From Myxococcota bacterium (GTDB lineage: Bacteria > Myxococcota_A > UBA9160 > UBA6930), in assembly GCA_965223415.1 (NCBI GenBank), contig OZ245002.1, positions 5,408,001 through 5,472,000 on the forward strand: a stretch of 64,000 nt of DNA, in the 5' to 3' direction. Positions within the stretch are counted from its first letter, which is position 1; each line of letters starts with the position of its first letter. A model generated the notes under the pieces. It was given only the letters and a program-made list of their open reading frames with translations, searched no databases and had not been told where the DNA came from. A program made the position numbers and the translations under genes. Positions 1 through 64,000 of the stretch are shown here, one piece after another.

Positions 1-16
1 AAGGGAGTGACTGAGG

Positions 17-1039
17 ATGACCACCGCATTCGTCACCGGTGCAACCGGGTTCATCGGCGGCCGGCTCGTCCGCGAGCTGGCCGCAAGGGAGGCGTTCGAT
101 CGCATCCACTGCCTGGTGCGCAACCCGGCGAAGAGCCAGCTGCCCGAACCGGATCGGATCCGCGTCTTCCATGGCGACGTCACCGATTCGGCTTCGCTGC
201 GCCCGGCGATGGAGGGCTGCGACGCAGCTTTCCATCTGGCGGCCTGGTACGAGCTCGGCATCCCTCGCTCCGAGATTCCGCGCATGGAGGCAATCAACAT
301 CGAGGGCACGCGAAACGTGCTCACGCTGGCGCGCGAGCTGGGGATTCCCCGAACCGTCTACGTCAGCACGGCCTACGCAATCGGCCAGACCGGAGACCAG
401 CTCGCGGACGAGAGCTTCGAGCACTGCGGCCGCTTCACGTGCGAGTACGAGCGCACGAAACTCGAAGCCCACCGCGTCGCGCAACGCCTCGCCCGAGAGG
501 GACTGCCGCTCGTCACGGTGTTGCCGGGGGCGGTCTACGGTGAGGGGGATCCGAGCCTGATCGGCGACACCTTCGCCAAGCTCGCGGCGGGCACGTTTCC
601 GGCGCTCATCGCGGGAGCAGAGCGATCGACCCTCACCTACGTCCACGTCGACGACGTCGTGCAGGGGATCCTCCTCGCCCTCGAGAAGGGCCGGCCTGGT
701 GAGTCGTACATCCTCGCGGGCGAGGTGATGAGCTTCGGCGACATGATTCGCTGCGTCACGGAAATCGCTGGATCGAAGCCTCCCCGGCTCACGATCCCGC
801 TTGGGATCGCCAGGGCAATGGCCTTCGTCGAAGAACGCGTGTCCCGCCTGCGCGGCCGGAGGCCTCTGATCTCCCGTGAGTCCTTGAGCTCACTGCTCTG
901 CAGCTTCGCGGTGTCTTCCGAGAAGGCATGCAAGGAGCTGGGATACAGTGCGCGCCCCAATCGAGAAGGATTCGCCCAAACTCTCCGCTGGATCCAGGAG
1001 ACAGCGGACTCCGCGCGCCACCCCGGACCCCCGACATGA
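17..1039 (+). CDS. NAD-dependent epimerase/dehydratase (extended SDR)
   Basis: TGATGFIG Rossmann motif, YERTK (YxxxK), YVHVDDV; GGAG upstream. Confidence 0.9.
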   Translation: MTTAFVTGATGFIGGRLVRELAAREAFDRIHCLVRNPAKSQLPEPDRIRVFHGDVTDSASLRPAMEGCDAAFHLAAWYELGIPRSEIPRMEAINIEGTRNVLTLARELGIPRTVYVSTAYAIGQTGDQLADESFEHCGRFTCEYERTKLEAHRVAQRLAREGLPLVTVLPGAVYGEGDPSLIGDTFAKLAAGTFPALIAGAERSTLTYVHVDDVVQGILLALEKGRPGESYILAGEVMSFGDMIRCVTEIAGSKPPRLTIPLGIARAMAFVEERVSRLRGRRPLISRESLSSLLCSFAVSSEKACKELGYSARPNREGFAQTLRWIQETADSARHPGPPT

Positions 1040-1146
1040 CCAGCCCTACCCCTCCCGACGGGTTCCTGGAACCGGCGCGCGAGACGCCGGTGCGTCATGA
1101 GGTGCCGAGGGAGGTCGAGGTCAGGATCTACGCCCAGCCCGTGTAG
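1036..1146 (+). pseudogene. Chimeric remnant: oxidoreductase-like N-terminus joined to the first codons of the RelE/HigB toxin
   Basis: 1101-1135 matches 11717-11751 at 33/35 nt; EPARETPVRHEV resembles FAD-oxidoreductase N-termini (weaker). Confidence 0.55.
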
Positions 1147-1372
1147 GGCTCGCCGCCGTCGTCACGACTCCGAGTCGAACCCGGCCAATCCGCGCCCGGA
1201 TCCTGGGCCCGCACCTGCCGATTGGGTCCTGCCTCCCATCTCGATTTCGGTGGACGGGGAGGTCGCTTGTAGCCCGCGCGGTCCCCGGCGCGAGAAGCGC
1301 CGGAAACGCGGCACTTGCCCGCAGAGCGTGCGGGTCACGTGAAACCCGAAAAGCTGAATGAAATCAGTTAGA

Positions 1373-1472
1373 TGTCTGGGCGGACGGGACTCGAACCCGC
1401 GGAGCCGGGCGATAAGACCCCGGAATCGTGAGGGTTTTTCTCGGCGACCCCGTGCTCAAGGTGTGCTCAAGG
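1373..1472 (-). repeat. Variant tRNA-Asp att-like module
   Basis: 1378-1400 identical to 23 nt of tRNA-Asp; GTGCTCAAGG at 1452 and 1463. Confidence 0.8.
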
Positions 1473-1516
1473 CGAGCAACCAACAGGCATCGGCGCGTCC
1501 GAGCCTTGGAGCCTCC

Positions 1517-1806
1517 CTAAGCCGCCGCCTCAAGGCTCTCGCGAATGATCCGTGGGTGACGTGCGGCGATCCGGAGCAGCGCGATCGCAGGACCCTCCGG
1601 CTGCCTCCGGCCCTGCTCCCAGTTGCGAAGCGTGTGGACGCTGATTCCCATCGCCTTCGCGAAGTCCGTCTGTGTCAGCCCCACGAAGGTGCGGAGCGCA
1701 GCGATGTCCTGTCCAGACTCGAAGCGGCCCTGTATCAGCCGCCTCCGAAACGGGCGGGAATCGCCCGCTTCAGCTGCTCTTCGGTGAGTTCGGGGATATC
1801 TGTCAT
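1517..1806 (-). pseudogene. XRE-HTH antitoxin, frameshifted
   Basis: MTDIPELTEEQLK start in one frame; LTQTDFAKAMGISVHTLRNWEQGRRQPEG HTH in another. Confidence 0.75.
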
Positions 1807-2092
1807 CGGCTCTGATCCATGTACGAGCGGTAAAGCGACCCCTCGCATGCGTTGGCCCAACGGGCGCCAATGATTCGAATGATGTCTTGTCGCGCTCGGT
1901 ATAGACGATGACCACGATTCGCCGCTCAATGGGACCGATCGCGATGAAGCGATCCTCGGAGTCGGAGTGTTCGCTGTGGAAGATCTCCAAGTAGTCGACA
2001 TCGGATTCGAAGAGCCATCGAGCCTCCCCGAACGAGATGCCGTGCTTCTCCTGGCTGAGCAGGTCCTTCGCATCGTCCCACTCGAAACGCAC
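1803..2092 (-). pseudogene. BrnT-family toxin, frameshifted
   Basis: MRFEWDDAK..KHGISF..EDRFIAIG; C-terminal IRIIGAR lies in a different frame after ~1890. Confidence 0.8.
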
Positions 2093-2102
2093 AGGGAAGA
2101 AG

Positions 2103-2135
2103 GTAAGTCATTGACTGACTAGGTCAGTGACTTAC
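2103..2135. promoter_or_regulatory. Probable TA operator
   Basis: GTAAGTCATTGAC-N7-GTCAGTGACTTAC inverted repeat (1 mismatch) just upstream of the BrnT start. Confidence 0.6.
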
Positions 2136-2229
2136 GTCATTGAGCCATGGCCTCGGTGGACGTCTGAAAACCGGCCAAAGGTGGACGTCTCAAAGGCGGC
2201 CAAAGGGCCGCGCCCAGGACAGAGGGGTT

Positions 2230-2991
2230 CTACCGCGCCGGGGCCTCCTTCGGCAAGGCGGTGGTCTTCTTGGTGCGCCAGCTGCGGGGTCCGCACTTGA
2301 GCAGGTGGCCGTGGTGGAGGAGGCGGTCGAGCATGGCGGTGACGGCTGCCGTGTCGCCGAGGAGCCGGCCCCAGTCGTCGACGGGTCGGTTCGAGGTGAC
2401 GAGGGTGCTGGTGCGCTCGTAGCGGCGCATGATCAGCTCGAGGAGGTCCTCGGCGGCCGTGGTGGGGAGCTTGCGCATGCCGAGGTCGTCGAGGATGAGC
2501 AGCGGCACTCTCGCGATCTCGGCCAGGTACTCCTTGCGGGTGCCGTCGAGGGTCGCATCAGCGAGTTCCTCGAGGAGGACGTGGACCTCGCGGTAGGCGA
2601 CGCGATGGCCCTGGTGGATGACGGCGAGGCCGATCGCCTGGGCGAGATGGCTCTTGCCCGTGCCCGGCGGGCCGAGGAAGACAGCGTCCTCGGCTTGCTC
2701 GAGGAAGCGGCCCGTGGCGAGCTCGAAGACCAGGGCGCGATCGATCTTCGTATTGAAGCGGAAGTCGAAGCCGTTGAGGGTCCGGTTGGCGTCGCGGAAG
2801 CGGGCCTGCTTGATGCGCCGGGCCAGCAGTCGGTCCTGCCGGCGCTCGAGCTCGTCCTGGACGAGCGCCGAGAGCAGGTCGATGGCCGCCCACTCGCCCT
2901 TCTGGGCTTCGAGGAGCCGCATCTCCAGATGCTCGGCCATGCCCGAGAGCCGGAGCTTGCGCAGTGCGGGATCGAGTTCAGTCAGATTCAC
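2230..2991 (-). CDS. istB: IS21 helper ATPase
   Basis: GPPGTGKS, LLILDDLG, TSNR, LDRLLHH. Confidence 0.95.
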   Translation of the reverse strand: MNLTELDPALRKLRLSGMAEHLEMRLLEAQKGEWAAIDLLSALVQDELERRQDRLLARRIKQARFRDANRTLNGFDFRFNTKIDRALVFELATGRFLEQAEDAVFLGPPGTGKSHLAQAIGLAVIHQGHRVAYREVHVLLEELADATLDGTRKEYLAEIARVPLLILDDLGMRKLPTTAAEDLLELIMRRYERTSTLVTSNRPVDDWGRLLGDTAAVTAMLDRLLHHGHLLKCGPRSWRTKKTTALPKEAPAR

Positions 2992-4567
2992 GAGAGGTCT
3001 CCTCGGTGCGGCGATCGATGAGATCGCGGTAGTGGGTGAGCTGGCGGATGAGCGGGTCCACCTGCTTGAGCGAGAGCGGCAGCTCGGGCTGACGCTCCAG
3101 GTAGCGCTTGACGAACGCGTAGGTGGGCAGCTCGAGGGCCAGGGCGGTGGCGCAGGCATCGTCGACGCGAGGGATGCCGTGGCGCTTGCACAGGGAGAGC
3201 ACGCCCAGGATGCGACGCACCCCGGGCTCGCCGTCCAGGCGATGGATCGCCTCACACACCTCGCCCACGTGGACGCCGGCGCGCCGGGCCCGCGCGAGCA
3301 GCTGGAGGGTCGTGGCCGGCGTCCGCTTCGGGCGGTCCTCCTCCCGCATCCTGCGGCGCCCCCGCCTCTGGCGGACGTGCTCGCGCAGCAGCTCCCCCGT
3401 CTGCAGATCGAGCATCCGCACCCGCAGCCCGTCCCATTGGACGGCCACCCGCCGCCCCAGCCAGCCCGGCGGCGCGTGGTAGTAGGCCCCCTCCACCTCG
3501 ATGGCCCCGTCGAGGTGCACCGTGCGCTCGCCGTGCTGGTAGTAGCGGAAGGGCTCGATGGGAAGCCCGAGCAGGTGCGGCTTCTCCTCTTCGTACATCG
3601 CCGCCACCTGGCGCTTGGTCGTGCCGTGGATGCGGGTGTCGGCCCATCGGCGCTCCCAGCGGTCGAGGTAGGCCTGGGCCTGCTCGAGCGACTCGAAGCG
3701 CATCCCGCGGACCTTCTGCTGCGCGTGGCGCACCCCGGACTCGACCTTCCCCTTGCGATCGGGGTGGCGCACCCGGCACGGAAGCGCCGTCACGCCGTAG
3801 TGGGCGAGCACATCGCGGTAGAGGGGGTTGAGCGCGGGGTCGTAGACGTCGGGCTTGAGAACGCCCTCCTTGAGGTTGTCGAGGACGACGGTGCGCGGTG
3901 CACCGCCCAGCCGGCGGAAGGCCTTCTCGTGCAGCTCCGACCAGACCTGGCTGCTCGACTTCCACACGAGCAGCCGAACGCACTTGCGGCTGTAGCCCAG
4001 GGTGAAGACGAACAGCCTCGTGCGCCGGTACTTCCCCGACCCGGGATGCCGCACCATCGGCCCGTCGCCGTAGTCGACCTGGCCCTCTTCTCCCGGTGCC
4101 GTCTCGATCACCGGGTGCGCCTCGCGCGGCGCCGCGGCTCGCTGCTTCGCCACGAAGCGCTTCACACTCGCATAGCTGAAGGCGAAGCCGTGGTCATCGA
4201 CTAGGTCCTGCCAGATCGCCATCGCCGTCCGGCCCTGGCGCACGCCCGCCTCGATCCACTCGCGGTAGGGCTCGCAGGCGCTGGCCTGGGGGCTCCGGCC
4301 CGGCATCGGCGGCCAGGCCGGATCGGTGGACGCCTCTTTGGCCGCTTTTGCCGGGGCCTTCGAGTCGGTGGACGCCTCTATGGCCGGGTTTGGGGCCCCG
4401 TGCCCCCAGCGACCAGGAGATCGCACCGCGATCCCCGCGGCCCGGAGGTAACGGCTCGCCGTCTCCCGGCGCACGCCCGTCGCCTCCTCGATCCGCCGAA
4501 GCGACCAGCCGAGGCGGCCAAGTGCCAGAATCTGCTCGCGTTTCTCGTTGCCCAGAAGGTTCGCCAT
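2978..4567 (-). CDS. istA: IS21 DDE transposase
   Basis: PGEEGQVDYG, VVLDNLK, KGKVESGV. Confidence 0.95.
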   Translation of the reverse strand: MANLLGNEKREQILALGRLGWSLRRIEEATGVRRETASRYLRAAGIAVRSPGRWGHGAPNPAIEASTDSKAPAKAAKEASTDPAWPPMPGRSPQASACEPYREWIEAGVRQGRTAMAIWQDLVDDHGFAFSYASVKRFVAKQRAAAPREAHPVIETAPGEEGQVDYGDGPMVRHPGSGKYRRTRLFVFTLGYSRKCVRLLVWKSSSQVWSELHEKAFRRLGGAPRTVVLDNLKEGVLKPDVYDPALNPLYRDVLAHYGVTALPCRVRHPDRKGKVESGVRHAQQKVRGMRFESLEQAQAYLDRWERRWADTRIHGTTKRQVAAMYEEEKPHLLGLPIEPFRYYQHGERTVHLDGAIEVEGAYYHAPPGWLGRRVAVQWDGLRVRMLDLQTGELLREHVRQRRGRRRMREEDRPKRTPATTLQLLARARRAGVHVGEVCEAIHRLDGEPGVRRILGVLSLCKRHGIPRVDDACATALALELPTYAFVKRYLERQPELPLSLKQVDPLIRQLTHYRDLIDRRTEETSRESD

Positions 4568-4774
4568 GGCGGCGGGGGATCGCAGGTCCCTCGCCGTCGT
4601 CAACGTCCTGGGCGTCAGCCCCTATGGCCGCTTTTCAGACGTCCTTCTATGGCCGGTTTTGGGTGTCCACCGAGGGCCATGGCGCAAGGCGCGCGCCCTG
4701 GACCGGGCGGTGCGTATCCCACTCGTATCCCGACTCCCAGGCGGTCGGGAAACCCTAGAGAATCCGGAACCTTG

Positions 4775-4871
4775 TGGCGGGGCGGACGGGACTCGAACCT
4801 ACAACCTCCGGCTGTAACTCCGCGGAAACCCGGGGGTTCGTGAGGCGGAGGCTTGTATCCCGTTGTATCCC
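4775..4871 (-). repeat. tRNA-Asp att-like module (97 bp)
   Basis: 4775-4799 identical to tRNA-Asp 3' 25 nt; TTGTATCCC at 4853 and 4863; CGTATCCC x2 also on the left (4713-4731). Confidence 0.92.
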
Positions 4872-4930
4872 ACCAGGGCGAGGGCGCTCCGGCTGGCTGG
4901 TGACCTCGCGCCTTGTGTAGCCTCTCACAC

Positions 4931-5131
4931 ATGGCGACCAACCTCGATCTCGACCCCAACCTCGTCGAGCGCGCCCTGGCCCTGAGCGGGGCCCCTACCA
5001 AGAAGGCGGCTGTGACGGCAGCCCTCCAGGAGTTCATCGCGCGGCGTGAGCAGCGCGGGCTCCTCGAGCTCTTTGGCAAGCTCGAGTGGGATCCTGGCTA
5101 CGACTACAAGCGTGAGCGCTCCCGGGATTGA
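4931..5131 (+). CDS. vapB: VapB-type antitoxin
   Basis: MATNLDLDPNLVERA..TKKAAVTAALQEF; overlaps the PIN gene. Confidence 0.85.
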   Translation: MATNLDLDPNLVERALALSGAPTKKAAVTAALQEFIARREQRGLLELFGKLEWDPGYDYKRERSRD

Positions 5132-5532
5132 GCCTGTTCGTCGACACGAGCGTCTGGTCGCTCGCACTGCGCCGCGACCGTCCACCCGACGTGCCAGAGG
5201 TCGGCGCGCTCGAGCGGGCGCTCGCGGAGGGCGAGTTGATCACTACCACCGGCCTCGTCTACCAGGAGCTCCTCCAGGGGTTCCATGGCCCGCGCGACCA
5301 GGAGGCGATCGTGGCGCACTTCGGCGCCCTGCCCTTCCTGACGCCCGATCGCCACGATCACTTCGAGGCCGCGCAGTTGCGCAACCGGGCCCGCCGTCGG
5401 GGAGTCCAGGTCGGCACGATCGACGCGATCCTCGCCCAGCTCTGCATCCGCTACGAGCTACGGCTGCTCACCACCGACGCGGACTTCGCGCGAATCGCCG
5501 AGCAAGAGCCGCTGGAGCGCTGGATGCCGTAG
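5128..5532 (+). CDS. vapC: VapC PIN-domain toxin
   Basis: FVDTSVW, ELLQG, TIDAILA, LLTTDADF. Confidence 0.9.
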   Translation: MSLFVDTSVWSLALRRDRPPDVPEVGALERALAEGELITTTGLVYQELLQGFHGPRDQEAIVAHFGALPFLTPDRHDHFEAAQLRNRARRRGVQVGTIDAILAQLCIRYELRLLTTDADFARIAEQEPLERWMP

Positions 5533-5612
5533 CAGGCCAGCCGGGGATTCGAACCCCCTGCGCCAGCGACATGAGGGGACGTCGCACAGGCCACATCGGC
5601 CCGGCCCCCGCA

Positions 5613-6233
5613 TCAGGCTTCGGCGCGGCTCCCGGACCAGGAGAGCACCGTCTCGAGGAGAGCGACGGCAAGCGCCCGCTCCTGCTCGACGCCGCCGAGG
5701 AGTTCCGACCCCATCTCCCCGAGGTTCACGCGGACCGCATGGAAGACGACGACGTGGAGCAGCGCTTGCCGCAGCGGGGCCTCTGCGGGCATGCGCGAAC
5801 CCCTCGCACTGCGCACCGCGGCCTCGATCCGCTCCACGAGGGGCAGCATCGTGTCGCGAACCGCGGCCATCCCGTGCCTTCCGGGGCCGAGGACCTCGGC
5901 GTTGAGCACGCCGAGGAGATCGCGGTGCTCCACCTCGAAGGCGGAGATCGCATCCAGGACGTCGGCCAGCAGCTTGCGGGGTGACTCGTCGGACGCGAGC
6001 ACTCGCACGAGCGGCTCTTCGATGCGGCGATAGGCACGACGCATCACCTCGTCGAAGAGGACTTCCTTCGATCCGAAGTGGTAGAGGAGCGACGGGGCTC
6101 GCATGCCGGCCGCTTCGGCCAGCTGCTGCAGGGAGGTCGGGTGGAAGCCGCCCTTGGCGAAGGCGTGCTCCGCTGCCGAGAGGATCCGCTCTCGCGTCGC
6201 GGCTCGATCTAGCGAGCCTCTGGGCCGTCCCAC
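5613..6233 (-). CDS. TetR/AcrR regulator
   Basis: TRERILSAA..SLQQLAEAAGMRAPSLLYHFGSKE; GTG start inferred. Confidence 0.88.
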   Translation of the reverse strand: MGRPRGSLDRAATRERILSAAEHAFAKGGFHPTSLQQLAEAAGMRAPSLLYHFGSKEVLFDEVMRRAYRRIEEPLVRVLASDESPRKLLADVLDAISAFEVEHRDLLGVLNAEVLGPGRHGMAAVRDTMLPLVERIEAAVRSARGSRMPAEAPLRQALLHVVVFHAVRVNLGEMGSELLGGVEQERALAVALLETVLSWSGSRAEA

Positions 6234-6257
6234 GAGACCTCCGGCGTGTTGCAGAAA

Positions 6258-6274
6258 ATCTAATGGTATTAGAT
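6258..6274. promoter_or_regulatory. Probable TetR operator
   Basis: ATCTAAT-GGT-ATTAGAT palindrome in the divergent intergenic region. Confidence 0.6.
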
Positions 6275-6314
6275 AGTCCTGCTGCTGCCCACCCGGCGCT
6301 CCAGGGAGGACTCC

Positions 6315-6866
6315 ATGACCGAGCAGCCCGAGAACACGACCCGCGAGGCCCAGGCCCCTGTCCAAGCCGAGGACCTCCGCGAGCTCTCCCCGGAAGAGCT
6401 CATGGACCTCTTCCACAAGGGCCGTGCCCCAACCTCCCTGGCCGCGATCGAGGGCGACCCACGAGGCGTCGGCATCGGGCTGCACTTCTGGTCGCGCGGC
6501 TGGATCGATCGCTGGCTCCGAAAGCGGACGACGACCGAGCGCTTCCTGTGGCACGGGAAGAGCTTCCGGATGAAGACCGAGACCGAGGGCTGGGGCTTCA
6601 ACCGCACCGGCCGCGGCCCGATCCTCACCGTCTTCCCCTTCAAGACCAGCCTCGGGACCTCCGTGATCGACGGCGAGCCCTGCGTGGTCATCGACTACGA
6701 CGTGCCGCGGAATCCGTGGTGGGAGCGGCTCACCTGGGACGAGCTGCGCGAGGTGTCACCGGGGGTGTTCCTGGGCGTGACGACGCTCCGCCTCTTCGGA
6801 CGTCACCGGGTCTCCCTCTGGTTCGCCGTGGACACGACGGCGCCCCAGGATTGGGCGGGTGCCTGA
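6315..6866 (+). CDS. Hypothetical protein
   Basis: GGAGG RBS, plausible composition, divergent from TetR. Confidence 0.7.
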   Translation: MTEQPENTTREAQAPVQAEDLRELSPEELMDLFHKGRAPTSLAAIEGDPRGVGIGLHFWSRGWIDRWLRKRTTTERFLWHGKSFRMKTETEGWGFNRTGRGPILTVFPFKTSLGTSVIDGEPCVVIDYDVPRNPWWERLTWDELREVSPGVFLGVTTLRLFGRHRVSLWFAVDTTAPQDWAGA

Positions 6867-6991
6867 TCGGCCCTTCTGCGAATCCGCTCGGCCCGTCTCC
6901 CGGCTGTCGGAATGATGTTAGGCGCCGACTCGTCGCGGAACGCGAGGCTCTGGCGTGCCAACGGCCACGCCCATCCGCGCGACTCCTTCGC

Positions 6992-7897
6992 GTGAGTGTG
7001 TTCACGGACAAGGTCGCGATCATTACCGGCGGCGCTTCCGGCATCGGCCGGGCACTCGGGGAGGCGCTGGCCCGGGCGGGGGCGCGGGTGGTGCTCGCCG
7101 ACCGCGACGCGGAGCGGCTCTTCCGAGCAGGCGAAGGCCTCGGCTCCGCCGGTGCGAGGGCCCGGACGGCCATCCTCGATGTCCGGGACTCCCGCGCGGT
7201 ACACGAGCTCGTCGAGAAGACGGCGCAGGAGCACGGCCGGCTGGACTACCTCTTCAACAACGCCGGGATCGGCGTCTTCGGCGAGGCCCGCGACGTCTCA
7301 CTCGAGGACTGGCGCAACGTCGTCGACGTCGATCTCTACGGCGTCGTGCACGGTGTCACCGCCGCGTACCCGCTCATGGTGGAGCAGGGCTCCGGCCACA
7401 TCGTCAACACGGCTTCGCTCGCCGGATTGATTCCCGGGGTCGGCGGGGCCTCCTATTCTGCAGCCAAGTACGGCGTGGTCGGCCTCTCACACGCCCTGCG
7501 CTTGGAGGCGGAGGCTCTGGGCGTCAAGGTGAGCGTGGCGTGCCCCGGCTTCGTCGAGACGGCCTTCCAGACCAGCAAGGTGGTGGGGCTGAACCGCGAG
7601 GCGTTCCTCGCCGGAGCACCGAAGCTCATGCCCGCGGACCGGTGTGCGCGGGACATCCTGCGCGGAGTCGAGCGCAACCAGGAGACCATCGTCGTCAGCA
7701 CCCTCGCCAAGGTCGCCTGGCGCTCGTACCGGTACGCGCCCGGCCTGGTGAGGTGGACCATGCGAAGAACCCTCAGAGAGATGCGCGAACTGCGCACCGA
7801 GCCATCCAGACGTCAGGGGTCCGAGATCAGGCGCTCGCCGCACGACCAAGGGCAGCCAAAGCGCCGAACCAAGCACCGCCAGAACGAGAATAGATGA
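6992..7897 (+). CDS. Short-chain dehydrogenase/reductase; C-terminus reads into the repeat spacer
   Basis: TGGASGIG, NNAG, YSAAK. Confidence 0.88.
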   Translation: MSVFTDKVAIITGGASGIGRALGEALARAGARVVLADRDAERLFRAGEGLGSAGARARTAILDVRDSRAVHELVEKTAQEHGRLDYLFNNAGIGVFGEARDVSLEDWRNVVDVDLYGVVHGVTAAYPLMVEQGSGHIVNTASLAGLIPGVGGASYSAAKYGVVGLSHALRLEAEALGVKVSVACPGFVETAFQTSKVVGLNREAFLAGAPKLMPADRCARDILRGVERNQETIVVSTLAKVAWRSYRYAPGLVRWTMRRTLREMRELRTEPSRRQGSEIRRSPHDQGQPKRRTKHRQNENR

Positions 7898-7914
7898 ACG
7901 ATTCCGGGTACTTA
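7803..7914. repeat. Truncated copy of the conserved Arg-Asp spacer
   Basis: Aligns with 48589-48701 (GAACCAAGCACCGCCAGAACG shared). Confidence 0.8.
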
Positions 7915-8011
7915 TGGCGGGGCGGACGGGACTCGAACCTACAACCTTCGGCTGTAACTCCTCGGAAACGAAGGGGTTCTTGAGGCTGAAGCCTGTATCC
8001 CGTTGTATCCC
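7915..8011 (-). repeat. tRNA-Asp att-like module (97 bp)
   Basis: 25-nt tRNA 3' identity plus TGTATCCC x2. Confidence 0.92.
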
Positions 8012-8036
8012 GAACCCCGACGGGCCCTGCTTCTGA

Positions 8037-8050
8037 TAGCCAATTGGCTA
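8037..8050. promoter_or_regulatory. Probable operator of the HTH/NTase pair
   Basis: Perfect palindrome TAGCCAATTGGCTA. Confidence 0.6.
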
Positions 8051-8061
8051 CCATTCGGACC

Positions 8062-8388
8062 ATGTCGGTCGCAAGCATCGTCCGGGAGGCCCGCCGCCGC
8101 GCGGGCCTGACCCAGGCCTCATTGGCCCAGAAGGCGGGCGTTCCGAAGTCCACCGTAGGCCGGATCGAGTCCGGGGCTCGAACGCCTTCGGTCGAGCTCG
8201 TGGAGCGGCTCGTCCGAGCGGCCGGGCTCGAGGTCACCATCGCCTTGTCCGAGCCCGATCCCGGAACCGACTCCTTGTTCGAGCGCACGCTACGCCGCAC
8301 ACCTGCAGAGCGACTCGCCGATGCGACTCGAGCGGCGCGCTTCGTCCTGCGCGGCAGGCGCGAGATCGCGGCCGCGGCCGATGGCTAG
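8062..8388 (+). CDS. XRE-family HTH protein (putative antitoxin)
   Basis: GLTQASLAQKAGVPKSTVGRIESG. Confidence 0.85.
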   Translation: MSVASIVREARRRAGLTQASLAQKAGVPKSTVGRIESGARTPSVELVERLVRAAGLEVTIALSEPDPGTDSLFERTLRRTPAERLADATRAARFVLRGRREIAAAADG

Positions 8389-8896
8389 TCGCGACTTCGA
8401 CCCGGAGAAGATGCTCTCCGTGCTGGCGGAGGCAGGCGTGGAGTTCGTCCTCATCGGCGGTATGGCGGCAATCCTGCACGGCGACGTCGGGGTCACCGTC
8501 GACCTGGATGTCGTTCCTGACCGCGAAGCGGCGAATCTCGAGCGTCTCGCGCGAGCTCTACAAGAGCTTGGAGCACGCATCCGCACCGAGGGTGAGCCGG
8601 AGGGATTGGCGTTCGATTGCTCGGCCCAGTTCTTCGCCAACCTGTCTCCTGACTCGATCGTGAACATGACCACGCAGGCAGGCGACCTGGACGTCACGTT
8701 CTGCCCGAGCGGAACGCAGGGCTTCCGGGACCTCCGGCGAGACGCCGTTGAAATCGAAGCGGCCGAGCGCCTACACATCCTGGTGGCATCGCTCGCAGAC
8801 ATCATTCGCTCGAAGGAAGCTGCCGGTCGAGAGAAAGACCGCCTCGCCCTGCCCCGCCTTCGTCGACTACTGGATCGCCTCGGCGAGAGCGAGTAG
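8381..8896 (+). CDS. Nucleotidyltransferase-fold protein (TA-like partner)
   Basis: LIGGMAA..HG..TVDLDV; SKEAAGREKD. Confidence 0.8.
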   Translation: MASRDFDPEKMLSVLAEAGVEFVLIGGMAAILHGDVGVTVDLDVVPDREAANLERLARALQELGARIRTEGEPEGLAFDCSAQFFANLSPDSIVNMTTQAGDLDVTFCPSGTQGFRDLRRDAVEIEAAERLHILVASLADIIRSKEAAGREKDRLALPRLRRLLDRLGESE

Positions 8897-8914
8897 CCGC
8901 GGCTGGGGGCCCGC

Positions 8915-9010
8915 CCCCCGACCCCCAGGTTCGAAGCCTGAAGGGACCCGTAGGAAATCCAAATAGTTACGGGATTCCGAGCGGGAATACGCGGGAATGA
9001 GCGGGAATAC
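8915..9010 (-). repeat. tRNA-Arg anticodon-arm fragment plus 3x10-bp repeat
   Basis: CCCCCGACCCCCAGGTTCGAAGCCTG (8915-8940); GCGGGAATAC/GCGGGAATGA/GCGGGAATAC (8981-9010). Confidence 0.85.
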
Positions 9011-9110
9011 GGGCACAAAATGGTCACACCGGAAATGCTCCGGCGAGTCAATTCTCATGCGGCGACCCATCTGATTTTCCTATTCGAATGGTCATGATAT
9101 ATTGAAGTTC

Positions 9111-10265
9111 ATGTTCGCACGGTACCTGCATCTGCCTCGGCCAGGGACGGAGTCCTTCTTTCTCTGGGGGCCTCGTCAGACGGGCAAGAGCACGCTGCTC
9201 CGGCAGTCCTACCCGGACGGTCGCTGGATCGACCTGCTCAAGGCCGAGGAGTTTCGACGCTATCTGGCTCGCCCCGAGTTGCTGCGGCAGGAGATCGAGG
9301 CCGAGTGGCCGACAGAGAATCGGCAAGTCGTGATCGACGAGATTCAGAAGGTGCCCGCTCTGCTCGACGAGGTTCACTGGCTCATCGAGAATCGCGGCCT
9401 GCACTTCGCGCTATGCGGTTCCAGCGCCCGCAAGGTCAAACGGGGTGCGGCCAACCTCCTGGGTGGGAGAGCTCTACGGTTCGAGCTTCACGGTCTCACC
9501 GCAGGCGAGCTCGGTCGCGAGTTCGACCTCGACCGGATGCTCAACCACGGCTACCTGCCCCGGATCTACGAGGCGAGTCGCCCGCGCCGGCTGTTGAACG
9601 CGTATGTGGCCGACTACCTCAAGGAGGAGGTCGCGGCCGAAGGCCTGGTGAGAAACCTCCCAATCTTCTCTGAGTTTCTCGATGTCGCCTCCCTCAGCGA
9701 CGGTGAGATCGTGAACTTCTCGAACATCGCGCGTGAGTGCGGAGTCTCGAGTCACACGACGAAGAGTCACTTCCAGATCTTGGAAGACACACTGCTCGGG
9801 CGTTGGCTGCCGGCCTATCGGAAGCGACCGAAGCGGAGGGTGATCCGCGCGCCGAAGTTCTACTTCGTCGATGTCGGCGTCGTGAACCGGCTGGCCAAGC
9901 GGGGGGAGCTGTCTCCCGGCTCCGAGCTCTACGGCAAGGCCTTCGAGAACTGGGTCTTCCACGAGCTGTCGGCCTTCGCGAGCTATCGGGAGTTCGACGG
10001 CGGTCTGTCCTACTGGCGGTTGGCCAGTGGTATCGAGGTCGACTTCATCCTCGGAGACATGGAGATCGCCATCGAGGCGAAGTCCAGTGCCAGGGTCACA
10101 CGCGATCACTTGAAGGGGCTGCGGAGCCTCGTGGAGGACCATCCCGACGTGGGGCGGCGGATCGTGGTTTGCCGGGAGTCACGGGCGCGCAAGACCGAGG
10201 ACGGAATCGAGATCCTTCCCGCATCATCCTTCGTTCGCCGGCTCTGGGCGGGCGACCTCGCATGA
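9111..10265 (+). CDS. AAA+ ATPase with DUF4143-type C-terminal domain
   Basis: GPRQTGKS, VIDEIQK, PKFYFVDVG, AFENWV, EVDFI..IEAK. Confidence 0.88.
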   Translation: MFARYLHLPRPGTESFFLWGPRQTGKSTLLRQSYPDGRWIDLLKAEEFRRYLARPELLRQEIEAEWPTENRQVVIDEIQKVPALLDEVHWLIENRGLHFALCGSSARKVKRGAANLLGGRALRFELHGLTAGELGREFDLDRMLNHGYLPRIYEASRPRRLLNAYVADYLKEEVAAEGLVRNLPIFSEFLDVASLSDGEIVNFSNIARECGVSSHTTKSHFQILEDTLLGRWLPAYRKRPKRRVIRAPKFYFVDVGVVNRLAKRGELSPGSELYGKAFENWVFHELSAFASYREFDGGLSYWRLASGIEVDFILGDMEIAIEAKSSARVTRDHLKGLRSLVEDHPDVGRRIVVCRESRARKTEDGIEILPASSFVRRLWAGDLA

Positions 10266-10368
10266 GTTCGGAATCTCGAGGTCCGCGTATGGGCGTTATG
10301 TCAAACCCCTACGGGGAGCCCCGCAGCGGACTTCTCGCGGAAATTCGCCCTCGCCGAGGGTGACTTCC

Positions 10369-10708
10369 TCAAGGGCTTGATGAAGAACTTCCGGACGAGC
10401 TGGCCGACATTTCGACCAGAACGTCGTAGTGGGCGTAGTTCTCCGACGTGGCGCTAACCAGGTCATGCGTCAGGATGTAGGGATCCCCCTCGATAAAGTG
10501 CTCCGTCCAGTGGCCCTCGCTGACGAGGACGCAGCCGGGTCGGATCGCATCGTCGAGTCGACATTCGATCTTCATCTGGCCCCGGTCGTTGAAGACGCTC
10601 ACGATGTCTCCATCTGCCACGTCTCTCGCCCGCGCGTCCGCGGGATGGACGCGCACGATCGGGTTCGGCTCCCGCGCATTCGGCATATCCAGATTCGCGA
10701 AGGTCGTG
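10369..10708 (-). pseudogene. C-terminal fragment of a molybdopterin oxidoreductase
   Basis: VHPADARARDVADGDIVSVFNDRG..IRPGCV; 5' part replaced by IS481 sequence. Confidence 0.8.
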
Positions 10709-11336
10709 GGACTTCGGGCTGCCGACGGCGATCCGCACCGACAACGGGGTTCCCTTCGCGTCGCCCAACGCACTCTTCGGTCTCTCGAGCTCTCGATCTG
10801 GTGGCTCAAGCTCGGCATCCAGATCCAGCGCATCAAGCCGGGCTGCCCCCAGCAGAACGGACGGCACGAACGCATGCATCTCACGCTCAAGAAAGAAGCC
10901 ACCAAGCCCGCGTCGTTCAACTTCCTGCAGCAGCAGGAGCGCTTCGACCGGTTCACAGGCGTTTACAATCACGAGCGACCGCACCAGGCCCTGGACGGGG
11001 CGTACCCCGGCGACGTCTATACACCTTCGCCGCGCGCCTACGAGCCGCCCGGGGAGCCCGAGTACCCGTTCCACGACCGATCCGTCCGGGTCACCCAGTG
11101 CGGTCGGATCTGCCTCGGACGCCGCAAGATCAATCTCAGCACCGTCTTCGCGGGCCAGACCGTGGGCCTCCGCGAGGTCGACGACCAGGTCTGGCTCGTC
11201 AGCTTCCTGGACTTCGATCTGGGCTTCTTCGACCAGGACGAGGGCCGGATCGAGCCCGCCCCGAACCCCTTCGGGCCCCAGAAAGTGTCAACCATGTCCC
11301 CGGAATGATCTGTAAACCATGTGCCCGGAATGGACC
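10709..11336 (+). mobile_element. IS481-family 3' fragment with right end
   Basis: IRTDNG, PQQNGRHERMHLTLK, YNHERPHQAL; repeated TGTMAACCATGT ends; 1-nt frameshift near 10788. Confidence 0.85.
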
Positions 11337-11346
11337 GCGGAATCTT

Positions 11347-11424
11347 TGGCACGCCGGGAGGGATTCGAACCCCCGACCCCCAGGTTCGAAGCCCGATGCT
11401 CGATGTCGAACCACCGGACAACGC
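11347..11424 (-). repeat. tRNA-Arg(TCG)-like element with intact 3' half and aberrant 5' half
   Basis: Loop CTTCGAA, T arm GGGGG-TTCGAAT-CCCTC, CCA end; 6-nt D loop, 4-nt insertion in the acceptor strand. Confidence 0.8.
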
Positions 11425-11555
11425 AGTTCGAAGAGCCGCGCGCTTCCGGGCGTCGGGGATCCGAGATCTGGCGCTCCGCGCAACAACCAAGGGCAACCAT
11501 AGCGCCGAACCAAGCACCGCCAGAACGCGAATTACTCAGCGAATCCAGCGGGTTA
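11425..11555. repeat. Conserved Arg-Asp spacer
   Basis: Homologous to 41883-42013 and 48571-48701; AACCA(A/T) x3. Confidence 0.85.
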
Positions 11556-11652
11556 TGGCGGGGCGGACGGGACTCGAACCTACAACCTCCGGCTGTAACC
11601 CCGCGGAAACGCGGGGGTTCGAAGAGGTGAAGCTTGTATCCCGTTGTATCCC
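11556..11652 (-). repeat. tRNA-Asp att-like module (97 bp)
   Basis: 25-nt tRNA 3' identity plus TTGTATCCC x2. Confidence 0.92.
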
Positions 11653-11692
11653 GCTGCGGGCAGCCGAGGGCTCCGACGCCCATGGATCGGTT

Positions 11693-11708
11693 GTAGCTTT
11701 AAAGCTAC
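11693..11708. promoter_or_regulatory. Probable TA operator
   Basis: Perfect palindrome GTAGCTTTAAAGCTAC, repeated at 26858-26873. Confidence 0.7.
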
Positions 11709-12061
11709 CCTAGCTCGGTGCCGACGGAGGTCGAGGTCAGAATCTACGCCCTACCGGACGGCAGCGAGCCCTACACGCGGTGGGAGGCGGCACTCAGGGA
11801 CAGACAGGCGCGCGCACGGATCCGGGCGCGGATCGGACGGCTTCGGCTGGGCAACTTCGGCGACGCCAAGCGCGTCGGTGAGGTGTTCGAGCTTCGGGTG
11901 CCCGCCGGGCCCGGCTACCGCATCTACTACGGGCGGGACGGCGACGCCGTGGTGGTCCTGCTCTGCGGCGGAGACAAGTGTCGCAGGACGTGATATTCGA
12001 GGGCTAAGAGGACACGTAGATTTGCGCACCTCCTGTTGAGCCGCTGCGCGGCACGTTCCCC

Positions 12062-13348
12062 GTGAGGGAGGGGGGCGTGGGGCAGCGGCGACTGAGGCAG
12101 GAGGAAGTGATGACGATCGAAGTGCTGCACGAGCGGGGGTGCTCGAACCGGGAGATCGCCCGCCAGCTGGGGATCCGGGAGAGCGCGGTGCGCTACCGGC
12201 TGAAGCGGCTGGCGGAGGGGGCGCGAGACGGCCGGAGCGGGAAGCCCTTCCTGGCCGAGGCGGTCCACGAGGTGATCGCGGAGTGGCTGGAGGCGAGCTC
12301 GGGAGGCCGTGGCGTGAACCTGCAGGAGCTTCACGAGTTCCTGGTGGAGGAGCACGGGTACACGGGGAGCTCCAAGAGCGTGCAGCGGTACGTGCGGGCC
12401 CGGTTCCCGAGACCGAAGGTGCGGAGCCGGCGTCGGGTGGAGACACCGCCCGGGGCGCAGGGTCAGGTGGACTGGGGCGAGTTTCCGGGCGTGCGGATCG
12501 GGGGCCAGGAGGTGGACCTGCATGCCTTCCACCTGGTGCTCTCGCACTCGCGGCGAGAAGCGGTGGTGTGGTCGGAGCGGGCGGACACGCTGGCGTGGCT
12601 GGACGTGCACAACCGGGCCTTCGAGCGGCTGGGCGGGGTGCCGGCGGTGCTGCGGGTCGACAACGTGAAGACAGCGGTGGCGAAGGGGGCGGGGCCATGG
12701 GGGACGGTGAACCCGGCTTACGCGAGCTATGCCGGGGCCCTTCGCTTCCACGTGGACGCCACCCGTCCCCGCCAGCCGCAGGAGAAGGGGAAGGTGGAGC
12801 GTCGGATCCTGGGGCACCGGCGGGGCTTCGATCCGCGTCGGCGGGAGCACGAGAGCCTGGAGTCGCTGCAAGCGTGGACGGACGGCCAGGTGGCGCGCTC
12901 GAGCCACCGGCGGCAGTGCCCGGCGACGGGCACGACGGTCTTCCAGGCGTGGGAGGCGGAGAAGCCCCATCTCGGGGCCCTGCCCGAGCGGCTTCCCGAG
13001 CCCTTCGACCTGGCCGTGATGCGACGTGTCGGGCGCGACGCCACGGTGCGCTTCGAGGGGCGTACCTACAGCGTCCCCTTCCGCTTCGTCGAGCAGAGCG
13101 TCGAGGTGCGCGGCTGCGCCCGGCAGGTGCAGGTCTGGGCCGAGGGCTCGGTGGTGGCCGCGCACCCGCGCCACACGCGAAGCCGCCTGCTGCTGGACCC
13201 GAGCCACTACGAGGGGCCGAGCACGGAGGGGGTGGAGGCGCCCGTACCGCTCGGGCGCATGGGTCGACGCCTCCAGGAGCTGTGGGCGATGGAGCCGGAG
13301 CAGCGGCCGATCGACCTCTATGCCGATCTGGCGGAGGTGGCGCGATGA
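12062..13348 (+). CDS. istA: IS21 transposase
   Basis: PGAQGQVDWG, RVDNVK, KGKVER; start uncertain. Confidence 0.92.
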   Translation: MREGGVGQRRLRQEEVMTIEVLHERGCSNREIARQLGIRESAVRYRLKRLAEGARDGRSGKPFLAEAVHEVIAEWLEASSGGRGVNLQELHEFLVEEHGYTGSSKSVQRYVRARFPRPKVRSRRRVETPPGAQGQVDWGEFPGVRIGGQEVDLHAFHLVLSHSRREAVVWSERADTLAWLDVHNRAFERLGGVPAVLRVDNVKTAVAKGAGPWGTVNPAYASYAGALRFHVDATRPRQPQEKGKVERRILGHRRGFDPRRREHESLESLQAWTDGQVARSSHRRQCPATGTTVFQAWEAEKPHLGALPERLPEPFDLAVMRRVGRDATVRFEGRTYSVPFRFVEQSVEVRGCARQVQVWAEGSVVAAHPRHTRSRLLLDPSHYEGPSTEGVEAPVPLGRMGRRLQELWAMEPEQRPIDLYADLAEVAR

Positions 13349-14145
13349 CGGCGGGAAACCCGGTGCCCAAGAAGGGCGGCAAGGTGGATCTCGACCCGAC
13401 CCGCGAGCGGCTCGTGCGCCTCGGCCTCCATCACGCGGCCGAGCACATCGGCGAGGAGCTGGCCCGAGCGACCAAGGACGACCTCGTGCCCCACCGCTTC
13501 CTCGACCTGCTGCTCGAGGCCGAGCTGCAGCACCGCGAGGAGCGGAGGATGAAGACCTCGCTCCGTCTCTCGGGCCTTCCCACGGGGCAGACCCTCGGCA
13601 ACTTCGACTTCGCCTTCCAGCCGAGTGTGGAGCGGAGCCGGATCGAGACGCTGGGCACCTGCGCGTGGATCCGGGCCAAGGAGAGTCTGCTGATCCAGGG
13701 TCCGCCGGGAGTGGGCAAGACCCACCTGGCGGTGGCCCTGGGGGTGCGGGCCGTGGAGAACGGCTTCTCCGTGGCCTTCCATCGCCTCGAGGACCTGCTG
13801 GCGGCCCTCAAGCGCGACGCCGAGATCAGCCCGCAACGGCTGCGGCGGCGCAAGCACATGAACGTGGCGCTCCTCGTCATCGACGAGGTCGGCTTCGAGC
13901 CCATGACGCGCCAGGAGGCGAGCCTCTTCTTCCGGCTCGTCTCCTACCGCTATGGGAGGGGCTCGATCCTGATCACCACGAACAAGGGCATCGCCGACTG
14001 GCCCGAGGTGCTGGCGGGCGACGAGGTGCTGGCCACCGCCATCCTCGATCGCCTCCTCCACCACAGCCAGGTGCTCAACATCTCGGGGCGGAGCTACCGG
14101 CTCCGCGAGCTCGAGCAGGCCGCGGGGCAAAGCGCCCAGCGTTGA
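13345..14145 (+). CDS. istB: IS21 helper ATPase
   Basis: GPPGVGKT, VIDEVG, LDRLLHH. Confidence 0.93.
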   Translation: MTAGNPVPKKGGKVDLDPTRERLVRLGLHHAAEHIGEELARATKDDLVPHRFLDLLLEAELQHREERRMKTSLRLSGLPTGQTLGNFDFAFQPSVERSRIETLGTCAWIRAKESLLIQGPPGVGKTHLAVALGVRAVENGFSVAFHRLEDLLAALKRDAEISPQRLRRRKHMNVALLVIDEVGFEPMTRQEASLFFRLVSYRYGRGSILITTNKGIADWPEVLAGDEVLATAILDRLLHHSQVLNISGRSYRLRELEQAAGQSAQR

Positions 14146-14349
14146 GGCCCCAGAGGGCGGCCTGACGGCCGTGCTCTCCTTCGGAGAGCGGAAGAGAAGA
14201 AGGAAGAACCGAACATCAACCCAGGGGGGTGCGCAAAACTAGCCGTCCTCTTAGCGCGCAAGAGATGACGTCCCTCGACAACAAGGGATCACAGGCGAGA
14301 GACATCGAGCGCGCCGAAGGGTATTGGCGCGACTACCGGAGTCGAAACG

Positions 14350-14652
14350 ATGGCAAGAGCTAGAGACTACCGAGAGCACCTGGACGAGGTGCTGAAGGAC
14401 CACGCGGAGGCGGTGGCCTACCTGAACGCCGCTCTAGCAGAGGACGACCCGGAAGTGTTCCTCCTCGCGCTCCGCGACGTGGCCCGCACTCGGGAGGGTG
14501 GACTCGCAGGCCTGGCCGAGGCCGCGCAGCTCAACCGCGAGCACCTCTACCGGATGCTCTCCGAGAACGGCAACCCGGAGCTCCGCAGCCTGGAGGCACT
14601 CCTCGACGCGCTGGGCTTCCGCCTGAGCGTCGAGCTGAAGGCAACGGGCTGA
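14350..14652 (+). CDS. Addiction-module antidote (HTH antitoxin)
   Basis: YLNAAL..FLLALRDVAR..LNREHLYRMLSENGNP. Confidence 0.88.
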   Translation: MARARDYREHLDEVLKDHAEAVAYLNAALAEDDPEVFLLALRDVARTREGGLAGLAEAAQLNREHLYRMLSENGNPELRSLEALLDALGFRLSVELKATG

Positions 14653-14702
14653 AGCAAGCCGGGAACGCCGCGACCCTTCAGCCGAAGGCCAACGGCTGGT
14701 CG

Positions 14703-14796
14703 CCGACCCCCAGGTTCGAAGCCTGGTCCACGAAGAAGAAGTGACGCGGGGTTACGTCTCGTTGCAGTGCAGGGGGGTGCAATAGGGTGCAGGGAG
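14703..14796 (-). repeat. tRNA-Arg anticodon-arm fragment plus GTGCA x3 at 10-bp period
   Basis: CCGACCCCCAGGTTCGAAGCCTGGT (14703-14727); GTGCA at 14767, 14777, 14787. Confidence 0.85.
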
Positions 14797-14975
14797 GGGT
14801 CGTTTCGACGGCACCAGATCCGCAGACGGCACTATGCGGCGCCTCTCGAGAGACTCTCTCGGTCCGTGATCACACGTGAAGGCATCAACAACAAGGGGTC
14901 GCATAGCAGAGCAATCCTCGGGTGAGCGACAACCCCGTCGATCGACCGGCGCTCCTGGTGGGCCCGTGGCGGGCT

Positions 14976-15590
14976 TCAAGGGCTGGGAAAGAGCATCCTG
15001 AGCGTCGACCTGACGAAGCGCCTGATCTCCCGTCGCTGACGCCCGGCTAGCTGTAGCCGGACCATCATCTCGCCCGCGCCCAGCACCAGGTGCGCAACGT
15101 CGTCGGGATGCAGCTCGAGTCCCGCCCGCTCGCCCTTTGGCGTGGACCGCACCGCGGACGCCATGATCTCGGTCAAGCGGGACTGCGCCTCGAGGAATCG
15201 CGGCCCCAGCTCGCCTCGCATGGCCGAGGCCCAATCGAACCAGACGCGCGCTTGATCCGGGTCGCTCTCGGCTGACGCCGCGATCGCTTCGAATACGGTC
15301 GCGTATCGCTCCGGGAGCGACGTGTCGGTCTCGAAGGCGGTCTTCGTGATGGCCAGGAAATGTCGCCCGACTTCGTCGAGGACTGCATCGATGAGGGCAT
15401 CCCGATTCGGGAAATAGGCGTAGACGGTCGCCTCGGACACACGCGCCTCCTCCGCCACGTCGACCGGGCGCGCACCTGAAAGCCCGCAGCGGGCCACCAC
15501 GTGGATCCCTGCCGCGACAAGCGATGCGCGGCGCGCTTTGGGCGACAGGCGGGGAGCACGCGGGCGCCGGGCGGCGGTAGGAGAAGACAT
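14976..15590 (-). CDS. TetR/AcrR regulator
   Basis: DVAEEARVSEATVYAYFPNRDAL; imperfect inverted repeat ATTGACG..CGTCAAT at 15601-15650. Confidence 0.88.
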   Translation of the reverse strand: MSSPTAARRPRAPRLSPKARRASLVAAGIHVVARCGLSGARPVDVAEEARVSEATVYAYFPNRDALIDAVLDEVGRHFLAITKTAFETDTSLPERYATVFEAIAASAESDPDQARVWFDWASAMRGELGPRFLEAQSRLTEIMASAVRSTPKGERAGLELHPDDVAHLVLGAGEMMVRLQLAGRQRREIRRFVRSTLRMLFPSP

Positions 15591-15694
15591 CGAGCCCTCT
15601 ATTGACGTTTGACTCAGTATAATGTTGACTCTAGTGAGCGAATCGTCAATGCCAATCGTCACTCCGAGCAACGCGCGCCGCGAGGTAGCCAACC

Positions 15695-16528
15695 ATGACC
15701 GAGCAGATTGAGCCCGGGGCCTCCGCATCGACGCCCGAGAGCGGCCACGAACCCATCCGGCTTCTCACCTACGCCAACAGCCCTTTCGGTGCGAAGGTCT
15801 ATTGGGCGTTGCAGTACAAGCGTCTCGACTTCGAACTCGTCAACGTCAACCCGTTGGTCCGAGGAGAGATCCGCTTCACGAATCAACGATTGGTCCCGGT
15901 CCTGACCGTCGGCGAGCAATGGGTGCAGGACTCTTCGGAGAACTGCGTGCGGTTGGATGAAGTCCATCCCGAGCGCCTGATCGCCGGGGCGACGCAAGCG
16001 GAGCGCGAGGCGGTCCTGGAAGCCGACCGATGGGTGACCGACAACGTCGTTGCGTTGCACTTCCTTGCCTGTATCGACAAGAGAGAGGGCGCAGCAACCG
16101 TCCGGAACGCGCGAAGAATGGCGACTGTCATCCTCGGGACGACGCACAATATGCCGTCCTTCTTGAAAAAGGCCGTTATGCCGGTGTGGCACCTCATCTT
16201 GCGAAACACGGGATTCGTCAAGCGTGCCGCTCACCAGCTCGACACCGCCAAGGAGATCGAATCGCTCCACGGGGAAGTGCTGAAGGGGTTCGAGGACCGC
16301 ATTGCCAAGACGGGCTTCCTCGCTGGGACGGAGGGCCCCTCGTTCGCAGATATCGGCGCATTCGCGGAAATCGCGTTCTGCACGACGCATGAGTTCGAGG
16401 GCACGCTCAACACGTCGTCATCAGAGCTGATCCAGGCGTGGTACGACCGCATGAGGAAGTGCTTTCCCGACAATCCGACGCCCGCCCTGTTCCCGACGTG
16501 GCCGCCCGTCGGATTCGCGGCCGCCTAG
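15695..16528 (+). CDS. Glutathione S-transferase-like protein
   Basis: SPFGAKV, LVPVL, QDSS, FLAG..PSFADI. Confidence 0.8.
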   Translation: MTEQIEPGASASTPESGHEPIRLLTYANSPFGAKVYWALQYKRLDFELVNVNPLVRGEIRFTNQRLVPVLTVGEQWVQDSSENCVRLDEVHPERLIAGATQAEREAVLEADRWVTDNVVALHFLACIDKREGAATVRNARRMATVILGTTHNMPSFLKKAVMPVWHLILRNTGFVKRAAHQLDTAKEIESLHGEVLKGFEDRIAKTGFLAGTEGPSFADIGAFAEIAFCTTHEFEGTLNTSSSELIQAWYDRMRKCFPDNPTPALFPTWPPVGFAAA

Positions 16529-17798
16529 CAGGCTGCTGAAATTCGGCGCTGAGAGGCGCCAGAACGCCAGAGGGCGCGGGTCCCCGCGGCCCGCTCGGCT
16601 CGCTCTTCGATCCCGGAAGCGATCCGGGGTACCTCGTCTCGATGCAGGTGCGTCATGTGACCTCTACGAGGTTGCGTATGCGGACCAGGTTGTAGACCGC
16701 CGCCGTGAAGACGAACATCCACCCGACCCGATCCGTGCCCCGGTGACGCGTCTTTCGCATTCCCCCGACCGTCTTCATCCAACCGAAGCACTCCTCGATC
16801 CGCTTGCGTTTGTGCTGGCTGATCGCGTAGCCCTCGTGACGGACCGTGCGACCGTCGATCCGGCTGGCCCGATTCGTCGTGTGCTGCGCCACGTGCGGCG
16901 TGATGTTGCGCTTCCGGCAGCCCGCCACGAACTCCTCGGTGTCGTAGCCCTTGTCCCCGCCCAGCGTGATCCGGCGCCTTCCCGCCACGTCCTCCGCCAT
17001 CTCCAGCGCTGCCAGCCGCTCGGCGTAGCCATCGGCCTCCGTCAGCAGCGCCGAGACGATCAGGCCGTTGCGGTTCTCCGTCAGCAGATGGCCCATGTAG
17101 GCCAGCTGCGAGGTCTGGCCCTTCTTGCGCGCCAGCCGCGCCTCGGGATCCGTCGTCGATTCGTGCGTCGCGTTGCTCCGCCGCTCTCCCCGAAAGTTCA
17201 CCGTCGGGTTGCCCGGATCGTCGTCTCCGTCGTCCCCCGAGCCGTCCTTCGCCCGGAAGCTCTTCTGGCTCGCCCACGCCTCGATCAGCGTGCCATCCAC
17301 CGTGAAGTGCTCCGACGACAGAAGGCCGTGGTCCTTTCCCTGCGCCAGCACCGCCTCAAAGAACGCCTCCGCCACGTCCCCTTCCAGCAGCCGGTCCCGG
17401 TTCTTCGTGAAGACCGTCGGGACCCAGACCGCATCCTCCATCCCCAGCCCTACGAACCAACGGAACAGCAGGTTGTACTCGAGCTGCTCCATCAGCTGGC
17501 GCTCACTCCGGATCGAGTAGAGCACCTGCAGCAACAGAGCCCGCAGCAGCCGCTCCGGTGGGATCGACGGCCGGCCCGTCGACGCGTAGAGCTCCGAGAA
17601 CCGCCGAGACAGGCCCCTCAGCGCCTCGTCCACCATCGCCCGCATGGGGCGAAGCGGATGATCCTCCGGAATCCGCGTCTCCAGCGAGACGTAGCTGAAC
17701 ATCGAACCCTGCTCTCGGTCGCTGCCGCGCATCCTCTCTCCCCCCGACCCATCTTCTACCATCGAGAACACGGAAACGCAGGGTTTTTCAGCAGCCTG
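16529..17798 (-). mobile_element. IS5-family element
   Basis: 13-bp IR CAGGCTGCTGAAA; CTAG duplication (16525-16528, 17799-17802). Confidence 0.92.
16653..17732 (-). CDS. IS5-family transposase
   Basis: GRPSIPPERLLRALLLQ, VDGT, GDKGYD, RKRIEECFG. Confidence 0.92.
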   Translation of the reverse strand: MRGSDREQGSMFSYVSLETRIPEDHPLRPMRAMVDEALRGLSRRFSELYASTGRPSIPPERLLRALLLQVLYSIRSERQLMEQLEYNLLFRWFVGLGMEDAVWVPTVFTKNRDRLLEGDVAEAFFEAVLAQGKDHGLLSSEHFTVDGTLIEAWASQKSFRAKDGSGDDGDDDPGNPTVNFRGERRSNATHESTTDPEARLARKKGQTSQLAYMGHLLTENRNGLIVSALLTEADGYAERLAALEMAEDVAGRRRITLGGDKGYDTEEFVAGCRKRNITPHVAQHTTNRASRIDGRTVRHEGYAISQHKRKRIEECFGWMKTVGGMRKTRHRGTDRVGWMFVFTAAVYNLVRIRNLVEVT

Positions 17799-18053
17799 CT
17801 AGGCGATACCAGGGTACGGTCCGGCCACATCCTTTACAGGAGTCCAGGGACATCGTTTACACCCGGGGGATGCCCTGGATGGAAACGGATGTCATTTCTC
17901 ACGGGCATGACTCACCTTTTCTCACGGGCATGACCCAGGCCTGACCGCGGTTTTCTCACGAGCATGACCCACCCCAGATGGGGGGGGCTCAGGAGGAGGC
18001 CGGTCCCGTGGCCGACCCAGGCCATTCTGCGGCGCCAGAGGAGGCGCAGGCAG

Positions 18054-19766
18054 ATGGCGTATCGCGAGGTCGGCATGTGGGAGATTCTGGAGGTGCTCCG
18101 CCGGGCGCACCGAGGCGAGAGCCAGGTGGCGATGGCGCGGGCCACGGGGCACACGCGCAAGACGATCCGGCGCTACGTGCAAGTCGCCGGGGAGCTGGGC
18201 TGGGTCGCCAGGGGGCCGAGGGAGCCGGATGAGGCCCTGGCCCAAGGGGTGGCGGCTCGGGTGCGGCCTGTGCCCACGCAGCGCGACGCGGGAGAGAGCG
18301 AGGCGCAGCTGGCGCCGCATGCCGACCGGATCCGAGCGTGGCTCCAGCCCGAGGCGGGTGGCCGAGGACTGCGGCTGACGAAGGTCTACGACCTGCTCGG
18401 GCGCGAGGGCGTGCGCGTCCCCTACAGCTCGCTCCACCGCTTCGCGGTCCGCCACTGCGGGTTCCAAGACCGGCGCCGGGTGACGGTGCGCATGGCGGCG
18501 GTGGCCCCCGGCGAGCTCGCCGAGGTCGACTTCGGCCGCCTCGGCATGGTCTGGGATCCGGAGACCGGGCGCCGCCGCACCGTTCATGCCCTGATCGTCA
18601 CCCTCGTCCATAGCCGCCACCAGTACGTCCACGTGACCTACGGCCAGAAGCTCCCCGATCTGCTCGAGGGGCTCGAGGACGCCTGGGCGTTCTTCGGCGG
18701 GGTCCCGGTGCGCGTGGTGCTGGACAATCTGAAGGCGGCCGTCACGAAGGCCGACCGCTACGAGCCGATCTTCCAGCGCACCTTCGCCGAGTACGCCCAC
18801 TACCGCGGCTTCGTCATCGATGCCGCCGTGCCTCGGCATCCCAAGGGCAAGCCCCACGTCGAGCGCCAGGTGCAGTACGTGCGCGAGCGCTTCTTCCGTG
18901 GCGAGCAGTGGCTGGGACGCGACCACGTGCAGCGCGAGGCCGCGCGCTGGTGCCTGGAGGTCGCCGGCCAGCGCACTCACGGGACGACGCGCAAGAGGCC
19001 CCTGGCCGTCTTCGAGAACACGGAGAAGCCGGCTCTGCAGCCCCTCGTGCGCCCGCGCTTCGATCCGCCCACCTGGGCCGAGGCGAAGGTCCACCCCGAC
19101 CACCACGTCCAGTTCCAAAAGGCCTTCTACACCGTGCCCACCCGCCACGTGGGCAAGCGCGTCTGGGTTCGCGGCGACTCGAAGCTCATCCGCATGTACG
19201 TCGACGGCGAGTGCATCAAGACCCACGAGCGCGTGGACCCTGGCTGCCGCTCCACCGACTACCACGACTATCCGCCCGAGCGTGCCCCCTACGCCATGCG
19301 GGACCCGGAAGCGGCGATCCGCCAGGCGCGCGACCAGGGGCCTCACATTGGGCGCTTCGCCGAGAAGCTCCTGGCCGGCCCCTTCCCCTGGTCCAAGCTC
19401 CGCCAGGCCCAGAAGCTGCTTCGCCTCGGCCACAAGTACGGCCTGCCGCGCGTCGACGCCGGCTGCCGCAGGGCCCTCGCCTTCGACCTCATCAACACGA
19501 AGCGCCTCGAACGCATCGTGGCCGAAGGCATCCAGCCGCTCGGCGACCCCAGCACCCCCGGACAGCTCCTGCTCCTGCCGCCCCGTTTCCTGCGCCCGCA
19601 AGGGCACTTCACCCACCCCAACGACAACCCCGACAAGGAGACCACCCCCCATGACGACCGAGATCAACCCGTCCCTCAAGACCCTGCTCAAACGCCTGAA
19701 GCTCTCGGGCATGCTGGCCACGCTCCCCGATCGCGTGGCCTACACCCGGAAGACGAAGCTCCCTGA
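18054..19766 (+). CDS. istA: IS21 transposase
   Basis: PGELAEVDFG, VLDNLK, KPHVER. Confidence 0.9.
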   Translation: MAYREVGMWEILEVLRRAHRGESQVAMARATGHTRKTIRRYVQVAGELGWVARGPREPDEALAQGVAARVRPVPTQRDAGESEAQLAPHADRIRAWLQPEAGGRGLRLTKVYDLLGREGVRVPYSSLHRFAVRHCGFQDRRRVTVRMAAVAPGELAEVDFGRLGMVWDPETGRRRTVHALIVTLVHSRHQYVHVTYGQKLPDLLEGLEDAWAFFGGVPVRVVLDNLKAAVTKADRYEPIFQRTFAEYAHYRGFVIDAAVPRHPKGKPHVERQVQYVRERFFRGEQWLGRDHVQREAARWCLEVAGQRTHGTTRKRPLAVFENTEKPALQPLVRPRFDPPTWAEAKVHPDHHVQFQKAFYTVPTRHVGKRVWVRGDSKLIRMYVDGECIKTHERVDPGCRSTDYHDYPPERAPYAMRDPEAAIRQARDQGPHIGRFAEKLLAGPFPWSKLRQAQKLLRLGHKYGLPRVDAGCRRALAFDLINTKRLERIVAEGIQPLGDPSTPGQLLLLPPRFLRPQGHFTHPNDNPDKETTPHDDRDQPVPQDPAQTPEALGHAGHAPRSRGLHPEDEAP

Positions 19767-20457
19767 GCTCGACCTCCTGGAGCTCGTCCTTCAGGACGAA
19801 GTCGATCGCCGCGACCACAAGAACCTCGAGACGCGCCTTTCCCGCGCCGGCTTCGAGGAAGAGCAGACCCTCGAGGCCTTCGACTGGGATGCCCCCGTCA
19901 CCTTCGATCGCGATCGCGTGAAGGACCTCTTCTCCCTCGGCTTCCTCGAGCGCCACGAGGACGTCATCCTGCTCGGCCCCGTGGGCGTGGGCAAGACCTT
20001 CCTGGCCTCCGCCCTGGGACACGCCGCCTGCCGGGCCGGGCACCACGTCCTCTTCCTCCGCGTCGACCGCATGTTCCACTGGCTCCACCAGTCGCGAGCC
20101 GACCTCTCGACCGAGAAGGTCTTCCGACGCCTCCTCGCCCCGGACCTCCTCGTCCTCGACGACTTCGGCCTCCGGCGCCTCTCCGCCGAGCAGTCGAGCG
20201 ATCTCTACGAGGTCGTCCTCGAACGCCACCGCCGCGCTTCGACGATCGTCACCAGCAACCGCGCCATCGAGGAATGGATCCCCCTCTTCGACGACCCCAT
20301 CCTGGCCCAGAGCGCCCTCGACCGCCTCGCCCACAACGCCTACCAGCTCGTCATCGAGGGCGAGAGCTACCGCAAGCAACAGCGCCCCGGCGAAATGCCG
20401 ACCCACACCCCCGCCAATCCCCAGCGCCGAAGCCGCCGCCGAACCCGCGTCCGCTGA
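19651..20457 (+). CDS. istB: IS21 helper ATPase
   Basis: GPVGVGKT, LVLDDFG, TSNR, LDRL. Confidence 0.93.
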   Translation: MTTEINPSLKTLLKRLKLSGMLATLPDRVAYTRKTKLPELDLLELVLQDEVDRRDHKNLETRLSRAGFEEEQTLEAFDWDAPVTFDRDRVKDLFSLGFLERHEDVILLGPVGVGKTFLASALGHAACRAGHHVLFLRVDRMFHWLHQSRADLSTEKVFRRLLAPDLLVLDDFGLRRLSAEQSSDLYEVVLERHRRASTIVTSNRAIEEWIPLFDDPILAQSALDRLAHNAYQLVIEGESYRKQQRPGEMPTHTPANPQRRSRRRTRVR

Positions 20458-21928
20458 CGCCAAACAAGGAGCGTGCTACCTCATCCACCGGCCCGGGACC
20501 CATGGGTCAACCCCGTGAGAATACCTGGGTCATGCCCGCGGGAATCGACAAACGGATGCAAGGAAGCAGCGGCAGGCGTTCGTTCGCGACTACGAGAGCG
20601 GTCAGTGGTCGATGAGCGAGCTGTGTCGGCGGTATCGTGTCTCCCGGCCCACAGGCTACAAGTGGCTCGGGCGCTTCGAGTCGGAGGGGGAGGCCGGCCT
20701 GGAGGAGAGGTCCCGTGCGCCGGCTCGCTGCCCGCACAGGACGCCAGCGAGCGTGGAGCGCAAGATCCTGGCCCTTCGCGCCGAGTACGGCTGGGGTGCG
20801 AAGAAGATCTTGCAGGTGCTCGAGCGCCGGTACCCGAAGATGCAGAGGCCCGCGCGAAGCACGGTGAACGCGATCCTCGATCGCCACGGCAAGCTGCGCA
20901 AGAACCGACGTCGGAAGAAGTGGTCGCATCCCGGCGCTGCGTCGCTGTCGACCGACCACCCGAACCAGGTGTGGCCCGCGGACTTCAAGGGCCAATTCAA
21001 GATGCGCAACGGTCGCTACTGCTACCCGCTGACCGTGACCGACCACTGCAGCCGCAAGCTCCTGATGTGCCGCGGGCTGCACTCGATTCGCACCGAGGGC
21101 GTGAAGCCGCTGTTTCGGGAGCTCTTTCGCGAGGTCGGACTTCCCGAGGCGATTCGCACCGACAACGGTGCCCCCTTCGCATCGACCGGGATCCACGGCC
21201 TGTGCGAACTCAACGTGTGGTGGATGAAGCTCGGCATCGTGCACCAGCGCATCCGTCCTTCGAGCCCCCAACAGAACGGGCAGCACGAGAGGATGCACAA
21301 GGACCTCAAACGCGAGGCGACCCGCCCGCCTGGCGCGAACCTCAACGTCCAGCAGCGGATGCTCGAGGCCTTTCGTCGACGCTACAACGAGGAGCGGCCG
21401 CACGAAGCACTCGGTGGAGCGTTTCCCGAGGAGCGCTACGAGCCCTCGCCGCGGCCGTACCCCAGTCGCCTCTCGCCGCCGGAGTACCCTGCGCAGATGG
21501 AAGTGCGCCGCGTGAGCCGGGCCGGGACGTTTCGGCTGAAGGCGAAGCAGCCCTTCCTGAGCAACGCACTGGCCGATGAGTACATCGGACTTGAAGAGAT
21601 CGGCGACGGCATCTGGAGCATCGTCTACTACGAGACGATCCTGGGCCGCATCGACGAGCGCAGCAGGAAGATCACCGGAGTCTGAGAGGTGTAAACGATC
21701 TACCTGGACTTGTGTAAAGGATCAGCCGGACCGGTCACAGGGCACCGGGCGATCCCGAGCGTTGGCGTCTGGCCTACAACCATGCGGAGCGATTGGGGGT
21801 GTCGGGTGCCGGTCGGTGCCGTCACTGCCGAGCGGCCGAGTCTCGCAACCCCTCGAGAACACTGCGTGTCCGAACTGAGCCCCAGCCGCGGCACCTGAGG
21901 GTCGCAGCGGAACCGATGCAACCCCGCG

Positions 21929-22676
21929 TGTGCTTAGCGAGACATCGCTGACACCTGATTCCGGAGACATGGTTTACACAATCGGCAATTTGGGGAGCCC
22001 CCGGATGCCGTGGAGAACGTGTAGACCGATGGATGAACGCCTCCGCTTCGTAGCTCGCCTGCTCGAGGGCGAGAAGATGGCGCCCCTGTGCCGCGAGTTC
22101 GGGATCTCCCGGGTCACCGGGTACAAGATCTACGAGCGCTACAAGACCTGCGGCCTCGAGGGCCTGAACGACCGCTCCCGCCGGCCCTATCGCCACGCCA
22201 ACAAGCTGCCGTACCAGGTCGAACGCGCGATCCTGGGGATCAAGAAGGAGTACCCCTCCTGGGGGGCTCCGAAGATCCGCGACAAGCTGATCCGCGACTT
22301 CCCGATGATCAAACCGCCCGCGGTGAGCACGGTGCATGCCGTGCTGGATCGCAACGGACTGGTCATGCGGCGGAAGCGGAGACGCCACAAGGCCAAGGGC
22401 ACGGAGCTCAAGGCGGCCCACGCTCCGAACGGCCTGTGGTGCGCAGACTTCAAGGGCGAGTTCATGCTCGGCAGCAAGCAGTACTGCTACCCGCTGACGA
22501 TCACCGACTACCGAACGCGCTACCTACTCGCCTGCGAGGGTCTCTCGTCGACGCGGTCGGACTTCGCCTTCTCCGTCTTCGAGAGGACCTTCAAGGACTT
22601 CGGGCTGCCGACGGCGATCCGCACCGACAACGGGGTTCCCTTCGCGTCGCCCAACGCACTCTTCGGTCTCTCGAAG
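21929..22676 (+). mobile_element. IS481-family 5' fragment with left end
   Basis: TGT start, GACATGGTTTACA motif, MPW..WCADFKG..IRTDNG, then truncated. Confidence 0.85.
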
Positions 22677-22681
22677 TCAAC

Positions 22682-23014
22682 ATGCTCGAAGGCATCTTCG
22701 GAAACGCCAGCGCCGAGAAAGTGCTGCTCTACCTCGAGCAGTACGAGGAGGGCTACGCGACCGCGATCGCCCGGACCTTCGACGGCCTGTCGCTCAACAT
22801 GGCGCAGCGGCAGCTCGAGCGATTCGAGCGCGCCGGCGCGCTGGTGAGCTCGCTCCAGGGCCGCACCCGCCTCTACACCTGGAATCCCCGCTATCCGTTT
22901 CGGCGCGAGCTGCGGGCCCTCCTCCGCAAGGCGCTCGACCAGCTGCCCGCGTCAGAGCGCAAGCGCTACTTCACCGAACGAAGACGGCCGCGCCGAGCGG
23001 GCAAGCCGATTTGA
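22682..23014 (+). CDS. Winged-HTH protein
   Basis: MLEGIFGN..EKVLLYL..YATAIAR..QRQLERFE..GRTRLYTWNP; coupled downstream ORF (23011) cut by IS21. Confidence 0.75.
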   Translation: MLEGIFGNASAEKVLLYLEQYEEGYATAIARTFDGLSLNMAQRQLERFERAGALVSSLQGRTRLYTWNPRYPFRRELRALLRKALDQLPASERKRYFTERRRPRRAGKPI

Positions 23015-23216
23015 GCAAGAAGCCTCGGATCAGCCAGCCCACCTCTCTGGAGGATCTGGCCGCCCTCGTCTGCTCCACGCTTGTCGAGGGACGTCATCTC
23101 TTGCGCGCTAAGAGGACGGCTAGTTTTGCGCACCCCCCTGGGTTGATGTTCGGTTCTTCCTTCTTCTCTTCCGCTCTCCGAAGGAGAGCACGGCCGTCAG
23201 GCCGCCCTCTGGGGCC

Positions 23217-24017
23217 TCAACGCTGGGCGCTTTGCCCCGCGGCCTGCTCGAGCTCGCGGAGCCGGTAGCTCCGCCCCGAGATGTTGAGCACCTGGCTGTG
23301 GTGGAGGAGGCGATCGAGGATGGCGGTGGCCAGCACCTCGTCGCCCGCCAGCACCTCGGGCCAGTCGGCGATGCCCTTGTTCGTGGTGATCAGGATCGAG
23401 CCCCTCCCATAGCGGTAGGAGACGAGCCGGAAGAAGAGGCTCGCCTCCTGGCGCGTCATGGGCTCGAAGCCGACCTCGTCGATGACGAGGAGCGCCACGT
23501 TCATGTGCTTGCGCCGCCGCAGCCGTTGCGGGCTGATCTCGGCGTCGCGCTTGAGGGCCGCCAGCAGGTCCTCGAGGCGATGGAAGGCCACGGAGAAGCC
23601 GTTCTCCACGGCCCGCACCCCCAGGGCCACCGCCAGGTGGGTCTTGCCCACTCCCGGCGGACCCTGGATCAGCAGACTCTCCTTGGCCCGGATCCACGCG
23701 CAGGTGCCCAGCGTCTCGATCCGGCTCCGCTCCACACTCGGCTGGAAGGCGAAGTCGAAGTTGCCGAGGGTCTGCCCCGTGGGAAGGCCCGAGAGACGGA
23801 GCGAGGTCTTCATCCTCCGCTCCTCGCGGTGCTGCAGCTCGGCCTCGAGCAGCAGGTCGAGGAAGCGGTGGGGCACGAGGTCGTCCTTGGTCGCTCGGGC
23901 CAGCTCCTCGCCGATGTGCTCGGCCGCGTGATGGAGGCCGAGGCGCACGAGCCGCTCGCGGGTCGGGTCGAGATCCACCTTGCCGCCCTTCTTGGGCACC
24001 GGGTTTCCCGCCGTCAT
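23217..24017 (-). CDS. istB: IS21 helper ATPase
   Basis: Same protein as 13345-14145. Confidence 0.93.
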   Translation of the reverse strand: MTAGNPVPKKGGKVDLDPTRERLVRLGLHHAAEHIGEELARATKDDLVPHRFLDLLLEAELQHREERRMKTSLRLSGLPTGQTLGNFDFAFQPSVERSRIETLGTCAWIRAKESLLIQGPPGVGKTHLAVALGVRAVENGFSVAFHRLEDLLAALKRDAEISPQRLRRRKHMNVALLVIDEVGFEPMTRQEASLFFRLVSYRYGRGSILITTNKGIADWPEVLAGDEVLATAILDRLLHHSQVLNISGRSYRLRELEQAAGQSAQR

Positions 24018-25300
24018 CGCGCCACCTCCGCCAGATCGGCATAGAGGTCGATCGGCCGCTGCTCCGGCTCCATCGCCCACAGCTCCTGGAGGCGTCGACC
24101 CATGCGCCCGAGCGGTACGGGCGCCTCCACCCCCTCCGTGCTCGGCCCCTCGTAGTGGCTCGGGTCCAGCAGCAGGCGGCTTCGCGTGTGGCGCGGGTGC
24201 GCGGCCACCACCGAGCCCTCGGCCCAGACCTGCACCTGCCGGGCGCAGCCGCGCACCTCGACGCTCTGCTCGACGAAGCGGAAGGGGACGCTGTAGGTAC
24301 GCCCCTCGAAGCGCACCGTGGCGTCGCGCCCGACACGTCGCATCACGGCCAGGTCGAAGGGCTCGGGAAGCCGCTCGGGCAGGGCCCCGAGATGGGGCTT
24401 CTCCGCCTCCCACGCCTGGAAGACCGTCGTGCCCGTCGCCGGGCACTGCCGCCGGTGGCTCGAGCGCGCCACCTGGCCGTCCGTCCACGCTTGCAGCGAC
24501 TCCAGGCTCTCGTGCTCCCGCCGACGCGGATCGAAGCCCCGCCGGTGCCCCAGGATCCGACGCTCCACCTTCCCCTTCTCCTGCGGCTGGCGGGGACGGG
24601 TGGCGTCCACGTGGAAGCGAAGGGCCCCGGCATAGCTCGCGTAAGCCGGGTTCACCGTCCCCCATGGCCCCGCCCCCTTCGCCACCGCTGTCTTCACGTT
24701 GTCGACCCGCAGCACCGCCGGCACCCCGCCCAGCCGCTCGAAGGCCCGGTTGTGCACGTCCAGCCACGCCAGCGTGTCCGCCCGCTCCGACCACACCACC
24801 GCTTCTCGCCGCGAGTGCGAGAGCACCAGGTGGAAGGCATGCAGGTCCACCTCCTGGCCCCCGATCCGCACGCCCGGAAACTCGCCCCAGTCCACCTGAC
24901 CCTGCGCCCCGGGCGGTGTCTCCACCCGACGCCGGCTCCGCACCTTCGGTCTCGGGAACCGGGCCCGCACGTACCGCTGCACGCTCTTGGAGCTCCCCGT
25001 GTACCCGTGCTCCTCCACCAGGAACTCGTGAAGCTCCTGCAGGTTCACGCCACGGCCTCCCGAGCTCGCCTCCAGCCACTCCGCGATCACCTCGTGGACC
25101 GCCTCGGCCAGGAAGGGCTTCCCGCTCCGGCCGTCTCGCGCCCCCTCCGCCAGCCGCTTCAGCCGGTAGCGCACCGCGCTCTCCCGGATCCCCAGCTGGC
25201 GGGCGATCTCCCGGTTCGAGCACCCCCGCTCGTGCAGCACTTCGATCGTCATCACTTCCTCCTGCCTCAGTCGCCGCTGCCCCACGCCCCCCTCCCTCAC
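24014..25300 (-). CDS. istA: IS21 transposase
   Basis: Same protein as 12062-13348. Confidence 0.92.
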   Translation of the reverse strand: MREGGVGQRRLRQEEVMTIEVLHERGCSNREIARQLGIRESAVRYRLKRLAEGARDGRSGKPFLAEAVHEVIAEWLEASSGGRGVNLQELHEFLVEEHGYTGSSKSVQRYVRARFPRPKVRSRRRVETPPGAQGQVDWGEFPGVRIGGQEVDLHAFHLVLSHSRREAVVWSERADTLAWLDVHNRAFERLGGVPAVLRVDNVKTAVAKGAGPWGTVNPAYASYAGALRFHVDATRPRQPQEKGKVERRILGHRRGFDPRRREHESLESLQAWTDGQVARSSHRRQCPATGTTVFQAWEAEKPHLGALPERLPEPFDLAVMRRVGRDATVRFEGRTYSVPFRFVEQSVEVRGCARQVQVWAEGSVVAAHPRHTRSRLLLDPSHYEGPSTEGVEAPVPLGRMGRRLQELWAMEPEQRPIDLYADLAEVAR

Positions 25301-25383
25301 GGGGAACGTGCCGCGCAGCGGCTCAACAGGAGGTGCGCAAATCTACGTGTCCTCTTAGCCCTCGAATATCACGTCCTGCGACA

Positions 25384-25685
25384 ACCTCTACCCGACGGTG
25401 CAGGTCCACCACCTGCACCATGCGCGCGAGCGGCGCCTGCAGGACTCGAACTTCGCGGGCGTGAGCACCCTCTTCGACGTCGTGTTCGGCACCTTCCGCC
25501 ACCCCGACGGGCACCCGTTCGAGGACTACGGCATCGGGGGCGACCCGGTGCCCGCGGGCTTCATCGCGCAGCTCCTCTACCCCGTGCGCCGATGGTTCGA
25601 AGGCGCGATGGGCGCGGGCGGCGGCGCCTCCGTTGGAGGGAGCCTCGCGGAGACGGCCGGGCGTGGGCACCCTCCGTCGGGGTGA
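25384..25685 (+). pseudogene. 3' fragment of a sterol desaturase/fatty-acid hydroxylase
   Basis: HHLHH..SNFAG..FDVVFGTF. Confidence 0.8.
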
Positions 25686-25758
25686 TGCGATTCGCGTGGG
25701 CGGCGCAGAGCTATCCTCTGAGTTCGATCTGGGCTTTGGGCACGGGGAGCTGCGGGAG

Positions 25759-26559
25759 ATGACCGTGGGCGACGAAGCCACCTACCAGCTACTGCGCGGC
25801 TTGGGGCTCGCTGTCGCCTTTGCGCTAGGAATCGCGCTGGAGCAGTGGCGCCCGCACGAACGCCTGCGACCGGCGTGGCGCACCAACGTCGGCCTCTGGG
25901 CCATCGACGCCGCCGTCATGGCCGCTGTCTGCGGGGCGTGCGGGTGGCTCGTGGCCGCCTGGGCGGCGAGCCTCGGACTCGGGCTCTTCGCCTGGCTTGA
26001 CACCCCCACCTGGGCGGCGGCCGCGTTCGGCGTGCTGGCGCTCGATGGCGTCTCGTACGCCTGGCACCGCGCGAACCACCGGATCCCGCTCCTCTGGCGC
26101 TTCCACCAGGTACATCACGCGGACACGAGCTTCCACGTGACGACGGCGTTGCGCTTCCATCCCGGAGAGCTCCTGCTCGCCCTCCCCGTCCGCCTCGCCG
26201 CCGTGGTGGCGTTGGGCGTGCCACCGGCGGGCGTCCTCCTCTTCGAGATCGTCTTCGGGATCGCGAACCTCCTGGAGCACGGGAACTTCGACCTTCCCCG
26301 CCGCTTCGAGCCCTTGGCGCAGCGCGTGCTCATCACGCCGGCGCTGCACCGGGCGCATCACGTCTCCGACTGGCAGGAGCTGGACACGAACTTCGGCACG
26401 ATCCTCTCGGCGTGGGATCGCCTCGCCGGAACGCTGCGCACGAGTGACGGGGCTCGCCGCGTGGTGACCGGGCTGCCCGACTGGAAAGCAGAACGAGCGC
26501 CGTCGCTCTCGGAGTCGCTCTTCCTGCCCCTTTCCCAAAGCCGTTCGCGAGCGCGCTGA
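25759..26559 (+). CDS. Sterol desaturase/fatty-acid hydroxylase family
   Basis: YAWHRANH, FHQVHH, RFHP, HRAHH, TNFG..WDRL.GT. Confidence 0.9.
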   Translation: MTVGDEATYQLLRGLGLAVAFALGIALEQWRPHERLRPAWRTNVGLWAIDAAVMAAVCGACGWLVAAWAASLGLGLFAWLDTPTWAAAAFGVLALDGVSYAWHRANHRIPLLWRFHQVHHADTSFHVTTALRFHPGELLLALPVRLAAVVALGVPPAGVLLFEIVFGIANLLEHGNFDLPRRFEPLAQRVLITPALHRAHHVSDWQELDTNFGTILSAWDRLAGTLRTSDGARRVVTGLPDWKAERAPSLSESLFLPLSQSRSRAR

Positions 26560-26602
26560 AGACCCCACCCGGCGAACTCCAACAACGGCTCGATGGGCGC
26601 GG

Positions 26603-26720
26603 TTGTATCCCGCTTGTATCCCGACCCGCGCACACGTCGAGAACACGAGCGAGCACGCCCACTTGCAGACGAAGCGTGCGGGTTTCGAGAAACCCGAAAA
26701 GCTGAACGAAATCAGCTAGA
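26603..26720. repeat. Alternative left flank of the Asp module
   Basis: TTGTATCCC at 26603 and 26614; 26670-26720 homologous to ~1323-1372. Confidence 0.75.
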
Positions 26721-26817
26721 TGGCGGGGCGGACGGGACTCGAACCTACAACCTCCGGCCCTAAGTGCCCGGAAACACAATGGTTCAGACGACTGAAGCTT
26801 GTATCCCGTTGTATCCC
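26721..26817 (-). repeat. tRNA-Asp att-like module (97 bp)
   Basis: 25-nt tRNA 3' identity plus TTGTATCCC x2. Confidence 0.92.
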
Positions 26818-26882
26818 GCCATCCGCAGGCAAGGGCTCCGACATCCGTGGTGTGGTTGTAGCTTTAAAGCTACGCTAGCTCG

Positions 26883-27221
26883 GTGCCGACGGAGGTCGAG
26901 GTCAGAATCTACGCCCTGCCGGACGGCAGCGAGCCCTACACGCGGTGGGAGGCGGCACTCAGGGACAGACAGGCGCGGGCACGCATCCGGGCGCGGATCG
27001 GACGGCTTCGGCTCGGCAACTTCGGCGACGCCAAGCGCGTGGGTGAGGTGTTCGAGCTTCGGGTTCGCGCCGGGCCCGGCTACCGCATCTACTACGGAAG
27101 GGACGGCGACGCCGTGGTGGTCCTGCTCTGCGGCGGAGACAAGGGATCACAGGCGAGAGACATCGAGCGCGCCGAAGGGTATTGGCGCGACTACCGGAGT
27201 CGAAACGATGGCAAGAGCTAG
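26883..27221 (+). CDS. RelE/HigB-family addiction-module toxin
   Basis: GNFGDAKRVG.VFELRV..GPGYRIYY..LLCGGDKGSQ.RDI. Confidence 0.9.
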   Translation: MPTEVEVRIYALPDGSEPYTRWEAALRDRQARARIRARIGRLRLGNFGDAKRVGEVFELRVRAGPGYRIYYGRDGDAVVVLLCGGDKGSQARDIERAEGYWRDYRSRNDGKS

Positions 27222-27510
27222 AGACTACCGAGAGCACCTGGACGAGGTGCTGAAGGACGACGCGGAGGCGGTGGCCTACCTGAACGCCGCTCTTGCGGAG
27301 GACGACCCGGAAGTGTTCCTCCTCGCGCTCCGCGACGTGGCCCGCACTCGAGAGGGTGGACTCGCAGGCCTGGCCGAGGCCGCGCAGCTCAACCGCGAGC
27401 ACCTCTACCGGATGCTCTCCGAGAACGGCAACCCGGAGCTCCGCAGCCTGGAGGCACTCCTCGACGCGCTGGGCTTCCGCCTGAGCGTCGAGCTGAAGGC
27501 AACGGGCTGA
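27208..27510 (+). CDS. Addiction-module antidote (HTH antitoxin)
   Basis: One residue different from 14350-14652. Confidence 0.88.
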   Translation: MARARDYREHLDEVLKDDAEAVAYLNAALAEDDPEVFLLALRDVARTREGGLAGLAEAAQLNREHLYRMLSENGNPELRSLEALLDALGFRLSVELKATG

Positions 27511-27574
27511 AGCAGCCGGGAACGCCGCAACCCTTCAAGCGAAGGCCGCCGCTGTCCCCCGACCCTTGTATCTA

Positions 27575-27790
27575 CTCCACTCACCCGGATCTGGTTCAAT
27601 AGGGTCAGAACGGGTTTCGGGGGAGGGTCGCCGTCCCGACCCAGAGGCATGGTCCTCGTACCTGAGAGAGGCGCCCTCGCCCGATCTCGCAAGCTCGAAC
27701 GGTATCCCGAGGCAGCGGTCTGCCGCTCGTCCTCGCATGCACAAGGAAGAGCACCGAGGTCGGCACCGAGGCTCCCGACGCTCCCGTTCG
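27575..27790 (+). ncRNA. Predicted IS110 bridge RNA (ends approximate)
   Basis: Four guide segments in canonical order at 27635, 27660, 27699, 27741, each pair around a hairpin. Confidence 0.8.
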
Positions 27791-27805
27791 AGGAGGAAGA
27801 AGGGG

Positions 27806-28981
27806 ATGCGCTTCGTTGGGATCGACATCGCCTCGGAAACGCACGTCGTCGCGATGGTGGGAGAAGACGGGGGCGTGCTGCTGAAGCCGGTCTCGTTCCG
27901 GGAGGAGGCGGCTGGCTACGCACTGCTGTGGGAGAAGCTGGGAGGCCCCGAGGACACGCTCGTAACGCTCGAGGCAACGGGGCACTACTGGAAGAACCTG
28001 TTCGCGGCGCTTGCGGCGAGGGGTTTTGCCGTGGCGTTGATCAACCCGCTGCGCAGTCGCCGGTTCGCACAAGAAGACTTGGAGCGGACGAAGACCGACG
28101 CAATCGATGCGCTCGGCCTGGCTCGCTTCGGAGCACAGAAGCGTCCGAGGGTGACTCGCCTTCCGGACGCGGCGACAGAAGAGCTTCGTGAGCTCGTCCG
28201 GCTCCGCGATCGTCTGGTTCAGGACTTCGGGGACTGCACCCGGCGGCTCCACCGCATGGTCGATCTGGGCTTCCCAGAGCTCAAACGGTACGTGAAGCAC
28301 CTCGATAGCCAGCTGTCGACGGGGCTGCTGCGGGAGTACCCCACGGCAAGAGCCTTCCAGGAAGCCTCTGTGGGGCGCGTGGCAAAGCTTCGCTACGACG
28401 GTCGTCATCGTGTAGGCGATGCGCTCGCGAAGCAGCTCGTCGAGGCTGCGCAGAACTCGGTGGGCGCCCATCATGGCCCGGCCTACCAGGTGCAGGTGCG
28501 TTACCTGTGCGAAGACATGGACGTCTTGCGCAAGAGACTCGGCGACATCGACCGCGACATCGCGGATCAGCTATCCGCGCACGAGGTCGGAAGCTTGCTG
28601 ACGACGATCGATGGGATCGGGCCGACGACGGCAGCACGGCTCATCGCGGAGCTCGGTGACCCGGCCGACTTCGCCACGGCCGCAGCCCTCGCCGCCTACG
28701 TGGGCGTCGTTCCAGGCCTAAAGCAGTCGGGCAAGCGCCAAGGCAAACGCGGGAACCTCTCGCCAATCGGTCACGCGCGGCTACGTCGCGCACTGTGGAT
28801 GCCGACGTTGGTCGCCGTTCGGAAGAACCCCTGGGTGCGGGCCCACTACGAGCGGCTGCGCGACAACGGCAAGCCCGCAAAGGTCGCGCTGATCGCCTCG
28901 ACGAGGAAGCTGCTCATCGCGGTTCACGTCGTGGCGAGGACCCGCAAGCCCTTCGTTCCACAGCTAGAGACCAACCCATGA
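27806..28981 (+). CDS. IS110 DEDD recombinase
   Basis: VGIDIA, LEATG, KTDAIDA, GIGP, YVG.VP..KQSG. Confidence 0.95.
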   Translation: MRFVGIDIASETHVVAMVGEDGGVLLKPVSFREEAAGYALLWEKLGGPEDTLVTLEATGHYWKNLFAALAARGFAVALINPLRSRRFAQEDLERTKTDAIDALGLARFGAQKRPRVTRLPDAATEELRELVRLRDRLVQDFGDCTRRLHRMVDLGFPELKRYVKHLDSQLSTGLLREYPTARAFQEASVGRVAKLRYDGRHRVGDALAKQLVEAAQNSVGAHHGPAYQVQVRYLCEDMDVLRKRLGDIDRDIADQLSAHEVGSLLTTIDGIGPTTAARLIAELGDPADFATAAALAAYVGVVPGLKQSGKRQGKRGNLSPIGHARLRRALWMPTLVAVRKNPWVRAHYERLRDNGKPAKVALIASTRKLLIAVHVVARTRKPFVPQLETNP

Positions 28982-29026
28982 ACCGAGAAAACCGGGCCCA
29001 GCCCCTTGCTGAAGATCACGGTATCT

Positions 29027-29112
29027 CAGGTTCGAAGCCTGGTCCAAGAAGAAGAAGTGACGCGGGGTTACGTCTCGTTGCAGTGCAGGGGGGTGCAATA
29101 GGGTGCAGGAAG
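29027..29112 (-). repeat. Right part of the tRNA-Arg fragment plus GTGCA x3
   Basis: Near copy of 14711-14796; GTGCA at 29083, 29093, 29103. Confidence 0.85.
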
Positions 29113-29179
29113 GTGTCGTTTCGACGGCACCGAGTCGCGGGACGGCACTATACGGCGCCTCTCTAGAGAGTCTCCTCGC

Positions 29180-30442
29180 CTAAGAACTCTCGAGCACGAC
29201 CGGCAGCGATTCGAGCCCCAGCACGAAGCTGCCGCGGCGCATGTCCAGCGGGGCGTCCGGTTCCGCGAGCGCGATGTCCGGGAGCCGGTCGAGCAGTTCG
29301 TCGAAGAGGACGCGCAGTTCGAGGCGGGCCAGCTGTGCGCCAAGGCAGTGGTGCCGCCCGTAGCCGCCGAAGGCCATGTGCAGGTTCGGCGACCGGCGGA
29401 TGTCGAAGCGGTAGGGGTCCTCGAAGACGTCCTCGTCGCGATTGCCCGACGGGTAGAGCAGCAGCAGCTTCTCTCCGTTCCGGATCTGCTGGCCCCCGAA
29501 CTCGACGTCGCGCGTCGCCGTGCGGGACATGTTCTTGACCGGCGTGACCCAGCGGAGCATCTCCTCGATGGCTCCCTTCAGGAGCGAGCGGTCGGTGCGC
29601 AGTGCTTCCCACTGGTCGCGGTGGCGCATCAGCGCCTCGAAGCCGCCGGACATCACGTGCCGCGTCGTCTCGTCGCCTCCGACCAGGATGAGCATCGCCT
29701 CGGAGATCACGTCGTCGAGCGAGAGCTGCTGGCCCTCGAAGTCTGCATTGACGACGAGGCTGATCAGATCCTCGCCCTCGTTCCCCTGACGCCCCGTGAC
29801 GATCGGATGCATGTACCGGTTGTACTCGCCTACGGCCGCGAGGAGTCCGTCGACGTCGTCGAAGTTCCCGGCGGCGAAGATGTCCGACCAGTAGAGAAGC
29901 TTGGCATGGTCTTCTTCCGGGAGCCCCATCAGCGCACCGATCATGTACATCGGGAGCGGTGTCGCGAGGTCCCGGACGAAGTCGCCGGAGCCGCGCTCGA
30001 CAAGGGCGTCGATCAACTGGGTGACCTTCTCTCGCAGGTACGGCTCGTGCGCTTCGACGCGCCTCGGCGTGAATCCGGCACTGACGATGCCGCGACGCAG
30101 ATTGTGTTCGGGCGGGTCGCAGTTGATCATCTGCGGGGCCCGTCCCTGGGGACGCGAACCCTCGCCCGAGCAGAAAGTGTCGTGGTCCCGGGCCACCTCC
30201 ATGATGTCTTCGTAGCGGGCGATCCCCCAGATCCCCGAATGGTCGTCCCAGTAGACGGGTGCCTCCCTTCGCATCCATTCGTAGTGAGGCCCCGGGTCGG
30301 CATGGAAGTCGGGATGCAGGAGACGGATCTCCGGACGGGTGGGGTGCTCGGGGGTTCGCGTCCCGGCACTCGCCAGGACCCCCGACTTCAGCCTCTCGAC
30401 CTGCTTCTCGCTGAGCAGGGGGCGATCCGGCGTTTCTGCCAT
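29180..30442 (-). CDS. Cytochrome P450 (CYP142/125-like)
   Basis: GGDETT, EMLRW, FGGYGRHHCLG. Confidence 0.92.
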   Translation of the reverse strand: MAETPDRPLLSEKQVERLKSGVLASAGTRTPEHPTRPEIRLLHPDFHADPGPHYEWMRREAPVYWDDHSGIWGIARYEDIMEVARDHDTFCSGEGSRPQGRAPQMINCDPPEHNLRRGIVSAGFTPRRVEAHEPYLREKVTQLIDALVERGSGDFVRDLATPLPMYMIGALMGLPEEDHAKLLYWSDIFAAGNFDDVDGLLAAVGEYNRYMHPIVTGRQGNEGEDLISLVVNADFEGQQLSLDDVISEAMLILVGGDETTRHVMSGGFEALMRHRDQWEALRTDRSLLKGAIEEMLRWVTPVKNMSRTATRDVEFGGQQIRNGEKLLLLYPSGNRDEDVFEDPYRFDIRRSPNLHMAFGGYGRHHCLGAQLARLELRVLFDELLDRLPDIALAEPDAPLDMRRGSFVLGLESLPVVLESS

Positions 30443-30550
30443 CAGGCTTCTCCTCGCTGGGTCACGGCCAACGGTAGTGCCTTAGAAGAATAATTTACAG
30501 AATTTATTCCCGAATATGATAGTGTCGACCTCATACCAGGAGGCGCAGGT

Positions 30551-31774
30551 ATGGATCACTTCTCGATCTTCGATGCAGACAACCACTACTACGAAACCAC
30601 CGATGCGTTCACGCGGTTCTTGCCGAAGCGCTACGACGGTCTCATCAAGTACGTCGAGGTGGACGGTCGCACGAAGCTCGCCATCCGGAACGTGATCTCG
30701 GAATACATCCCGAACCCGACCTTCAACGTCGTCGCTCCCCCCGGACGCTTCGAGATCGCCTACCGGCTGAAGAACCCCGACTCCAAGACCGCACCCGGCG
30801 AGACGCAGGAGTTGCCGCCCCGCTACGAGAAGTCCATTCCCGCCTACTTCGAGCCCGAGCCTCGAATCAAGCTGATGGACGAGCTGGGTGTCGACCGGAC
30901 CTTGTTGTGGCCGACCCTGGCGACGTTGATCGAAGAACGCCTCGCCGACGATCCGGTGACGACGCACGACGTCGTCCATGCGTTCAACCGCTGGCTGCAC
31001 GATCAATGGTCGTTCGGCTTCGAGGACCGCATCTTCGCGGCACCGCTCATCACGCTGCCGATCGTGGACAAGGCGATCGAGGAACTCGAGTGGGCCCTCG
31101 AACACGGCGCGAGAGTGATCCTCGTGCGCCCCGCCCCGGTCCCGGACTTCAACGGCCGTCGTCGGTCGTTCGCGCTACCCGAGTTCGACCCCTTCTGGGC
31201 ACGGGTCGAAGAGGCCGGTGTGTTGGTGGGCATGCACGGCGGTGACACCGGGTTCCAGCGCTACCTGAACGACTACGAAGGACACACCGGCGAATTCCTG
31301 CCGTTCGATGCTGGGATCTCGGGTTTCACGAAGCTGGTGAACGCCGAATCTCGGCCCATCGTGGACGTGATCAGCTCGATCGTGGGCCACGGCCTGCTCG
31401 CACGATTCCCGAAACTGCGGATGCTCCCGATCGAGACCGGGTCGGCGTGGGTGCTGCCCCTGCTCGCGAAGTTCAAGAAGGTCTATGGCCGTTCGTCGGC
31501 CGCGTTCGCCGAGGATCCGATGGAGGGCTTCGAGCGCTGCATCTGGATCCACCCGTTCCATGAAGAGGACACCGTGAACCTCGCCAGGGAGATCGGCCCG
31601 CACAAGGTGACCTTCGGTTCCGACTACCCGCACCCCGAAGGCCTCGACAAGCCGAGGGCCTTCGTCCATGAGCTCGACGGCCTAGAAGAAGCGGACCAGC
31701 GGAAGATCATGGGCGGCAACCTCGCCGCTCTCATGAACGCGACCGCCCAGGGGCACGACCCCAGGGAGGCGTGA
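30551..31774 (+). CDS. Amidohydrolase_2 family
   Basis: DADNH, FGSDYPH. Confidence 0.88.
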   Translation: MDHFSIFDADNHYYETTDAFTRFLPKRYDGLIKYVEVDGRTKLAIRNVISEYIPNPTFNVVAPPGRFEIAYRLKNPDSKTAPGETQELPPRYEKSIPAYFEPEPRIKLMDELGVDRTLLWPTLATLIEERLADDPVTTHDVVHAFNRWLHDQWSFGFEDRIFAAPLITLPIVDKAIEELEWALEHGARVILVRPAPVPDFNGRRRSFALPEFDPFWARVEEAGVLVGMHGGDTGFQRYLNDYEGHTGEFLPFDAGISGFTKLVNAESRPIVDVISSIVGHGLLARFPKLRMLPIETGSAWVLPLLAKFKKVYGRSSAAFAEDPMEGFERCIWIHPFHEEDTVNLAREIGPHKVTFGSDYPHPEGLDKPRAFVHELDGLEEADQRKIMGGNLAALMNATAQGHDPREA

Positions 31775-32985
31775 TGGACCTGACCTACGGAGAGGAATAC
31801 GACGTCTTCCGCGAGGAGGTGCGCGCGTTCCTGGGCCGGCATTGGCCGCCTTCCGGGAGCGGCGAGCGACCGACGGCCGACGAGGTCGCGGCGTTTCGCG
31901 ACCTCGCAACCGAACACGGCTTCCTGCGCCGCTCGATCCCGCGCCGCTACGGCGGGTCCGAGCAGCCGCCCGACGTCATCGAAGGCGCGATTCTGCGTGA
32001 GGAATTCAGGCGGGTTCGCGCCCCGATGGATCCGAGCGGCGTCGGCACGATGATGCTCGTCCCGACGCTGCTCGACCGCGGTGCCGAGTGGCAGAAGGAC
32101 AAGTTCGTGCGGCCGACGATGCGCGGCGAGATGATCTGGTGCCAGGGCTATAGCGAGCCGGGGGCGGGCAGCGACTTGGCGTCGATCTCGACGCGCGGCG
32201 AGTTGGTCGGCGATAAATGGGTGATCAATGGGCAGAAGGTCTGGACCAGCGGCGCTCATGCGTCCGACTGGATGTTCTGCCTGGTCCGCACCGAACCGCA
32301 TGCGCCCAAGCATGCCGGCATCTCCTACCTGCTGATCGAGATGAACCAACCCGGCATCGAGGTGAAGCCGTTGCGCCAGATGACCGGTGCAGCGGACTTC
32401 AACGAGGTCTTCTTCACCGACGTGCGTACGCCCAAGGACCACATCGTCGGCGAGCGTGGCCAGGGCTGGCAGGTCTCCCGGACGACGCTCAAGCACGAAC
32501 GCAACTGGATCGGCGCCGCGACGCAGACCACGAAGCTGTTCGAGGGCCTGGTGCAGCTGGCGAGCACGACGTCCCGGGGCGGCCGGCGCAACATCGAGGA
32601 TCCGGCCGTGCGGCGACGTCTGGTCGAGATCGAAGGCTATGTGCGGGCGCACGAGTACTCGAGCTACCGGCAGCTCACGAAGAACGCCAAGGGCGAGGAC
32701 CCCGGCATCATCCAGCAGATGAACAAGTTGAGTTCGACGAACATCGGTCAACGTGTCGCCGCGCTCGCACTCGACCTGCTGGGCGACGGAGGTTTGCTCG
32801 ATGCGACCGGGATCGAGCGCGACGGGCAACGCCCGACGAACGAGCGATCCTGGATCACGCACTACATGTACACGCTCGCCGGAGCGATCGCGGGCGGGAC
32901 GGCGAACATCCAACGCAACCTGATCGCCGAACGCGGGCTCGGGCTTCCACGCGACGTCCACCTCCAGAAGGACGCCGCACGATGA
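31771..32985 (+). CDS. Acyl-CoA dehydrogenase
   Basis: WCQGYSEPGAGSDL, NGQKVWTS, IAGGTANIQRN. Confidence 0.92.
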   Translation: MMDLTYGEEYDVFREEVRAFLGRHWPPSGSGERPTADEVAAFRDLATEHGFLRRSIPRRYGGSEQPPDVIEGAILREEFRRVRAPMDPSGVGTMMLVPTLLDRGAEWQKDKFVRPTMRGEMIWCQGYSEPGAGSDLASISTRGELVGDKWVINGQKVWTSGAHASDWMFCLVRTEPHAPKHAGISYLLIEMNQPGIEVKPLRQMTGAADFNEVFFTDVRTPKDHIVGERGQGWQVSRTTLKHERNWIGAATQTTKLFEGLVQLASTTSRGGRRNIEDPAVRRRLVEIEGYVRAHEYSSYRQLTKNAKGEDPGIIQQMNKLSSTNIGQRVAALALDLLGDGGLLDATGIERDGQRPTNERSWITHYMYTLAGAIAGGTANIQRNLIAERGLGLPRDVHLQKDAAR

Positions 32986-34058
32986 ACTTTGATGTGTCCG
33001 CGGAGCAGGAACTGCTCCAGGGCGTGATCCGCGAGTTCCTCGAGCGCGAGTGGCCGCCGCGGGCCACGCGCGAGGTCATCGAGTCCGACACGGGCTTCGA
33101 CCCCGGCTTGTGGAAAGGACTCGTCGAACTCGGCGTGACGGGCACCCAAATCGAAGAGGAGTGGGGTGGGGCGGGCCTGGAGCTGCTCGACCTCGCATTG
33201 GTCGCCGAGGCCCTCGGCTACGGCGGCGTGCCGGGCCCGTTCCTCGGTCACGTCCTCGCGGCGATGGCGATCCAGCTAGCCGGCTCGGCCGACCAGCGAC
33301 GAAGCTGGCTGCCGCGCCTCGCGGCAGGCGACGCGATCGGCACCGTCGCGTTCGCCGAGGAGGGCGGCGCATGGCAGCCGAACGAGTGGAAGCTGGGCGC
33401 CGGTGATTCGCTCACGGGCACGAAGCTCCACGTTCCGTTCGCCTCGGTCGCCGATGTCCTCGTCGTGGGGACCGCGGGCGGCGGCTTCGTCCTCGTCGAG
33501 CGCGATGCCGCCGGCATGAGCGTCGAGGCCTCCGAAGGCGTCGATCGGTCGCGGCGCATCGACAACGTGACCTTCGATGCCACCCCCTGCGAAGTTCTCC
33601 CCGATGCCGTGGGTGCGGCACCGCGTGTCCGCGACGCTGCGCTCGTCCTGCTGGCCGCGGATGCCTTCGGTTGTGGCTCACGGCTCGTCGAGATGTCGGT
33701 CGACTACGCGAAGGCCCGCGAGCAGTTCGGTGTCACGATCGGCCACTTCCAGGCGGTGAAGCATCAGCTGGCGACGATGGCCGTGGAGCTCGAGCCGTCG
33801 CGGGCGCTCTTCTGGTACGCCGCCCATGCGTTCGACGACTTGCCCGACGAGCGCGAACGCACGGCAACCCTCGCCAAAGCGCACATCACCGACCGGGTGA
33901 TGCAGATCGCGCGCGACGCGGTCGAGGCGCACGGCGGGATCGGGTTCACCTGGGAATGCGACGTCCAGCTGTGGTTCAAGCGGGCGATGTTCGATCGCGC
34001 GTTCCTGGGTACCCCGGACGTGCACCGTGACCGGGCGGCAGGGCTGGCCGGCTGGTAG
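32982..34058 (+). CDS. Acyl-CoA dehydrogenase (partner subunit)
   Basis: REQFG..IGHFQAVKH, HGGIGFTWE. Confidence 0.9.
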   Translation: MNFDVSAEQELLQGVIREFLEREWPPRATREVIESDTGFDPGLWKGLVELGVTGTQIEEEWGGAGLELLDLALVAEALGYGGVPGPFLGHVLAAMAIQLAGSADQRRSWLPRLAAGDAIGTVAFAEEGGAWQPNEWKLGAGDSLTGTKLHVPFASVADVLVVGTAGGGFVLVERDAAGMSVEASEGVDRSRRIDNVTFDATPCEVLPDAVGAAPRVRDAALVLLAADAFGCGSRLVEMSVDYAKAREQFGVTIGHFQAVKHQLATMAVELEPSRALFWYAAHAFDDLPDERERTATLAKAHITDRVMQIARDAVEAHGGIGFTWECDVQLWFKRAMFDRAFLGTPDVHRDRAAGLAGW

Positions 34059-34122
34059 GCGTCCGACCCGCACTCCGGCTCCTCTTTCGAAAGCGCAGCG
34101 CAAACTGATAGGGTTCCGACCC

Positions 34123-34815
34123 GTGGCCGAGACTTCGAATCCCAAGACCGCCTCGAGAGGCCGCCCCCCGCGCGTCACCGCGGAACGTCTGCAGGACGCG
34201 ATCCTCGCCATCGAGGGAGAAGTACCGACGCTGCCGGGCCTTGCCCGACAACTCGGCATCGGCGTGGCCACGATCTACAGCCACGTTCGTGGCCAGGAGG
34301 AACTCCGGCGGCTTGCGGCGGATGTCGTCCTGGACACCTGGCCGATTCCGCCCGCTCAACCGGGCACCCACTGGGCGGATTGGCTGCTCGAGTACGCGCG
34401 CGACTCCCGCCGCATGATCGAACGTTATCCCGTCGCCCATGGAACCCGGCCGATGGCCGGCGGCCAGCTCCGCCACGCCGAACGCGTCCTCGCCCAGCTG
34501 ATCGCGCTCGGGATGAACGGCAGCGAGGCTGTGTACGCGTTCCACCAGGTCGGGCTCCTGGTACTCGGACTCGGAGCGCAGATCGAAGCAACGCGGGCCG
34601 AGGGTGCGCAGTCCGGTCTCGACGAATGGGGACTGCTCCAGGAAGCGTTCGCGAGCCATCCGGATGAGCTGCCTGTCCTGGGTGGACTCGAGCGGACCGA
34701 TCTCCCCTCTCTGAACGCCGCCTTCGACGAACTGGTCTGGTTCACGCTCGCAGGCATCGCCCGCCGCCGAGGTGAGGTCTTGCCCAACCAGCCTCCGGCT
34801 GCGACGGCGCCGTAG
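34123..34815 (+). CDS. TetR-family regulator
   Basis: GRPPR..LARQLGIGVATIYSHV; start inferred. Confidence 0.75.
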   Translation: MAETSNPKTASRGRPPRVTAERLQDAILAIEGEVPTLPGLARQLGIGVATIYSHVRGQEELRRLAADVVLDTWPIPPAQPGTHWADWLLEYARDSRRMIERYPVAHGTRPMAGGQLRHAERVLAQLIALGMNGSEAVYAFHQVGLLVLGLGAQIEATRAEGAQSGLDEWGLLQEAFASHPDELPVLGGLERTDLPSLNAAFDELVWFTLAGIARRRGEVLPNQPPAATAP

Positions 34816-34849
34816 GCTCGGACCTCCGGAAGATCCACGGCACTCCCCT

Positions 34850-35704
34850 TCAGGGCGTCTCGAGCGACGATCCCTGGATCGAGGAGCAGTGAAGCGCCAT
34901 CTCACTGTACTTGTCAGCGAGAGCCTCCATCCCCGGTGCGATCTCGACATCGTGGGGCGTGTAGCTGGGCATGTAGATGCGGAGCAGCCCCGGAAACACA
35001 TCGCGGACCCTGCCGGATCGGGGAACGAGGGATGCCTCCCTCAACTCCGCCTTCTCCCGTGCGCTGCGCTTCGGCGGCGGACGCACGGACATCATGTACT
35101 TCACCACGCGGCGCACCCATCTGGAGAAGTGGAGTTGGGCCCAGGTGCCGACGGCCAGGCGATAGAGGTAGCCGCCGCAAACGTGATCGTAGACGTCGAA
35201 TGCGACGGTGCGATGCTCCAGCTCTTCGACGAAGTGCCACTCCCACATCTGCAGGAAGGTGGGAAGGTCTTCGCCGAAACCGTTCGGTTCCATCAGGTGC
35301 TTGACCACGTGCATCGTGAAGGCTTCGAAGCCTTCCGCGTACGCGAGGTTGAAGCGCAGCGACTTGGTCTTGGAGAATCGGTGGTAGTCGTCCGAGAGCT
35401 CCTTCTCCAGCGTCTCGAGTCCGGGAAAGCCCGAGCGGCGGATGGTCTCATTGAACTTCATGTGCATCCGGTAGTGCTGGCCCTCCTGGGCGGCGAACCC
35501 CTTCAGGCCCTCGAGAACCTTCGGATCGGTGACATGGCTCTGTGCGGCCTTCATCGACCGAATCAAGTAGGGCTCCAGGTGCGGGAGCAGGAGCGAGGCG
35601 GCGATGAAGGTGAACGACTGTTCGTGATCGCCCTCGATGAAGACCGGGTCGATCTCATCAGGAAACTCGAACGGCATCCGTCGGACGGTGATGGTGTCCA
35701 GCAT
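34850..35704 (-). CDS. Predicted metal-dependent hydrolase
   Basis: QEGQH, EAFT, WHFVEELEHRTVAFDV. Confidence 0.85.
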   Translation of the reverse strand: MLDTITVRRMPFEFPDEIDPVFIEGDHEQSFTFIAASLLLPHLEPYLIRSMKAAQSHVTDPKVLEGLKGFAAQEGQHYRMHMKFNETIRRSGFPGLETLEKELSDDYHRFSKTKSLRFNLAYAEGFEAFTMHVVKHLMEPNGFGEDLPTFLQMWEWHFVEELEHRTVAFDVYDHVCGGYLYRLAVGTWAQLHFSRWVRRVVKYMMSVRPPPKRSAREKAELREASLVPRSGRVRDVFPGLLRIYMPSYTPHDVEIAPGMEALADKYSEMALHCSSIQGSSLETP

Positions 35705-35754
35705 GGTTTCTCCTCGGGGCAAAATGCAACTCGGCCGCACTGGGATGTTCGACA

Positions 35755-36573
35755 TCATCCGTCGTCTTCATTCCAGAACAGACGCGCCGCGTTCTGGTAG
35801 AGAAAACGATCGAGGACCCCGGGGCGAAGGTCGAGCTTTCGCGCCTCTTCGACACATCTGGGCATCTGAATGGCCGGATGGTCGGACGCGAAGATGGTCT
35901 TCTTCTGGCCACGCGTATTCATGAAATGAATCAGCTCGGGCGGGAAGTGCTTGGGAAGGTAGGCCGACGTCATCAGGTGCAACCCGGGATACTTGAGCAT
36001 CAGGCGAAACGCGACCTGCCACCACGGATCGGCGCCGTGGGCCATCACGAGCTTCAATTCTGGAAAGTGGAGGCAGACCCGATCGAGGAACATCGGGTTC
36101 TGGCATTCGCCCGGCACCTGTGGCCCGGGAATTCCGGTGTTGATCGTGATGGGCAGGTCGAGCTCGATGCACTTCGCATACACCGGGTAGTAGATGGCGT
36201 CGTTCGGTGGGATGTCGAACAAGAAGGGGGTGATGCGCGCCAGCACCACCGGGTGGTCCCGTCGGAAGGACTCGAGTGCGCGGAGTGTCTTCATCCCGCG
36301 GCGTGGGTTCAGCTGGGCGCCGAGCGAGAACCGTTCCGGGTGCTTCTCGGGAAACTTCATGACGTGCTCGGACGGCTTCGCGGGATCCGTCGTCAGGATG
36401 GCCCGCGCGACGCCGCAGCCATCCATCATGTCGAGCATCTCCTGGACTTCGTAGTTGCGGAAGAAGTCCTCGCCCTGCTTGAAGTAGTCCTTCCCTACCT
36501 GTTCCAGGTAAGCGGGCCGGCCGAACTCGGCCACGTTCACGTTCACCCAGCAGTCGATTGCGCGCGGCGCCAA
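35755..36573 (-). CDS. Amidohydrolase_2 family
   Basis: YYPVYAKC.EL, MAHG, IFASDHP. Confidence 0.85.
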   Translation of the reverse strand: MAPRAIDCWVNVNVAEFGRPAYLEQVGKDYFKQGEDFFRNYEVQEMLDMMDGCGVARAILTTDPAKPSEHVMKFPEKHPERFSLGAQLNPRRGMKTLRALESFRRDHPVVLARITPFLFDIPPNDAIYYPVYAKCIELDLPITINTGIPGPQVPGECQNPMFLDRVCLHFPELKLVMAHGADPWWQVAFRLMLKYPGLHLMTSAYLPKHFPPELIHFMNTRGQKKTIFASDHPAIQMPRCVEEARKLDLRPGVLDRFLYQNAARLFWNEDDG

Positions 36574-36719
36574 GGTCTCTTCCTCCGGAAGGGTGGGCGG
36601 CCGCGAGGCAGCCTATCATATTTGAGATCTTTTTCTGTAAATCATTCTCTAAATGATCTACAGTAGGTCCCACGGCCGAGCTTCGGCTCACCGCAACCGC
36701 CGATGGGAGCCTGCAGCGC

Positions 36720-37907
36720 ATGAAGTTCGGAATCTTCTACGAGCACCAGCTGCCCCGGCCGTGGACGGACGATGCCGAGCATCGGCTGATGAAGGACTCG
36801 CTCGCCCAGTGCGAGCTCGCGGACAAGCTCGGGTACGACTACGCGTGGGAAGTCGAGCACCACTTTCTCGAGGAGTACTCCCACTCCTCGGCGCCCGAGG
36901 TCTTCCTCGCCGCCGCGAGCCAGCGCACCGAGCGGATCCGGCTGGCGCACGGAATCATCCAGCTGACGACGAACCACCCGGCGCGAGTGGCCGAGCGAGT
37001 CTCCACACTCGACCTCGTCAGCGACGGGCGCGTGGAGCTCGGGATCGGTGAGGGTTCGACGTCGACCGAGCTGCACCCGTTCGATCGGCGATTCCGCGAC
37101 AAGCGGCCGGTCTGGGAGGACGCCGTTCGGGCGCTCATCCCGATGTTCACGGAGCCGGTCGCCGAGTATCACGGAACCCACTTCGACTTCCCGCCGCGCA
37201 ACGTCTTGCCGAAGCCGTTGCAGAAGCCGCATCCGCCCTTGTGGGTGGCGTGTTCCCAGCTCGAGACGATCCAGATGGCGGGGATGCGCGGCATGGGCGC
37301 GTTGGGCTTCCAGTTCGCCTCGGCCGACACCGCGACGAAGTGGGTCCATGCCTACTACGACGCCTACCTGAATCAGCTGGACAAGCTCGCGGACTACCAG
37401 ACGAACCCGAACATCGCCGTCGTCTCCGGCTTCATGTGCGCCGAGACCGACGAAGAGGCCCTGCGAAAGGCCGATGGTTGGACCTTCTTCCAGTTCGCGC
37501 TCCGGTACTACGGGAGCAAGGGCGTGCTTCCCCCCGGAGAAGTCTCGCTCTGGGAGGAGTACGAGAAGTGGCGGGCGACGCCGGAGGGCCAGAAGCAGAG
37601 CCGCACCGGGCTGATCGGCTCGCCCGACACACTGCGGCGTCGTCTCCGCAAGTTCGAGCAGTCGAACGTGGACCAGGTCATCCTGCTCAATCAGGCTGGC
37701 AAGAATACGCACGAGGACATCTGTTCGAGCCTCGAGTTGTTCGCGCGCGAAGTGATGCCGGAGTTCCACGGTCGCGACCCGGAACACCAGGAATGGAAGC
37801 GCGCGGTCCTCAACCGGGAGCTCGTACTCGACCGTCCGGACACGACGCAGCCCGAGGACACCACCGCTCTCTTCAAGCCGACGCAGCCACCGTCCTCGGG
37901 GGCGTGA
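36720..37907 (+). CDS. LLM-class flavin-dependent oxidoreductase
   Basis: EHHFLEEYSHSSAPE, GRVELG.G, PKPLQKPHPPLW. Confidence 0.9.
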   Translation: MKFGIFYEHQLPRPWTDDAEHRLMKDSLAQCELADKLGYDYAWEVEHHFLEEYSHSSAPEVFLAAASQRTERIRLAHGIIQLTTNHPARVAERVSTLDLVSDGRVELGIGEGSTSTELHPFDRRFRDKRPVWEDAVRALIPMFTEPVAEYHGTHFDFPPRNVLPKPLQKPHPPLWVACSQLETIQMAGMRGMGALGFQFASADTATKWVHAYYDAYLNQLDKLADYQTNPNIAVVSGFMCAETDEEALRKADGWTFFQFALRYYGSKGVLPPGEVSLWEEYEKWRATPEGQKQSRTGLIGSPDTLRRRLRKFEQSNVDQVILLNQAGKNTHEDICSSLELFAREVMPEFHGRDPEHQEWKRAVLNRELVLDRPDTTQPEDTTALFKPTQPPSSGA

Positions 37908-37980
37908 GGTTCATCGGGCCGGCGGATGTCGGCCCTTCACGGGCTTCGGCCCTGCACTCGACTCCATCTGGAGGCACACG

Positions 37981-39738
<1,758 letters not shown>

Positions 39739-39879
39739 TGGACGCGAGGGCCGACCCGGGGCTCACGATCTGAAGGCGAGGTCGCCCTCCGCTCGGTGGC
39801 CGACACGGCGGAGCTGGGGCCGGGAACACTGGAGATCTCCCGTGGTTGCGCCACCGTCGGAACGGCGAGGAGGACCCAC

Positions 39880-41646
39880 ATGGCTTGGCTCGACGAACTC
39901 ACTGCGATCGGACGTCTAGTAGGGAGCGCTCGACGTGCGCTGCCCAAATCGAACTGGACCATGACGCGGCTGCTCGAGGAGCGCGCACACCGGGCGCCCG
40001 GCGATCTTGCCCTCGCGTACCTCGATCGTCGGTATACCTGGGGCGAGATCGACCAGCACGCGAATCGCTGGGCCCACGTGTTCCTGGACGAGGGCATCGA
40101 GCCCGGCGACATCGTGGCGCTGATCATGGACAACCGACCGGAGTACCTCTTCGCGGTCCATGGCCTCGCGAAGGTCGGTGCGGCGGCGGCGCTGATCAAC
40201 ACGAATCTCACGGGTCAGTCCCTCGTCCACGCGATCACCGTGGGGAACTCGCGCAAGGTCGTCGCCGGCGACGAGCACGCGGCCGCCGTCGAAGAGGTGA
40301 TCGCGGAGCTCGAGACCCTCGACGACGAGCACCCGGTCCTGCTCCACGTGGAGGACGCGACGCAGCCGCGACCCGGTGGGGGCGTGCCGCTCAACGAGGC
40401 GCTGCAGTCGGCCCAGGCGTCGAAGCCGCAGGTCGCAGTCGAGGCCGACTCCGAGATCCTCTTCTGCTTCATCTACACGTCCGGGACGACGGGGCTGCCG
40501 AAGGCTGCGGTCGTCTCGCACCGGCGCGCGATGATCGGGGGGCTCGGCGCTGCGCACCTCATGATGCGGCTCGAGCCGGGTGACGTGAGCTACGTGGCCC
40601 TGCCGCTCTATCACTCGAGCGCGATGTTCATCGGCTGGAGCGCCGTGCTGAACTCCGGCGCTGCGATGGCGTTGCGGCGCAAGTTCTCGGTCACGCATTT
40701 CTGGGACGACGTGCGTCGCTTCGGCGCCACGCACTCCGTCTACATCGGCGAGCTGTGTCGCTACCTCCTGAACGGGGAGCCCGGTCCGGGCGATCGCGAC
40801 CACGACCTGCGTTGCGTAATGGGCAACGGACTGCGACCGGACATCTGGAACGAGTTCCAGGAGCGCTTCGGGATCCCGGAGATCCGCGAGTTCTATGGCG
40901 CCACCGAAGGCACGGCGGGGCTCATGAATCGCACGGGCAAGCCGGGCATGGTGGGCAAGATCGGCTTCGGCATGAAGCTGGTCACCTGCAACCAGGAGAC
41001 CGGCGAGCCGATTCGCGGCGCCGACGGTTTCTGTACCCCGGTCGACCCGGGGCAGATCGGCCTGCTGCTGGGACCGATCTCGAAGGCGACCTCGTTCGAC
41101 GGCTACGTCGACCGGGAGGCCTCGCAGAAGAAGATCCTGACGGACGTGTTCAAGAGCGGCGATCGCTTCTTCAACACGGGGGACCTGTTGCAACTCCACG
41201 AGGGCAAGTGGCTCTCGTTCGCGGATCGGGTGGGGGACACCTTCCGCTGGAAGGGCGAGAACGTCTCGACCAACGAGGTCGCGGAGGTCTGCAACGGAGC
41301 GCCGGGTGTGCTCGAGACCAACGTCTACGGCGTTCAGGTTCCGGGCGCAGACGGCCGGGCCGGCATGGCGGCGATCGACACGGACGAGGGCTTCGACCTC
41401 GAGGCGTTCGCCGGGTTCGTGAAGTCGGCGCTTCCCGGCTACCAGCGTCCGCTCTTCGTGCGCCTGCTGGGCGGCGAGATGCAGACCACCGGCACCTTCA
41501 AGCACCAGAAGGTGCGATACCGCAACGAGGCGTTCGATCCCGGCCAGTGCGAGGACCCGCTCTACTACTTCGATGGCGAGTCGTATCGGCCCATCGACGC
41601 CGCGGTCTTCGACGCCATCGGCAAAGGCGAGATCCGGGTGGGCTAG
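39880..41646 (+). CDS. Long-chain acyl-CoA synthetase (FATP/FadD6-like)
   Basis: IYTSGTTGLPK, YIGELCRYL, DRVGDTFRWKGENVST. Confidence 0.92.
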   Translation: MAWLDELTAIGRLVGSARRALPKSNWTMTRLLEERAHRAPGDLALAYLDRRYTWGEIDQHANRWAHVFLDEGIEPGDIVALIMDNRPEYLFAVHGLAKVGAAAALINTNLTGQSLVHAITVGNSRKVVAGDEHAAAVEEVIAELETLDDEHPVLLHVEDATQPRPGGGVPLNEALQSAQASKPQVAVEADSEILFCFIYTSGTTGLPKAAVVSHRRAMIGGLGAAHLMMRLEPGDVSYVALPLYHSSAMFIGWSAVLNSGAAMALRRKFSVTHFWDDVRRFGATHSVYIGELCRYLLNGEPGPGDRDHDLRCVMGNGLRPDIWNEFQERFGIPEIREFYGATEGTAGLMNRTGKPGMVGKIGFGMKLVTCNQETGEPIRGADGFCTPVDPGQIGLLLGPISKATSFDGYVDREASQKKILTDVFKSGDRFFNTGDLLQLHEGKWLSFADRVGDTFRWKGENVSTNEVAEVCNGAPGVLETNVYGVQVPGADGRAGMAAIDTDEGFDLEAFAGFVKSALPGYQRPLFVRLLGGEMQTTGTFKHQKVRYRNEAFDPGQCEDPLYYFDGESYRPIDAAVFDAIGKGEIRVG

Positions 41647-41804
41647 GCGCTCCGAGCTTCCTCGGCTGGGTGCTTAACTGCGCAGTGCCGTCACTGCTGG
41701 CTGGCCTGGAACGGCAACGCATCGAGTCGCTTCGCATCTAATGCTGAGCCCCAGGTGCGTTGCCTGAGGCTCGATGCTGCCGTGCGGTAAGTGCGCGAGT
41801 TCGC

Positions 41805-41882
41805 TGGCACGCCGGGAGGGATTCGAACCCCCGACCCCCAGGTTCGAAGCCTGGTGCTCGATGTCGAACCACCGGACAACGC
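41805..41882 (-). repeat. tRNA-Arg(TCG)-like element with intact 3' half and aberrant 5' half
   Basis: CCAGG-CTTCGAA-CCTGG arm, T arm, CCA; near copy of 11347-11424. Confidence 0.8.
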
Positions 41883-42013
41883 AGTTCGAAGAGCCGCGCG
41901 CATCCAGCGTTCAGCGGCCCGGAACCAGGCGCTCGCCGCGACAACCAAGCACGACCAAAACGCGAAATCAGACACCGCCAGAACGCGAATTCCTCAGCGA
42001 ATCCGGCGACTTG
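41883..42013. repeat. Conserved Arg-Asp spacer
   Basis: Same length as and homologous to 11425-11555. Confidence 0.85.
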
Positions 42014-42110
42014 TGGCGGGGCGGACGGGACTCGAACCTACAACCTCCGGCCGTAACTCCGCGGAAACGCAGGGGTCCGGATCGGTGAAGCTTGTATCCC
42101 GTTGTATCCC
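42014..42110 (-). repeat. tRNA-Asp att-like module (97 bp)
   Basis: 25-nt tRNA 3' identity plus TTGTATCCC x2. Confidence 0.92.
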
Positions 42111-42303
42111 AACCTCTCCGGGACCCCCCGCTGCCCCGAGCGCAGTGGGGTTTGGCGGGACCCAGTCAACCAGGTGCGACCAGTTCGAACCGGACTTCGC
42201 GCGAAGAGGACGCGGGAATCGAACCCGGGCTCAAGGGACGCAAGCGCCGGAAAGGAGTGGCGTCGATCTCTCGTATCGTCACTCACCACCCGTGAGGCGT
42301 GCA

Positions 42304-43383
42304 TCATTCGCCCGCCGCGGCGGACTGAAGCCGCGCCCGTCGACGGATCTCCGAAGGCGCGCATTGCGCCCAGCGCTTGAACGCCTTGCGGAAATTCGAG
42401 GCGTCCTCGAACCCGACCCGTCGCCCGATCTCGTCCACGGGAATGCGCGTGTTCTCCAGATACTCGACCGCCACCGACAAGCGTGTTTCATCGACGAGCT
42501 GCTGGAAGCGAAGCCCGTCGTCGCGAAGACGCCGGTAGAACGTCCGGAGGGATAGACCGAGGTTCTTGGCGATCTCAGGTGCGGTCGAAGCATACCCCTG
42601 GCGCGCGAGGCAGAGCCTTCGAACGTCCCGAGCAAGTCTCGTTTCCCCGACGCCGCTCGACACGATGCGTTCGCAGAAGTCCTGACACACGCGTGCGGTG
42701 GCATCGCTCGCCTCGGGACAGGGCCGTTCCAGAACGGCCGCATCGAAGTGCCACTCCATCACATCGCTGGCGAAATGGATCGGACATCGGAGCGCGTCGC
42801 GGTACGCCGCTGCGTGGGCAGGCGCTTCGTACGGGAAGTACATCGCGCTCGAGGGGAAAGGCGCCCCGACCACGTAGCCGAGTAGCGTCGACATCGAGCT
42901 TCGCCAGAACTCGGCCACGAATGGGAGCGCACTGCCCAGCGAGTGCGCATCGTGGGAGCGCAAGACGCCCACGTCGCCCTGCAGCTCGAAGGTGATGCGC
43001 AGGACGGGACCGGCGAGCTCCAGGTGCTCGAGACCGAACTCGAACGCTTCGCCGACGGTACGACTCGTCAACAGCGCATAGCCGAAGAGGCCGAAGTCGC
43101 TGATGCGCTGCCGCGCGCCGGCCCGCAGGGCCGTGTCAGGCCGTCGTGCGAGGCGCTCGGCGCTTCGCAGCAGCGCAACTCGCCGACCATGATCGATCGG
43201 GTGCTCGGAACTCAACGCGTCGCCCAATGTGACGCCCGACGCGGAAGTCCATGCTCGGTGATCGATGCCCTGCTCGGCGAGCTCGCGGCCGAGCGCGTCG
43301 AGTCCGAAGCCGAGGGAGGCTCCGGACGAGAGGTCAACGGGGACTTCCGGACGTTCTCGTTGAATGGGCAGCTGGGAGGGCAC
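42304..43383 (-). CDS. AraC-family regulator
   Basis: LGLSLRTFYRRL, VGFEDASNFRKAFKRW; start uncertain. Confidence 0.9.
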   Translation of the reverse strand: MPSQLPIQRERPEVPVDLSSGASLGFGLDALGRELAEQGIDHRAWTSASGVTLGDALSSEHPIDHGRRVALLRSAERLARRPDTALRAGARQRISDFGLFGYALLTSRTVGEAFEFGLEHLELAGPVLRITFELQGDVGVLRSHDAHSLGSALPFVAEFWRSSMSTLLGYVVGAPFPSSAMYFPYEAPAHAAAYRDALRCPIHFASDVMEWHFDAAVLERPCPEASDATARVCQDFCERIVSSGVGETRLARDVRRLCLARQGYASTAPEIAKNLGLSLRTFYRRLRDDGLRFQQLVDETRLSVAVEYLENTRIPVDEIGRRVGFEDASNFRKAFKRWAQCAPSEIRRRARLQSAAAGE

Positions 43384-43521
43384 CGGCCGACGTTCCTCGC
43401 TATTCGCTCGAGCCTTCGAGCCTAGGATGGCACGATTTCACTCGATGATTGGCAGGATATCACCTCACAGTCGGTGGCGCTGTCGCAGATACTCCTGGTG
43501 CCCGTCGAGCAGGAGTCCCCG

Positions 43522-44940
43522 ATGACGACCCAGCCCCCCATCGAAGCCCTGTCCCAACGACTCCGATCCCAACGCGCCGCCTTCGCCGCGGAGCCGTACC
43601 CGACGCTGGCTCGGCGGCGCGAGTGGATCGATCGCATCCTCGACATGACCGCCCGCTACCAGCACGAGATCGTCGAGGCGGCACACGTGGATTTCGGGGG
43701 CCGCGCGCCGGCCGAGACGACCATGGTCGAGGTCTTCGGAACGACCGCCAACGCGCGCAACACAAAACGCCGCCTGAAGAAGTGGATGCGCGCTCGCCGG
43801 ATGCCCACCGCGCCGCCCTTCCGGCCCGGCTACAACCGTCTCATGGCGCAGCCCGTAGGCGTCGTCGGTGTGATCGCGCCGTGGAACCTCGCCTACAACC
43901 TCTCGATGGGGCCGGCGATCGCAGCGTTTGCCGCGGGGAACCGTGTCATGTTGAAGCCAAGCGAGATCACGCCGGCCAGTGCCGAGCTGATCCGTCGCAT
44001 GGTCGGCGAGAACTTCGACCCCGACGAGTTCGACGTCTTCCCGGGTGGTCCGGAGCTGGCTGCTGCCTTCTCGGAGCTTCCCTTCGACCATCTCCTCTAC
44101 ACGGGATCGACGTCGATCGGTCGGCGCGTGGCCGAGGCCGCCGCGCGCAACCTCACGCCGGTCACGCTCGAGCTCGGCGGCAAGAGCCCCGTCATCATCG
44201 ACGACTCCGCGGACTTCAAGCGAGCGGCACGGCGCATCGCGTTCGCCAAGCTCCTCAATGGCGGCCAGATCTGCATCGCCCCCGACTACGCGCTCGTGCC
44301 GCGTTCACGGCGTGACGAGTTCGCCCAGGCGGTCATCGCGGAGGCGTGTGACCTCTACCCCGACGCCACTACGAACGACGACTACTGCTCGATCGTGTCC
44401 GACCGGCATCATGAGCGCCTGCTCGGGCTGTTGTCGGAGGCGAGAGCCGCTGGCACCGAGGTGTTGAACGTGGCGCGCATCGAAGAGAGCCACGATCGCC
44501 GGATCCCCATGCAGATCCTGCTCGACCCGGACGAGAAGCTCGGCGTCATGAAGGAGGAGATCTTCGGGCCGCTCCTGCCCGTCGTCTCCTACGAAACGCC
44601 CGATGAGGCCATCCGCTACGTGAACGAACGGCCGCGCCCCCTCGCGCTCTACTGGTTCGGCCAGGATCAGAAGCGTCGAGAAGAGGTGCTCCACCAGACG
44701 ATTAGCGGTGGCGTCACGATCAACGACGCGATCTGGCACTTCGCCCAGGAGGACCAACCCTTCGGCGGTGTCGGCGAGAGCGGCATGGGCGCCTATCACG
44801 GCGAGGCGGGCTTCCGCACCTTCTCGAAGGAGAAACCCGTCTACCACTCGGCGGCGTGGCCGTACTCGATGGCGATGTTCCAACCGCCCTATTCCGACCG
44901 CACCCTGAAGCTACTGGAATTCCTGCGGCGGATCGTTTGA
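43522..44940 (+). CDS. Aldehyde dehydrogenase (coniferyl-aldehyde DH-like)
   Basis: LELGGKSP, GQICIAPDY, EEIFGP, PFGGVGESGMG. Confidence 0.92.
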   Translation: MTTQPPIEALSQRLRSQRAAFAAEPYPTLARRREWIDRILDMTARYQHEIVEAAHVDFGGRAPAETTMVEVFGTTANARNTKRRLKKWMRARRMPTAPPFRPGYNRLMAQPVGVVGVIAPWNLAYNLSMGPAIAAFAAGNRVMLKPSEITPASAELIRRMVGENFDPDEFDVFPGGPELAAAFSELPFDHLLYTGSTSIGRRVAEAAARNLTPVTLELGGKSPVIIDDSADFKRAARRIAFAKLLNGGQICIAPDYALVPRSRRDEFAQAVIAEACDLYPDATTNDDYCSIVSDRHHERLLGLLSEARAAGTEVLNVARIEESHDRRIPMQILLDPDEKLGVMKEEIFGPLLPVVSYETPDEAIRYVNERPRPLALYWFGQDQKRREEVLHQTISGGVTINDAIWHFAQEDQPFGGVGESGMGAYHGEAGFRTFSKEKPVYHSAAWPYSMAMFQPPYSDRTLKLLEFLRRIV

Positions 44941-44983
44941 CCGCGAATCCACCGACCCAATCCGACTCACAAGGAGAGAACCC

Positions 44984-45763
44984 ATGTCAGAAGAGACCTC
45001 CGTGAGCTACGAGCAGGACGGCCCGCTGGGCATCCTGACGATGCACCACGCCCCGCACAATCTGCTGGGTCCTCCCTTGATGAAGGGCGTGCGCGACGCG
45101 CTGGCCACCGCAGAGAAGGAAGGTGCGAGAGCGGTCCTCCTCAAGAGCGGCTTGCGGCATTTCTCGGCGGGCGCCGACATCGCGCTCTTCGAAGGCGCCA
45201 TGGACGGAGGCGGCGGACTCGAGCTCTCGCCTGTCAACTTCCTGAAGGTGCTCGAGGCGTTCCCGCTGCCGATGGTGGCAGCCGTGCACGGCGTCTGTGT
45301 CGGCGGCGGTCTGGAGCCCGCCCTCACGTGCGACTTCATCATCGCCGCGCGCTCTTCGAAGATCGGATCGGTCGAGGCCACGATCGGGCTCAATCCGCTC
45401 ATGGGCGCGATCCAACGGCAGGTCCAGCGGGCCGGGGCGCTCCGCGCCAAGGAGATGTCGATGCTCGGCCGGCGCTATGACGCCGAGACCCTCGAACGCT
45501 GGAATCTCGTGAACCGCGTGGTCGACGACGAGAACCTCGAAGCGGCCGCCCACGCCGTGGCGATGGAACTCGCCAACGGTCCGACGGTCGCACACCGCAT
45601 CACGAAGGAGCTCGCGCGCATTGCGGAAGACGAAGGCGTTGCAGCGGCGGACGCGGTGATGGAGGAGAAGCAGAAGGCGCTCTGGTCGTCCGAGGATCTG
45701 AAGATCGGCCTCGAATCGCTCATGAAGAACGGTCCGGGCCTCGCCCGCTTCGAGGGGAGGTAA
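44984..45763 (+). CDS. Enoyl-CoA hydratase/isomerase
   Basis: FSAGAD, VHG.CVGGGLE..CD. Confidence 0.88.
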   Translation: MSEETSVSYEQDGPLGILTMHHAPHNLLGPPLMKGVRDALATAEKEGARAVLLKSGLRHFSAGADIALFEGAMDGGGGLELSPVNFLKVLEAFPLPMVAAVHGVCVGGGLEPALTCDFIIAARSSKIGSVEATIGLNPLMGAIQRQVQRAGALRAKEMSMLGRRYDAETLERWNLVNRVVDDENLEAAAHAVAMELANGPTVAHRITKELARIAEDEGVAAADAVMEEKQKALWSSEDLKIGLESLMKNGPGLARFEGR

Positions 45764-45766
45764 ACC

Positions 45767-47089
45767 ATGTCGGGACCTCTCGAAGGACTCAAGGTCGTCG
45801 ATTTTTCGCGCGTATTGGCCGGTCCGCTCTGCGCGCGCACGCTGCAGGACCTCGGCGCGGAGGTGCTCAAGATCGAGCCGCCGCGTGCAGACGTCTCCCG
45901 CTTCTCGGCTCCGATCAATCCCAACGGCATGTCGGGCTACTACGCCCAACAGAACGCCGGCAAGCGGAACATCTCGATCGATCTCAATCGGCCGGAGGCG
46001 CGGGAGATCGCGCTCAAGCTATGTGACGAAGCGGACGTACTCGTCGAGAATTTCCGGCCGGGGGCACTCGGTGCATTCGGGCTCGACTACGCGACGCTCG
46101 CCGAGCGTAATCCGCGACTCATCTACGTCTCGATCTCGGGCTACGGGCAAGGCGGTCCCTTCAAGGGGCGCATGGCCTACGCGCCGACCGTTCAGGCCGA
46201 GGCGGGCTTCACCCATCACTCCCTTCGCCACTTCGGGGAGAATCTCCAGGCGCCCCAGACCGACGCCCTCTCCCACGCCGACGTCTACGCCGGCTTGCAG
46301 GGGGTGATCGCGGTGCTCGCCGCCGTCCGCCAGAGGGAGACGACGGGGACCGGGCAGCACATCGACGTGGCGATGGCGGCAACGGTGATCGCGATCAACG
46401 AGCGCGCGCACGTCGATCTCAACGGGCTCGAGCTCGAGGACGAGCCCGCGATCCTCGGCGCGACCGATGGCTCGTTCTTCACGGGACCGGGTGGCGAGCC
46501 GTTCATCTCCGCGATCAGCATCGTCGGAACGATCACCTTCCGCTTCTTCATGGCGGCGATGCGCCGACCCGACCTCGCCCTCGACCCGCGCTTCGCAACA
46601 CCCGGCGCGCGCCGGGCGAACCTCGAATCCCTGAAAGACGTGATCCAGTCGTGGATCTACTCCTTCCCCGACATGGCCTCCCTCGACGCTCAGCTCGACG
46701 AAGCGAAGATCGCGATCGGAGAGATCCGACCGCTCCAAGAAGTGGCCGAGTCCGAGTGGGCCGACTACTGGACTGCGACCCACGAGGTCTCGGACCGCAA
46801 CGGCGGCTCGTTTCGGCTACCGGGCCGACCGTGGAGGTTCTCGGGCGCGGAACTCTCTCCGCCCGGCGAGCCAGCGCTCCAGGGCGAGCACAACGCTCAG
46901 GTCTGCTCCGAGCTCGGACTCGACGATGCCGCAGTCAAGGAACTCGAAGAAGCGGGCGTACTGGTCGGAAACTTCGCAGCGCGAATGATCGAGAGCGTCG
47001 AGCAGAGTGTCGCGGCCGATCTCGCGCGGATCAACGCGGCACCCGAAGTGGCCGATTCGTCGGAAGGCGCGGGAGATCGACCTGAATGA
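45767..47089 (+). CDS. Family III CoA-transferase (CaiB/BaiF)
   Basis: LAGP..DLGAEVLKIE, NAGK, ENFRPG. Confidence 0.9.
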   Translation: MSGPLEGLKVVDFSRVLAGPLCARTLQDLGAEVLKIEPPRADVSRFSAPINPNGMSGYYAQQNAGKRNISIDLNRPEAREIALKLCDEADVLVENFRPGALGAFGLDYATLAERNPRLIYVSISGYGQGGPFKGRMAYAPTVQAEAGFTHHSLRHFGENLQAPQTDALSHADVYAGLQGVIAVLAAVRQRETTGTGQHIDVAMAATVIAINERAHVDLNGLELEDEPAILGATDGSFFTGPGGEPFISAISIVGTITFRFFMAAMRRPDLALDPRFATPGARRANLESLKDVIQSWIYSFPDMASLDAQLDEAKIAIGEIRPLQEVAESEWADYWTATHEVSDRNGGSFRLPGRPWRFSGAELSPPGEPALQGEHNAQVCSELGLDDAAVKELEEAGVLVGNFAARMIESVEQSVAADLARINAAPEVADSSEGAGDRPE

Positions 47090-48351
47090 CGACGGTCGAC
47101 GAGACCCACGACCCGCAGCTCCGGAGCTGGGTCACGAGCGCGAACGATCCCGACTCGGACTTTCCGATCCAGAATCTCCCGTTCGGCATCTATCGATCGC
47201 GCGACGCCGGATCGCAATGGCGGGGCGGTGTGGCAATCGGCGACCAGGTCTTCGACCTGGCCGCCGTCGACGCGGAGACCGGCCCGACCTTGAACCCACT
47301 GGCTGCTGCCGGTCGATCGACCTGGCGAGACTTGCGCCAGAGGCTCTCGCACGCGCTTTCCGATCGGGGCCACTCCGCGAAGCTCGAGCGATACCTGACT
47401 TCCCTTTCGGACGTCGAGCTCGGTCTCCCCGTCGCCGTCGGCGACTACACCGACTTCTACAGCTCGTATTTCCATGCGTATCACGCAGGGCAGCTCTTTC
47501 GTCCCGATGATCCGCTCACGCCGAACTTCAAGTGGATTCCCATCGGCTACCACGGCCGGTCCTCGTCGATCGTGCCGAGCGGAGCTCCCGTCTACCGGCC
47601 GTCGGGGCAACAGTCGCCCGAAGGCGAGGGCCCGCCGATGTTCGGCCCCTCGAAGGCACTGGACTACGAGGTCGAGCTCGGACTCGTCGTCGGCCCGGGG
47701 AACGAGCGCGGCAATGCGATCCCCATCGATCGTGCGGAGGACCATCTCTTCGGTGTCGTTCTTCTGAATGACTGGTCCGCGCGCGACGTTCAGGCCTGGG
47801 AGTATCAACCGCTCGGCCCCTTCCTCTCGAAAAGCTTCGCGACGACACTATCGCCTTGGGTCGTCACCCTCGAGGCGCTCGCGCCGTTTCGCGCCCCCGC
47901 CTTCGCGCGTTCGCAGGGGGATCCGGAGCCGCTGCCCTACCTGACCGATTCGCGCAACGAAAAGCGGGGCCACTTCGACATCCAGGTCGAGGCGTGGATC
48001 AGGACGGCGGACGCGACCCGGCCGTATCGCCTGTCTCATAGCTCGTATGCGACGAGCTATTGGACAGCCGCGCAGCTCATCACGCACCACACCTCCAACG
48101 GCTGCCCTCTCGAGCCAGGTGATCTCCTGGGAACCGGAACCGTGTCAGGACCGAACCCGGAAGAGGCAGGGACGTTGCTCGAGCTGTCGAAAGCCGGCGC
48201 ATCGCCAGTAGTGCTGCCCGACGGTGCCAAGCGCGGATTCCTCGAGGATGGTGATGAGCTCGTGCTGCGCGCAGGCTGCAATGCGGAAGGCTACCGAGGA
48301 ATCGGGTTCGGTGAGGCAACCGGAACGGTGGCTGCCACGGTCGATTCTTGA
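47086..48351 (+). CDS. fahA: Fumarylacetoacetase
   Basis: FPIQNLPFG, DYTDFY, YHGRSSS, NDWSARDVQAWEYQPLGPF. Confidence 0.93.
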   Translation: MTTVDETHDPQLRSWVTSANDPDSDFPIQNLPFGIYRSRDAGSQWRGGVAIGDQVFDLAAVDAETGPTLNPLAAAGRSTWRDLRQRLSHALSDRGHSAKLERYLTSLSDVELGLPVAVGDYTDFYSSYFHAYHAGQLFRPDDPLTPNFKWIPIGYHGRSSSIVPSGAPVYRPSGQQSPEGEGPPMFGPSKALDYEVELGLVVGPGNERGNAIPIDRAEDHLFGVVLLNDWSARDVQAWEYQPLGPFLSKSFATTLSPWVVTLEALAPFRAPAFARSQGDPEPLPYLTDSRNEKRGHFDIQVEAWIRTADATRPYRLSHSSYATSYWTAAQLITHHTSNGCPLEPGDLLGTGTVSGPNPEEAGTLLELSKAGASPVVLPDGAKRGFLEDGDELVLRAGCNAEGYRGIGFGEATGTVAATVDS

Positions 48352-48532
48352 ATCGAACTGCAGCGGTCGAGACCCCTGGCACCGATTTCTCACCGCAGAT
48401 CAACGCATTGCTCCGCCAGCGAGCTCTCGCGAGTGTGCGGAGACACCGCGAGAGCTGCAGCCTATCCGACGGTTCGGTTGCGCCGGAGCCTCCGGGCAGG
48501 CGATCCCAGGTCCGATCGACCAGGCGGACCCA

Positions 48533-48701
48533 GACCCCCAGATGCTCGATGTCGAACGGCCGGACAACACAGTTCGGACAGACGCGCGCATCCAGGCGTC
48601 AGGACTCCGAGATCGGGCGCTCGCCGCGACAACCAAGCGCAGCCAAAGCCCCGAACCAAGCACCGCCAGAACGCGAATTCCTCAGCGAATCCAGCGGCTT
48701 G
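48533..48701. repeat. Arg-Asp spacer with a deleted Arg site
   Basis: GACCCCCAG joined directly to ATGCTCGATGTCGAAC; rest homologous to 11396-11555. Confidence 0.85.
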
Positions 48702-48778
48702 TGGCGGGGCGGACGGGACTCGAACCCGCAACTTCCGGCGTGACAGGCCGGTGCTCTAACCAATTGAACTACCGCCCC
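48702..48778 (-). tRNA. tRNA-Asp(GTC)
   Basis: 77-nt cloverleaf: GGGGCGG/CCGCCCC acceptor, CCGGC-CTGTCAC-GCCGG, TTCGAGT, CCA. Confidence 0.97.
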
Positions 48779-48817
48779 GCGGCGGGCTCAGGAAGTAGCT
48801 GATCGGCCCTTGGGGCG

Positions 48818-49792
48818 CTAGCGATCGGGCGCCTTCGAGGCGGGAGTCGCGGTCTCGCGGGCCTCGGCGCGGGCGGCCTGGCGCGCCGCGCGGCGGTCGG
48901 CGCGGATCGCGTCCTTGGGGAAGCGCCAGGTGAGGCTCCCCTCCGTCGCGTCGGCCACCGCCCGGATCTCCGCCACCTCGTCCGGGAGCTTCTCCGCGCG
49001 CCGACCGCTGCGCAGCTTGTGGGCGACGCGACGCACGGCGTCCTGGAGGAGCAGCCACTCCACGTAGCCGGGCTCGATCCAGTCGGGATCCGCCTCGGTG
49101 GCGTAGCCCTCGAAGTAGGCCTCCAGGGTGTCCGAGTCGTTGGCCGTCTTGAGCAGGGTGGCCAGGGAGCAGCCGCGCGGTGCGAGACCGATGGCCTCTT
49201 CGTCCACGTAGCGGAGGTCGTCGTCGTCGGGCCTCCACATGAAGTTGTCCTTGTGGACGTCGTCGATCTCGAGCTCCACGGGCAGGCCGTGGCGGAGGGC
49301 GTGGCGCAGGGCCTTGCGGAGCACCCGGCCCACGCTGCGGCCCGGGAGCCCGGCGCGGGTCGCGACCGTGGCGAGGTCCGCGACGAAGCGGCCGAGGGCC
49401 GTGAGCGAGGCGAGCCATCGCGGGGGCGTGGGCATCGCGTCGTGCGGGGCGCGGCCCATCGTGTGGAGGCGTGCCGCGAGGCTTCCGACGCGGCCGGCCT
49501 GGGCGAGCAGCTCGTGGCGGGTGAGGGGCCGGTGGTCGGCGAGCAGGTCGAGGAGCAAGAAGCGGCCGTTTCGCGCGACGAAGGGTGGGAAGAGCCAGGG
49601 CAGCCCGCGCACCAGGGCCTCGATCTCTCTCGCGCGGCGCTCACCGGCGCAGGCGCGCAGCTTGTAGGCGCGGCCCGCCCCGTCGGTCACGCGGAAGGCG
49701 GTGCCGCTGTGGGCGCCCTCCCCGCCCAGGCCTTCCAGCGCGACGAGCCGGCGCTCCGGCTCGAAGGGCCGCTCCTCGAGGATCGGATGCAT
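48818..49792 (-). CDS. Phosphotransferase/kinase-like (APH fold) protein
   Basis: AYKL, DVHKDNF, YVDEE. Confidence 0.65.
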   Translation of the reverse strand: MHPILEERPFEPERRLVALEGLGGEGAHSGTAFRVTDGAGRAYKLRACAGERRAREIEALVRGLPWLFPPFVARNGRFLLLDLLADHRPLTRHELLAQAGRVGSLAARLHTMGRAPHDAMPTPPRWLASLTALGRFVADLATVATRAGLPGRSVGRVLRKALRHALRHGLPVELEIDDVHKDNFMWRPDDDDLRYVDEEAIGLAPRGCSLATLLKTANDSDTLEAYFEGYATEADPDWIEPGYVEWLLLQDAVRRVAHKLRSGRRAEKLPDEVAEIRAVADATEGSLTWRFPKDAIRADRRAARQAARAEARETATPASKAPDR

Positions 49793-49809
49793 GGCGCGGC
49801 GGCGGAGCG

Positions 49810-50481
49810 CTAGGCGCCGCTCCCGCTCCCACCCTGCTGCTGTTGCTGCTGGGCGACCTGCATCTGGATCGCCTGCATCTGCATCATCAGCGTCATGTCG
49901 CCCTCGACCTGGATCTTGCCGGACATGAAGGCGGTCATCGGATCGAGCTCGCCGCTCTCCATGGCGGCGGCGTCCTCGCCGGTGATCCGCACCGTGGTCG
50001 TTGCCTCGTCGGGGATCGGGCCCTGGCCGAGGCAGAAGCCCACGCTCCAGGCCTCGTCGGCGGCGACCACCATGCGGATCAGGCCCGAGAGCTGCTGCAT
50101 CTCCGCCAGGGCCTGGGGCGTGGGCGCACCGCCCAGCCCCGGGGCGCCGTCGCCGGCCTGCTTGAGCGCGTCGGGCCGGAAGAAGAGCGAGGCGCCCTTG
50201 CCGATCGCCCCGCCGCGGCCCTCCCACAGGGCGCCCTGCCAGTCCGCCACGCTCTGGACGTAGGTGAAGGCGGCCTCGTCCCGCGAGCTGGCCTCGATCG
50301 TGACCTGCCCCCCGGCCACGTGGACCACCCACTCGCCCCCGCCCTCTCCTTCGAGCCGAACCCCGAGCTTCACGTCCACCTCGTCGGCCCCGGGCATGGG
50401 ACCGGCCTCGGCGAAGGCCTTCGGCAGCCATTCCTCCAGGAAGGCGGCCGGGGCGAGGGGGGCGTCGGGAAAGGCGGGCAT
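49810..50481 (-). CDS. SCP2 sterol-binding domain protein
   Basis: GELDPMTAFMSGKIQVEGDM. Confidence 0.85.
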   Translation of the reverse strand: MPAFPDAPLAPAAFLEEWLPKAFAEAGPMPGADEVDVKLGVRLEGEGGGEWVVHVAGGQVTIEASSRDEAAFTYVQSVADWQGALWEGRGGAIGKGASLFFRPDALKQAGDGAPGLGGAPTPQALAEMQQLSGLIRMVVAADEAWSVGFCLGQGPIPDEATTTVRITGEDAAAMESGELDPMTAFMSGKIQVEGDMTLMMQMQAIQMQVAQQQQQQGGSGSGA

Positions 50482-50555
50482 GAGACCTCCTGGGAGCCCG
50501 CAGTGTAACGACCCCCCTGCGGGTCCGGGCGCGGCGCGCGCCGTGCGCTAGAAAC

Positions 50556-51800
50556 ATGCGGATGCTCGCCATCCTCCGCCGTGCAGCCCGGCGCCGTCAC
50601 GAGCGGCGGAACGAGCGGGTGCGCAGCGCCGATGCCCTCGAGCAGCTCGGACGCTACGGCGAAGCGCGAGCCGTCTACGCCGAGGCGTTGGAGCGGGAGC
50701 CGGCCCACGCCGGCGCCCTGCGGCGACTCGCCGCGCTCTCGCAGCTCGAGGATCGCATCGACGAGGCCGAGGATCTCTGGCGACGGCTCCTGGCCGAGCG
50801 ACCCGAACGGGCCGACGCCTGCCATGAGCTCGCCCGCCTGCGTCTTCGGGCGGGCGATCCCGAGGAGGCGCTGCGGCTCGCCACCCGCGCCGCCGAGCTG
50901 GCCCCGCCCGGCAAGCCCCATGCCCTGGCGCACCGGGCCAAGAACCTGCGCGATCACCTGGCGCGGGGCGAGGTGCCCCTGGCCGCCCGCCACCTGGCCA
51001 TCGCGGGCATGTCGTTCTGCGGCTCGACCCTGCTCGGCTACCTGCTCGGGAGCCGGCCGGACGCGGCGAACGTCGGCGAGTCCCACGCGCTGGTCTACCG
51101 CCGCCAGGGCATGCGACCGATTCCCGTCGACTACGCGAGCGACGAGCCAGAGGGCATGATCCGCTGCACGCTCTGCGGAGAGGGCGAGTGCCCGATCTGG
51201 ACCGTGCCGTTCCGGCGCACCCTCGCCGCCGACCCGATCGATTGGTACGGCAAGCTGGCGGTCCAGGCCGGCGCACCAATCCTCGTCTCCTCGGACAAGA
51301 GCCACGCCAAGCTCTCCGGGCTCGATCCCTTCAGCCGGCACGACGTGGTGATCCTGTTCAAGACGCCCTCGGTGCACTTCGCGTCGGCGCGGCTCCGGCC
51401 CCGGCCGCCGAAGGACCCGCAGCTCTACATGACCCGCTGGGAGCGCGAGTACGCTCGCCTGCTCCACGACCTGCCGGTGAAGGGCCGCAAGATCGTGCTG
51501 CACTTCGACGCCTTCCGGCGAGCGCCGGAGGTGCACCTGCGCCGGCTGCTCGAGCGACTCGACCTGCCCGTCTCGGATACGACGGACCCGCTCGAGGTCG
51601 ACCCGGCCCAGCACGTGATCGGCGGCAACCCGTACACCCGCCAGGACGTCCGTGAGGAAGGGCGACGGCTCGGGATCCGCACCGGCGACGTGCACGAGCT
51701 GCCGGACGAGGCGGGGCGGGCGATCGCCGAGCGCCAGGAGCGCAGCACGGTCTTCGCCGAGCTCCAGGAGCGACACGCCGAGAGCTTCGACGGATGCTGA
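50556..51800 (+). CDS. TPR plus sulfotransferase-like protein
   Basis: TPR-like helices; GMSFCGSTLL, NVGES, SSDK. Confidence 0.65.
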   Translation: MRMLAILRRAARRRHERRNERVRSADALEQLGRYGEARAVYAEALEREPAHAGALRRLAALSQLEDRIDEAEDLWRRLLAERPERADACHELARLRLRAGDPEEALRLATRAAELAPPGKPHALAHRAKNLRDHLARGEVPLAARHLAIAGMSFCGSTLLGYLLGSRPDAANVGESHALVYRRQGMRPIPVDYASDEPEGMIRCTLCGEGECPIWTVPFRRTLAADPIDWYGKLAVQAGAPILVSSDKSHAKLSGLDPFSRHDVVILFKTPSVHFASARLRPRPPKDPQLYMTRWEREYARLLHDLPVKGRKIVLHFDAFRRAPEVHLRRLLERLDLPVSDTTDPLEVDPAQHVIGGNPYTRQDVREEGRRLGIRTGDVHELPDEAGRAIAERQERSTVFAELQERHAESFDGC

Positions 51801-52999
51801 AGAGGATCGCGCGGCGCCTGTCGGCGCGGCGGGTCCGCCAGGCGGAAGCCGCCCACGAGGCGCTGCACCTGCCGGAGGAGCGCGAGGCCTGGGAGGCGGT
51901 GCTGCGCACCCGGGCCGACCATCCCCGCGCGCTCCGGCGGGCGGCGGAGCTGGCCGCGCTTTGCGGCGATGCGGGCCGCGCGCGCGAGCTGTGGGAGCGG
52001 GCGCGGGACGTCCCCGACCTCGCCCTGCGCGCCCACGGCGAGCTCGCGCGCCGCACCTTCGAGGCCGGGGAGACCGAGCAGGCGCGCGCCCACGCCGACC
52101 GCTTCCTCGCCGAGAGCGAGCCCGAGCCCCGCGCCTTCAGCCTGCGGCGGCAGGTCGAGAGCCTGCGCGCCCACCTCGAATGCGACCCGGAGCGCAGCGA
52201 CGTCCGCCACGTCTGCGTCACCGGCGTCGCCTTCAGCGGGAGCACGCTGCTCGCGAACCTGCTCGGAGGCCAGCCGGGCCTCTCGAACATCGGCGAGAGC
52301 CACTGGCTCATCCACCGCCGGGTCGAGCGGGAGAGCTACGACATCGACTTCGACGCGGACCGGGAGGCGGCGGTCTTCCACTGCAACGGCTGCGGCCCGA
52401 CCTGCCCGCTGTGGACCTGGGAAGCACGCCGTGCCCTCTCCGAGGACCGGCGCGACTGGTTCCACCGCATCGGGCTCGCGCTCGGCACCCCCGTCCTGGT
52501 CTCCTCGGACAAGAACCAGCTCAAGCACCTGACCCAGGACCCGTGGCTGCGCTTCGATGCCCTCGTGCTGTTCCGGCACCCCCGCCACGCCTGGCACTCG
52601 GCGGTGCGGCCCGGACGCAAGTGGCGCGAGGTCGTCCCCTACCTAAAGCGGTGGGAGGAGCACTACCGGCGCCTGGCCTTCGACCTGCCCAACCGGGGCC
52701 GCAAGCTCTTCCTCGACCTGGATCGCTTTCGCGAGGACCCGGATCGCCACCTGGCACGGCTCGCGAGCCTGCTCGCCTTCCCCGATGCGGGAGCCGCCGG
52801 CGCGTCGCAGGCGGACCACTCCATCGGCGGCAACGCGCCGGTCGTGGCGGCCTTCCAGCGAGAAGGAGAGCCGGCCGTCGTCTCCCAGGAGAGCGCCGAG
52901 CTCACCGACGAGGAGGAGGCCCTCACTGAGCGCTTCGCGCGGGAGTCGGAGCTCTACGCCCACCTGGGCGCGCGCCATGCCGAGGCCTTCGGTCCGTGA
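51794..52999 (+). CDS. TPR plus sulfotransferase-like protein (paralog)
   Basis: GVAFSGSTLL, NIGES, SSDK, LFRHP. Confidence 0.65.
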   Translation: MLKRIARRLSARRVRQAEAAHEALHLPEEREAWEAVLRTRADHPRALRRAAELAALCGDAGRARELWERARDVPDLALRAHGELARRTFEAGETEQARAHADRFLAESEPEPRAFSLRRQVESLRAHLECDPERSDVRHVCVTGVAFSGSTLLANLLGGQPGLSNIGESHWLIHRRVERESYDIDFDADREAAVFHCNGCGPTCPLWTWEARRALSEDRRDWFHRIGLALGTPVLVSSDKNQLKHLTQDPWLRFDALVLFRHPRHAWHSAVRPGRKWREVVPYLKRWEEHYRRLAFDLPNRGRKLFLDLDRFREDPDRHLARLASLLAFPDAGAAGASQADHSIGGNAPVVAAFQREGEPAVVSQESAELTDEEEALTERFARESELYAHLGARHAEAFGP

Positions 53000-53796
53000 T
53001 CATCAGCCACGAGCATCGCTACGTGTTCGTCCAGGTCCCGGACTCCGCCTCCACCGCGATGGGCCGGGAGCTCTGCGCGCTCTACGACGGCGAGGAGATC
53101 GGCGCCAAGCACGACCACCTGGTCACGCTGCACGCGGCCACCGACGGCCGCTACCGCGACTACTTCGCCTTCGGAACGATCCGCCACCCGCTGGAGATCA
53201 TGGTGGCGCGCTACTTCAAGCTCAAGGTGGATCGGGGCGGCATGTTCACGAACCCGGAGTTCTGGGTCGAGAACGGCGGGCACATCACCGAGCGACAGCG
53301 CGAGCGCTACCAGTTCATCCAGGAGAAGGACGCGGACTTCCCGAGCTACTTCCTTCGTTTCGCCCCTCGTCTCTACGAGAGCCCCTACTTCACGGGCCTC
53401 CTCGATCGCTTCGACCTCGTGCTGCGCAAGGAGAGCCTGGACCGGGACTTCCGGGCCGCGCTGGCACGGCTGGGTATCCAGGCCCAGCGCGACATCCCGC
53501 CGGCCAACGTCACGCCGGCCCGGAAGGGCCCCTTCGCCGACTACTACACGCCGGAGATCCGCGAGCGCACGGTCGCGAGCTTCGGCCCCTACATGCGCCG
53601 CTGGGGCTTCGCCTTCCCGGAGGCCTGGGGCGCCCGTCGGCCGCCGCGGGCGGCGATGCTGGAGTACGAGCTGGGGCTGCGGGTCGCGCGCTTCGGCCTG
53701 TGCCGGCTCGGCTGGAGCCCGGAGCGCGCCCTCGCGGTGCGCGATCGCGTGCGCTCGCGGGTCAGGAAAGCGGCGCGAAGGGCGGGAAGCGCCTAG
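52996..53796 (+). CDS. Sulfotransferase family 2-like protein
   Basis: MIISHEHRYVFVQVP..ASTA, IRHP. Confidence 0.7.
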   Translation: MIISHEHRYVFVQVPDSASTAMGRELCALYDGEEIGAKHDHLVTLHAATDGRYRDYFAFGTIRHPLEIMVARYFKLKVDRGGMFTNPEFWVENGGHITERQRERYQFIQEKDADFPSYFLRFAPRLYESPYFTGLLDRFDLVLRKESLDRDFRAALARLGIQAQRDIPPANVTPARKGPFADYYTPEIRERTVASFGPYMRRWGFAFPEAWGARRPPRAAMLEYELGLRVARFGLCRLGWSPERALAVRDRVRSRVRKAARRAGSA

Positions 53797-55343
53797 CCAT
53801 CGGCTGCCGGGCCCTCCTTGAGCACGCGGCGGATCGCGCGCCGGGCGCCTTCGGCGGACAGGTCCGGGCGCAGGCCCCGGGAGACGGCGTCCCATGCCCT
53901 GGCGTCCTCCCGGCGTTGCGCCGCCGCCACCCAGGCACGGCGGATCGCCCTGTACCCCCGCATGGGAAGCCCGAGGACGGGCCGCTCGGCCCAGGCCGCG
54001 CCGAAGCGGCGCAGCTCCTCTCGCGGGGATCGGACCGCCGGCGCCGCAGGCGTCTCCCGTGACGAGGCGGGCGGCACCGCCGCGGACGGAGGAGCCGGCG
54101 ACGAGGCGGGCCGTGCCGGCGCCGCCACCCAGTGTCCCCGCAACCAGCGCGAGGCGACCAGCAGGTCCGCGTCGATCGCCGGTGCGACGGCTGCGAGAGC
54201 TTCGCGGGTGTAGGCCGGAGGCAGGGGCGCCGCCCGCGCCGTCACACCCTCCAGGGCGTCGTAGGCCGCCAGGTGCGCCTCGACCTGGGCGGCCAGGGTG
54301 AGGCCTTCGCGAACGCGACGGGCCCCCGCGGCCCCCATGGCCAGACGCTGGTCACGCCCGCGGGCGAGGCCGGCCAACGCGGAGGCCAACGCCTTGGCGT
54401 CGCCCTCGGGCACCAGGGCCCCGGTCTCGCCGTCCCGGACGACCTCGGGAATGCCCCCGTGGCGGGTGCCCACGACGGGAAGCCCCGTCGCCGCGGCTTC
54501 GACCACCACGTTGGGGATGCCCTCAACGTCGCCGTCCGCCGCCCTGCGGGAGCAGTGCACGAGCACGTCAGCCCAGGCGAAGTGGTCGCGGACGCCGGCG
54601 GCGTCGGTCGGCTCCACGAGCTCGAGGCCGTCGACCACGCCGAGCCTGGCTGCCGCGTCGGCGATCGGCGCCCTGTCCCCGGCGCCGACCACGCGCAGCA
54701 CGGCGTCGACGCCCTCCGCGCGGAGGGCGGCCAGGGCCTCGAGAGCGTCGCCGTGCCCTTTCTTCTCCACGAGTCGACCCATCATGAGCAGACGCAGGGG
54801 TCCGTCGCTCCGCCCCGCGCGGTCCACCACCTCGAAGTACGACGTGTCCGCGCCGCGCCGGATCAAGCGAATCCGCCCGGCCTCGACGCCCTCGGCCTCG
54901 AGCAGGCCGGCCAGCGTGTCGGACACGCACACGCACAGGTCGGTGGCCTGCAGGAGGCGCCGGTAGAGCGGTGCGTGCAGGGGGTCGCGGAGATCGCTGC
55001 CGAGATCGCGGCCGCCGAACGTGGTGACGAGGGGAACGTCGAGGCACTCGCGAAGGAGAAGGGAACGGATGCCGGACCAGCCGAAGTGCGCGTGGAGGAG
55101 GCGCGGCTGCCAGGCGCGTCGGAGCGCCTCGGCGACCAGGGCCGCCCCGGCGGGCCGCAGCAGCGCCTGGGTCGTGGCGCAGGCGTAGCGCGGCAGCGGG
55201 AAGCGCTCGCGATGCTCGCGGCGGTTGCACAGAATGGCGCCCGGCGCCTCGGGCTCGAGGCCGGTGATGAGCCGGTGCAGGAAGGGCTGACTCCAGGCCA
55301 GGTAGGCCGCGAACTTCGCGTGCAGCACCACGCCCCGGGTCAC
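53793..55343 (-). CDS. GT4 glycosyltransferase
   Basis: HAHFG, GRLVEKKG, EGIPNVVVEAAATG, HGGIPE. Confidence 0.88.
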   Translation of the reverse strand: MTRGVVLHAKFAAYLAWSQPFLHRLITGLEPEAPGAILCNRREHRERFPLPRYACATTQALLRPAGAALVAEALRRAWQPRLLHAHFGWSGIRSLLLRECLDVPLVTTFGGRDLGSDLRDPLHAPLYRRLLQATDLCVCVSDTLAGLLEAEGVEAGRIRLIRRGADTSYFEVVDRAGRSDGPLRLLMMGRLVEKKGHGDALEALAALRAEGVDAVLRVVGAGDRAPIADAAARLGVVDGLELVEPTDAAGVRDHFAWADVLVHCSRRAADGDVEGIPNVVVEAAATGLPVVGTRHGGIPEVVRDGETGALVPEGDAKALASALAGLARGRDQRLAMGAAGARRVREGLTLAAQVEAHLAAYDALEGVTARAAPLPPAYTREALAAVAPAIDADLLVASRWLRGHWVAAPARPASSPAPPSAAVPPASSRETPAAPAVRSPREELRRFGAAWAERPVLGLPMRGYRAIRRAWVAAAQRREDARAWDAVSRGLRPDLSAEGARRAIRRVLKEGPAADG

Positions 55344-56620
55344 GGAAGCGCTCCACGCCACCAGCTCGCGAAGAGCCGCGCGGGCCAGCGCCAGCGCTCG
55401 CGACGGCCGATCGCCTCCGGCAGCTCGACGTGGCCGGCCAGGGCCCGGTGCCACGCCGCCCGCCGCGCGGAGCGCGGGAGCGCGCGGTAGGCCGCGACGG
55501 CCGCATCGATGTGCGCGGCCAGCGCGCCCCCGCACACCGCCAGCCCGAACTCCGCCTCCACCTTCGCGCGCCCCGCCCTTCCGAAGCGTTCCCGGAGCGC
55601 CGGATCCGCCAGCTCGAGCACGGCGCGGGCCAGGCTCTCCGGCGCGTGCTCGGGCACGAGCCGTCCGGTCTCGCCGTCCACCACGGCCTCCGGGATCCCG
55701 CCGTGGCGGGTCGCGACCACCGGCAGCCCCAGCGCCATCGCCTCGAGGATGCTGTTCGGCACGCCCTCCACGCGCCCGTCGTCGTCCTGCTCGCTGGGCT
55801 GGAGGAGCACGTCCGTGGCGGCGAGCTCGGCGCGCAGCACCTCGACCGGCACGGCACCGTGGAAGTGCACGGCGTCGGCGAGCCCCGAGCTCCTCGCGAG
55901 CTCGCGCAGCGAGGCTTCGAGCGGACCGCGGCCGAAGAGGTGCAGGCTCGACCCGGGCAGCTCCTTGCGCACCGCCGCCAGGGCCTCGAAGGCGGTGGCG
56001 TGCCCCTTCACCTCCATGAGCCGACCGCTCAGCGCGAGGCGAAGCGGGCCCCGGCCTTCGTGGGGCCCGCGCGGCCGGTAGGCGGCGAGGTCCACCGCCA
56101 GGTGGAGGGTGTGTGCCCGCTCCGCCGGAAAGCCCGCGGCGACGACCTTGCGGGTGAGGTGATCCGCCACGCCCAGCGCGACGGCACCCGGTGAGGCGTA
56201 CCAGCGCTCGAAGAGCTCCCGGTAGGCGGGGTCGCGCACTTCCAGGTTGGCGTCCTCGCCGTGGAAGATGGCGAGGACGGGCACGTCGGCGACGGCGCCG
56301 AGGGCCAAGGCGCGAAACGCGTTCTTTCCCAGGTGGGCGACGACCGCCCGGACGCGGCCGTGACGGCCGCGGATCGCGGCCACGAGCTGGCGCGGCGGGA
56401 ACGCCTTGCGGAGCAGGCCGAGGTCGATCGGATGGACGTGGATGCCGCGCGCCGCCTGCGCCGCCCGCTCCTCGGCGGTGGGTGCCGCATCCACGTAGCC
56501 CGCCCGCGGGCTCTCCAGGACGATCTGCGGCTCGTGCCCGGCGAGGGCCTCCACGGTGCGATGGACGCCCGGATGGCTCCCGGGCGCGAAGGTCTGGGAC
56601 GTGAGGTGGAGGACGCTCAA
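55340..56620 (-). CDS. GT4 glycosyltransferase
   Basis: GRLMEVKG, EGVPNSILEAMALG. Confidence 0.88.
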   Translation of the reverse strand: MSVLHLTSQTFAPGSHPGVHRTVEALAGHEPQIVLESPRAGYVDAAPTAEERAAQAARGIHVHPIDLGLLRKAFPPRQLVAAIRGRHGRVRAVVAHLGKNAFRALALGAVADVPVLAIFHGEDANLEVRDPAYRELFERWYASPGAVALGVADHLTRKVVAAGFPAERAHTLHLAVDLAAYRPRGPHEGRGPLRLALSGRLMEVKGHATAFEALAAVRKELPGSSLHLFGRGPLEASLRELARSSGLADAVHFHGAVPVEVLRAELAATDVLLQPSEQDDDGRVEGVPNSILEAMALGLPVVATRHGGIPEAVVDGETGRLVPEHAPESLARAVLELADPALRERFGRAGRAKVEAEFGLAVCGGALAAHIDAAVAAYRALPRSARRAAWHRALAGHVELPEAIGRRERWRWPARLFASWWRGALP

Positions 56621-56626
56621 GGCCGG

Positions 56627-57694
56627 TCAGCGCCGTCCCCGCCACCAGGACCGGGCCGTCTCCTCCGCGGACGCCTCCGGGGTCGTCCGCAGCTCCTGCA
56701 CACGGGCCAGCACCCGCAGCACGGCGGCGGCCTGCTCGGGCGCGAGGTCGGCCAGGTCCGCGGTGCGGGTCGGCCGTCCGCGCGCTGGAGCGTTCGGCCA
56801 GGGCCCGCCCCAGACGCGGCTCGCGAACGCGTCGAGGGCCGGCTGCAGGGCGCCCCATGTCTCCTCGAGCGCCGCGTCGGTCCAGCCCCAGAATGCCTCG
56901 GTGTTCCAGCCCGCCTCGTCGGCGAGCTCGCGGAAGGTCCGACGCAGCGGCTTGTAGCGCGGGTGGCGATCGGAGAAGGCGGGGTCTTCGGCGCGAAGCG
57001 CTCGGCCGACGAGGCGCGCCACCTCGACGGTGAGCGGCCCCACCGACACGTTCTCGCGCCCCGCCACCTCCTCCAGACCGGCCAGGCCGCCCGCGTCGAG
57101 CCCGAGTGCGGAGGCCAGCATGGCGAGCGGCGCCTGGGCGCGGACCTGCCCATACGGGACGGCGACGAGCTCGATCGCCGGATGGGCGGACACGGCCTCG
57201 AACTGCGCCCCGGGATCGAGCGCCCCCTCGGCGACCAGCCGGCGCCGGAAGCCGTCGAAGGACTCGGTCACGGCGAAGTCGCGCACGTTCTGCTGATAGG
57301 TGCTGTTGAGCCAACCGATCGGCTCGCGGACGACGGCCAGGATCGTGAGGCTGCGGCCCGCCTCCTTGGCGTGACCGACCAGCCGCTCGAGGGCCTCCGG
57401 CGAGCGCAGCACGTGGGCGAGGTTCTCGCAGGACACCAGGGCCACGGGCGCTTCGGTTCCGCGCAGCTCCCGGGTGAGCTCGTCCCAGGTCCCGAGGCTG
57501 GGGTCGAAGCCCGGGTCGCCCAGCAGCTCCCGGACCAGGTTGTAGGGGGGACGGCGGTGCCCCTTGGTCCCGGTCGCGGGCACCTCGACGCCCGCGCGCG
57601 CCAACGCCTCCCGGTGCCCGAAGAGCTGCGCCTGGAGGTGCGTAGAGCCGGTCTTGGGCAGACCCACGTGGAGAACCAGGCGCAAGCGATCCAC
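56627..57694 (-). CDS. Sulfotransferase-like P-loop protein
   Basis: LHVGLPKTGSTHLQ, VSCE, VREP..WLNS.YQQ. Confidence 0.7.
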   Translation of the reverse strand: MDRLRLVLHVGLPKTGSTHLQAQLFGHREALARAGVEVPATGTKGHRRPPYNLVRELLGDPGFDPSLGTWDELTRELRGTEAPVALVSCENLAHVLRSPEALERLVGHAKEAGRSLTILAVVREPIGWLNSTYQQNVRDFAVTESFDGFRRRLVAEGALDPGAQFEAVSAHPAIELVAVPYGQVRAQAPLAMLASALGLDAGGLAGLEEVAGRENVSVGPLTVEVARLVGRALRAEDPAFSDRHPRYKPLRRTFRELADEAGWNTEAFWGWTDAALEETWGALQPALDAFASRVWGGPWPNAPARGRPTRTADLADLAPEQAAAVLRVLARVQELRTTPEASAEETARSWWRGRR

Positions 57695-57809
57695 TCCTCG
57701 ATGCGGGAACCGAGTCTAGTGGATCGGGGCGCCGCTCCGCGGAACGGCTAGCCTCGCACTCCGTGAGCCCCGGCCTCGTCCACCTCCCGCCCCATGGGGA
57801 GCCCGTCCG

Positions 57810-58880
57810 GTGACGCCGCGCATCCTGTTCCTGCGCGAGCACTTCCGCTGGATGGGCCGCCACAGCGGCTACGACCCGCTATGCGATGCGGTGCTCCGCC
57901 TGCGCCCCGGCGATCACCGCTCGGTGTTCGTGAAGCGCCGCCTGCCCCGGGGCAGTCGGCCGCTGCTCGATCGGCTCCGACGCCACGGCCGGGGCAGCCC
58001 GTTCTACAACGTCTTCGGGGCCCGCGCCGAGGCCGAGACGCTCCTGCGCGCGCGCCTCCAGCGCCCGGACCTCGTCCACGTCACCTACGTCGAGAACCAG
58101 CTCGGCCTGCTCGCTCGCCACCGCGACCGGCTCCCGGCCCGGCTGGTGGGAACGGTGCACCAGCCGCCGGGCTGGTACCGCATGCGCCACAAGAACCCGG
58201 CCCAGCTCGAGGCCCTCGACGCGCTGATCGTGATGGGCCGGGAGGCGGCGCGCTGGTTCGAGGCGCGGGTGCCGGGCCGCGTCCACTTCGTGCCCTACGC
58301 CGTGGACACGGACTTCTTCCGTCCCGCCGACCCGGGGCGCAGCCCGCGCGAGCCCCGTTGTCTCTTCGCCGGCCGCTGGCTGCGAGACCTCCCGGCCCTC
58401 GAGGAGGTGATCGAGCAGGTGCTGGCCCGCGACCCGAAAGTGGGCTTCGACCTGCTCGTCCCCCACGACGACCGCAAGGACGATCTCTTCCTGCGCCTCG
58501 CCCGCCACGAGCAGGTGCGCTTCCACGCGGGCCTCTCCGACGACGCGCTCCTCGCCCTCTATCGCAGCGCTAGCCTGCTGCTGCTGCCGATGTTCGACTG
58601 CCTGGGCAACAGCGTGCTGCTCGAGGCGCTGGCCTGCGGGCTGCCGGTGGTGACCAACGACGTCGGCGCCCTGCCCGACTACACCCGTCCCGAGTTCGCC
58701 GATCGGCTTCCCCGCGGTGACGTGAGTGGAATGGCCGAGGCCGTGCTGCGGCGGCTCGGGGATCCCGCCGAACAGGACGCCCGCGGCACGGCGGCAAGGC
58801 GCTTCGCCGAGCAGGAGCTCTCCTGGGACACCGCGGCCCGAGCGACGCTGGACATCTACGATGCCGTCCTCGCCCGCTGA
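57810..58880 (+). CDS. GT4 glycosyltransferase
   Basis: VDTDFF.P, LLEALACGLPVV. Confidence 0.85.
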   Translation: MTPRILFLREHFRWMGRHSGYDPLCDAVLRLRPGDHRSVFVKRRLPRGSRPLLDRLRRHGRGSPFYNVFGARAEAETLLRARLQRPDLVHVTYVENQLGLLARHRDRLPARLVGTVHQPPGWYRMRHKNPAQLEALDALIVMGREAARWFEARVPGRVHFVPYAVDTDFFRPADPGRSPREPRCLFAGRWLRDLPALEEVIEQVLARDPKVGFDLLVPHDDRKDDLFLRLARHEQVRFHAGLSDDALLALYRSASLLLLPMFDCLGNSVLLEALACGLPVVTNDVGALPDYTRPEFADRLPRGDVSGMAEAVLRRLGDPAEQDARGTAARRFAEQELSWDTAARATLDIYDAVLAR

Positions 58881-60183
58881 TCGGCCGCTCCTGATCCAGA
58901 CGACGTCGCACCGCTTCACGCCACGGGCGCATCCCACCATCTTCCGTCTGGCGGGCGGCCTCGCCGACAGCTTCCGGCAGCTGGTGCTGGAGCTCGACGA
59001 CAACGCCTACGTCGAGAGCGAGCTCTCCCCGGACGCCCGGCGGGAGCTCGCGGAACGGGGGATCGCGGTGCGTCGCGTCGACCGGGCGCGGCTCCACCAC
59101 GAGGAGTACGTGCGCTGGCTCCTGGCCGGCATCGCGCGCCGCTACGGGCGGCCCGTCGCGATCCTGGCCCAGCTCGGCAACAACGGCTGGCGCAGCCTGG
59201 TGCTGGCCGCCCACGCGCGGGTGCCGCTGGCGACGCTCTTCCACGGCGGCGACGCCCGGGTCGGCATGGCCGACGAGCGCTTCCGCGAGCGCTTCGATCG
59301 GCTGCGGCGGCTTCCCGGGAGCCACCTCGGCGGCGTCTCCCGCAACGTCGTCCAGGACCTGGAGGCCTGGGGGGTCGCGCCGGAGCAGACTTTCCTCCAG
59401 CACCACGGCGTCGACCTCGCCCGCTTCCAGCCGCCCGCGCGGGCGGCCGGCGCGGGCCGGCTGCGCATCGCGATGGCCGGCCGCTTCGTCCCGTTCAAGG
59501 ACCACGCCACGGGCCTGCGGGCCTTCGCCGCCCACCACGCCCACCACCCGGAGAGCCGGCTCCATCTCTACGGTGAAGGGCCGCTCGAGGAAGACACCCG
59601 TAACCTCGCGAACCAGCTCGGAATCGCAGGGGCCGTGACCTTCGAAGGGCTGGTGCCGGTAGAGACGCTGACCCGGGCCTGGGCGGAGGCGGACGTCGCC
59701 CTCCAGCCGAGCCGCACCGATGCGGAGGGCCACGCCGAGGGCATCCCCACGACGGTGCTCGAAGCCATGGCCATGGGGCTGCCGGTCGTCGCGACGAAGC
59801 ACGCGGGCATTCCGGAGGCCGTGGTGGACGGCGTCACCGGGCTCCTCGCCGACGAGGGCGACGCGGGCGGGCTGGCGCGCCTGCTCGACGACCTGGCCGA
59901 GATGCCCGAGCGGCGAGTCGCGCTCGGCCGGGCGGCCCGCGCCCGCATCGAGGCCGAGTTCGAGGTCCACGGCCTGGGCCGCCGCTTCGCCGAGCAGATC
60001 CGGTCCTGGTGCGACGCCCACGCTGCGCTCCCGGCCGCCGTCGTGGACGCCGGCATCGCCGAGGCGACGGCCGGCTTCGAGCAGCCCCTCGCCCGTCACG
60101 GCCTGGTGCGCCGGCTCGCGCTGGAGGGCCGCATCGCGGCCAACCGCTGGGCCGGCCGCATCGAGAGCGGAGCCCCGGCGTGA
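58861..60183 (+). CDS. GT4 glycosyltransferase
   Basis: GRFVPFK, EGIPTTVLEAMAMG, HAGIPE. Confidence 0.88.
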   Translation: MPSSPADRPLLIQTTSHRFTPRAHPTIFRLAGGLADSFRQLVLELDDNAYVESELSPDARRELAERGIAVRRVDRARLHHEEYVRWLLAGIARRYGRPVAILAQLGNNGWRSLVLAAHARVPLATLFHGGDARVGMADERFRERFDRLRRLPGSHLGGVSRNVVQDLEAWGVAPEQTFLQHHGVDLARFQPPARAAGAGRLRIAMAGRFVPFKDHATGLRAFAAHHAHHPESRLHLYGEGPLEEDTRNLANQLGIAGAVTFEGLVPVETLTRAWAEADVALQPSRTDAEGHAEGIPTTVLEAMAMGLPVVATKHAGIPEAVVDGVTGLLADEGDAGGLARLLDDLAEMPERRVALGRAARARIEAEFEVHGLGRRFAEQIRSWCDAHAALPAAVVDAGIAEATAGFEQPLARHGLVRRLALEGRIAANRWAGRIESGAPA

Positions 60184-60863
60184 TCGTCCACCACCAGCGC
60201 CGTTGGATCTATCTCGGGATCCCCAAGACGGCGAGCACCACGCTTCACCGGTTCCTGCCCCAGCACGGCGGCGAGGCCCACGGCGACCAGCACGAGACCG
60301 CGATCCCCGAGGCCTGGCGACACTACCGGGTGTTCGTCACGGTGATGAACCCGTTCCGCCGGGCCACCGCACTCTGGCGCATGTGGGGCAAGGACGTGGC
60401 CAAGGGCGCCTGGTGGACCGAAGGCTACCGCCCGGAGCTCGTGCGGGAGTTCCGCGCCTTCGTGGACACGTTCTTCCTCGACCCTCCGGAGCCGGACAGC
60501 CGGCCGGTGATGGAGTGGTCGATGTGCCGCTGGCTCGACTACGCGGCGCTCCCCGAGGAGCCGGAGGTGCTGTACGCCGAGCGCCTGGGCGAGGAGCTGT
60601 TGCGGGTCGGCATCCTGACGCGAGCGGAGGACGTGCCCGTCCAGAACAAGTCCGGCAACGAGGCCTGGTGGGAGAGCTACGACGAGGGCCTGGTCCGGGA
60701 CGTGCGCGCCTGGGCCACCCGCGACTTCGAGCGCTTCGGCTACCCCACCGATCTCGACGCCGCCGTCGCTTCGCAGCGTGCGGTCGAGAGCCCGCCCCCG
60801 GCCCGCCGAAGCCCCTGGAGGCGCCTCCGCGCCCGCCTCCGCGGCCTGCACGGCAGCCGCTAG
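60180..60863 (+). CDS. Sulfotransferase family 2-like protein
   Basis: IYLGIPKTASTT, VMNPFRR. Confidence 0.7.
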   Translation: MIVHHQRRWIYLGIPKTASTTLHRFLPQHGGEAHGDQHETAIPEAWRHYRVFVTVMNPFRRATALWRMWGKDVAKGAWWTEGYRPELVREFRAFVDTFFLDPPEPDSRPVMEWSMCRWLDYAALPEEPEVLYAERLGEELLRVGILTRAEDVPVQNKSGNEAWWESYDEGLVRDVRAWATRDFERFGYPTDLDAAVASQRAVESPPPARRSPWRRLRARLRGLHGSR

Positions 60864-60890
60864 CGGGCGGATTGCCTACCCTCCGCCGCG

Positions 60891-61664
60891 ATGAAGGTCG
60901 TGATCCTGTGCGGGGGGCTCGGCACGCGGCTTCGCGAGGAGACCGAGTACCGGCCGAAGCCGATGGTCCCGATCGGCGACCGCCCGATCCTCTGGCACAT
61001 CATGAAGCTCTACGCCCACTTCGGGCACAAGGAGTTCGTGCTGTGCCTCGGCTACAAGGGCGAGGTGATCAAGGACTTCTTCCGCAACTACCAGTGGAAC
61101 ACGAGCGATCTGACCCTGAAGCTCGGACCGACACCGGAGATCACCTACCACAATGCCCACGACGAGGAGGACTGGACCGTCACCCTCGTCGACACCGGCC
61201 AGGAGACCCAGACCGGCGGGCGCCTGCGGCGGGCCCTCGACTACGTCGACGACGACGTCTTCCTGTGCACCTACGGCGACGGCCTCACGAACTGCAACCT
61301 GAACGCCGTCGTCGGCTTCCACCGGGAGCACGGCGGCATCGCCACGCTCACCGCCGTGCGTCCCGCCGGCCGCTTCGGCGAGCTCGGCCTCGACGGCCGG
61401 ACGATCACCTCCTTCCACGAGAAGCCGGAGAAGGAGAGCGCCTTCGTGAGCGGCGGCTTCTTCGTCTTCGATCGGCGAATCGGCGACTACCTGCCCGGCG
61501 ACGACGCGATCCTGGAGCGGGAGCCCCTGGAGCAGCTCGCCAGCGAGGGCCAGCTCAAGGCCTTCCCGCACGACGGCTTCTGGCAGTGCATGGACACCTA
61601 CCGGGAACAGCAGCTGCTCCATCAGCTGTGGACCGACGGACGGGCTCCCTGGAAGCTCTGGTAG
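60891..61664 (+). CDS. rfbF: Glucose-1-phosphate cytidylyltransferase
   Basis: GGLGTRLREET..PKPMV, TGGRL, TYGDG, FWQCMDT. Confidence 0.95.
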   Translation: MKVVILCGGLGTRLREETEYRPKPMVPIGDRPILWHIMKLYAHFGHKEFVLCLGYKGEVIKDFFRNYQWNTSDLTLKLGPTPEITYHNAHDEEDWTVTLVDTGQETQTGGRLRRALDYVDDDVFLCTYGDGLTNCNLNAVVGFHREHGGIATLTAVRPAGRFGELGLDGRTITSFHEKPEKESAFVSGGFFVFDRRIGDYLPGDDAILEREPLEQLASEGQLKAFPHDGFWQCMDTYREQQLLHQLWTDGRAPWKLW

Positions 61665-61666
61665 GG

Positions 61667-62761
61667 ATGTTCGGCGACGCATTCAGGGGCCGTCGGGTCC
61701 TGGTCACCGGCCACACCGGGTTCAAGGGTGCGTGGCTGTCGCTCTGGCTGCGGGAGCTGGGAGCCCGGGTGACGGGGCTCTCGCTGCCGCCGGACCCGCC
61801 GCCGAACCTGCACGGGCTGCTCCGAGCCGGCACCTTCGAGGCGGAGATCCCCTGCGACGTCCGCAACGTCGATGCCTTGCGCGAGGCCGTGGCCCGTGCG
61901 GAGCCCGAGCTCGTCTTCCACCTGGCGGCCCAGTCGCTCGTGCGCCGCTCCTACCGGGAGCCGCGGCTCACCTTCGAGACCAACGCCCTCGGCACCCACC
62001 ATCTCCTGGAGGCGATCCACGAGGTCGGCGTCCCGGGCCCGGTGGTGATCGCGACGACGGACAAGTGCTACGAGAACCGCGGCGAGGGCCGGGCCTTCCG
62101 GGTGGGCGACCCTCTCGGCGGCCGCGATCCGTACTCCATGAGCAAGGCCGCGACGGAGCTCGTCGTGACGTCCTTCCGGGCGAGCTTCCTGGGCGGGCCC
62201 TCGGCCCCGGGCGTGGCGACGGTCCGTGCCGGCAACGTGATCGGTGGCGGCGACTATGGCGAGGACCGCCTGATCCCGGACGCGGTTCGGGCGCTCGTGC
62301 GCGGCTCCGCCGTGCCGGTCCGGAACCCGGATGCGGTGCGACCCTGGCAGCACGTGCTCGACTGCCTCTCGGGATACCTGCGCCTGGCCCAGGAGCTCGC
62401 CGAGCGACCGGGGGACCCGGAGCGGCCGGGCGCCTTCAACATCGGCCCGGAGCTCGGGAGCCGCCTCAGCGTGCGCGAGCTGGTCGAGGCGTTCCTCGCC
62501 CGCTGGCCCGGAACCTGGGAGGACCTGCGCGAGGCCGACGCCCCGTACGAGGCCGCGCACCTGGAGCTCGACATCACGGCAACACGCGACGCCCTTGGCT
62601 GGACGCCGGCCTGGGACGCCGCCGCCGCCGTCGCCCGCACGGCCGATTGGTACTGCGCCCGCCACGAGGAGAAGCGCGATGACCTGGACGCGCTGTGTGT
62701 CGAGCAGCTCCGCCACTGGGCCGCGGACGCGGCGCCCGCCACGCGCGGGGAAGCGGCGTGA
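61667..62761 (+). CDS. rfbG: CDP-glucose 4,6-dehydratase
   Basis: TGHTGFKG.W, HLAAQ.LVR.SY, DKCYEN, RAGNVIGGGD, RPWQHVL. Confidence 0.93.
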   Translation: MFGDAFRGRRVLVTGHTGFKGAWLSLWLRELGARVTGLSLPPDPPPNLHGLLRAGTFEAEIPCDVRNVDALREAVARAEPELVFHLAAQSLVRRSYREPRLTFETNALGTHHLLEAIHEVGVPGPVVIATTDKCYENRGEGRAFRVGDPLGGRDPYSMSKAATELVVTSFRASFLGGPSAPGVATVRAGNVIGGGDYGEDRLIPDAVRALVRGSAVPVRNPDAVRPWQHVLDCLSGYLRLAQELAERPGDPERPGAFNIGPELGSRLSVRELVEAFLARWPGTWEDLREADAPYEAAHLELDITATRDALGWTPAWDAAAAVARTADWYCARHEEKRDDLDALCVEQLRHWAADAAPATRGEAA

Positions 62762-63984
62762 GCGTTCCGGCCTGCCGTTCCTGCGGCACGCCCGCGCCGG
62801 CGCCCTTCCTCGACCTGGGCCGCCAGCCCCTGGCGAACCAGCTCCTGCGGGAGGCCGACCTGGATCGGGAGGAGCTTCGCGTGCCGCTCCGGGTCTTCGC
62901 CTGTCCCGACTGCTGGCTCGTACAGATCGCGGACGAGGTACCGCCCCACGAGCTGTTCAGCGACTATGTCTACTTCTCGTCGACCTCCGACGCGATGGTC
63001 GCGCACGCCCGGGCGGCGGTGCACGCCCATCGCGCTGCGCTGGGCCTGGACGGCGATTCCTTCGTGGTCGAGATCGCGAGCAACGACGGCTACCTGCTGC
63101 AGCACTGCGCCCGGCTCGGGATCCCCTGCCTGGGCATCGAGCCGGCGGCCAACGTGGCCGCTGCGGCGGAGGAGCGCGGGATCGAGACCCGGGTCGCGTT
63201 CTTCGGCGCGGCTCTCGCGGACGCCCTGCGTACCGAGCGCGGCCCGGCGGATCTCGTCCTCGGCAACAACGTCTTCGCCCACGCGCCGGACGCGAACGAC
63301 TTCGTCGCCGGGCTCGCCCGGCTCCTCGCACCGCAGGGCCGTGCGGTCCTCGAGTTCCCCTACGCCCTCGATCTGATCGAGCGCGTCGAGTTCGACACGA
63401 TCTACCACGAGCACGTCTTCTACTTCACGCTCACGCCCCTGCTGCCGCTCTTCGAGCGCCACGGTCTCGCGGTGGTGGACGTGGAGCGGCTGGCGATCCA
63501 CGGCGGGTCGCTGCGCCTGAGCGTCGCCCACGCGGGAGCGGAGGCCGCGCCGCGGGTCACCGCCCTGCTCGACGAGGAGCGAGCGCGCGGCGTGGCGACG
63601 CCGGCCCTCTACGAGCGCTTCGCTGCCGATACCCGGGAGCTGTGCGTCGCCCTGGTGAAGCTCCTCGACGAGCTCGCGGCCGAGGGCCACCGACTCGCCG
63701 CCTACGGTGCCTCCGCCAAGGGGAGCACCCTGCTGAACGCCTGCGGCATCGGCCGCGAGCGGCTCGCCTTCGTGGCCGACCGGAGCCCCCACAAGCAGGG
63801 CCTCTTCACGCCGGGCACCCACCTGCCGATCCGACCGCCCGAGGCGCTCCTCGAGGAGGGCATCGACCGGGCCCTGCTCCTCACCTGGAACTTCGCGGAC
63901 GAGATCCGCGGGCAGCAGCAGGCCTGGGAGGGGGCCGGCGGCCGCTTCGTACTCCCCCTGCCGCAACCGCGGGTATGGACGTGA
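62758..63984 (+). CDS. NDP-hexose C-methyltransferase
   Basis: CRSC..CPDC zinc site, EIASNDG, FDTIYHEH, YGASAKG. Confidence 0.9.
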   Translation: MSVPACRSCGTPAPAPFLDLGRQPLANQLLREADLDREELRVPLRVFACPDCWLVQIADEVPPHELFSDYVYFSSTSDAMVAHARAAVHAHRAALGLDGDSFVVEIASNDGYLLQHCARLGIPCLGIEPAANVAAAAEERGIETRVAFFGAALADALRTERGPADLVLGNNVFAHAPDANDFVAGLARLLAPQGRAVLEFPYALDLIERVEFDTIYHEHVFYFTLTPLLPLFERHGLAVVDVERLAIHGGSLRLSVAHAGAEAAPRVTALLDEERARGVATPALYERFAADTRELCVALVKLLDELAAEGHRLAAYGASAKGSTLLNACGIGRERLAFVADRSPHKQGLFTPGTHLPIRPPEALLEEGIDRALLLTWNFADEIRGQQQAWEGAGGRFVLPLPQPRVWT

Positions 63985-64000
63985 TCTTCCGCGAGACCGG
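63981..64000 (+). CDS. Start of next gene, possibly a 3,5-epimerase (cut by window edge)
   Basis: GTGA overlap; VIFRET; context only. Confidence 0.35.

Follow-up and report, generated by a model that had tools for sequence, protein, structure and literature searches.

A tandem array at tRNA-Asp

Why should an array that ends at a tRNA-Asp gene carry gene cargo bracketed by pieces of a different tRNA, tRNA-Arg(TCG)? In the window (the whole stretch of DNA that was analysed, 64,000 nucleotides), the structure supports a foreign island beside tRNA-Asp in which one mobile-DNA docking site would lie within another, because gene cassettes appear to have been spliced into each unit's broken tRNA-Arg copy. 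Judged from sequence, this arrangement is probably the product of nested site-specific integration, with integrases acting in trans.

The array is closed by a genuine tRNA-Asp(GTC) gene (48702..48778, − strand; called by ARAGORN and matching the full Rfam model at 70.8 bits), the primary chromosomal attachment site. At least six units lie in tandem at its 3' end, and GC content is 0.64-0.69 to the left of the gene versus 0.70-0.76 to the right. The canonical unit runs from an Asp 3' fragment through TGTATCCCG arm repeats, a toxin-antitoxin pair and a pseudo-tRNA-Arg(TCG) to a conserved spacer. Units 3 and 5 hold a cassette inside the pseudo-tRNA; its right end is a perfect tRNA-Arg 3' part with CCA, and its left end is a conserved arm with direct repeats. 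Only two of the at least six units are cleanly bracketed: unit 4 has no Arg site on its right, units 2 and 6 have decayed, and in unit 1 there is no Arg site.

Copies of the Asp 3' fragment on the + strand, J0 to J5, mark the junctions. J0 (1378..1473) has a different right arm, with GTGCTCAAGG twice, that is 85-91% identical to related contigs of metagenome-assembled genomes, or MAGs (L039, L046, L006, L084 and L048), and J1 (4772..4872) is accompanied by TGTATCCC arm repeats. J2 (7803..8012) and J3 (11421..11653) each combine a spacer, which is the left arm, with the fragment and two copies of TGTATCCCG. J4 (26587..26818) follows a type-2 spacer that itself contains TGTATCCCG twice, is followed by two further copies, and has no Arg site to its left. 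J5 (41879..42111) comprises spacer, fragment and arm repeats; with the adjoining pseudo-tRNA, this region is 94.9% identical to L006 over 236 nt. All 10 exact copies of TGTATCCCG are on the + strand, at most about 120 nt from an Asp core. The Asp cores join two spacer types to four right-arm types, and the identity between array copies and the tRNA-Asp gene ends sharply within the tRNA.

Copies of the tRNA-Arg(TCG) core

The 21-mer CCGACCCCCAGGTTCGAAGCC occurs in four exact copies in the window, all on the + strand, at 8918, 11373, 14703 and 41831. Its chance expectation is 0.01 (100 shuffles), and four copies were reached in none of the 100 shuffles; the Arg core repeat is real. Allowing up to four mismatches revealed no additional intact copy in the window. 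A fifth copy, with one mismatch, is split by an IS110-family element into CCGACCC (27559-27565) and TCAGGTTCGAAGCC (29026-29039). The exact 21-mer begins at 8918, its 27-nt family at 8915.

An earlier note on this DNA had placed cargo between Arg direct repeats in two units; the copies lie where it put them, but it overlooked the one at 14703. Its description of the left copy of unit 5, with one mismatch and an IS110, agrees with the split just given, and the right copies do carry the full tRNA-Arg 3' part with CCA (11347-11393 and 41805-41851). The 5-7-5 dyad that it reported, CCAGG-TTCGAAG-CCTGG, is perfect at 14703, 29027 and 41831 but imperfect at 8918 (CCTGA) and 11373 (CCCGA). The left cores are followed by direct repeats: CGGGAAT-type after 8938 and three copies of GGTGCA after both 14723 and 29039.

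Both right copies fall in 70-nt tRNA-Arg(tcg) calls by ARAGORN, with Rfam scores of only 30.0 (unit 3) and 36.9 bits (unit 5) over model positions 4-67, for a gathering score of 29. Their 47 nt from CCA to anticodon loop are letter-identical to the genuine tRNA-Arg(TCG) of many MAGs (e.g. L003, L009, L019 and L033); the 5' part of the pseudo-tRNA has diverged, and its acceptor stem retains four of seven pairs.

Anatomy of the units

Unit 2 encodes a VapB-VapC (PIN) pair (4913..5532, + strand; Pfam VapB_antitoxin 2.2e-15, PIN 2.9e-15) that, with its Asp fragment, is 82.6% identical to L039 over 809 nt. Directly 3' of vapC is a tRNA-Arg T-arm remnant, GGGATTCGAACCCCC (5544..5558, + strand), beyond which the core is lost. 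In unit 3, an HTH (XRE) gene (Pfam HTH_3 2.9e-14) and a DUF6036 nucleotidyltransferase gene (5.5e-5, a weak match) form a putative toxin-antitoxin pair (8044..8896, + strand); over about 1150 nt, identity is 79% with L058 and 77% with L069. The left, chassis-side Arg core follows (8918..8938, + strand), and then the payload (8939..11346, + strand), which opens with a type-B arm (8939-9035), continues with an AAA_14/DUF4143 ATPase (9102-10265) and, from 10709 to about 11336, has the 3' part only of an IS481-like element. This payload, 93.4% similar to L024 and 85.8% to L080, is partly IS debris and ends in a truncated IS. The pseudo-tRNA-Arg(TCG) of unit 3 (11347..11420, − strand) comprises a payload-borne 3' part with CCA (11347-11372), the core (11373-11393) and a diverged 5' part, called Y (from 11397). 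The two core copies of this unit stand in unrelated flanks, with only 26-27 nt in common.

Unit 4 encodes a Gp49/HigB-like toxin and an HI1420-type antidote (11718..14652, + strand), the toxin gene being interrupted by an IS21 (about 11979-14281; target duplication ACAAG). Its left Arg core (14703..14723, + strand), the one previously overlooked, is followed by a type-A cassette arm (14724..14858, + strand) that is 85-86% identical to L039, L076 and L078. Past the arm lie TetR, GST and several IS elements, and no right-hand Arg partner for the core was found within the unit. Unit 5 carries the toxin-antidote pair intact (26883..27510, + strand; 90.8-96.7% identity to unit 4), then the split left core (27559..29039, + strand) with the IS110-family element at 27566-29025 (Pfam DEDD_Tnp_IS110 and Transposase_20). 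The cores of the two units are homologues: 14281-14709 is 96.7% identical to 27139-27565, and 14711-14858 is 92.6% identical to 29027-29174.

The payload of unit 5 (29040..41804, + strand) opens with a type-A arm (29040-29174; 87% identical to L076 and L078) and encodes a P450, amidohydrolases, two acyl-CoA dehydrogenases, a TetR, a metal hydrolase, a luciferase-like monooxygenase and an AMP-binding enzyme; none of its genes matched an integrase. Next comes a pseudo-tRNA-Arg(TCG) (41805..41878, − strand) built of a payload-borne 3' part with CCA, the core (41831-41851) and a Y part (from 41855). In unit 6, a decayed pseudo-tRNA-Arg and the spacer (48486..48701, + strand) adjoin the genuine tRNA-Asp; the anticodon loop of this pseudo-tRNA is lost, since GACCCCCAG abuts ATGCTCGATG directly. 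The IS load of the window comprises four IS21, an IS481-like, an IS110 and a DDE_Tnp_1 element, one IS481-like copy being split with an 80-nt overlap. Because IS elements are many and the unit 3 payload ends in a truncated one, the layout has at least partly been altered by rearrangement.

Empty and differently loaded units in relatives

Among the 111 loci compared, nine distinct contigs combine Asp and Arg sites, similarly oriented; the relatives are MAG contigs, some short and some oddly taxon-labelled, that may share ancestry and so may not be independent. A payload-free unit is present in L069 (Asp fragment, TGTATCCCG repeats, HTH and NTase pair, pseudo-Arg site, spacer, Asp fragment), and in L046 an empty chassis of about 1.1 kb lies between two Asp cores. 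In a three-way alignment, the left flank of L069 (the end of the NTase gene) is common to the left junction of the window and to L058, its right flank (TGCTCGA.GTCG onwards) is common to the right junctions, and the break falls at the core. For the HTH and NTase chassis, L069 has the empty form, L058 one loaded with a type-A cassette, and the window one loaded with a type-B cassette (8939-11346); the VapBC chassis contains two tandem cassettes in L039 and is decayed in unit 2 of the window. Payloads end at the Arg core in L058, L039, L080 and L108, and cassette arms also lie beside full tRNA-Arg 3' parts outside the Asp array, in L076 and L024.

Across 107 distinct 19-mer sites, the right flank is the genuine tRNA 5' part in 62, arm type A in 7, B in 2, C in 4, Y1 in 3, Y2 in 2 and other in 27, and these types are crossed with full, partial or absent left 3' parts. 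Such mixed combinations at the Arg and Asp cores are as would be expected of site-specific exchange. Deletion between the repeats of 21-27 nt could also generate empty units, no integrase being needed. The earlier note had named a lack of empty units or Arg-bounded circles, together with payload ends away from the Arg sites, as the pattern that would speak against nesting; in the relatives, empty units are present and payload ends coincide with the Arg core.

Genuine tRNA-Arg(TCG) loci and the integrase

On CAWDFQ010000014 (L072/L008/L016), an intact tRNA-Arg(TCG) is accompanied by two displaced copies of the 3' part and core, with cassette arms in the array; the L072 array includes a BrnT/HTH toxin-antitoxin mini-cassette between tRNA-Arg 3' fragments. 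L075 has three tandem junctions, each of 3' part, core and arm, and L081 a 3.95-kb cassette (TetR, SGL, CMD, hydrolase) between copies of 3' part and core. A 6.6-kb element with an integrase fragment lies between the tRNA and a displaced copy in L019. In L055, a Phage_integrase ORF (4.7e-15) extends across both the core and the 3' part of tRNA-Arg(TCG), the latter forming its final codons. Homologues of its catalytic domain were found by tblastn in L110, L097, L096, L044, L028 and L067, and among the matches listed the L055 integrase shares no more than 36% identity with phage integrases. At the genuine sites of L055 and L019, the integrase genes appear fragmented.

No integrase of either tier was present among the 62 ORFs scanned in the window (47 + 15), nor any integrase among 111 ORFs at loci holding arrays or junctions (61 + 41 + 9). 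The L055 integrase matched the window by tblastn only in its tRNA-encoded tail, an Asp-tier integrase was not found in the window or in the relatives' loci examined, and DNA similarity to phage records did not extend beyond the tRNAs themselves. At a genuine tRNA-Arg(TCG) the same cassette arms are present (L072/L008/L016), and a tyrosine integrase reads into the gene in other MAGs; none is encoded in the array ORFs scanned.

Alternative explanations

Integrase-free units might be fossils: former islands that each had an integrase and lost it by decay and IS activity, nested by accident in one ancestor, with nothing moving and no trans system. The integrase-free ORFs of the window and related arrays fit this account, as do the heavy decay (units 2, 4 and 6 have each lost part of their Arg sites), the HigB gene split by IS21, the unit 5 core split by IS110 and the fragmented-looking integrase genes of L055 and L019; a decay route to CIMEs is described in the available part of a review of IMEs (PMC5704250). 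Yet more than 15 cassettes or units on at least nine contigs all lack an integrase while their arms are 84-95% identical and their tRNA-Arg 3' parts perfect. Further, the same chassis is empty or differently loaded across genomes, and cassette right ends adjoin cargo genes with no integrase remnant in between. Compact, non-autonomous cassettes fit this pattern better than does integrase loss repeated independently, and we regard a fossil origin as unlikely.

The nesting could instead be reversed in a single tier, with all exchange at the Arg core; toxin-antitoxin modules (with Y, spacer and Asp fragment) would be another cassette type, and Asp fragments would hitch-hike in the arm. The order of parts inside the array is identical under both readings, and toxin-antitoxin mini-cassettes, such as the BrnT/HTH one of L072, also occur between tRNA-Arg 3' fragments at genuine tRNA-Arg. 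But the array terminates at an intact tRNA-Asp, inside which copy-gene identity stops sharply; at least four right arms and two left spacer types meet at one 24-nt Asp core; paired 10-nt repeats adjoin each Asp core; and ARAGORN calls no genuine tRNA-Arg in the window. A single tier seems to us very improbable.

Duplication, homologous recombination or IS-mediated rearrangement of one tRNA-Arg-containing segment, in place of site-specific integration, can draw on the numerous ISs (the split IS481-like copy with its 80-nt overlap included) and on the clear paralogy of units 4 and 5 (90-97% over about 860 nt), by which two of the five cores are not independent, but is scarcely credible when the unit 3 copies stand in unrelated flanks, flanks switch exactly at the core in many genomes, cassette ends show arm-plus-tRNA-part anatomy and shuffles exclude chance.

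A probable two-tier accretion array

We therefore favour, as a reasonably probable account of the whole, an accretion array at two tRNA-derived sites, with the Arg tier inside the Asp tier and integrases supplied in trans. The proposal of the earlier note, that Asp units carry a decoy tRNA-Arg attB, gains structural support from the repeats, the junction anatomy, the empty and differently loaded units and the arms at full tRNA-Arg 3' parts.

Site-specific recombination at both sites would have built the 48.7 kb that lie left of tRNA-Asp. In the first tier, units meet at a core of 24 nt that corresponds to the acceptor/T-loop 3' end of tRNA-Asp (GGCGGGGCGGACGGGACTCGAACC, + strand) and has attP-like arms on both sides: on the left a spacer, about 110 nt long, in which ACCAAGC-type repeats are phased and, on the right, two 10-nt repeats. 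The canonical unit is small (arm, toxin-antitoxin pair, pseudo-tRNA-Arg(TCG), spacer), and the chassis may simply be a toxin-antitoxin mini-cassette with a landing site. In the second tier, the pseudo-tRNA anticodon arm (the dyad and variable loop) would serve as a secondary attB for integrase-less cassettes, whose compact attP would be the tRNA-Arg 3' part (CCA to anticodon loop) and an arm of about 150 nt. Insertion would leave decayed chassis T-arm, core and cassette arm at the left junction, and perfect cassette 3' part, core and chassis 5' part (Y) at the right. Crossovers would be made by tyrosine integrases in trans, the Arg-tier candidate being the family that enters tRNA-Arg(TCG) in L055 and L019; cassettes may travel as circles, and toxin-antitoxin pairs may stabilise the units. 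Both present-day activity and the integrases of the array are inferred.

Relation to known systems

Integrons are arrays of small integrase-less units; every unit has a recombination site of its own, a single integrase acts on them in trans, and toxin-antitoxin cassettes are frequent in large integron arrays. Unlike integrons, the window has double-strand tRNA-derived att sites with arms, IntI, attI and attC were not found, and many of the cassettes are multi-gene with their own regulators. The myxophage Mx8 has its attB in tRNA-Asp. Its myxobacterial integrase carries attP within its own coding sequence, according to the portion of PMC6070905 available, and the L055 integrase ORF likewise contains the tRNA-Arg 3' part and core.

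CIMEs and accretion arrays of ICE/IME families are covered in the available part of the IME review (PMC5704250, citing Pavlovic 2004 and Bellanger 2011). As described there, CIMEs resemble the window units in being att-bounded elements without integration genes, in tandem at the 3' end of a target gene, with attP-like internal junctions, and their movement would need another element's integrase. Unlike them, the window interleaves two att systems, the second target being a pseudo-tRNA on a first-tier unit, and its units are very small (about 1.1 kb: toxin-antitoxin pair and sites); neither an ICE/IME partner nor conjugation genes were seen.

Islander tDNA islands, in the sections of PMC4383910 at hand, have anticodon-loop (A) and T-loop/junction (J) crossover subsites, to which the Arg core, centred on the anticodon loop, and the Asp core, at the T-loop/acceptor end, respectively correspond. 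They likewise pair an intact tDNA on one side with displaced 3' fragments that are directly oriented. By contrast, Islander demands an integrase gene per island, tandem members included, where the scanned ORFs of the window have none, and the Arg target in the window is a non-functional tRNA gene. Prochlorococcus tycheposons (bioRxiv 10.1101/2020.12.28.424599) are similar, as far as that preprint's available text goes, in placing cargo elements at tRNA genes with neighbours parted only by partial tRNA, in growing by successive integration and in commonly carrying niche-type metabolic cargo; the word 'nested' has no occurrences in that text. Shewanella CGI48, stabilised by HipAB, likewise has one island inside another that occupies a tRNA gene, and a toxin-antitoxin pair is tied to its stability, but its inner island targets the protein gene yicC and not a decoy tRNA (PMC8978831, available part).

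Arg core repeats bracket cargo in two units of the tRNA-Asp array

The core shared by the Arg sites, the 21-mer CCGACCCCCAGGTTCGAAGCC, occurs exactly four times in the whole window, always on the + strand (8918, 11373, 14703 and 41831), compared with 0.01 copies expected by chance; none of 100 shuffled sequences reached four. A fifth core with one mismatch is cut by an IS110-family element into two pieces (27559-27565 and 29026-29039), and a window-wide search allowing up to four mismatches found no further intact copy. Together, these repeat counts and shuffles bear out the two brackets that an earlier note, made from the sequence alone, had drawn around cargo, one from 8918 to 11393 and the other from 27559/29026 to 41851. 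That note had the bracketing copies right and overlooked the copy at 14703, which is the paralogue, in a sister unit, of the IS110-split core and has no right-hand partner in its own unit. Both unit 3 and unit 5, two of at least six tandem units to the left of tRNA-Asp, thus carry a pseudo-tRNA at the right end and an Arg core fragment at the left end. Identity among the Arg copies covers the variable loop and anticodon stem-loop, and the copy borne by the cassette (the DNA inserted in a unit's pseudo-tRNA) spans CCA through the anticodon arm. The core dyad is imperfect in two of the five copies, and sequence does not tell where exactly the crossover falls.

ARAGORN places each right-hand copy within a 70-nt tRNA-Arg(tcg) on the minus strand. 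These two calls score 36.9 and 30.0 bits against Rfam over model positions 4-67 only, compared with 70.8 bits for the tRNA-Asp at 48702-48778. The copies are identical to many genuine tRNA-Arg(TCG) genes along a block that starts at CCA and extends a few bases past the anticodon arm (TGGCACGCC...GAAGCCTGGTGCTC); beyond this block they diverge after TGCTC, with GATGTCGAACCACCGGACAAC in place of TATCCAGCTGAGCTACCGGCGCG. Their 5' part, here termed Y, is D-arm-like with three bases missing. We rejected a functional tRNA-Arg(TCG) on the low bit scores, the partial model coverage, the diverged 5' part and the retention of only 4/7 acceptor pairs. The right-hand element is a pseudo-tRNA in which the 3' two-thirds are pristine and the 5' third has decayed.

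The left-hand copies come after the stop codon of an antitoxin or nucleotidyltransferase (NTase) gene, and upstream of them there is at most a decayed T-arm and never an acceptor end. To the right of the core lie conserved arms on the + strand: type A (14724-14858 and 29040-29174) reads TGGTCCA.GAAGAAGAAGTGACGCGGGGTTACG and then GGTGCA three times, and type B (8939-9035) reads AGGGACCCGTAGG followed by CGGGAAT-type repeats. This junction anatomy is what would be expected if a circle made up of 3' part, core and arm had recombined with a site made up of decayed T-arm, core and Y. The left junction would then have retained the T-arm of the chassis (the unit itself) and acquired the arm of the cassette, and the right junction would have acquired a fresh 3' part and retained Y. 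The uneven decay of the pseudo-tRNA would follow because every insertion renews the 3' part while Y is never renewed; such renewal may be how perfect tRNA 3' parts persist within the pseudo-tRNAs of the array.

Orthologous sites are empty or variably filled in relatives

We scanned one genome per species for the 19-mer GACCCCCAGGTTCGAAGCC and obtained 111 loci (numbered with an L below) that hold 107 distinct sites, all on contigs of metagenome-assembled genomes, some of them short and some with taxon labels that look mutually inconsistent. The first 49 kb of the window was compared with these loci by local BLAST and by a search for both cores. At 62/107 sites, a genuine tRNA-Arg(TCG) 5' part forms the right flank, on contigs labelled mostly as Myxococcota or deltaproteobacteria and also as Vicinamibacterales, Thermoleophilia and others. 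Asp and Arg sites stand side by side in the same orientation in nine distinct contigs (L006, L039, L046, L058, L069, L080, L084, L093 and L108). The pseudo-tRNA, spacer and Asp block of unit 5 are 94.9% identical to L006 over 236 nt, and toxin-antitoxin modules are 77-83% identical between unit 3 and both L058 and L069, and between unit 2 and L039.

Empty units, which the earlier note had proposed to look for in relatives, are present in L069 and L046. L069 runs from a pseudo-tRNA, spacer, Asp fragment and TGTATCCCG-type repeats through HTH and NTase genes to a pseudo-Arg site, spacer and Asp fragment, and this pseudo-Arg site, whose core has one mismatch and a Y-type flank, directly follows the NTase gene with no payload. 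When L069 is aligned with the window (alignment A3), its left flank matches the left junction of the window and its right flank matches the right junctions, with the switch at the core. The second payload-free unit, in L046, is ~1.1 kb long. The HTH+NTase chassis that is empty in L069 holds a type-B/DUF4143 cassette in the window and a type-A cassette with a Na/Ca exchanger and a bestrophin-like gene in L058; similarly, the VapBC chassis holds two tandem cassettes in L039, and its site in window unit 2 is reduced to GGGATTCGAACCCCC.

The cassette arms are not restricted to the Asp array. A full tRNA-Arg 3' part precedes type A in L076, type B in L024 and type C, a third arm, in L072, L075 and L102; in L078, type A comes after a partial 3' part. 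Contig CAWDFQ010000014 carries an array of two displaced copies and an intact tRNA-Arg(TCG), L075 has three tandem junctions, and L081 has a 3.95-kb cassette bounded by two copies. Flank types combine freely at both Asp and Arg cores, which argues for exchange at the cores themselves. The earlier note had read the window as a two-tier system in which a second integrase loads payload at a decoy tRNA-Arg, and this reading gains structural support from the att-like arms, the junction anatomy, and the empty and variably filled orthologous sites. The bracketing pattern itself is real and recurrent.

Two smaller modules were seen in these loci. At L046 10001-10460, a further unit has a 436-nt "payload" that contains hardly anything beyond a type-C arm and an incomplete 3' part, flanked by two cores and with no obvious gene; this is either an att module lacking cargo or the result of a deletion. 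In L072, a BrnT/HTH pair (9292-9861) with 73% identity to window 1519-2086 is flanked by a truncated tRNA-Arg 3' part (9200-9235) and by a full 3' part with core, at a genuine tRNA-Arg(TCG) array. From this placement, toxin-antitoxin mini-cassettes occur in the Arg tier too.

Integrase genes adjoin genuine tRNA-Arg(TCG) in related loci

Pfam annotation covered 47 ORFs across 17-48351 and 15 more window ORFs, 13 of these to the right of tRNA-Asp, and none of the 62 matched the tyrosine integrase family PF00589; nor did Pfam place an integrase of any kind among the window ORFs on either side of the array. Phage_integrase was likewise matched by none of 61, 41 and 9 ORFs in array- or junction-bearing loci. 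Neither the window nor the loci yielded an integrase for the Asp core.

When 260 ORFs close to the cores were screened with a crude integrase regex, seven candidates emerged, and one of the six not scanned before proved to be an integrase by Pfam; the candidate at L076:8073-9962 was set aside as a GH127 enzyme. In L055, the stretch 9283-10038 matches PF00589 at 4.7e-15, and the N-terminal piece lies in a different frame, such that the gene (8858-10038) appears split in two frames. The integrase frame runs on into a genuine tRNA-Arg(TCG) and ends within its 3' part and core, which would place attP inside the gene. With this protein as a tblastn query, we found homologues of the catalytic domain adjoining genuine tRNA-Arg(TCG) in L110 (80%), L097 (62%), L096, L044 and L019, and further hits in L028 and L067; in the window there was no catalytic-domain match, and only the tRNA-encoded stretch was matched. 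A complete case is found in L019, where a 6.6-kb element is bounded on one side by an intact tRNA, which an integrase fragment adjoins, and on the other by a displaced and decayed copy. L055 and L019 thus indicate that integrase-bearing elements targeting tRNA-Arg(TCG) exist in the same kind of genomes, and such elements may serve the cassettes.

Searches of phage and plasmid records gave tRNA-type or distant matches. Against phages, the L055 integrase matched distant tyrosine integrases only, at no more than 36% identity among the matches listed. The junction 41790-42130, compared with plasmids and phages, gave only 58-nt matches at its tRNA-Arg part (six plasmid and two phage records, one annotated as tRNA-Arg) and no array-like relative. 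Mx8 targets tRNA-Asp. The tRNA-Asp region, searched against phages at E up to 1, returned 1284 records; the 25 matches listed were of tRNA type, with no Myxococcus phage among those 25 or among the ten most frequent organism names.

The absence of integrases, together with the decay, would fit an array that is purely a fossil. We consider this unlikely, since many cassettes retain arms that are 84-95% identical and perfect 3' parts despite differing cargo.

The array at tRNA-Asp carries att-like arms

The genuine tRNA-Asp(GTC) marks a step in composition, with GC content at 0.64-0.69 along most of the 48 kb on the left and at 0.70-0.76 on the right, where glycosyltransferase, sulfotransferase and sugar-nucleotide genes are found. 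Six copies of its 3' end (at ~1378, 4772, 7914, 11555, 26720 and 42014) all lie to the left of the gene on the same strand; GGCGGACGGGACTCGAA is common to all seven sequences, and the 24-nt GGCGGGGCGGACGGGACTCGAACC to six of the seven. The point at which the copies diverge from the true gene lies inside the tRNA. Two 10-nt repeats (TTGTATCCCG) stand to the right of five copies, and the copy at 1378 has GTGCTCAAGG twice instead. The ten exact occurrences of TGTATCCCG in the window are all + strand, and none lies more than ~120 nt from an Asp core. To the left of the copies there is a conserved spacer of ~110 nt, of two types. Each Asp copy has att-arm-like flanks, and therefore the internal junctions look like attP sites, as is expected from tandem accretion at one attB.

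The reverse could be argued, namely that there is a single tier and all exchange takes place at the Arg core. This is very improbable, because the array terminates at an intact tRNA-Asp, identity stops sharply inside that gene, and several arm types are joined at the Asp core.

The type-1 spacer (41940-42010, 11480-11550 and 48625-48695) contains three to four repeats of ~11 nt, (A/G)ACCAA(G/A)C.C, at roughly helical spacing, which look like arm-type binding sites; this block is kept in L006, L039, L046, L058, L069 and L084. Immediately before the first Asp fragment on its left, at 1101-1139, lies a 39-nt piece with 90-92% identity to the beginning of the HigB-like genes in units 4 and 5; it is what remains of another unit, now mostly deleted.

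Units combine toxin-antitoxin pairs with diverse cargo

Pfam places a toxin-antitoxin pair directly after the right arm in five units. These are a BrnT/HTH pair (1517-2092), a VapBC pair (4913-5532), an HTH gene with a DUF6036 nucleotidyltransferase (8044-8896; the DUF6036 match is weak), and two pairs of a Gp49/HigB-like toxin with an HI1420-type antidote, one interrupted by an IS21 element with a 5-bp duplication (11718-14652) and one intact (26883-27510). The cargo that follows a pair is TetR with a short-chain dehydrogenase; a DUF4143 ATPase; TetR with GST, IS debris and a fatty-acid hydroxylase; or a 12.8-kb block encoding a P450, amidohydrolases, acyl-CoA dehydrogenases, a luciferase-like monooxygenase and an AMP-binding enzyme. 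AraC, aldehyde dehydrogenase, enoyl-CoA hydratase, CoA-transferase and fumarylacetoacetase genes are also part of the cargo. Among the Pfam hits of the window there are no relaxase or conjugation domains, and no primase, helicase or polymerase domains. Plain duplication accounts for the likeness of units 4 and 5 but is very improbable as the origin of the whole pattern, as it leaves unexplained the unit-3 core pair, whose flanks are unrelated.

An AAA_14/DUF4143 ATPase is repeatedly the first gene of Arg-site cassettes (window 9102-10265; L080 4965-6140; L075 8694-9806 and 11373-12527). The arm upstream of it is type B in the window and in L080, and type C in L075, where the gene has 79% nucleotide identity to that of the window. 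The same cargo behind arms B and C makes cargo and arm appear exchangeable. The idea that this ATPase is itself the recombinase found no support and was dropped.

A model of nested docking sites

In the two-tier model, the likeliest explanation, a tyrosine integrase recognising the T-loop/acceptor end of tRNA-Asp would stack small units there, each equipped with a pseudo-tRNA-Arg and a toxin-antitoxin pair. The decoy anticodon arm would be recombined with circular cassettes by another integrase, from the family reading into tRNA-Arg(TCG); the full attP of such a cassette would be made up of tRNA 3' part, core and a ~150-nt arm. Both integrases would be supplied in trans, and the toxin-antitoxin pairs would keep the units from being lost. 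Any pair of like sites could then recombine, which would excise, fuse or reshuffle units, and IS insertions, such as the IS110 in the unit-5 core and the IS21 in the unit-4 toxin gene, freeze some of them.

More tentatively, and with more doubt than conviction, we propose that the lineage has an integron-like two-site cassette economy. Toxin-antitoxin mini-units of ~1 kb would stack at tRNA-Asp with portable decoy tRNA-Arg pads; integrase-less cassettes carrying metabolic genes, regulators or DUF4143 ATPases, with an attP of ~220 nt, would dock at the genuine tRNA-Arg(TCG) or at any decoy; and a few integrases would be encoded elsewhere. Such decoys would multiply docking capacity and spare the essential tRNA gene, with a toxin-antitoxin pair holding each pad.

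If the two-tier reading holds, islands in high-GC, mostly uncultured bacteria grow by a two-level modular scheme in which small self-stabilising units make new docking sites and recombinase-less cargo cassettes fill them. Non-autonomous cassettes served in trans would then extend beyond integrons to tRNA-type att sites, and islands that island-finders reject for want of an integrase would be explained. The short att pair (21-27 nt for the decoy attB, ~220 nt for the attP) might also provide integration tools for myxobacteria, in which the Mx8 and Mx9 sites are the standard integration sites.

Comparison with known systems

The array is best filed as an accretion or CIME-type structure with nested att sites and compact cassettes, presumably served in trans. 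CIMEs and tandem accretion, as treated in PMC5704250, involve att-bounded elements without an integrase; like them, the array retains att-like cores and arms at both ends (units 3 and 5, and the Asp units) and lacks integrase, relaxase and conjugation domains. A functional partner element for CIME mobilisation was found neither in the window nor in the loci. Islander (PMC4383910) distinguishes anticodon-loop and T-loop/junction subsites and demands an integrase in each island. The array shares with its tDNA islands an intact tRNA-Asp (48702-48778) at one end and six same-strand 3' fragments, but 0/62 window ORFs match PF00589.

Tycheposons (bioRxiv 10.1101/2020.12.28.424599) are tandems separated by partial tRNAs, with niche cargo, a tyrosine or large serine integrase and often a replication module. 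The array has the same kind of tandems and niche cargo but, by Pfam over the window, no integrase, primase, helicase or polymerase domains. An integron is defined by IntI with a neighbouring attI and promoter, and by cassettes that end in folded attC sites. The array is unlike this in having no integrase on either side and sites that are tRNA-derived with arm repeats. A composite island stabilised by HipAB is known from Shewanella (PMC8978831), and PMC6070905 places attP of Mx8 inside int; the L055 integrase ORF seems likewise to contain attP. In the literature covered, from which most subscription journals were absent, we found no description of a decoy tRNA attB on toxin-antitoxin mini-units or of such an array in Myxococcota.

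Insertion sequences in the array

IS110-family elements have sequence-specific targets. The one at 27566-29025 (DEDD transposase and Transposase_20) sits exactly inside the unit-5 Arg core, between CCGACCC and CAGG, and no second copy was found in the loci.

An IS481-like element of ~1.3 kb, with the terminal repeat ATTCCGG..ACATGGTTTACA, is represented in the window by parts at 10709-11336 and 21929-22676. Its right end lies ~15 nt from the tRNA-Arg CCA end at the pseudo-tRNAs of unit 3 and of L006, at a genuine tRNA-Arg(TCG) in L004 (aligned) and at a genuine tRNA-Arg(TCT) in L003/L075; going by BLAST coordinates, L035 and L087 probably show this siting as well, at genuine tRNA-Arg(TCG) genes. 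The repeated siting suggests that the element prefers the 3' flank of tRNA-Arg genes as its target. We rejected its rve protein, near the tRNA end, as the cassette integrase, because the element has terminal inverted repeats of its own and is an ordinary IS. The two truncated halves are 11.9 kb apart in direct orientation, the 3' half first, and overlap by 80 nt at 100% identity (10709-10788 and 22595-22674). No simple event explains this arrangement, which shows that the unit-3 payload and unit-4 cargo have been rearranged.

Two IS21 copies (IstA and IstB) at 11949-14281 and 23081-25412 are 99.6% identical and inverted relative to each other; the first splits the unit-4 HigB-like toxin gene, with the target duplication ACAAG. 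Two more IS21-type elements lie at 2230-4603 and 17964-20457.

Follow-up and report, generated by a model that had tools for sequence, protein, structure and literature searches.

An IS110-group insertion sequence whose predicted bridge RNA fits its own insertion site in a tRNA-Arg-like repeat

Can the insertion site of a mobile element be read from the element itself? The case examined here comes from an earlier note on the 64-kb window (the whole stretch of DNA analysed here, 64,000 nucleotides), which had proposed an IS110 element with a readable bridge RNA programmed against a tRNA-Arg site. Bridge RNAs have been known since 2024, with predictions for 85.7% of the elements in the IS110 group (PMC11208160, excerpt). 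Here, the left end of the element is predicted to encode such an RNA, with a target loop that fits the insertion site and a donor loop that fits the element ends. Judged from sequence, the element appears to lie exactly where its target loop points. Feature coordinates are collected in Table 1.

Window positions 27567-29026 very probably represent an intact 1460-bp insertion sequence of the IS110 group. The CT core was present at both junctions, which read CCCGACC-CT-TGTATC (27558-27572) and ACGGTAT-CT-CAGGT (29018-29031). After removal of the element and one CT, both flanks were colinear with an empty paralogue of the target (14696-14726), without any extra bases; therefore, the boundaries are correct and the duplication is limited to the core. 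The target CCCGACC-CT-CAGGT and the circle junction ACGGTAT-CT-TGTAT read as the earlier note had rebuilt them. As in the IS110 group, terminal inverted repeats and a target duplication were absent, and donor and target had a short core in common. The left non-coding end measured 239 nt, versus 43 nt for the right one. A long left end and a short right end characterise the IS110 group, and the opposite holds for the IS1111 group (PMC11208160, excerpt). CT was followed by TGTA in 63 of 63 recognised left ends.

The recombinase carried the domains PF01548 (DEDD_Tnp_IS110, E 3.4e-36) and PF02371 (Transposase_20, E 3.3e-28). It scored 254.5 bits against the NCBIfam equivalog NF033542, 'IS110 family RNA-guided transposase' (cutoff 140), and matched the IS621 chain 8wt6 with E 1.2e-35, the IS621 and ISCro4 chains spanning E 1e-35 to 1e-37. 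Residues D7, E56, D98, D101 and S308-G309 aligned with D11, E60, D102, D105 and S241-G242 of IS621; all five catalytic residues, as named for IS621 in PMC11208158, were kept. In the genome collection, the best relatives were 54-71% identical, and the target loop of the window element was found in none of them. A distant DNA search of the plasmid collection gave six records and no close copy of the element; the best hits (67.9% identity) were Sandaracinus plasmids, annotated as IS110 family transposase.

The structure of the left end was examined by comparison with relatives. Folding of the single sequence gave z = -1.01, and 31 of 200 shuffles were equally stable; such a fold is uninformative in G+C-rich sequence, and therefore an alignment was used instead. 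Scoring with a covariance model, a check the earlier note had proposed, was done with model R1, built from 52 relatives with the window sequence left out. It matched 27617-27778 over its entire length (model positions 1-162 of 162), with 143.6 bits and E 5.6e-21, and the runner-up in the window reached 17.5 bits. The consensus structure of 60 sequences (RNAalifold) had 40 pairs, 97.3% paired, with compensatory changes in 23 of them. None of 500 shuffles matched the observed structure on any of five measures, and slid controls were 41-50% paired. In the R1 alignment, the window sequence is paired in each of the six helices. These include the stems previously noted between the guide pairs (GAGG 27644-47 with CCTC 27654-57, and CGAGG 27708-12 with CCTCG 27731-35). 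Both loops sit within an extra stem (27619-22 with 27773-76). An Rfam scan of 26500-29500, with E up to 10, found no family on the RNA's strand that matched the left end. Matches to skipping-rope (16.8 bits, E 2.4) and, on the opposite strand, to sX15 (23.2 bits, threshold 55) were rejected as chance.

The guide segments lie where the earlier note had placed them: CCCGACCC at 27635-27642, ACCTGAG at 27660-27666, ACGGTATC at 27699-27706 and ACAAG at 27741-27745. The nine nucleotides of the right donor guide read seven donor bases discontiguously. The second core base is left unread by both 9-nt left guides (A27643 in the target guide, C27707 in the donor guide), and 55 of 60 clade members have C as the ninth base of the left donor guide. 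IS621 shows a strong preference for guides that pair with the CT core on both strands (PMC11208160, excerpt). The register of the left target guide lies one base 3' of the clade norm, as it does in the related locus L066. The usual register was tried and rejected for both, with 4/9 matches versus 8/9 in the +1 register for the window element and 1/9 versus 8/9 for L066.

A free search for guides in the left end (a left 7-mer, then the complement of a right 5-mer within 60 nt) was passed by 257 of 127,968 window positions (0.2%). This was too permissive and was therefore replaced by a position-specific test at the two homologous guide positions. Three window positions passed, all of them paralogues of the target.

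Table 1 Features of the element, its predicted bridge RNA and its target site, in window coordinates.
Feature	Positions	Strand	Basis or remark
Closest empty paralogue, GCCGACC-CC-CAGGT	14696..14726	+	After second copy of the same toxin-antitoxin cassette
Left target half-site, CCCGACC	27558..27564	+	Identical to left target guide bases 27635-27641; colinear with 14702-14708 of the empty paralogue
Core dinucleotide CT, left junction	27565..27566	+	Sequence
Left non-coding end, 239 nt, predicted to encode the bridge RNA	27567..27805	+	Homologous to left ends of 59 distinct relatives (alignment A3)
Predicted 5' stem-loop of the RNA	27583..27615	+	Single-sequence minimum-energy fold only; absent from consensus structure, weakly supported
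Predicted bridge RNA core: both binding loops and enclosing stem	27617..27778	+	Covariance model R1
Target-binding loop module: outer stem GAGGG.CGCC / GGCGCCCTC, inner hairpin GAGG / CCTC	27623..27678	+	Helices 2 and 3: 100% and 99% paired
Left target guide CCCGACCCA	27635..27643	+	8/9 versus left target and core CCCGACCCT
Right target guide UACCUGAG	27659..27666	+	Reverse complement CTCAGGTA versus CTCAGGTT (29025-29032): 7/8
Donor-binding loop module: outer stems and inner hairpin CGAGG...CCTCG	27681..27763	+	Helices 4-6: 92-98% paired; compensatory changes in 17/22 pairs
Left donor guide ACGGUAUCC	27699..27707	+	8/9 versus right-end terminus and core ACGGTATCT (29018-29026)
Right donor guide AUGCACAAG, 9 nt	27737..27745	+	ACAAG pairs CTTGT and AU pairs AT of CTTGTAT, across a 2-nt bulge
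Donor-loop handshake guide G	27746..27746	+	Complementary to target position 7 (C27564)
Recombinase gene, 391 aa, DEDD/Tnp	27806..28981	+	GGAGG ribosome-binding site at 27792-27796
Right non-coding end, 43 nt	28982..29024	+	-35-like TTGCTG at 29006-29011; left donor half ACGGTAT at 29018-29024
Core dinucleotide CT, right junction	29025..29026	+	Sequence
Right target half CAGGT (29027-29031), within palindrome from the anticodon-arm-like fragment	29027..29042	+	Sequence
Empty paralogous site, CCCGACC-CC-CAGGT	41830..41843	+	Same sequence at 8917-8930 and 11372-11385

Guides and flanks were compared across 44 related loci with both flanks available, against 2000 permuted pairings. The left guide matched its own flank at a mean of 4.41 of 7 positions (permuted mean 3.23, maximum 3.82), and the variable positions of the right guide at 2.95 of 4 (permuted mean 1.51, maximum 1.98). 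The handshake base was Watson-Crick to target position 7 in 41 of the 44 loci (permuted mean 29.8, maximum 37). Throughout the clade, the guides thus appear to follow their own flanks, beyond any of the 2000 permutations. On the donor side, guide column 266 complemented the variable donor base in all 60 sequences, and the left donor guide equalled the donor at 7/7 positions in 49 of 52 loci. Poor left-flank matches were frequent (4/7 or fewer in 23 of 44 relatives), and therefore left-guide matching is no strict rule in the clade.

These patterns bear on a different explanation of the left end, namely that it is a mere 5' untranslated regulator of recombinase expression whose complementarity to the flanks is incidental. 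The older literature did propose that recombinase expression is regulated by non-coding ends in IS110 elements (mentioned in PMC11208160, excerpt), and the unexceptional single-sequence fold would be in line with this. However, the conserved stems are not the whole pattern: the loop sequences follow flanks and ends across the clade, and matches at the guide positions are confined to target paralogues. We regard the regulator as highly improbable. The Pfam, NCBIfam and IS621 chain matches, the covarying structure and the guide matches instead bear out the earlier assignment to an IS110 element with a bridge RNA.

The occupied target is a fragment of ~25 bp that resembles the complement of a tRNA-Arg anticodon arm plus variable loop, and it lies just downstream of a RelE/antidote cassette. 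Its right half is part of a palindrome (5-bp stem, 7-nt loop) inherited from the anticodon arm. To this extent the 'tRNA-Arg site' of the earlier note stands, but not as a tRNA gene. No complete tRNA cloverleaf was called at the occupied site (27540-27566 and 29025-29060). Two longer copies of the repeat were called tRNA-Arg by ARAGORN and were weak in Rfam (30.0 and 36.9 bits, threshold 29, model positions 4-67 only). The 5' third of these copies is a sequence also found after the true tRNA-Asp.

The target repeat had five copies in the window, versus 0.26 expected by chance; one was occupied and four were empty. The copies at 8913, 14696 and 27556 each mark the right edge of a toxin-antitoxin or HTH cassette, and the longer copies at 11354 and 41812 are direct repeats with the cassette-edge copies. 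IS1111-group elements reportedly target integron attC sites (this is attributed to Post and Hall 2009), and by analogy the element had been proposed to parasitise the att site of an array. It would then be a coloniser of the att repeats of a tRNA-integrating cassette array, with a target loop evolved for the att sequence. The abundance and placement of the repeat speak for this, as does a repeat-like left flank, GGCCCTGCGGCG-CT-CAT, common to the relatives L016, L028, L029 and L066; moreover, a preference of IS110 elements for repeated sequences is known (PMC11208160, excerpt). However, the CT core required by the guides and the donor was present in the occupied copy only. The four empty copies read CC, and the typical repeat is therefore a poor substrate. 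Since a scan of 52 ORFs revealed no integrase, the repeats are att sites only putatively. A tRNA scan within 1.5 kb of 60 related loci gave one tRNA-Met, 340 nt from the junction, and none at the junction; a tRNA-targeting habit is absent from the clade. Preference cannot be shown by one insertion, and the element, with its RNA in the left end, belongs to the IS110 group and not to the IS1111 group. We consider the parasitism proposed earlier, as a specialisation of this kind, unlikely.

A change of the target from CC to CT by the insertion itself was considered and rejected. With top- and bottom-strand cuts that flank the core (PMC11208158), a CC target and a CT donor would leave each daughter strand with a CC junction and a CT junction, and both junctions are CT. 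In the simpler reading, CT was probably present in the site before insertion. A more elaborate scenario is that this lineage tuned its target loop to the scar of tRNA-integrating cassettes, an anticodon-arm palindrome along an accretion array, with the att repeats as safe multi-copy landing pads and a single C-to-T change in a decaying repeat turning an immune CC site into a susceptible CT site. We hold this to be quite unlikely. If true, the IS1111-attC association would have a counterpart in the IS110 group, one with an inherent explanation for the sparing of functional tRNA-like copies.

By analogy with IS621, the element would excise as a circle, in which the joined right and left ends would form a promoter and the left end would be transcribed as a bridge RNA of ~160-200 nt. 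In the target-binding loop, CCCGACCC(A) would read the left target on its bottom strand and (U)ACCUGAG the right target on its top strand. In the donor-binding loop, ACGGUAUC(C) and AUGCACAAG would read the element's own junction, and a recombinase tetramer (DEDD/Ser) would exchange strands at the CT core. Binding of the RNA by the recombinase and present-day activity of the element are presumed.

No sigma-70-like site was found in the integrated form of the element. At the place homologous to the junction promoter of relatives, the window reads TTGCTG-17-TATCTA, 6/12 by eye, versus 9-10/12 in 21 of 55 related loci; the relatives have TTGAC at the position of TTGCTG. The element might be a stranded copy, inserted by the bridge mechanism and now transposing poorly, with a decayed junction promoter and a decayed core-reading base in the left target guide. 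Of 60 sequences, no other has an A in the column of A27643, and this base disrupts the pair that closes the inner stem; the window holds one copy of the element. However, the ORF is intact with every catalytic residue present, no helix of the RNA is lost, and the sigma-70 consensus may not describe a host with 68.5% G+C. There are recombinases with 84-99% identity, most of them encoded on short contigs of metagenome-type origin; a 100% identical protein was found on two contigs and 98-99% identical ones elsewhere, which suggests recent spread. We consider decay of this kind rather unlikely.

The element adds little to known IS110 biology, its protein family already being named 'RNA-guided transposase' by NCBI. 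The locus is still of use, as a natural example from a high-G+C lineage that is clean and can be read throughout, with a long right target guide of 7-8 nt and left guides that skip the second core base. As a natural contrast, one occupied site with a CT core lies within 64 kb of sequence that also has four paralogues with a CC core, all of them empty. Annotation of the clade could draw on the 60-sequence alignment and the covariance model. The tRNA-derived target would matter only if further copies share the preference.

Among known systems, the IS1111-group elements in attC share the concept of an IS110-family element in the recombination-site repeat of another mobile system. They have the RNA in the right end and subterminal inverted repeats (PMC11208160, excerpt), whereas the element here has the IS110-group layout, and the attC association is based on many insertions versus a single one here. 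ISPpu10 and ISPpu9 of Pseudomonas putida, from the IS110 family and located in REP or conserved intergenic repeats, likewise insert in one copy of a short palindrome-bearing intergenic repeat (bioRxiv 10.64898/2026.03.19.712850; PMC12288879; excerpts). In ISPpu10 the importance of the stem-loop, located 5' of the target, was demonstrated (bioRxiv 10.64898/2026.03.19.712850, excerpt), whereas the palindrome here is placed 3' and any role of it would be hypothetical.

The closest counterpart discussed here is IS621 of E. coli, also of the IS110 group (Durrant et al. 2024, PMC11208160; Hiraizumi et al. 2024, PMC11208158; excerpts). Its protein is distant (326 aa versus 391 aa here), with an alignment of residues 2-139 and 225-384 only. 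The right target guide has 4 nt in IS621, extendable to 7, versus 7-8 nt here. The element also departs from IS621 in that neither left guide reads the second core base, in the extra stem around both loops, in a predicted junction promoter that is weak and in a target that is a tRNA-derived fragment instead of a REP element. In common are the two Pfam domains and the aligned D/E/D/D/S residues, the CT core, and an RNA in the left end with two loops and the order left target, right target, left donor and right donor guide. Both have 9-nt left guides, a 9-nt right donor guide that reads seven donor bases discontiguously (PMC11208160, excerpt) and a handshake base 3' of it. The donor ACGGTAT-CT-TGTAT is one base off that of IS621, as the earlier note had stated, and the IS621 string given there is present in an IS621 donor oligo (PMC13396178, excerpt).

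The element at 27567-29026 is, from its gene and its predicted bridge RNA, a regular insertion sequence of the IS110 group. A single long forward ORF was found in 27200-29400, with 239 nt of non-coding sequence 5' of it. The encoded recombinase carries the Pfam domains DEDD_Tnp_IS110 (E 3.4e-36) and Transposase_20 (E 3.3e-28), and it scored 254.5 bits with the NCBIfam equivalog 'IS110 family RNA-guided transposase' (cutoff 140). The closest solved structures were the ISCro4 (E 4.6e-37) and IS621 (E 1.2e-35) transposases, and recombinases 84-99% identical to it are also on record. In the alignment with IS621, D7, E56, D98, D101 and S308-G309 fell on D11, E60, D102, D105, S241 and G242, the catalytic residues named by Hiraizumi et al. 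(PMC11208158); the PDB chain numbering is shifted by two relative to these names.

The boundaries were set by comparison with a second copy of the neighboring RelE/antidote cassette, at 14281-14652 (99% identity over 300 nt). This copy is followed by an uninterrupted site near 14702, GCCGACC-CC-CAGGTTCGAAGCCTGGTCC, which is colinear with the element's flanks after removal of the element and one CT. The element is thus 1460 bp long; the two-base core stands at both junctions, and nothing else is duplicated.

Features of the element and of the surrounding array, in window positions.
Feature	Position	Strand	Details
Left junction	27558-27572	+	CCCGACC-CT-TGTATC
Left target guide	27635-27643	+	CCCGACCCA, 9-mer; 8/9 match to CCCGACCCT
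Right target guide	27659-27666	+	UACCUGAG; 7/8 match
Left donor guide	27699-27707	+	ACGGUAUCC; 8/9 match to ACGGTATCT
Right donor guide	27737-27745	+	AUGCACAAG, 9-mer
Recombinase ORF	27806 (ATG) to stop at 28981	+	391 aa by translation
Right junction	29018-29031	+	ACGGTAT-CT-CAGGT
tRNA-Arg(TCG) call	11351-11420	-	ARAGORN
tRNA-Arg(TCG) call	41809-41878	-	ARAGORN
True tRNA-Asp	48705-48778	-	within the array-like region
tRNA-Asp 3' fragments	~1312, ~4702, ~7842, ~11553, ~26720, ~42000		sequence comparison in the window
TTGTATCCCG motif	1267-1276, 4723-4872, 7993-8012, 11634-11653, 26603-26623, 26799-26818, 42092-42111	+	mostly tandem pairs by tRNA-Asp 3' fragments

One scan of a genome collection yielded 80 related loci, with recombinases 54-71% identical. 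The left-end start CT-TGTA was recognised in 63 sequences, the window included, and both junctions in 55. Right ends of the relatives have CTTGAC...ACGGTAT-CT in common, and the flanks are highly diverse. When 60 distinct left ends were aligned (A3), the stems were almost invariant, and the variable blocks coincided exactly with the halves of the first, target-binding loop. The RNAalifold consensus placed two internal-loop modules inside a short outer stem. Its 40 pairs were 97.3% paired in A3, and in 23 of them both partners had changed. On each of five measures, all 500 shuffles fell short of the observed value, and pairing fell to 41-50% when partners were slid by 1-3 columns.

Scoring of the left end with a covariance model, as proposed in the earlier note, gave a clear match. 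The model (R1) was made from 52 relatives, without the window and without seven loci with large insertions (L022, L027, L039, L042, L048, L044 and L051), and it matched 27617-27778 over its full length (143.6 bits, E 5.6e-21); no other score above 17.5 bits was found in the rest of the window. In L022, L027, L039, L042 and L048, which come from Azospirillum, Nitrospirillum and Parvibaculum, the left end has a 27-nt GC-rich hairpin insertion. In A3 it sits within the hairpin that caps the donor-binding module, so this apical hairpin tolerates expansion.

The four guide strings and both stems described in the earlier note were all present exactly where it had placed them, and comparison with the relatives refined the two donor guides and the left target guide. 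The note had also given an IS621 donor differing by one base from that of the window; this string occurs in an IS621 donor oligo (PMC13396178), so the one-base difference holds. A free search of the left end for a position's left 7-mer and then the complement of its right 5-mer was a weak test, with 257 of 127,968 window positions succeeding. Restricted to the two homologous guide positions, the search gave three matching positions only (8924, 11379 and 41837), all of them target paralogues.

Guides tracked flanks and ends across the relatives. The flank comparison covered the 44 loci for which the first loop could be parsed and both flanks were available (L035 and L058 failed parsing, and short-flank loci were excluded). 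On average, 4.41 of the 7 non-core positions of a left guide matched the left flank of the same locus (permuted mean 3.23, maximum 3.82 in 2000); for the four variable right-guide positions the average was 2.95 (permuted 1.51, maximum 1.98). The base 3' of the right donor guide, known as the 'handshake guide' of the donor loop (PMC11208158), was Watson-Crick to target position 7 in 41/44 loci (permuted 29.8, maximum 37); in the window, G27746 lies opposite C27564. The left end's variable fifth base was complementary to its guide column in 60/60 sequences (T/A 37, A/T 21, C/G 2). The left donor guide equalled the right-end terminus at 7/7 positions in 49 of 52 loci, and in each of the six loci whose terminus varied, the guide carried that variant too. 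The window was among the best-matched loci, with 7/7 for the left guide, and its guides reached at most 5/7 (left) and 2/4 (right) against the flanks of other loci. Left-flank matching was poor, 2-4 of 7 only, in 23 of the 44 loci, and the window left guide fits its flank only when moved one base 3' from the register usual in the clade (8/9 vs 4/9). This +1 register was also clear in one relative, L066 (8 vs 1), and less clear in L004, L005, L013 and L079. The weak matches and the off-norm register speak against a tidy guiding picture. The core of the first interpretation, an IS110 element with a bridge RNA, stands on the R1 match and on guide-flank and guide-end complementarity.

The target rebuilt from the flanks is CCCGACC-CT-CAGGTTCGAAGCCTGG. 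Its reverse complement consists of an anticodon stem-loop (CCAGG CTTCGAA CCTG.) followed by a variable loop and the beginning of a T-stem. The proposed 'tRNA-Arg site' was only partly borne out, as a fragment resembling a tRNA-Arg anticodon arm; the longer copies called by ARAGORN are probably, by sequence, tRNA-Arg-like chimeras. Their Rfam scores were only 30.0 and 36.9 bits (model positions 4-67), and reading by eye found a D loop without GG and a broken acceptor stem. Their 3' two-thirds are tRNA-Arg-like, and their 5' third is part of a ~165-nt block also present 3' of the true tRNA-Asp. The low scores, the defects and the foreign 5' third make it doubtful that either is a clean tRNA-Arg gene. 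The equivalent stretch at the true tRNA-Asp locus is shorter, with ~12 nt of the anticodon arm missing.

Target-like sequence also occurs at 8917, 11372, 14702 and 41830, in all four cases empty and with CC replacing CT. With T for C, the would-be anticodon stem loses its 27-43 pair, which is what a decaying fragment would be expected to show. The two strand cuts flank the core (PMC11208158), so a CT donor recombining with a CC target should give each daughter strand one junction of each kind, CC and CT. Finding CT at both junctions points to a site that probably had CT before the insertion.

Region 1300-48800 resembles an array formed by the accretion of small integrated elements. All tRNA-Asp 3' fragments adjoin a tandem TTGTATCCCG repeat, except the ~1312 fragment, which has a lone one-mismatch copy at 1267. 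With one mismatch allowed, this 10-bp motif had 14 matches in the window, every one on the + strand, vs 1.55 expected; the repeats may be arm-type recombinase binding sites of integrated cassettes. The cargos between fragments are short (BrnT/MqsA-like, PIN, HTH and two RelE/antidote pair copies) and mostly toxin-antitoxin genes, with insertions of IS21, IS481 and IS5-type elements all through the region. A scan of 52 ORFs found no integrase, so the 'att site' is only inferred.

The region also looks like a sink for mobile elements. An IS21-type element splits the paralogous RelE-like toxin gene in the first copy of the cassette (11719-14652); its IstA-like ORF (12062-13348) recurs, identical and inverted, at 24014-25300. 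Other insertion sequences are dense at 2230-4603, 10589-11308, 16653-17771, 17964-19766 and 20612-22847, and comprise IS21 (IstA/IstB), two IS481-like elements, an IS5/DDE_Tnp_1 element and an ORF with a Mu-transposase-C domain. One IS481-like element has an 80-nt repeat, with identical copies at 10709 and 22595. The eight bases of the IS110 core plus right donor half, CTTGTATC, lie inside five TTGTATCCCG matches. CTTGTATC had 6 matches vs 0.31 expected, five of them from one repeat family, and the overlap is probably due to chance; it is of some interest given reported 'half-match' recombination (bioRxiv 10.64898/2026.08.31.748434).

That the element 'parasitises' the array's att site was not established, as one of five copies is occupied and the other four are without the required core. 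A tRNA was near only 1 of 60 related loci, and away from the junction. A limited search of titles and abstract openings found no paper about an IS110 bridge RNA with a tRNA-gene target. Eight relatives (L016, L028, L029, L066, L073, L019, L001 and L002), from Burkholderiales- and Casimicrobiaceae-type genomes, have near-identical GC-rich left flanks, GG(A/G)CGGCCC(T/A/G)GCGGCG-CT-CAT..., which suggests a REP-like repeated target for this sub-clade. The shared flank fits the general use of repeated sequences as targets by IS110 elements (PMC11208160).

The element departs from IS621 in several respects. IS621 strongly prefers its CT core to be paired on both strands (PMC11208160), whereas the ninth base of both window left guides does not read the second core base. 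On the donor side this is normal in the clade, as the ninth base is C instead of U in 55/60 sequences. The target-side guide has CU in most relatives; A27643 is the sole A in that column and also disrupts the closing pair of the inner stem. Another departure is a weak junction promoter, although that of many relatives is good (TTGACA-17-TATGTT, 9-10/12 in 21 of 55 loci); the homologous place in the window reads TTGCTG-17-TATCTA, counted by eye as 6/12. No sigma-70-like site was found in the integrated form, compatible with a predicted expression only after circularisation. Its left end of 239 nt and right end of 43 nt follow the IS110-group arrangement of Durrant et al. (PMC11208160). Its right donor guide, with ACAAG opposite CTTGT, AU opposite AT and a two-base bulge between, follows the IS621 pattern of discontiguous pairing between nine RNA bases and seven donor bases (PMC11208160).
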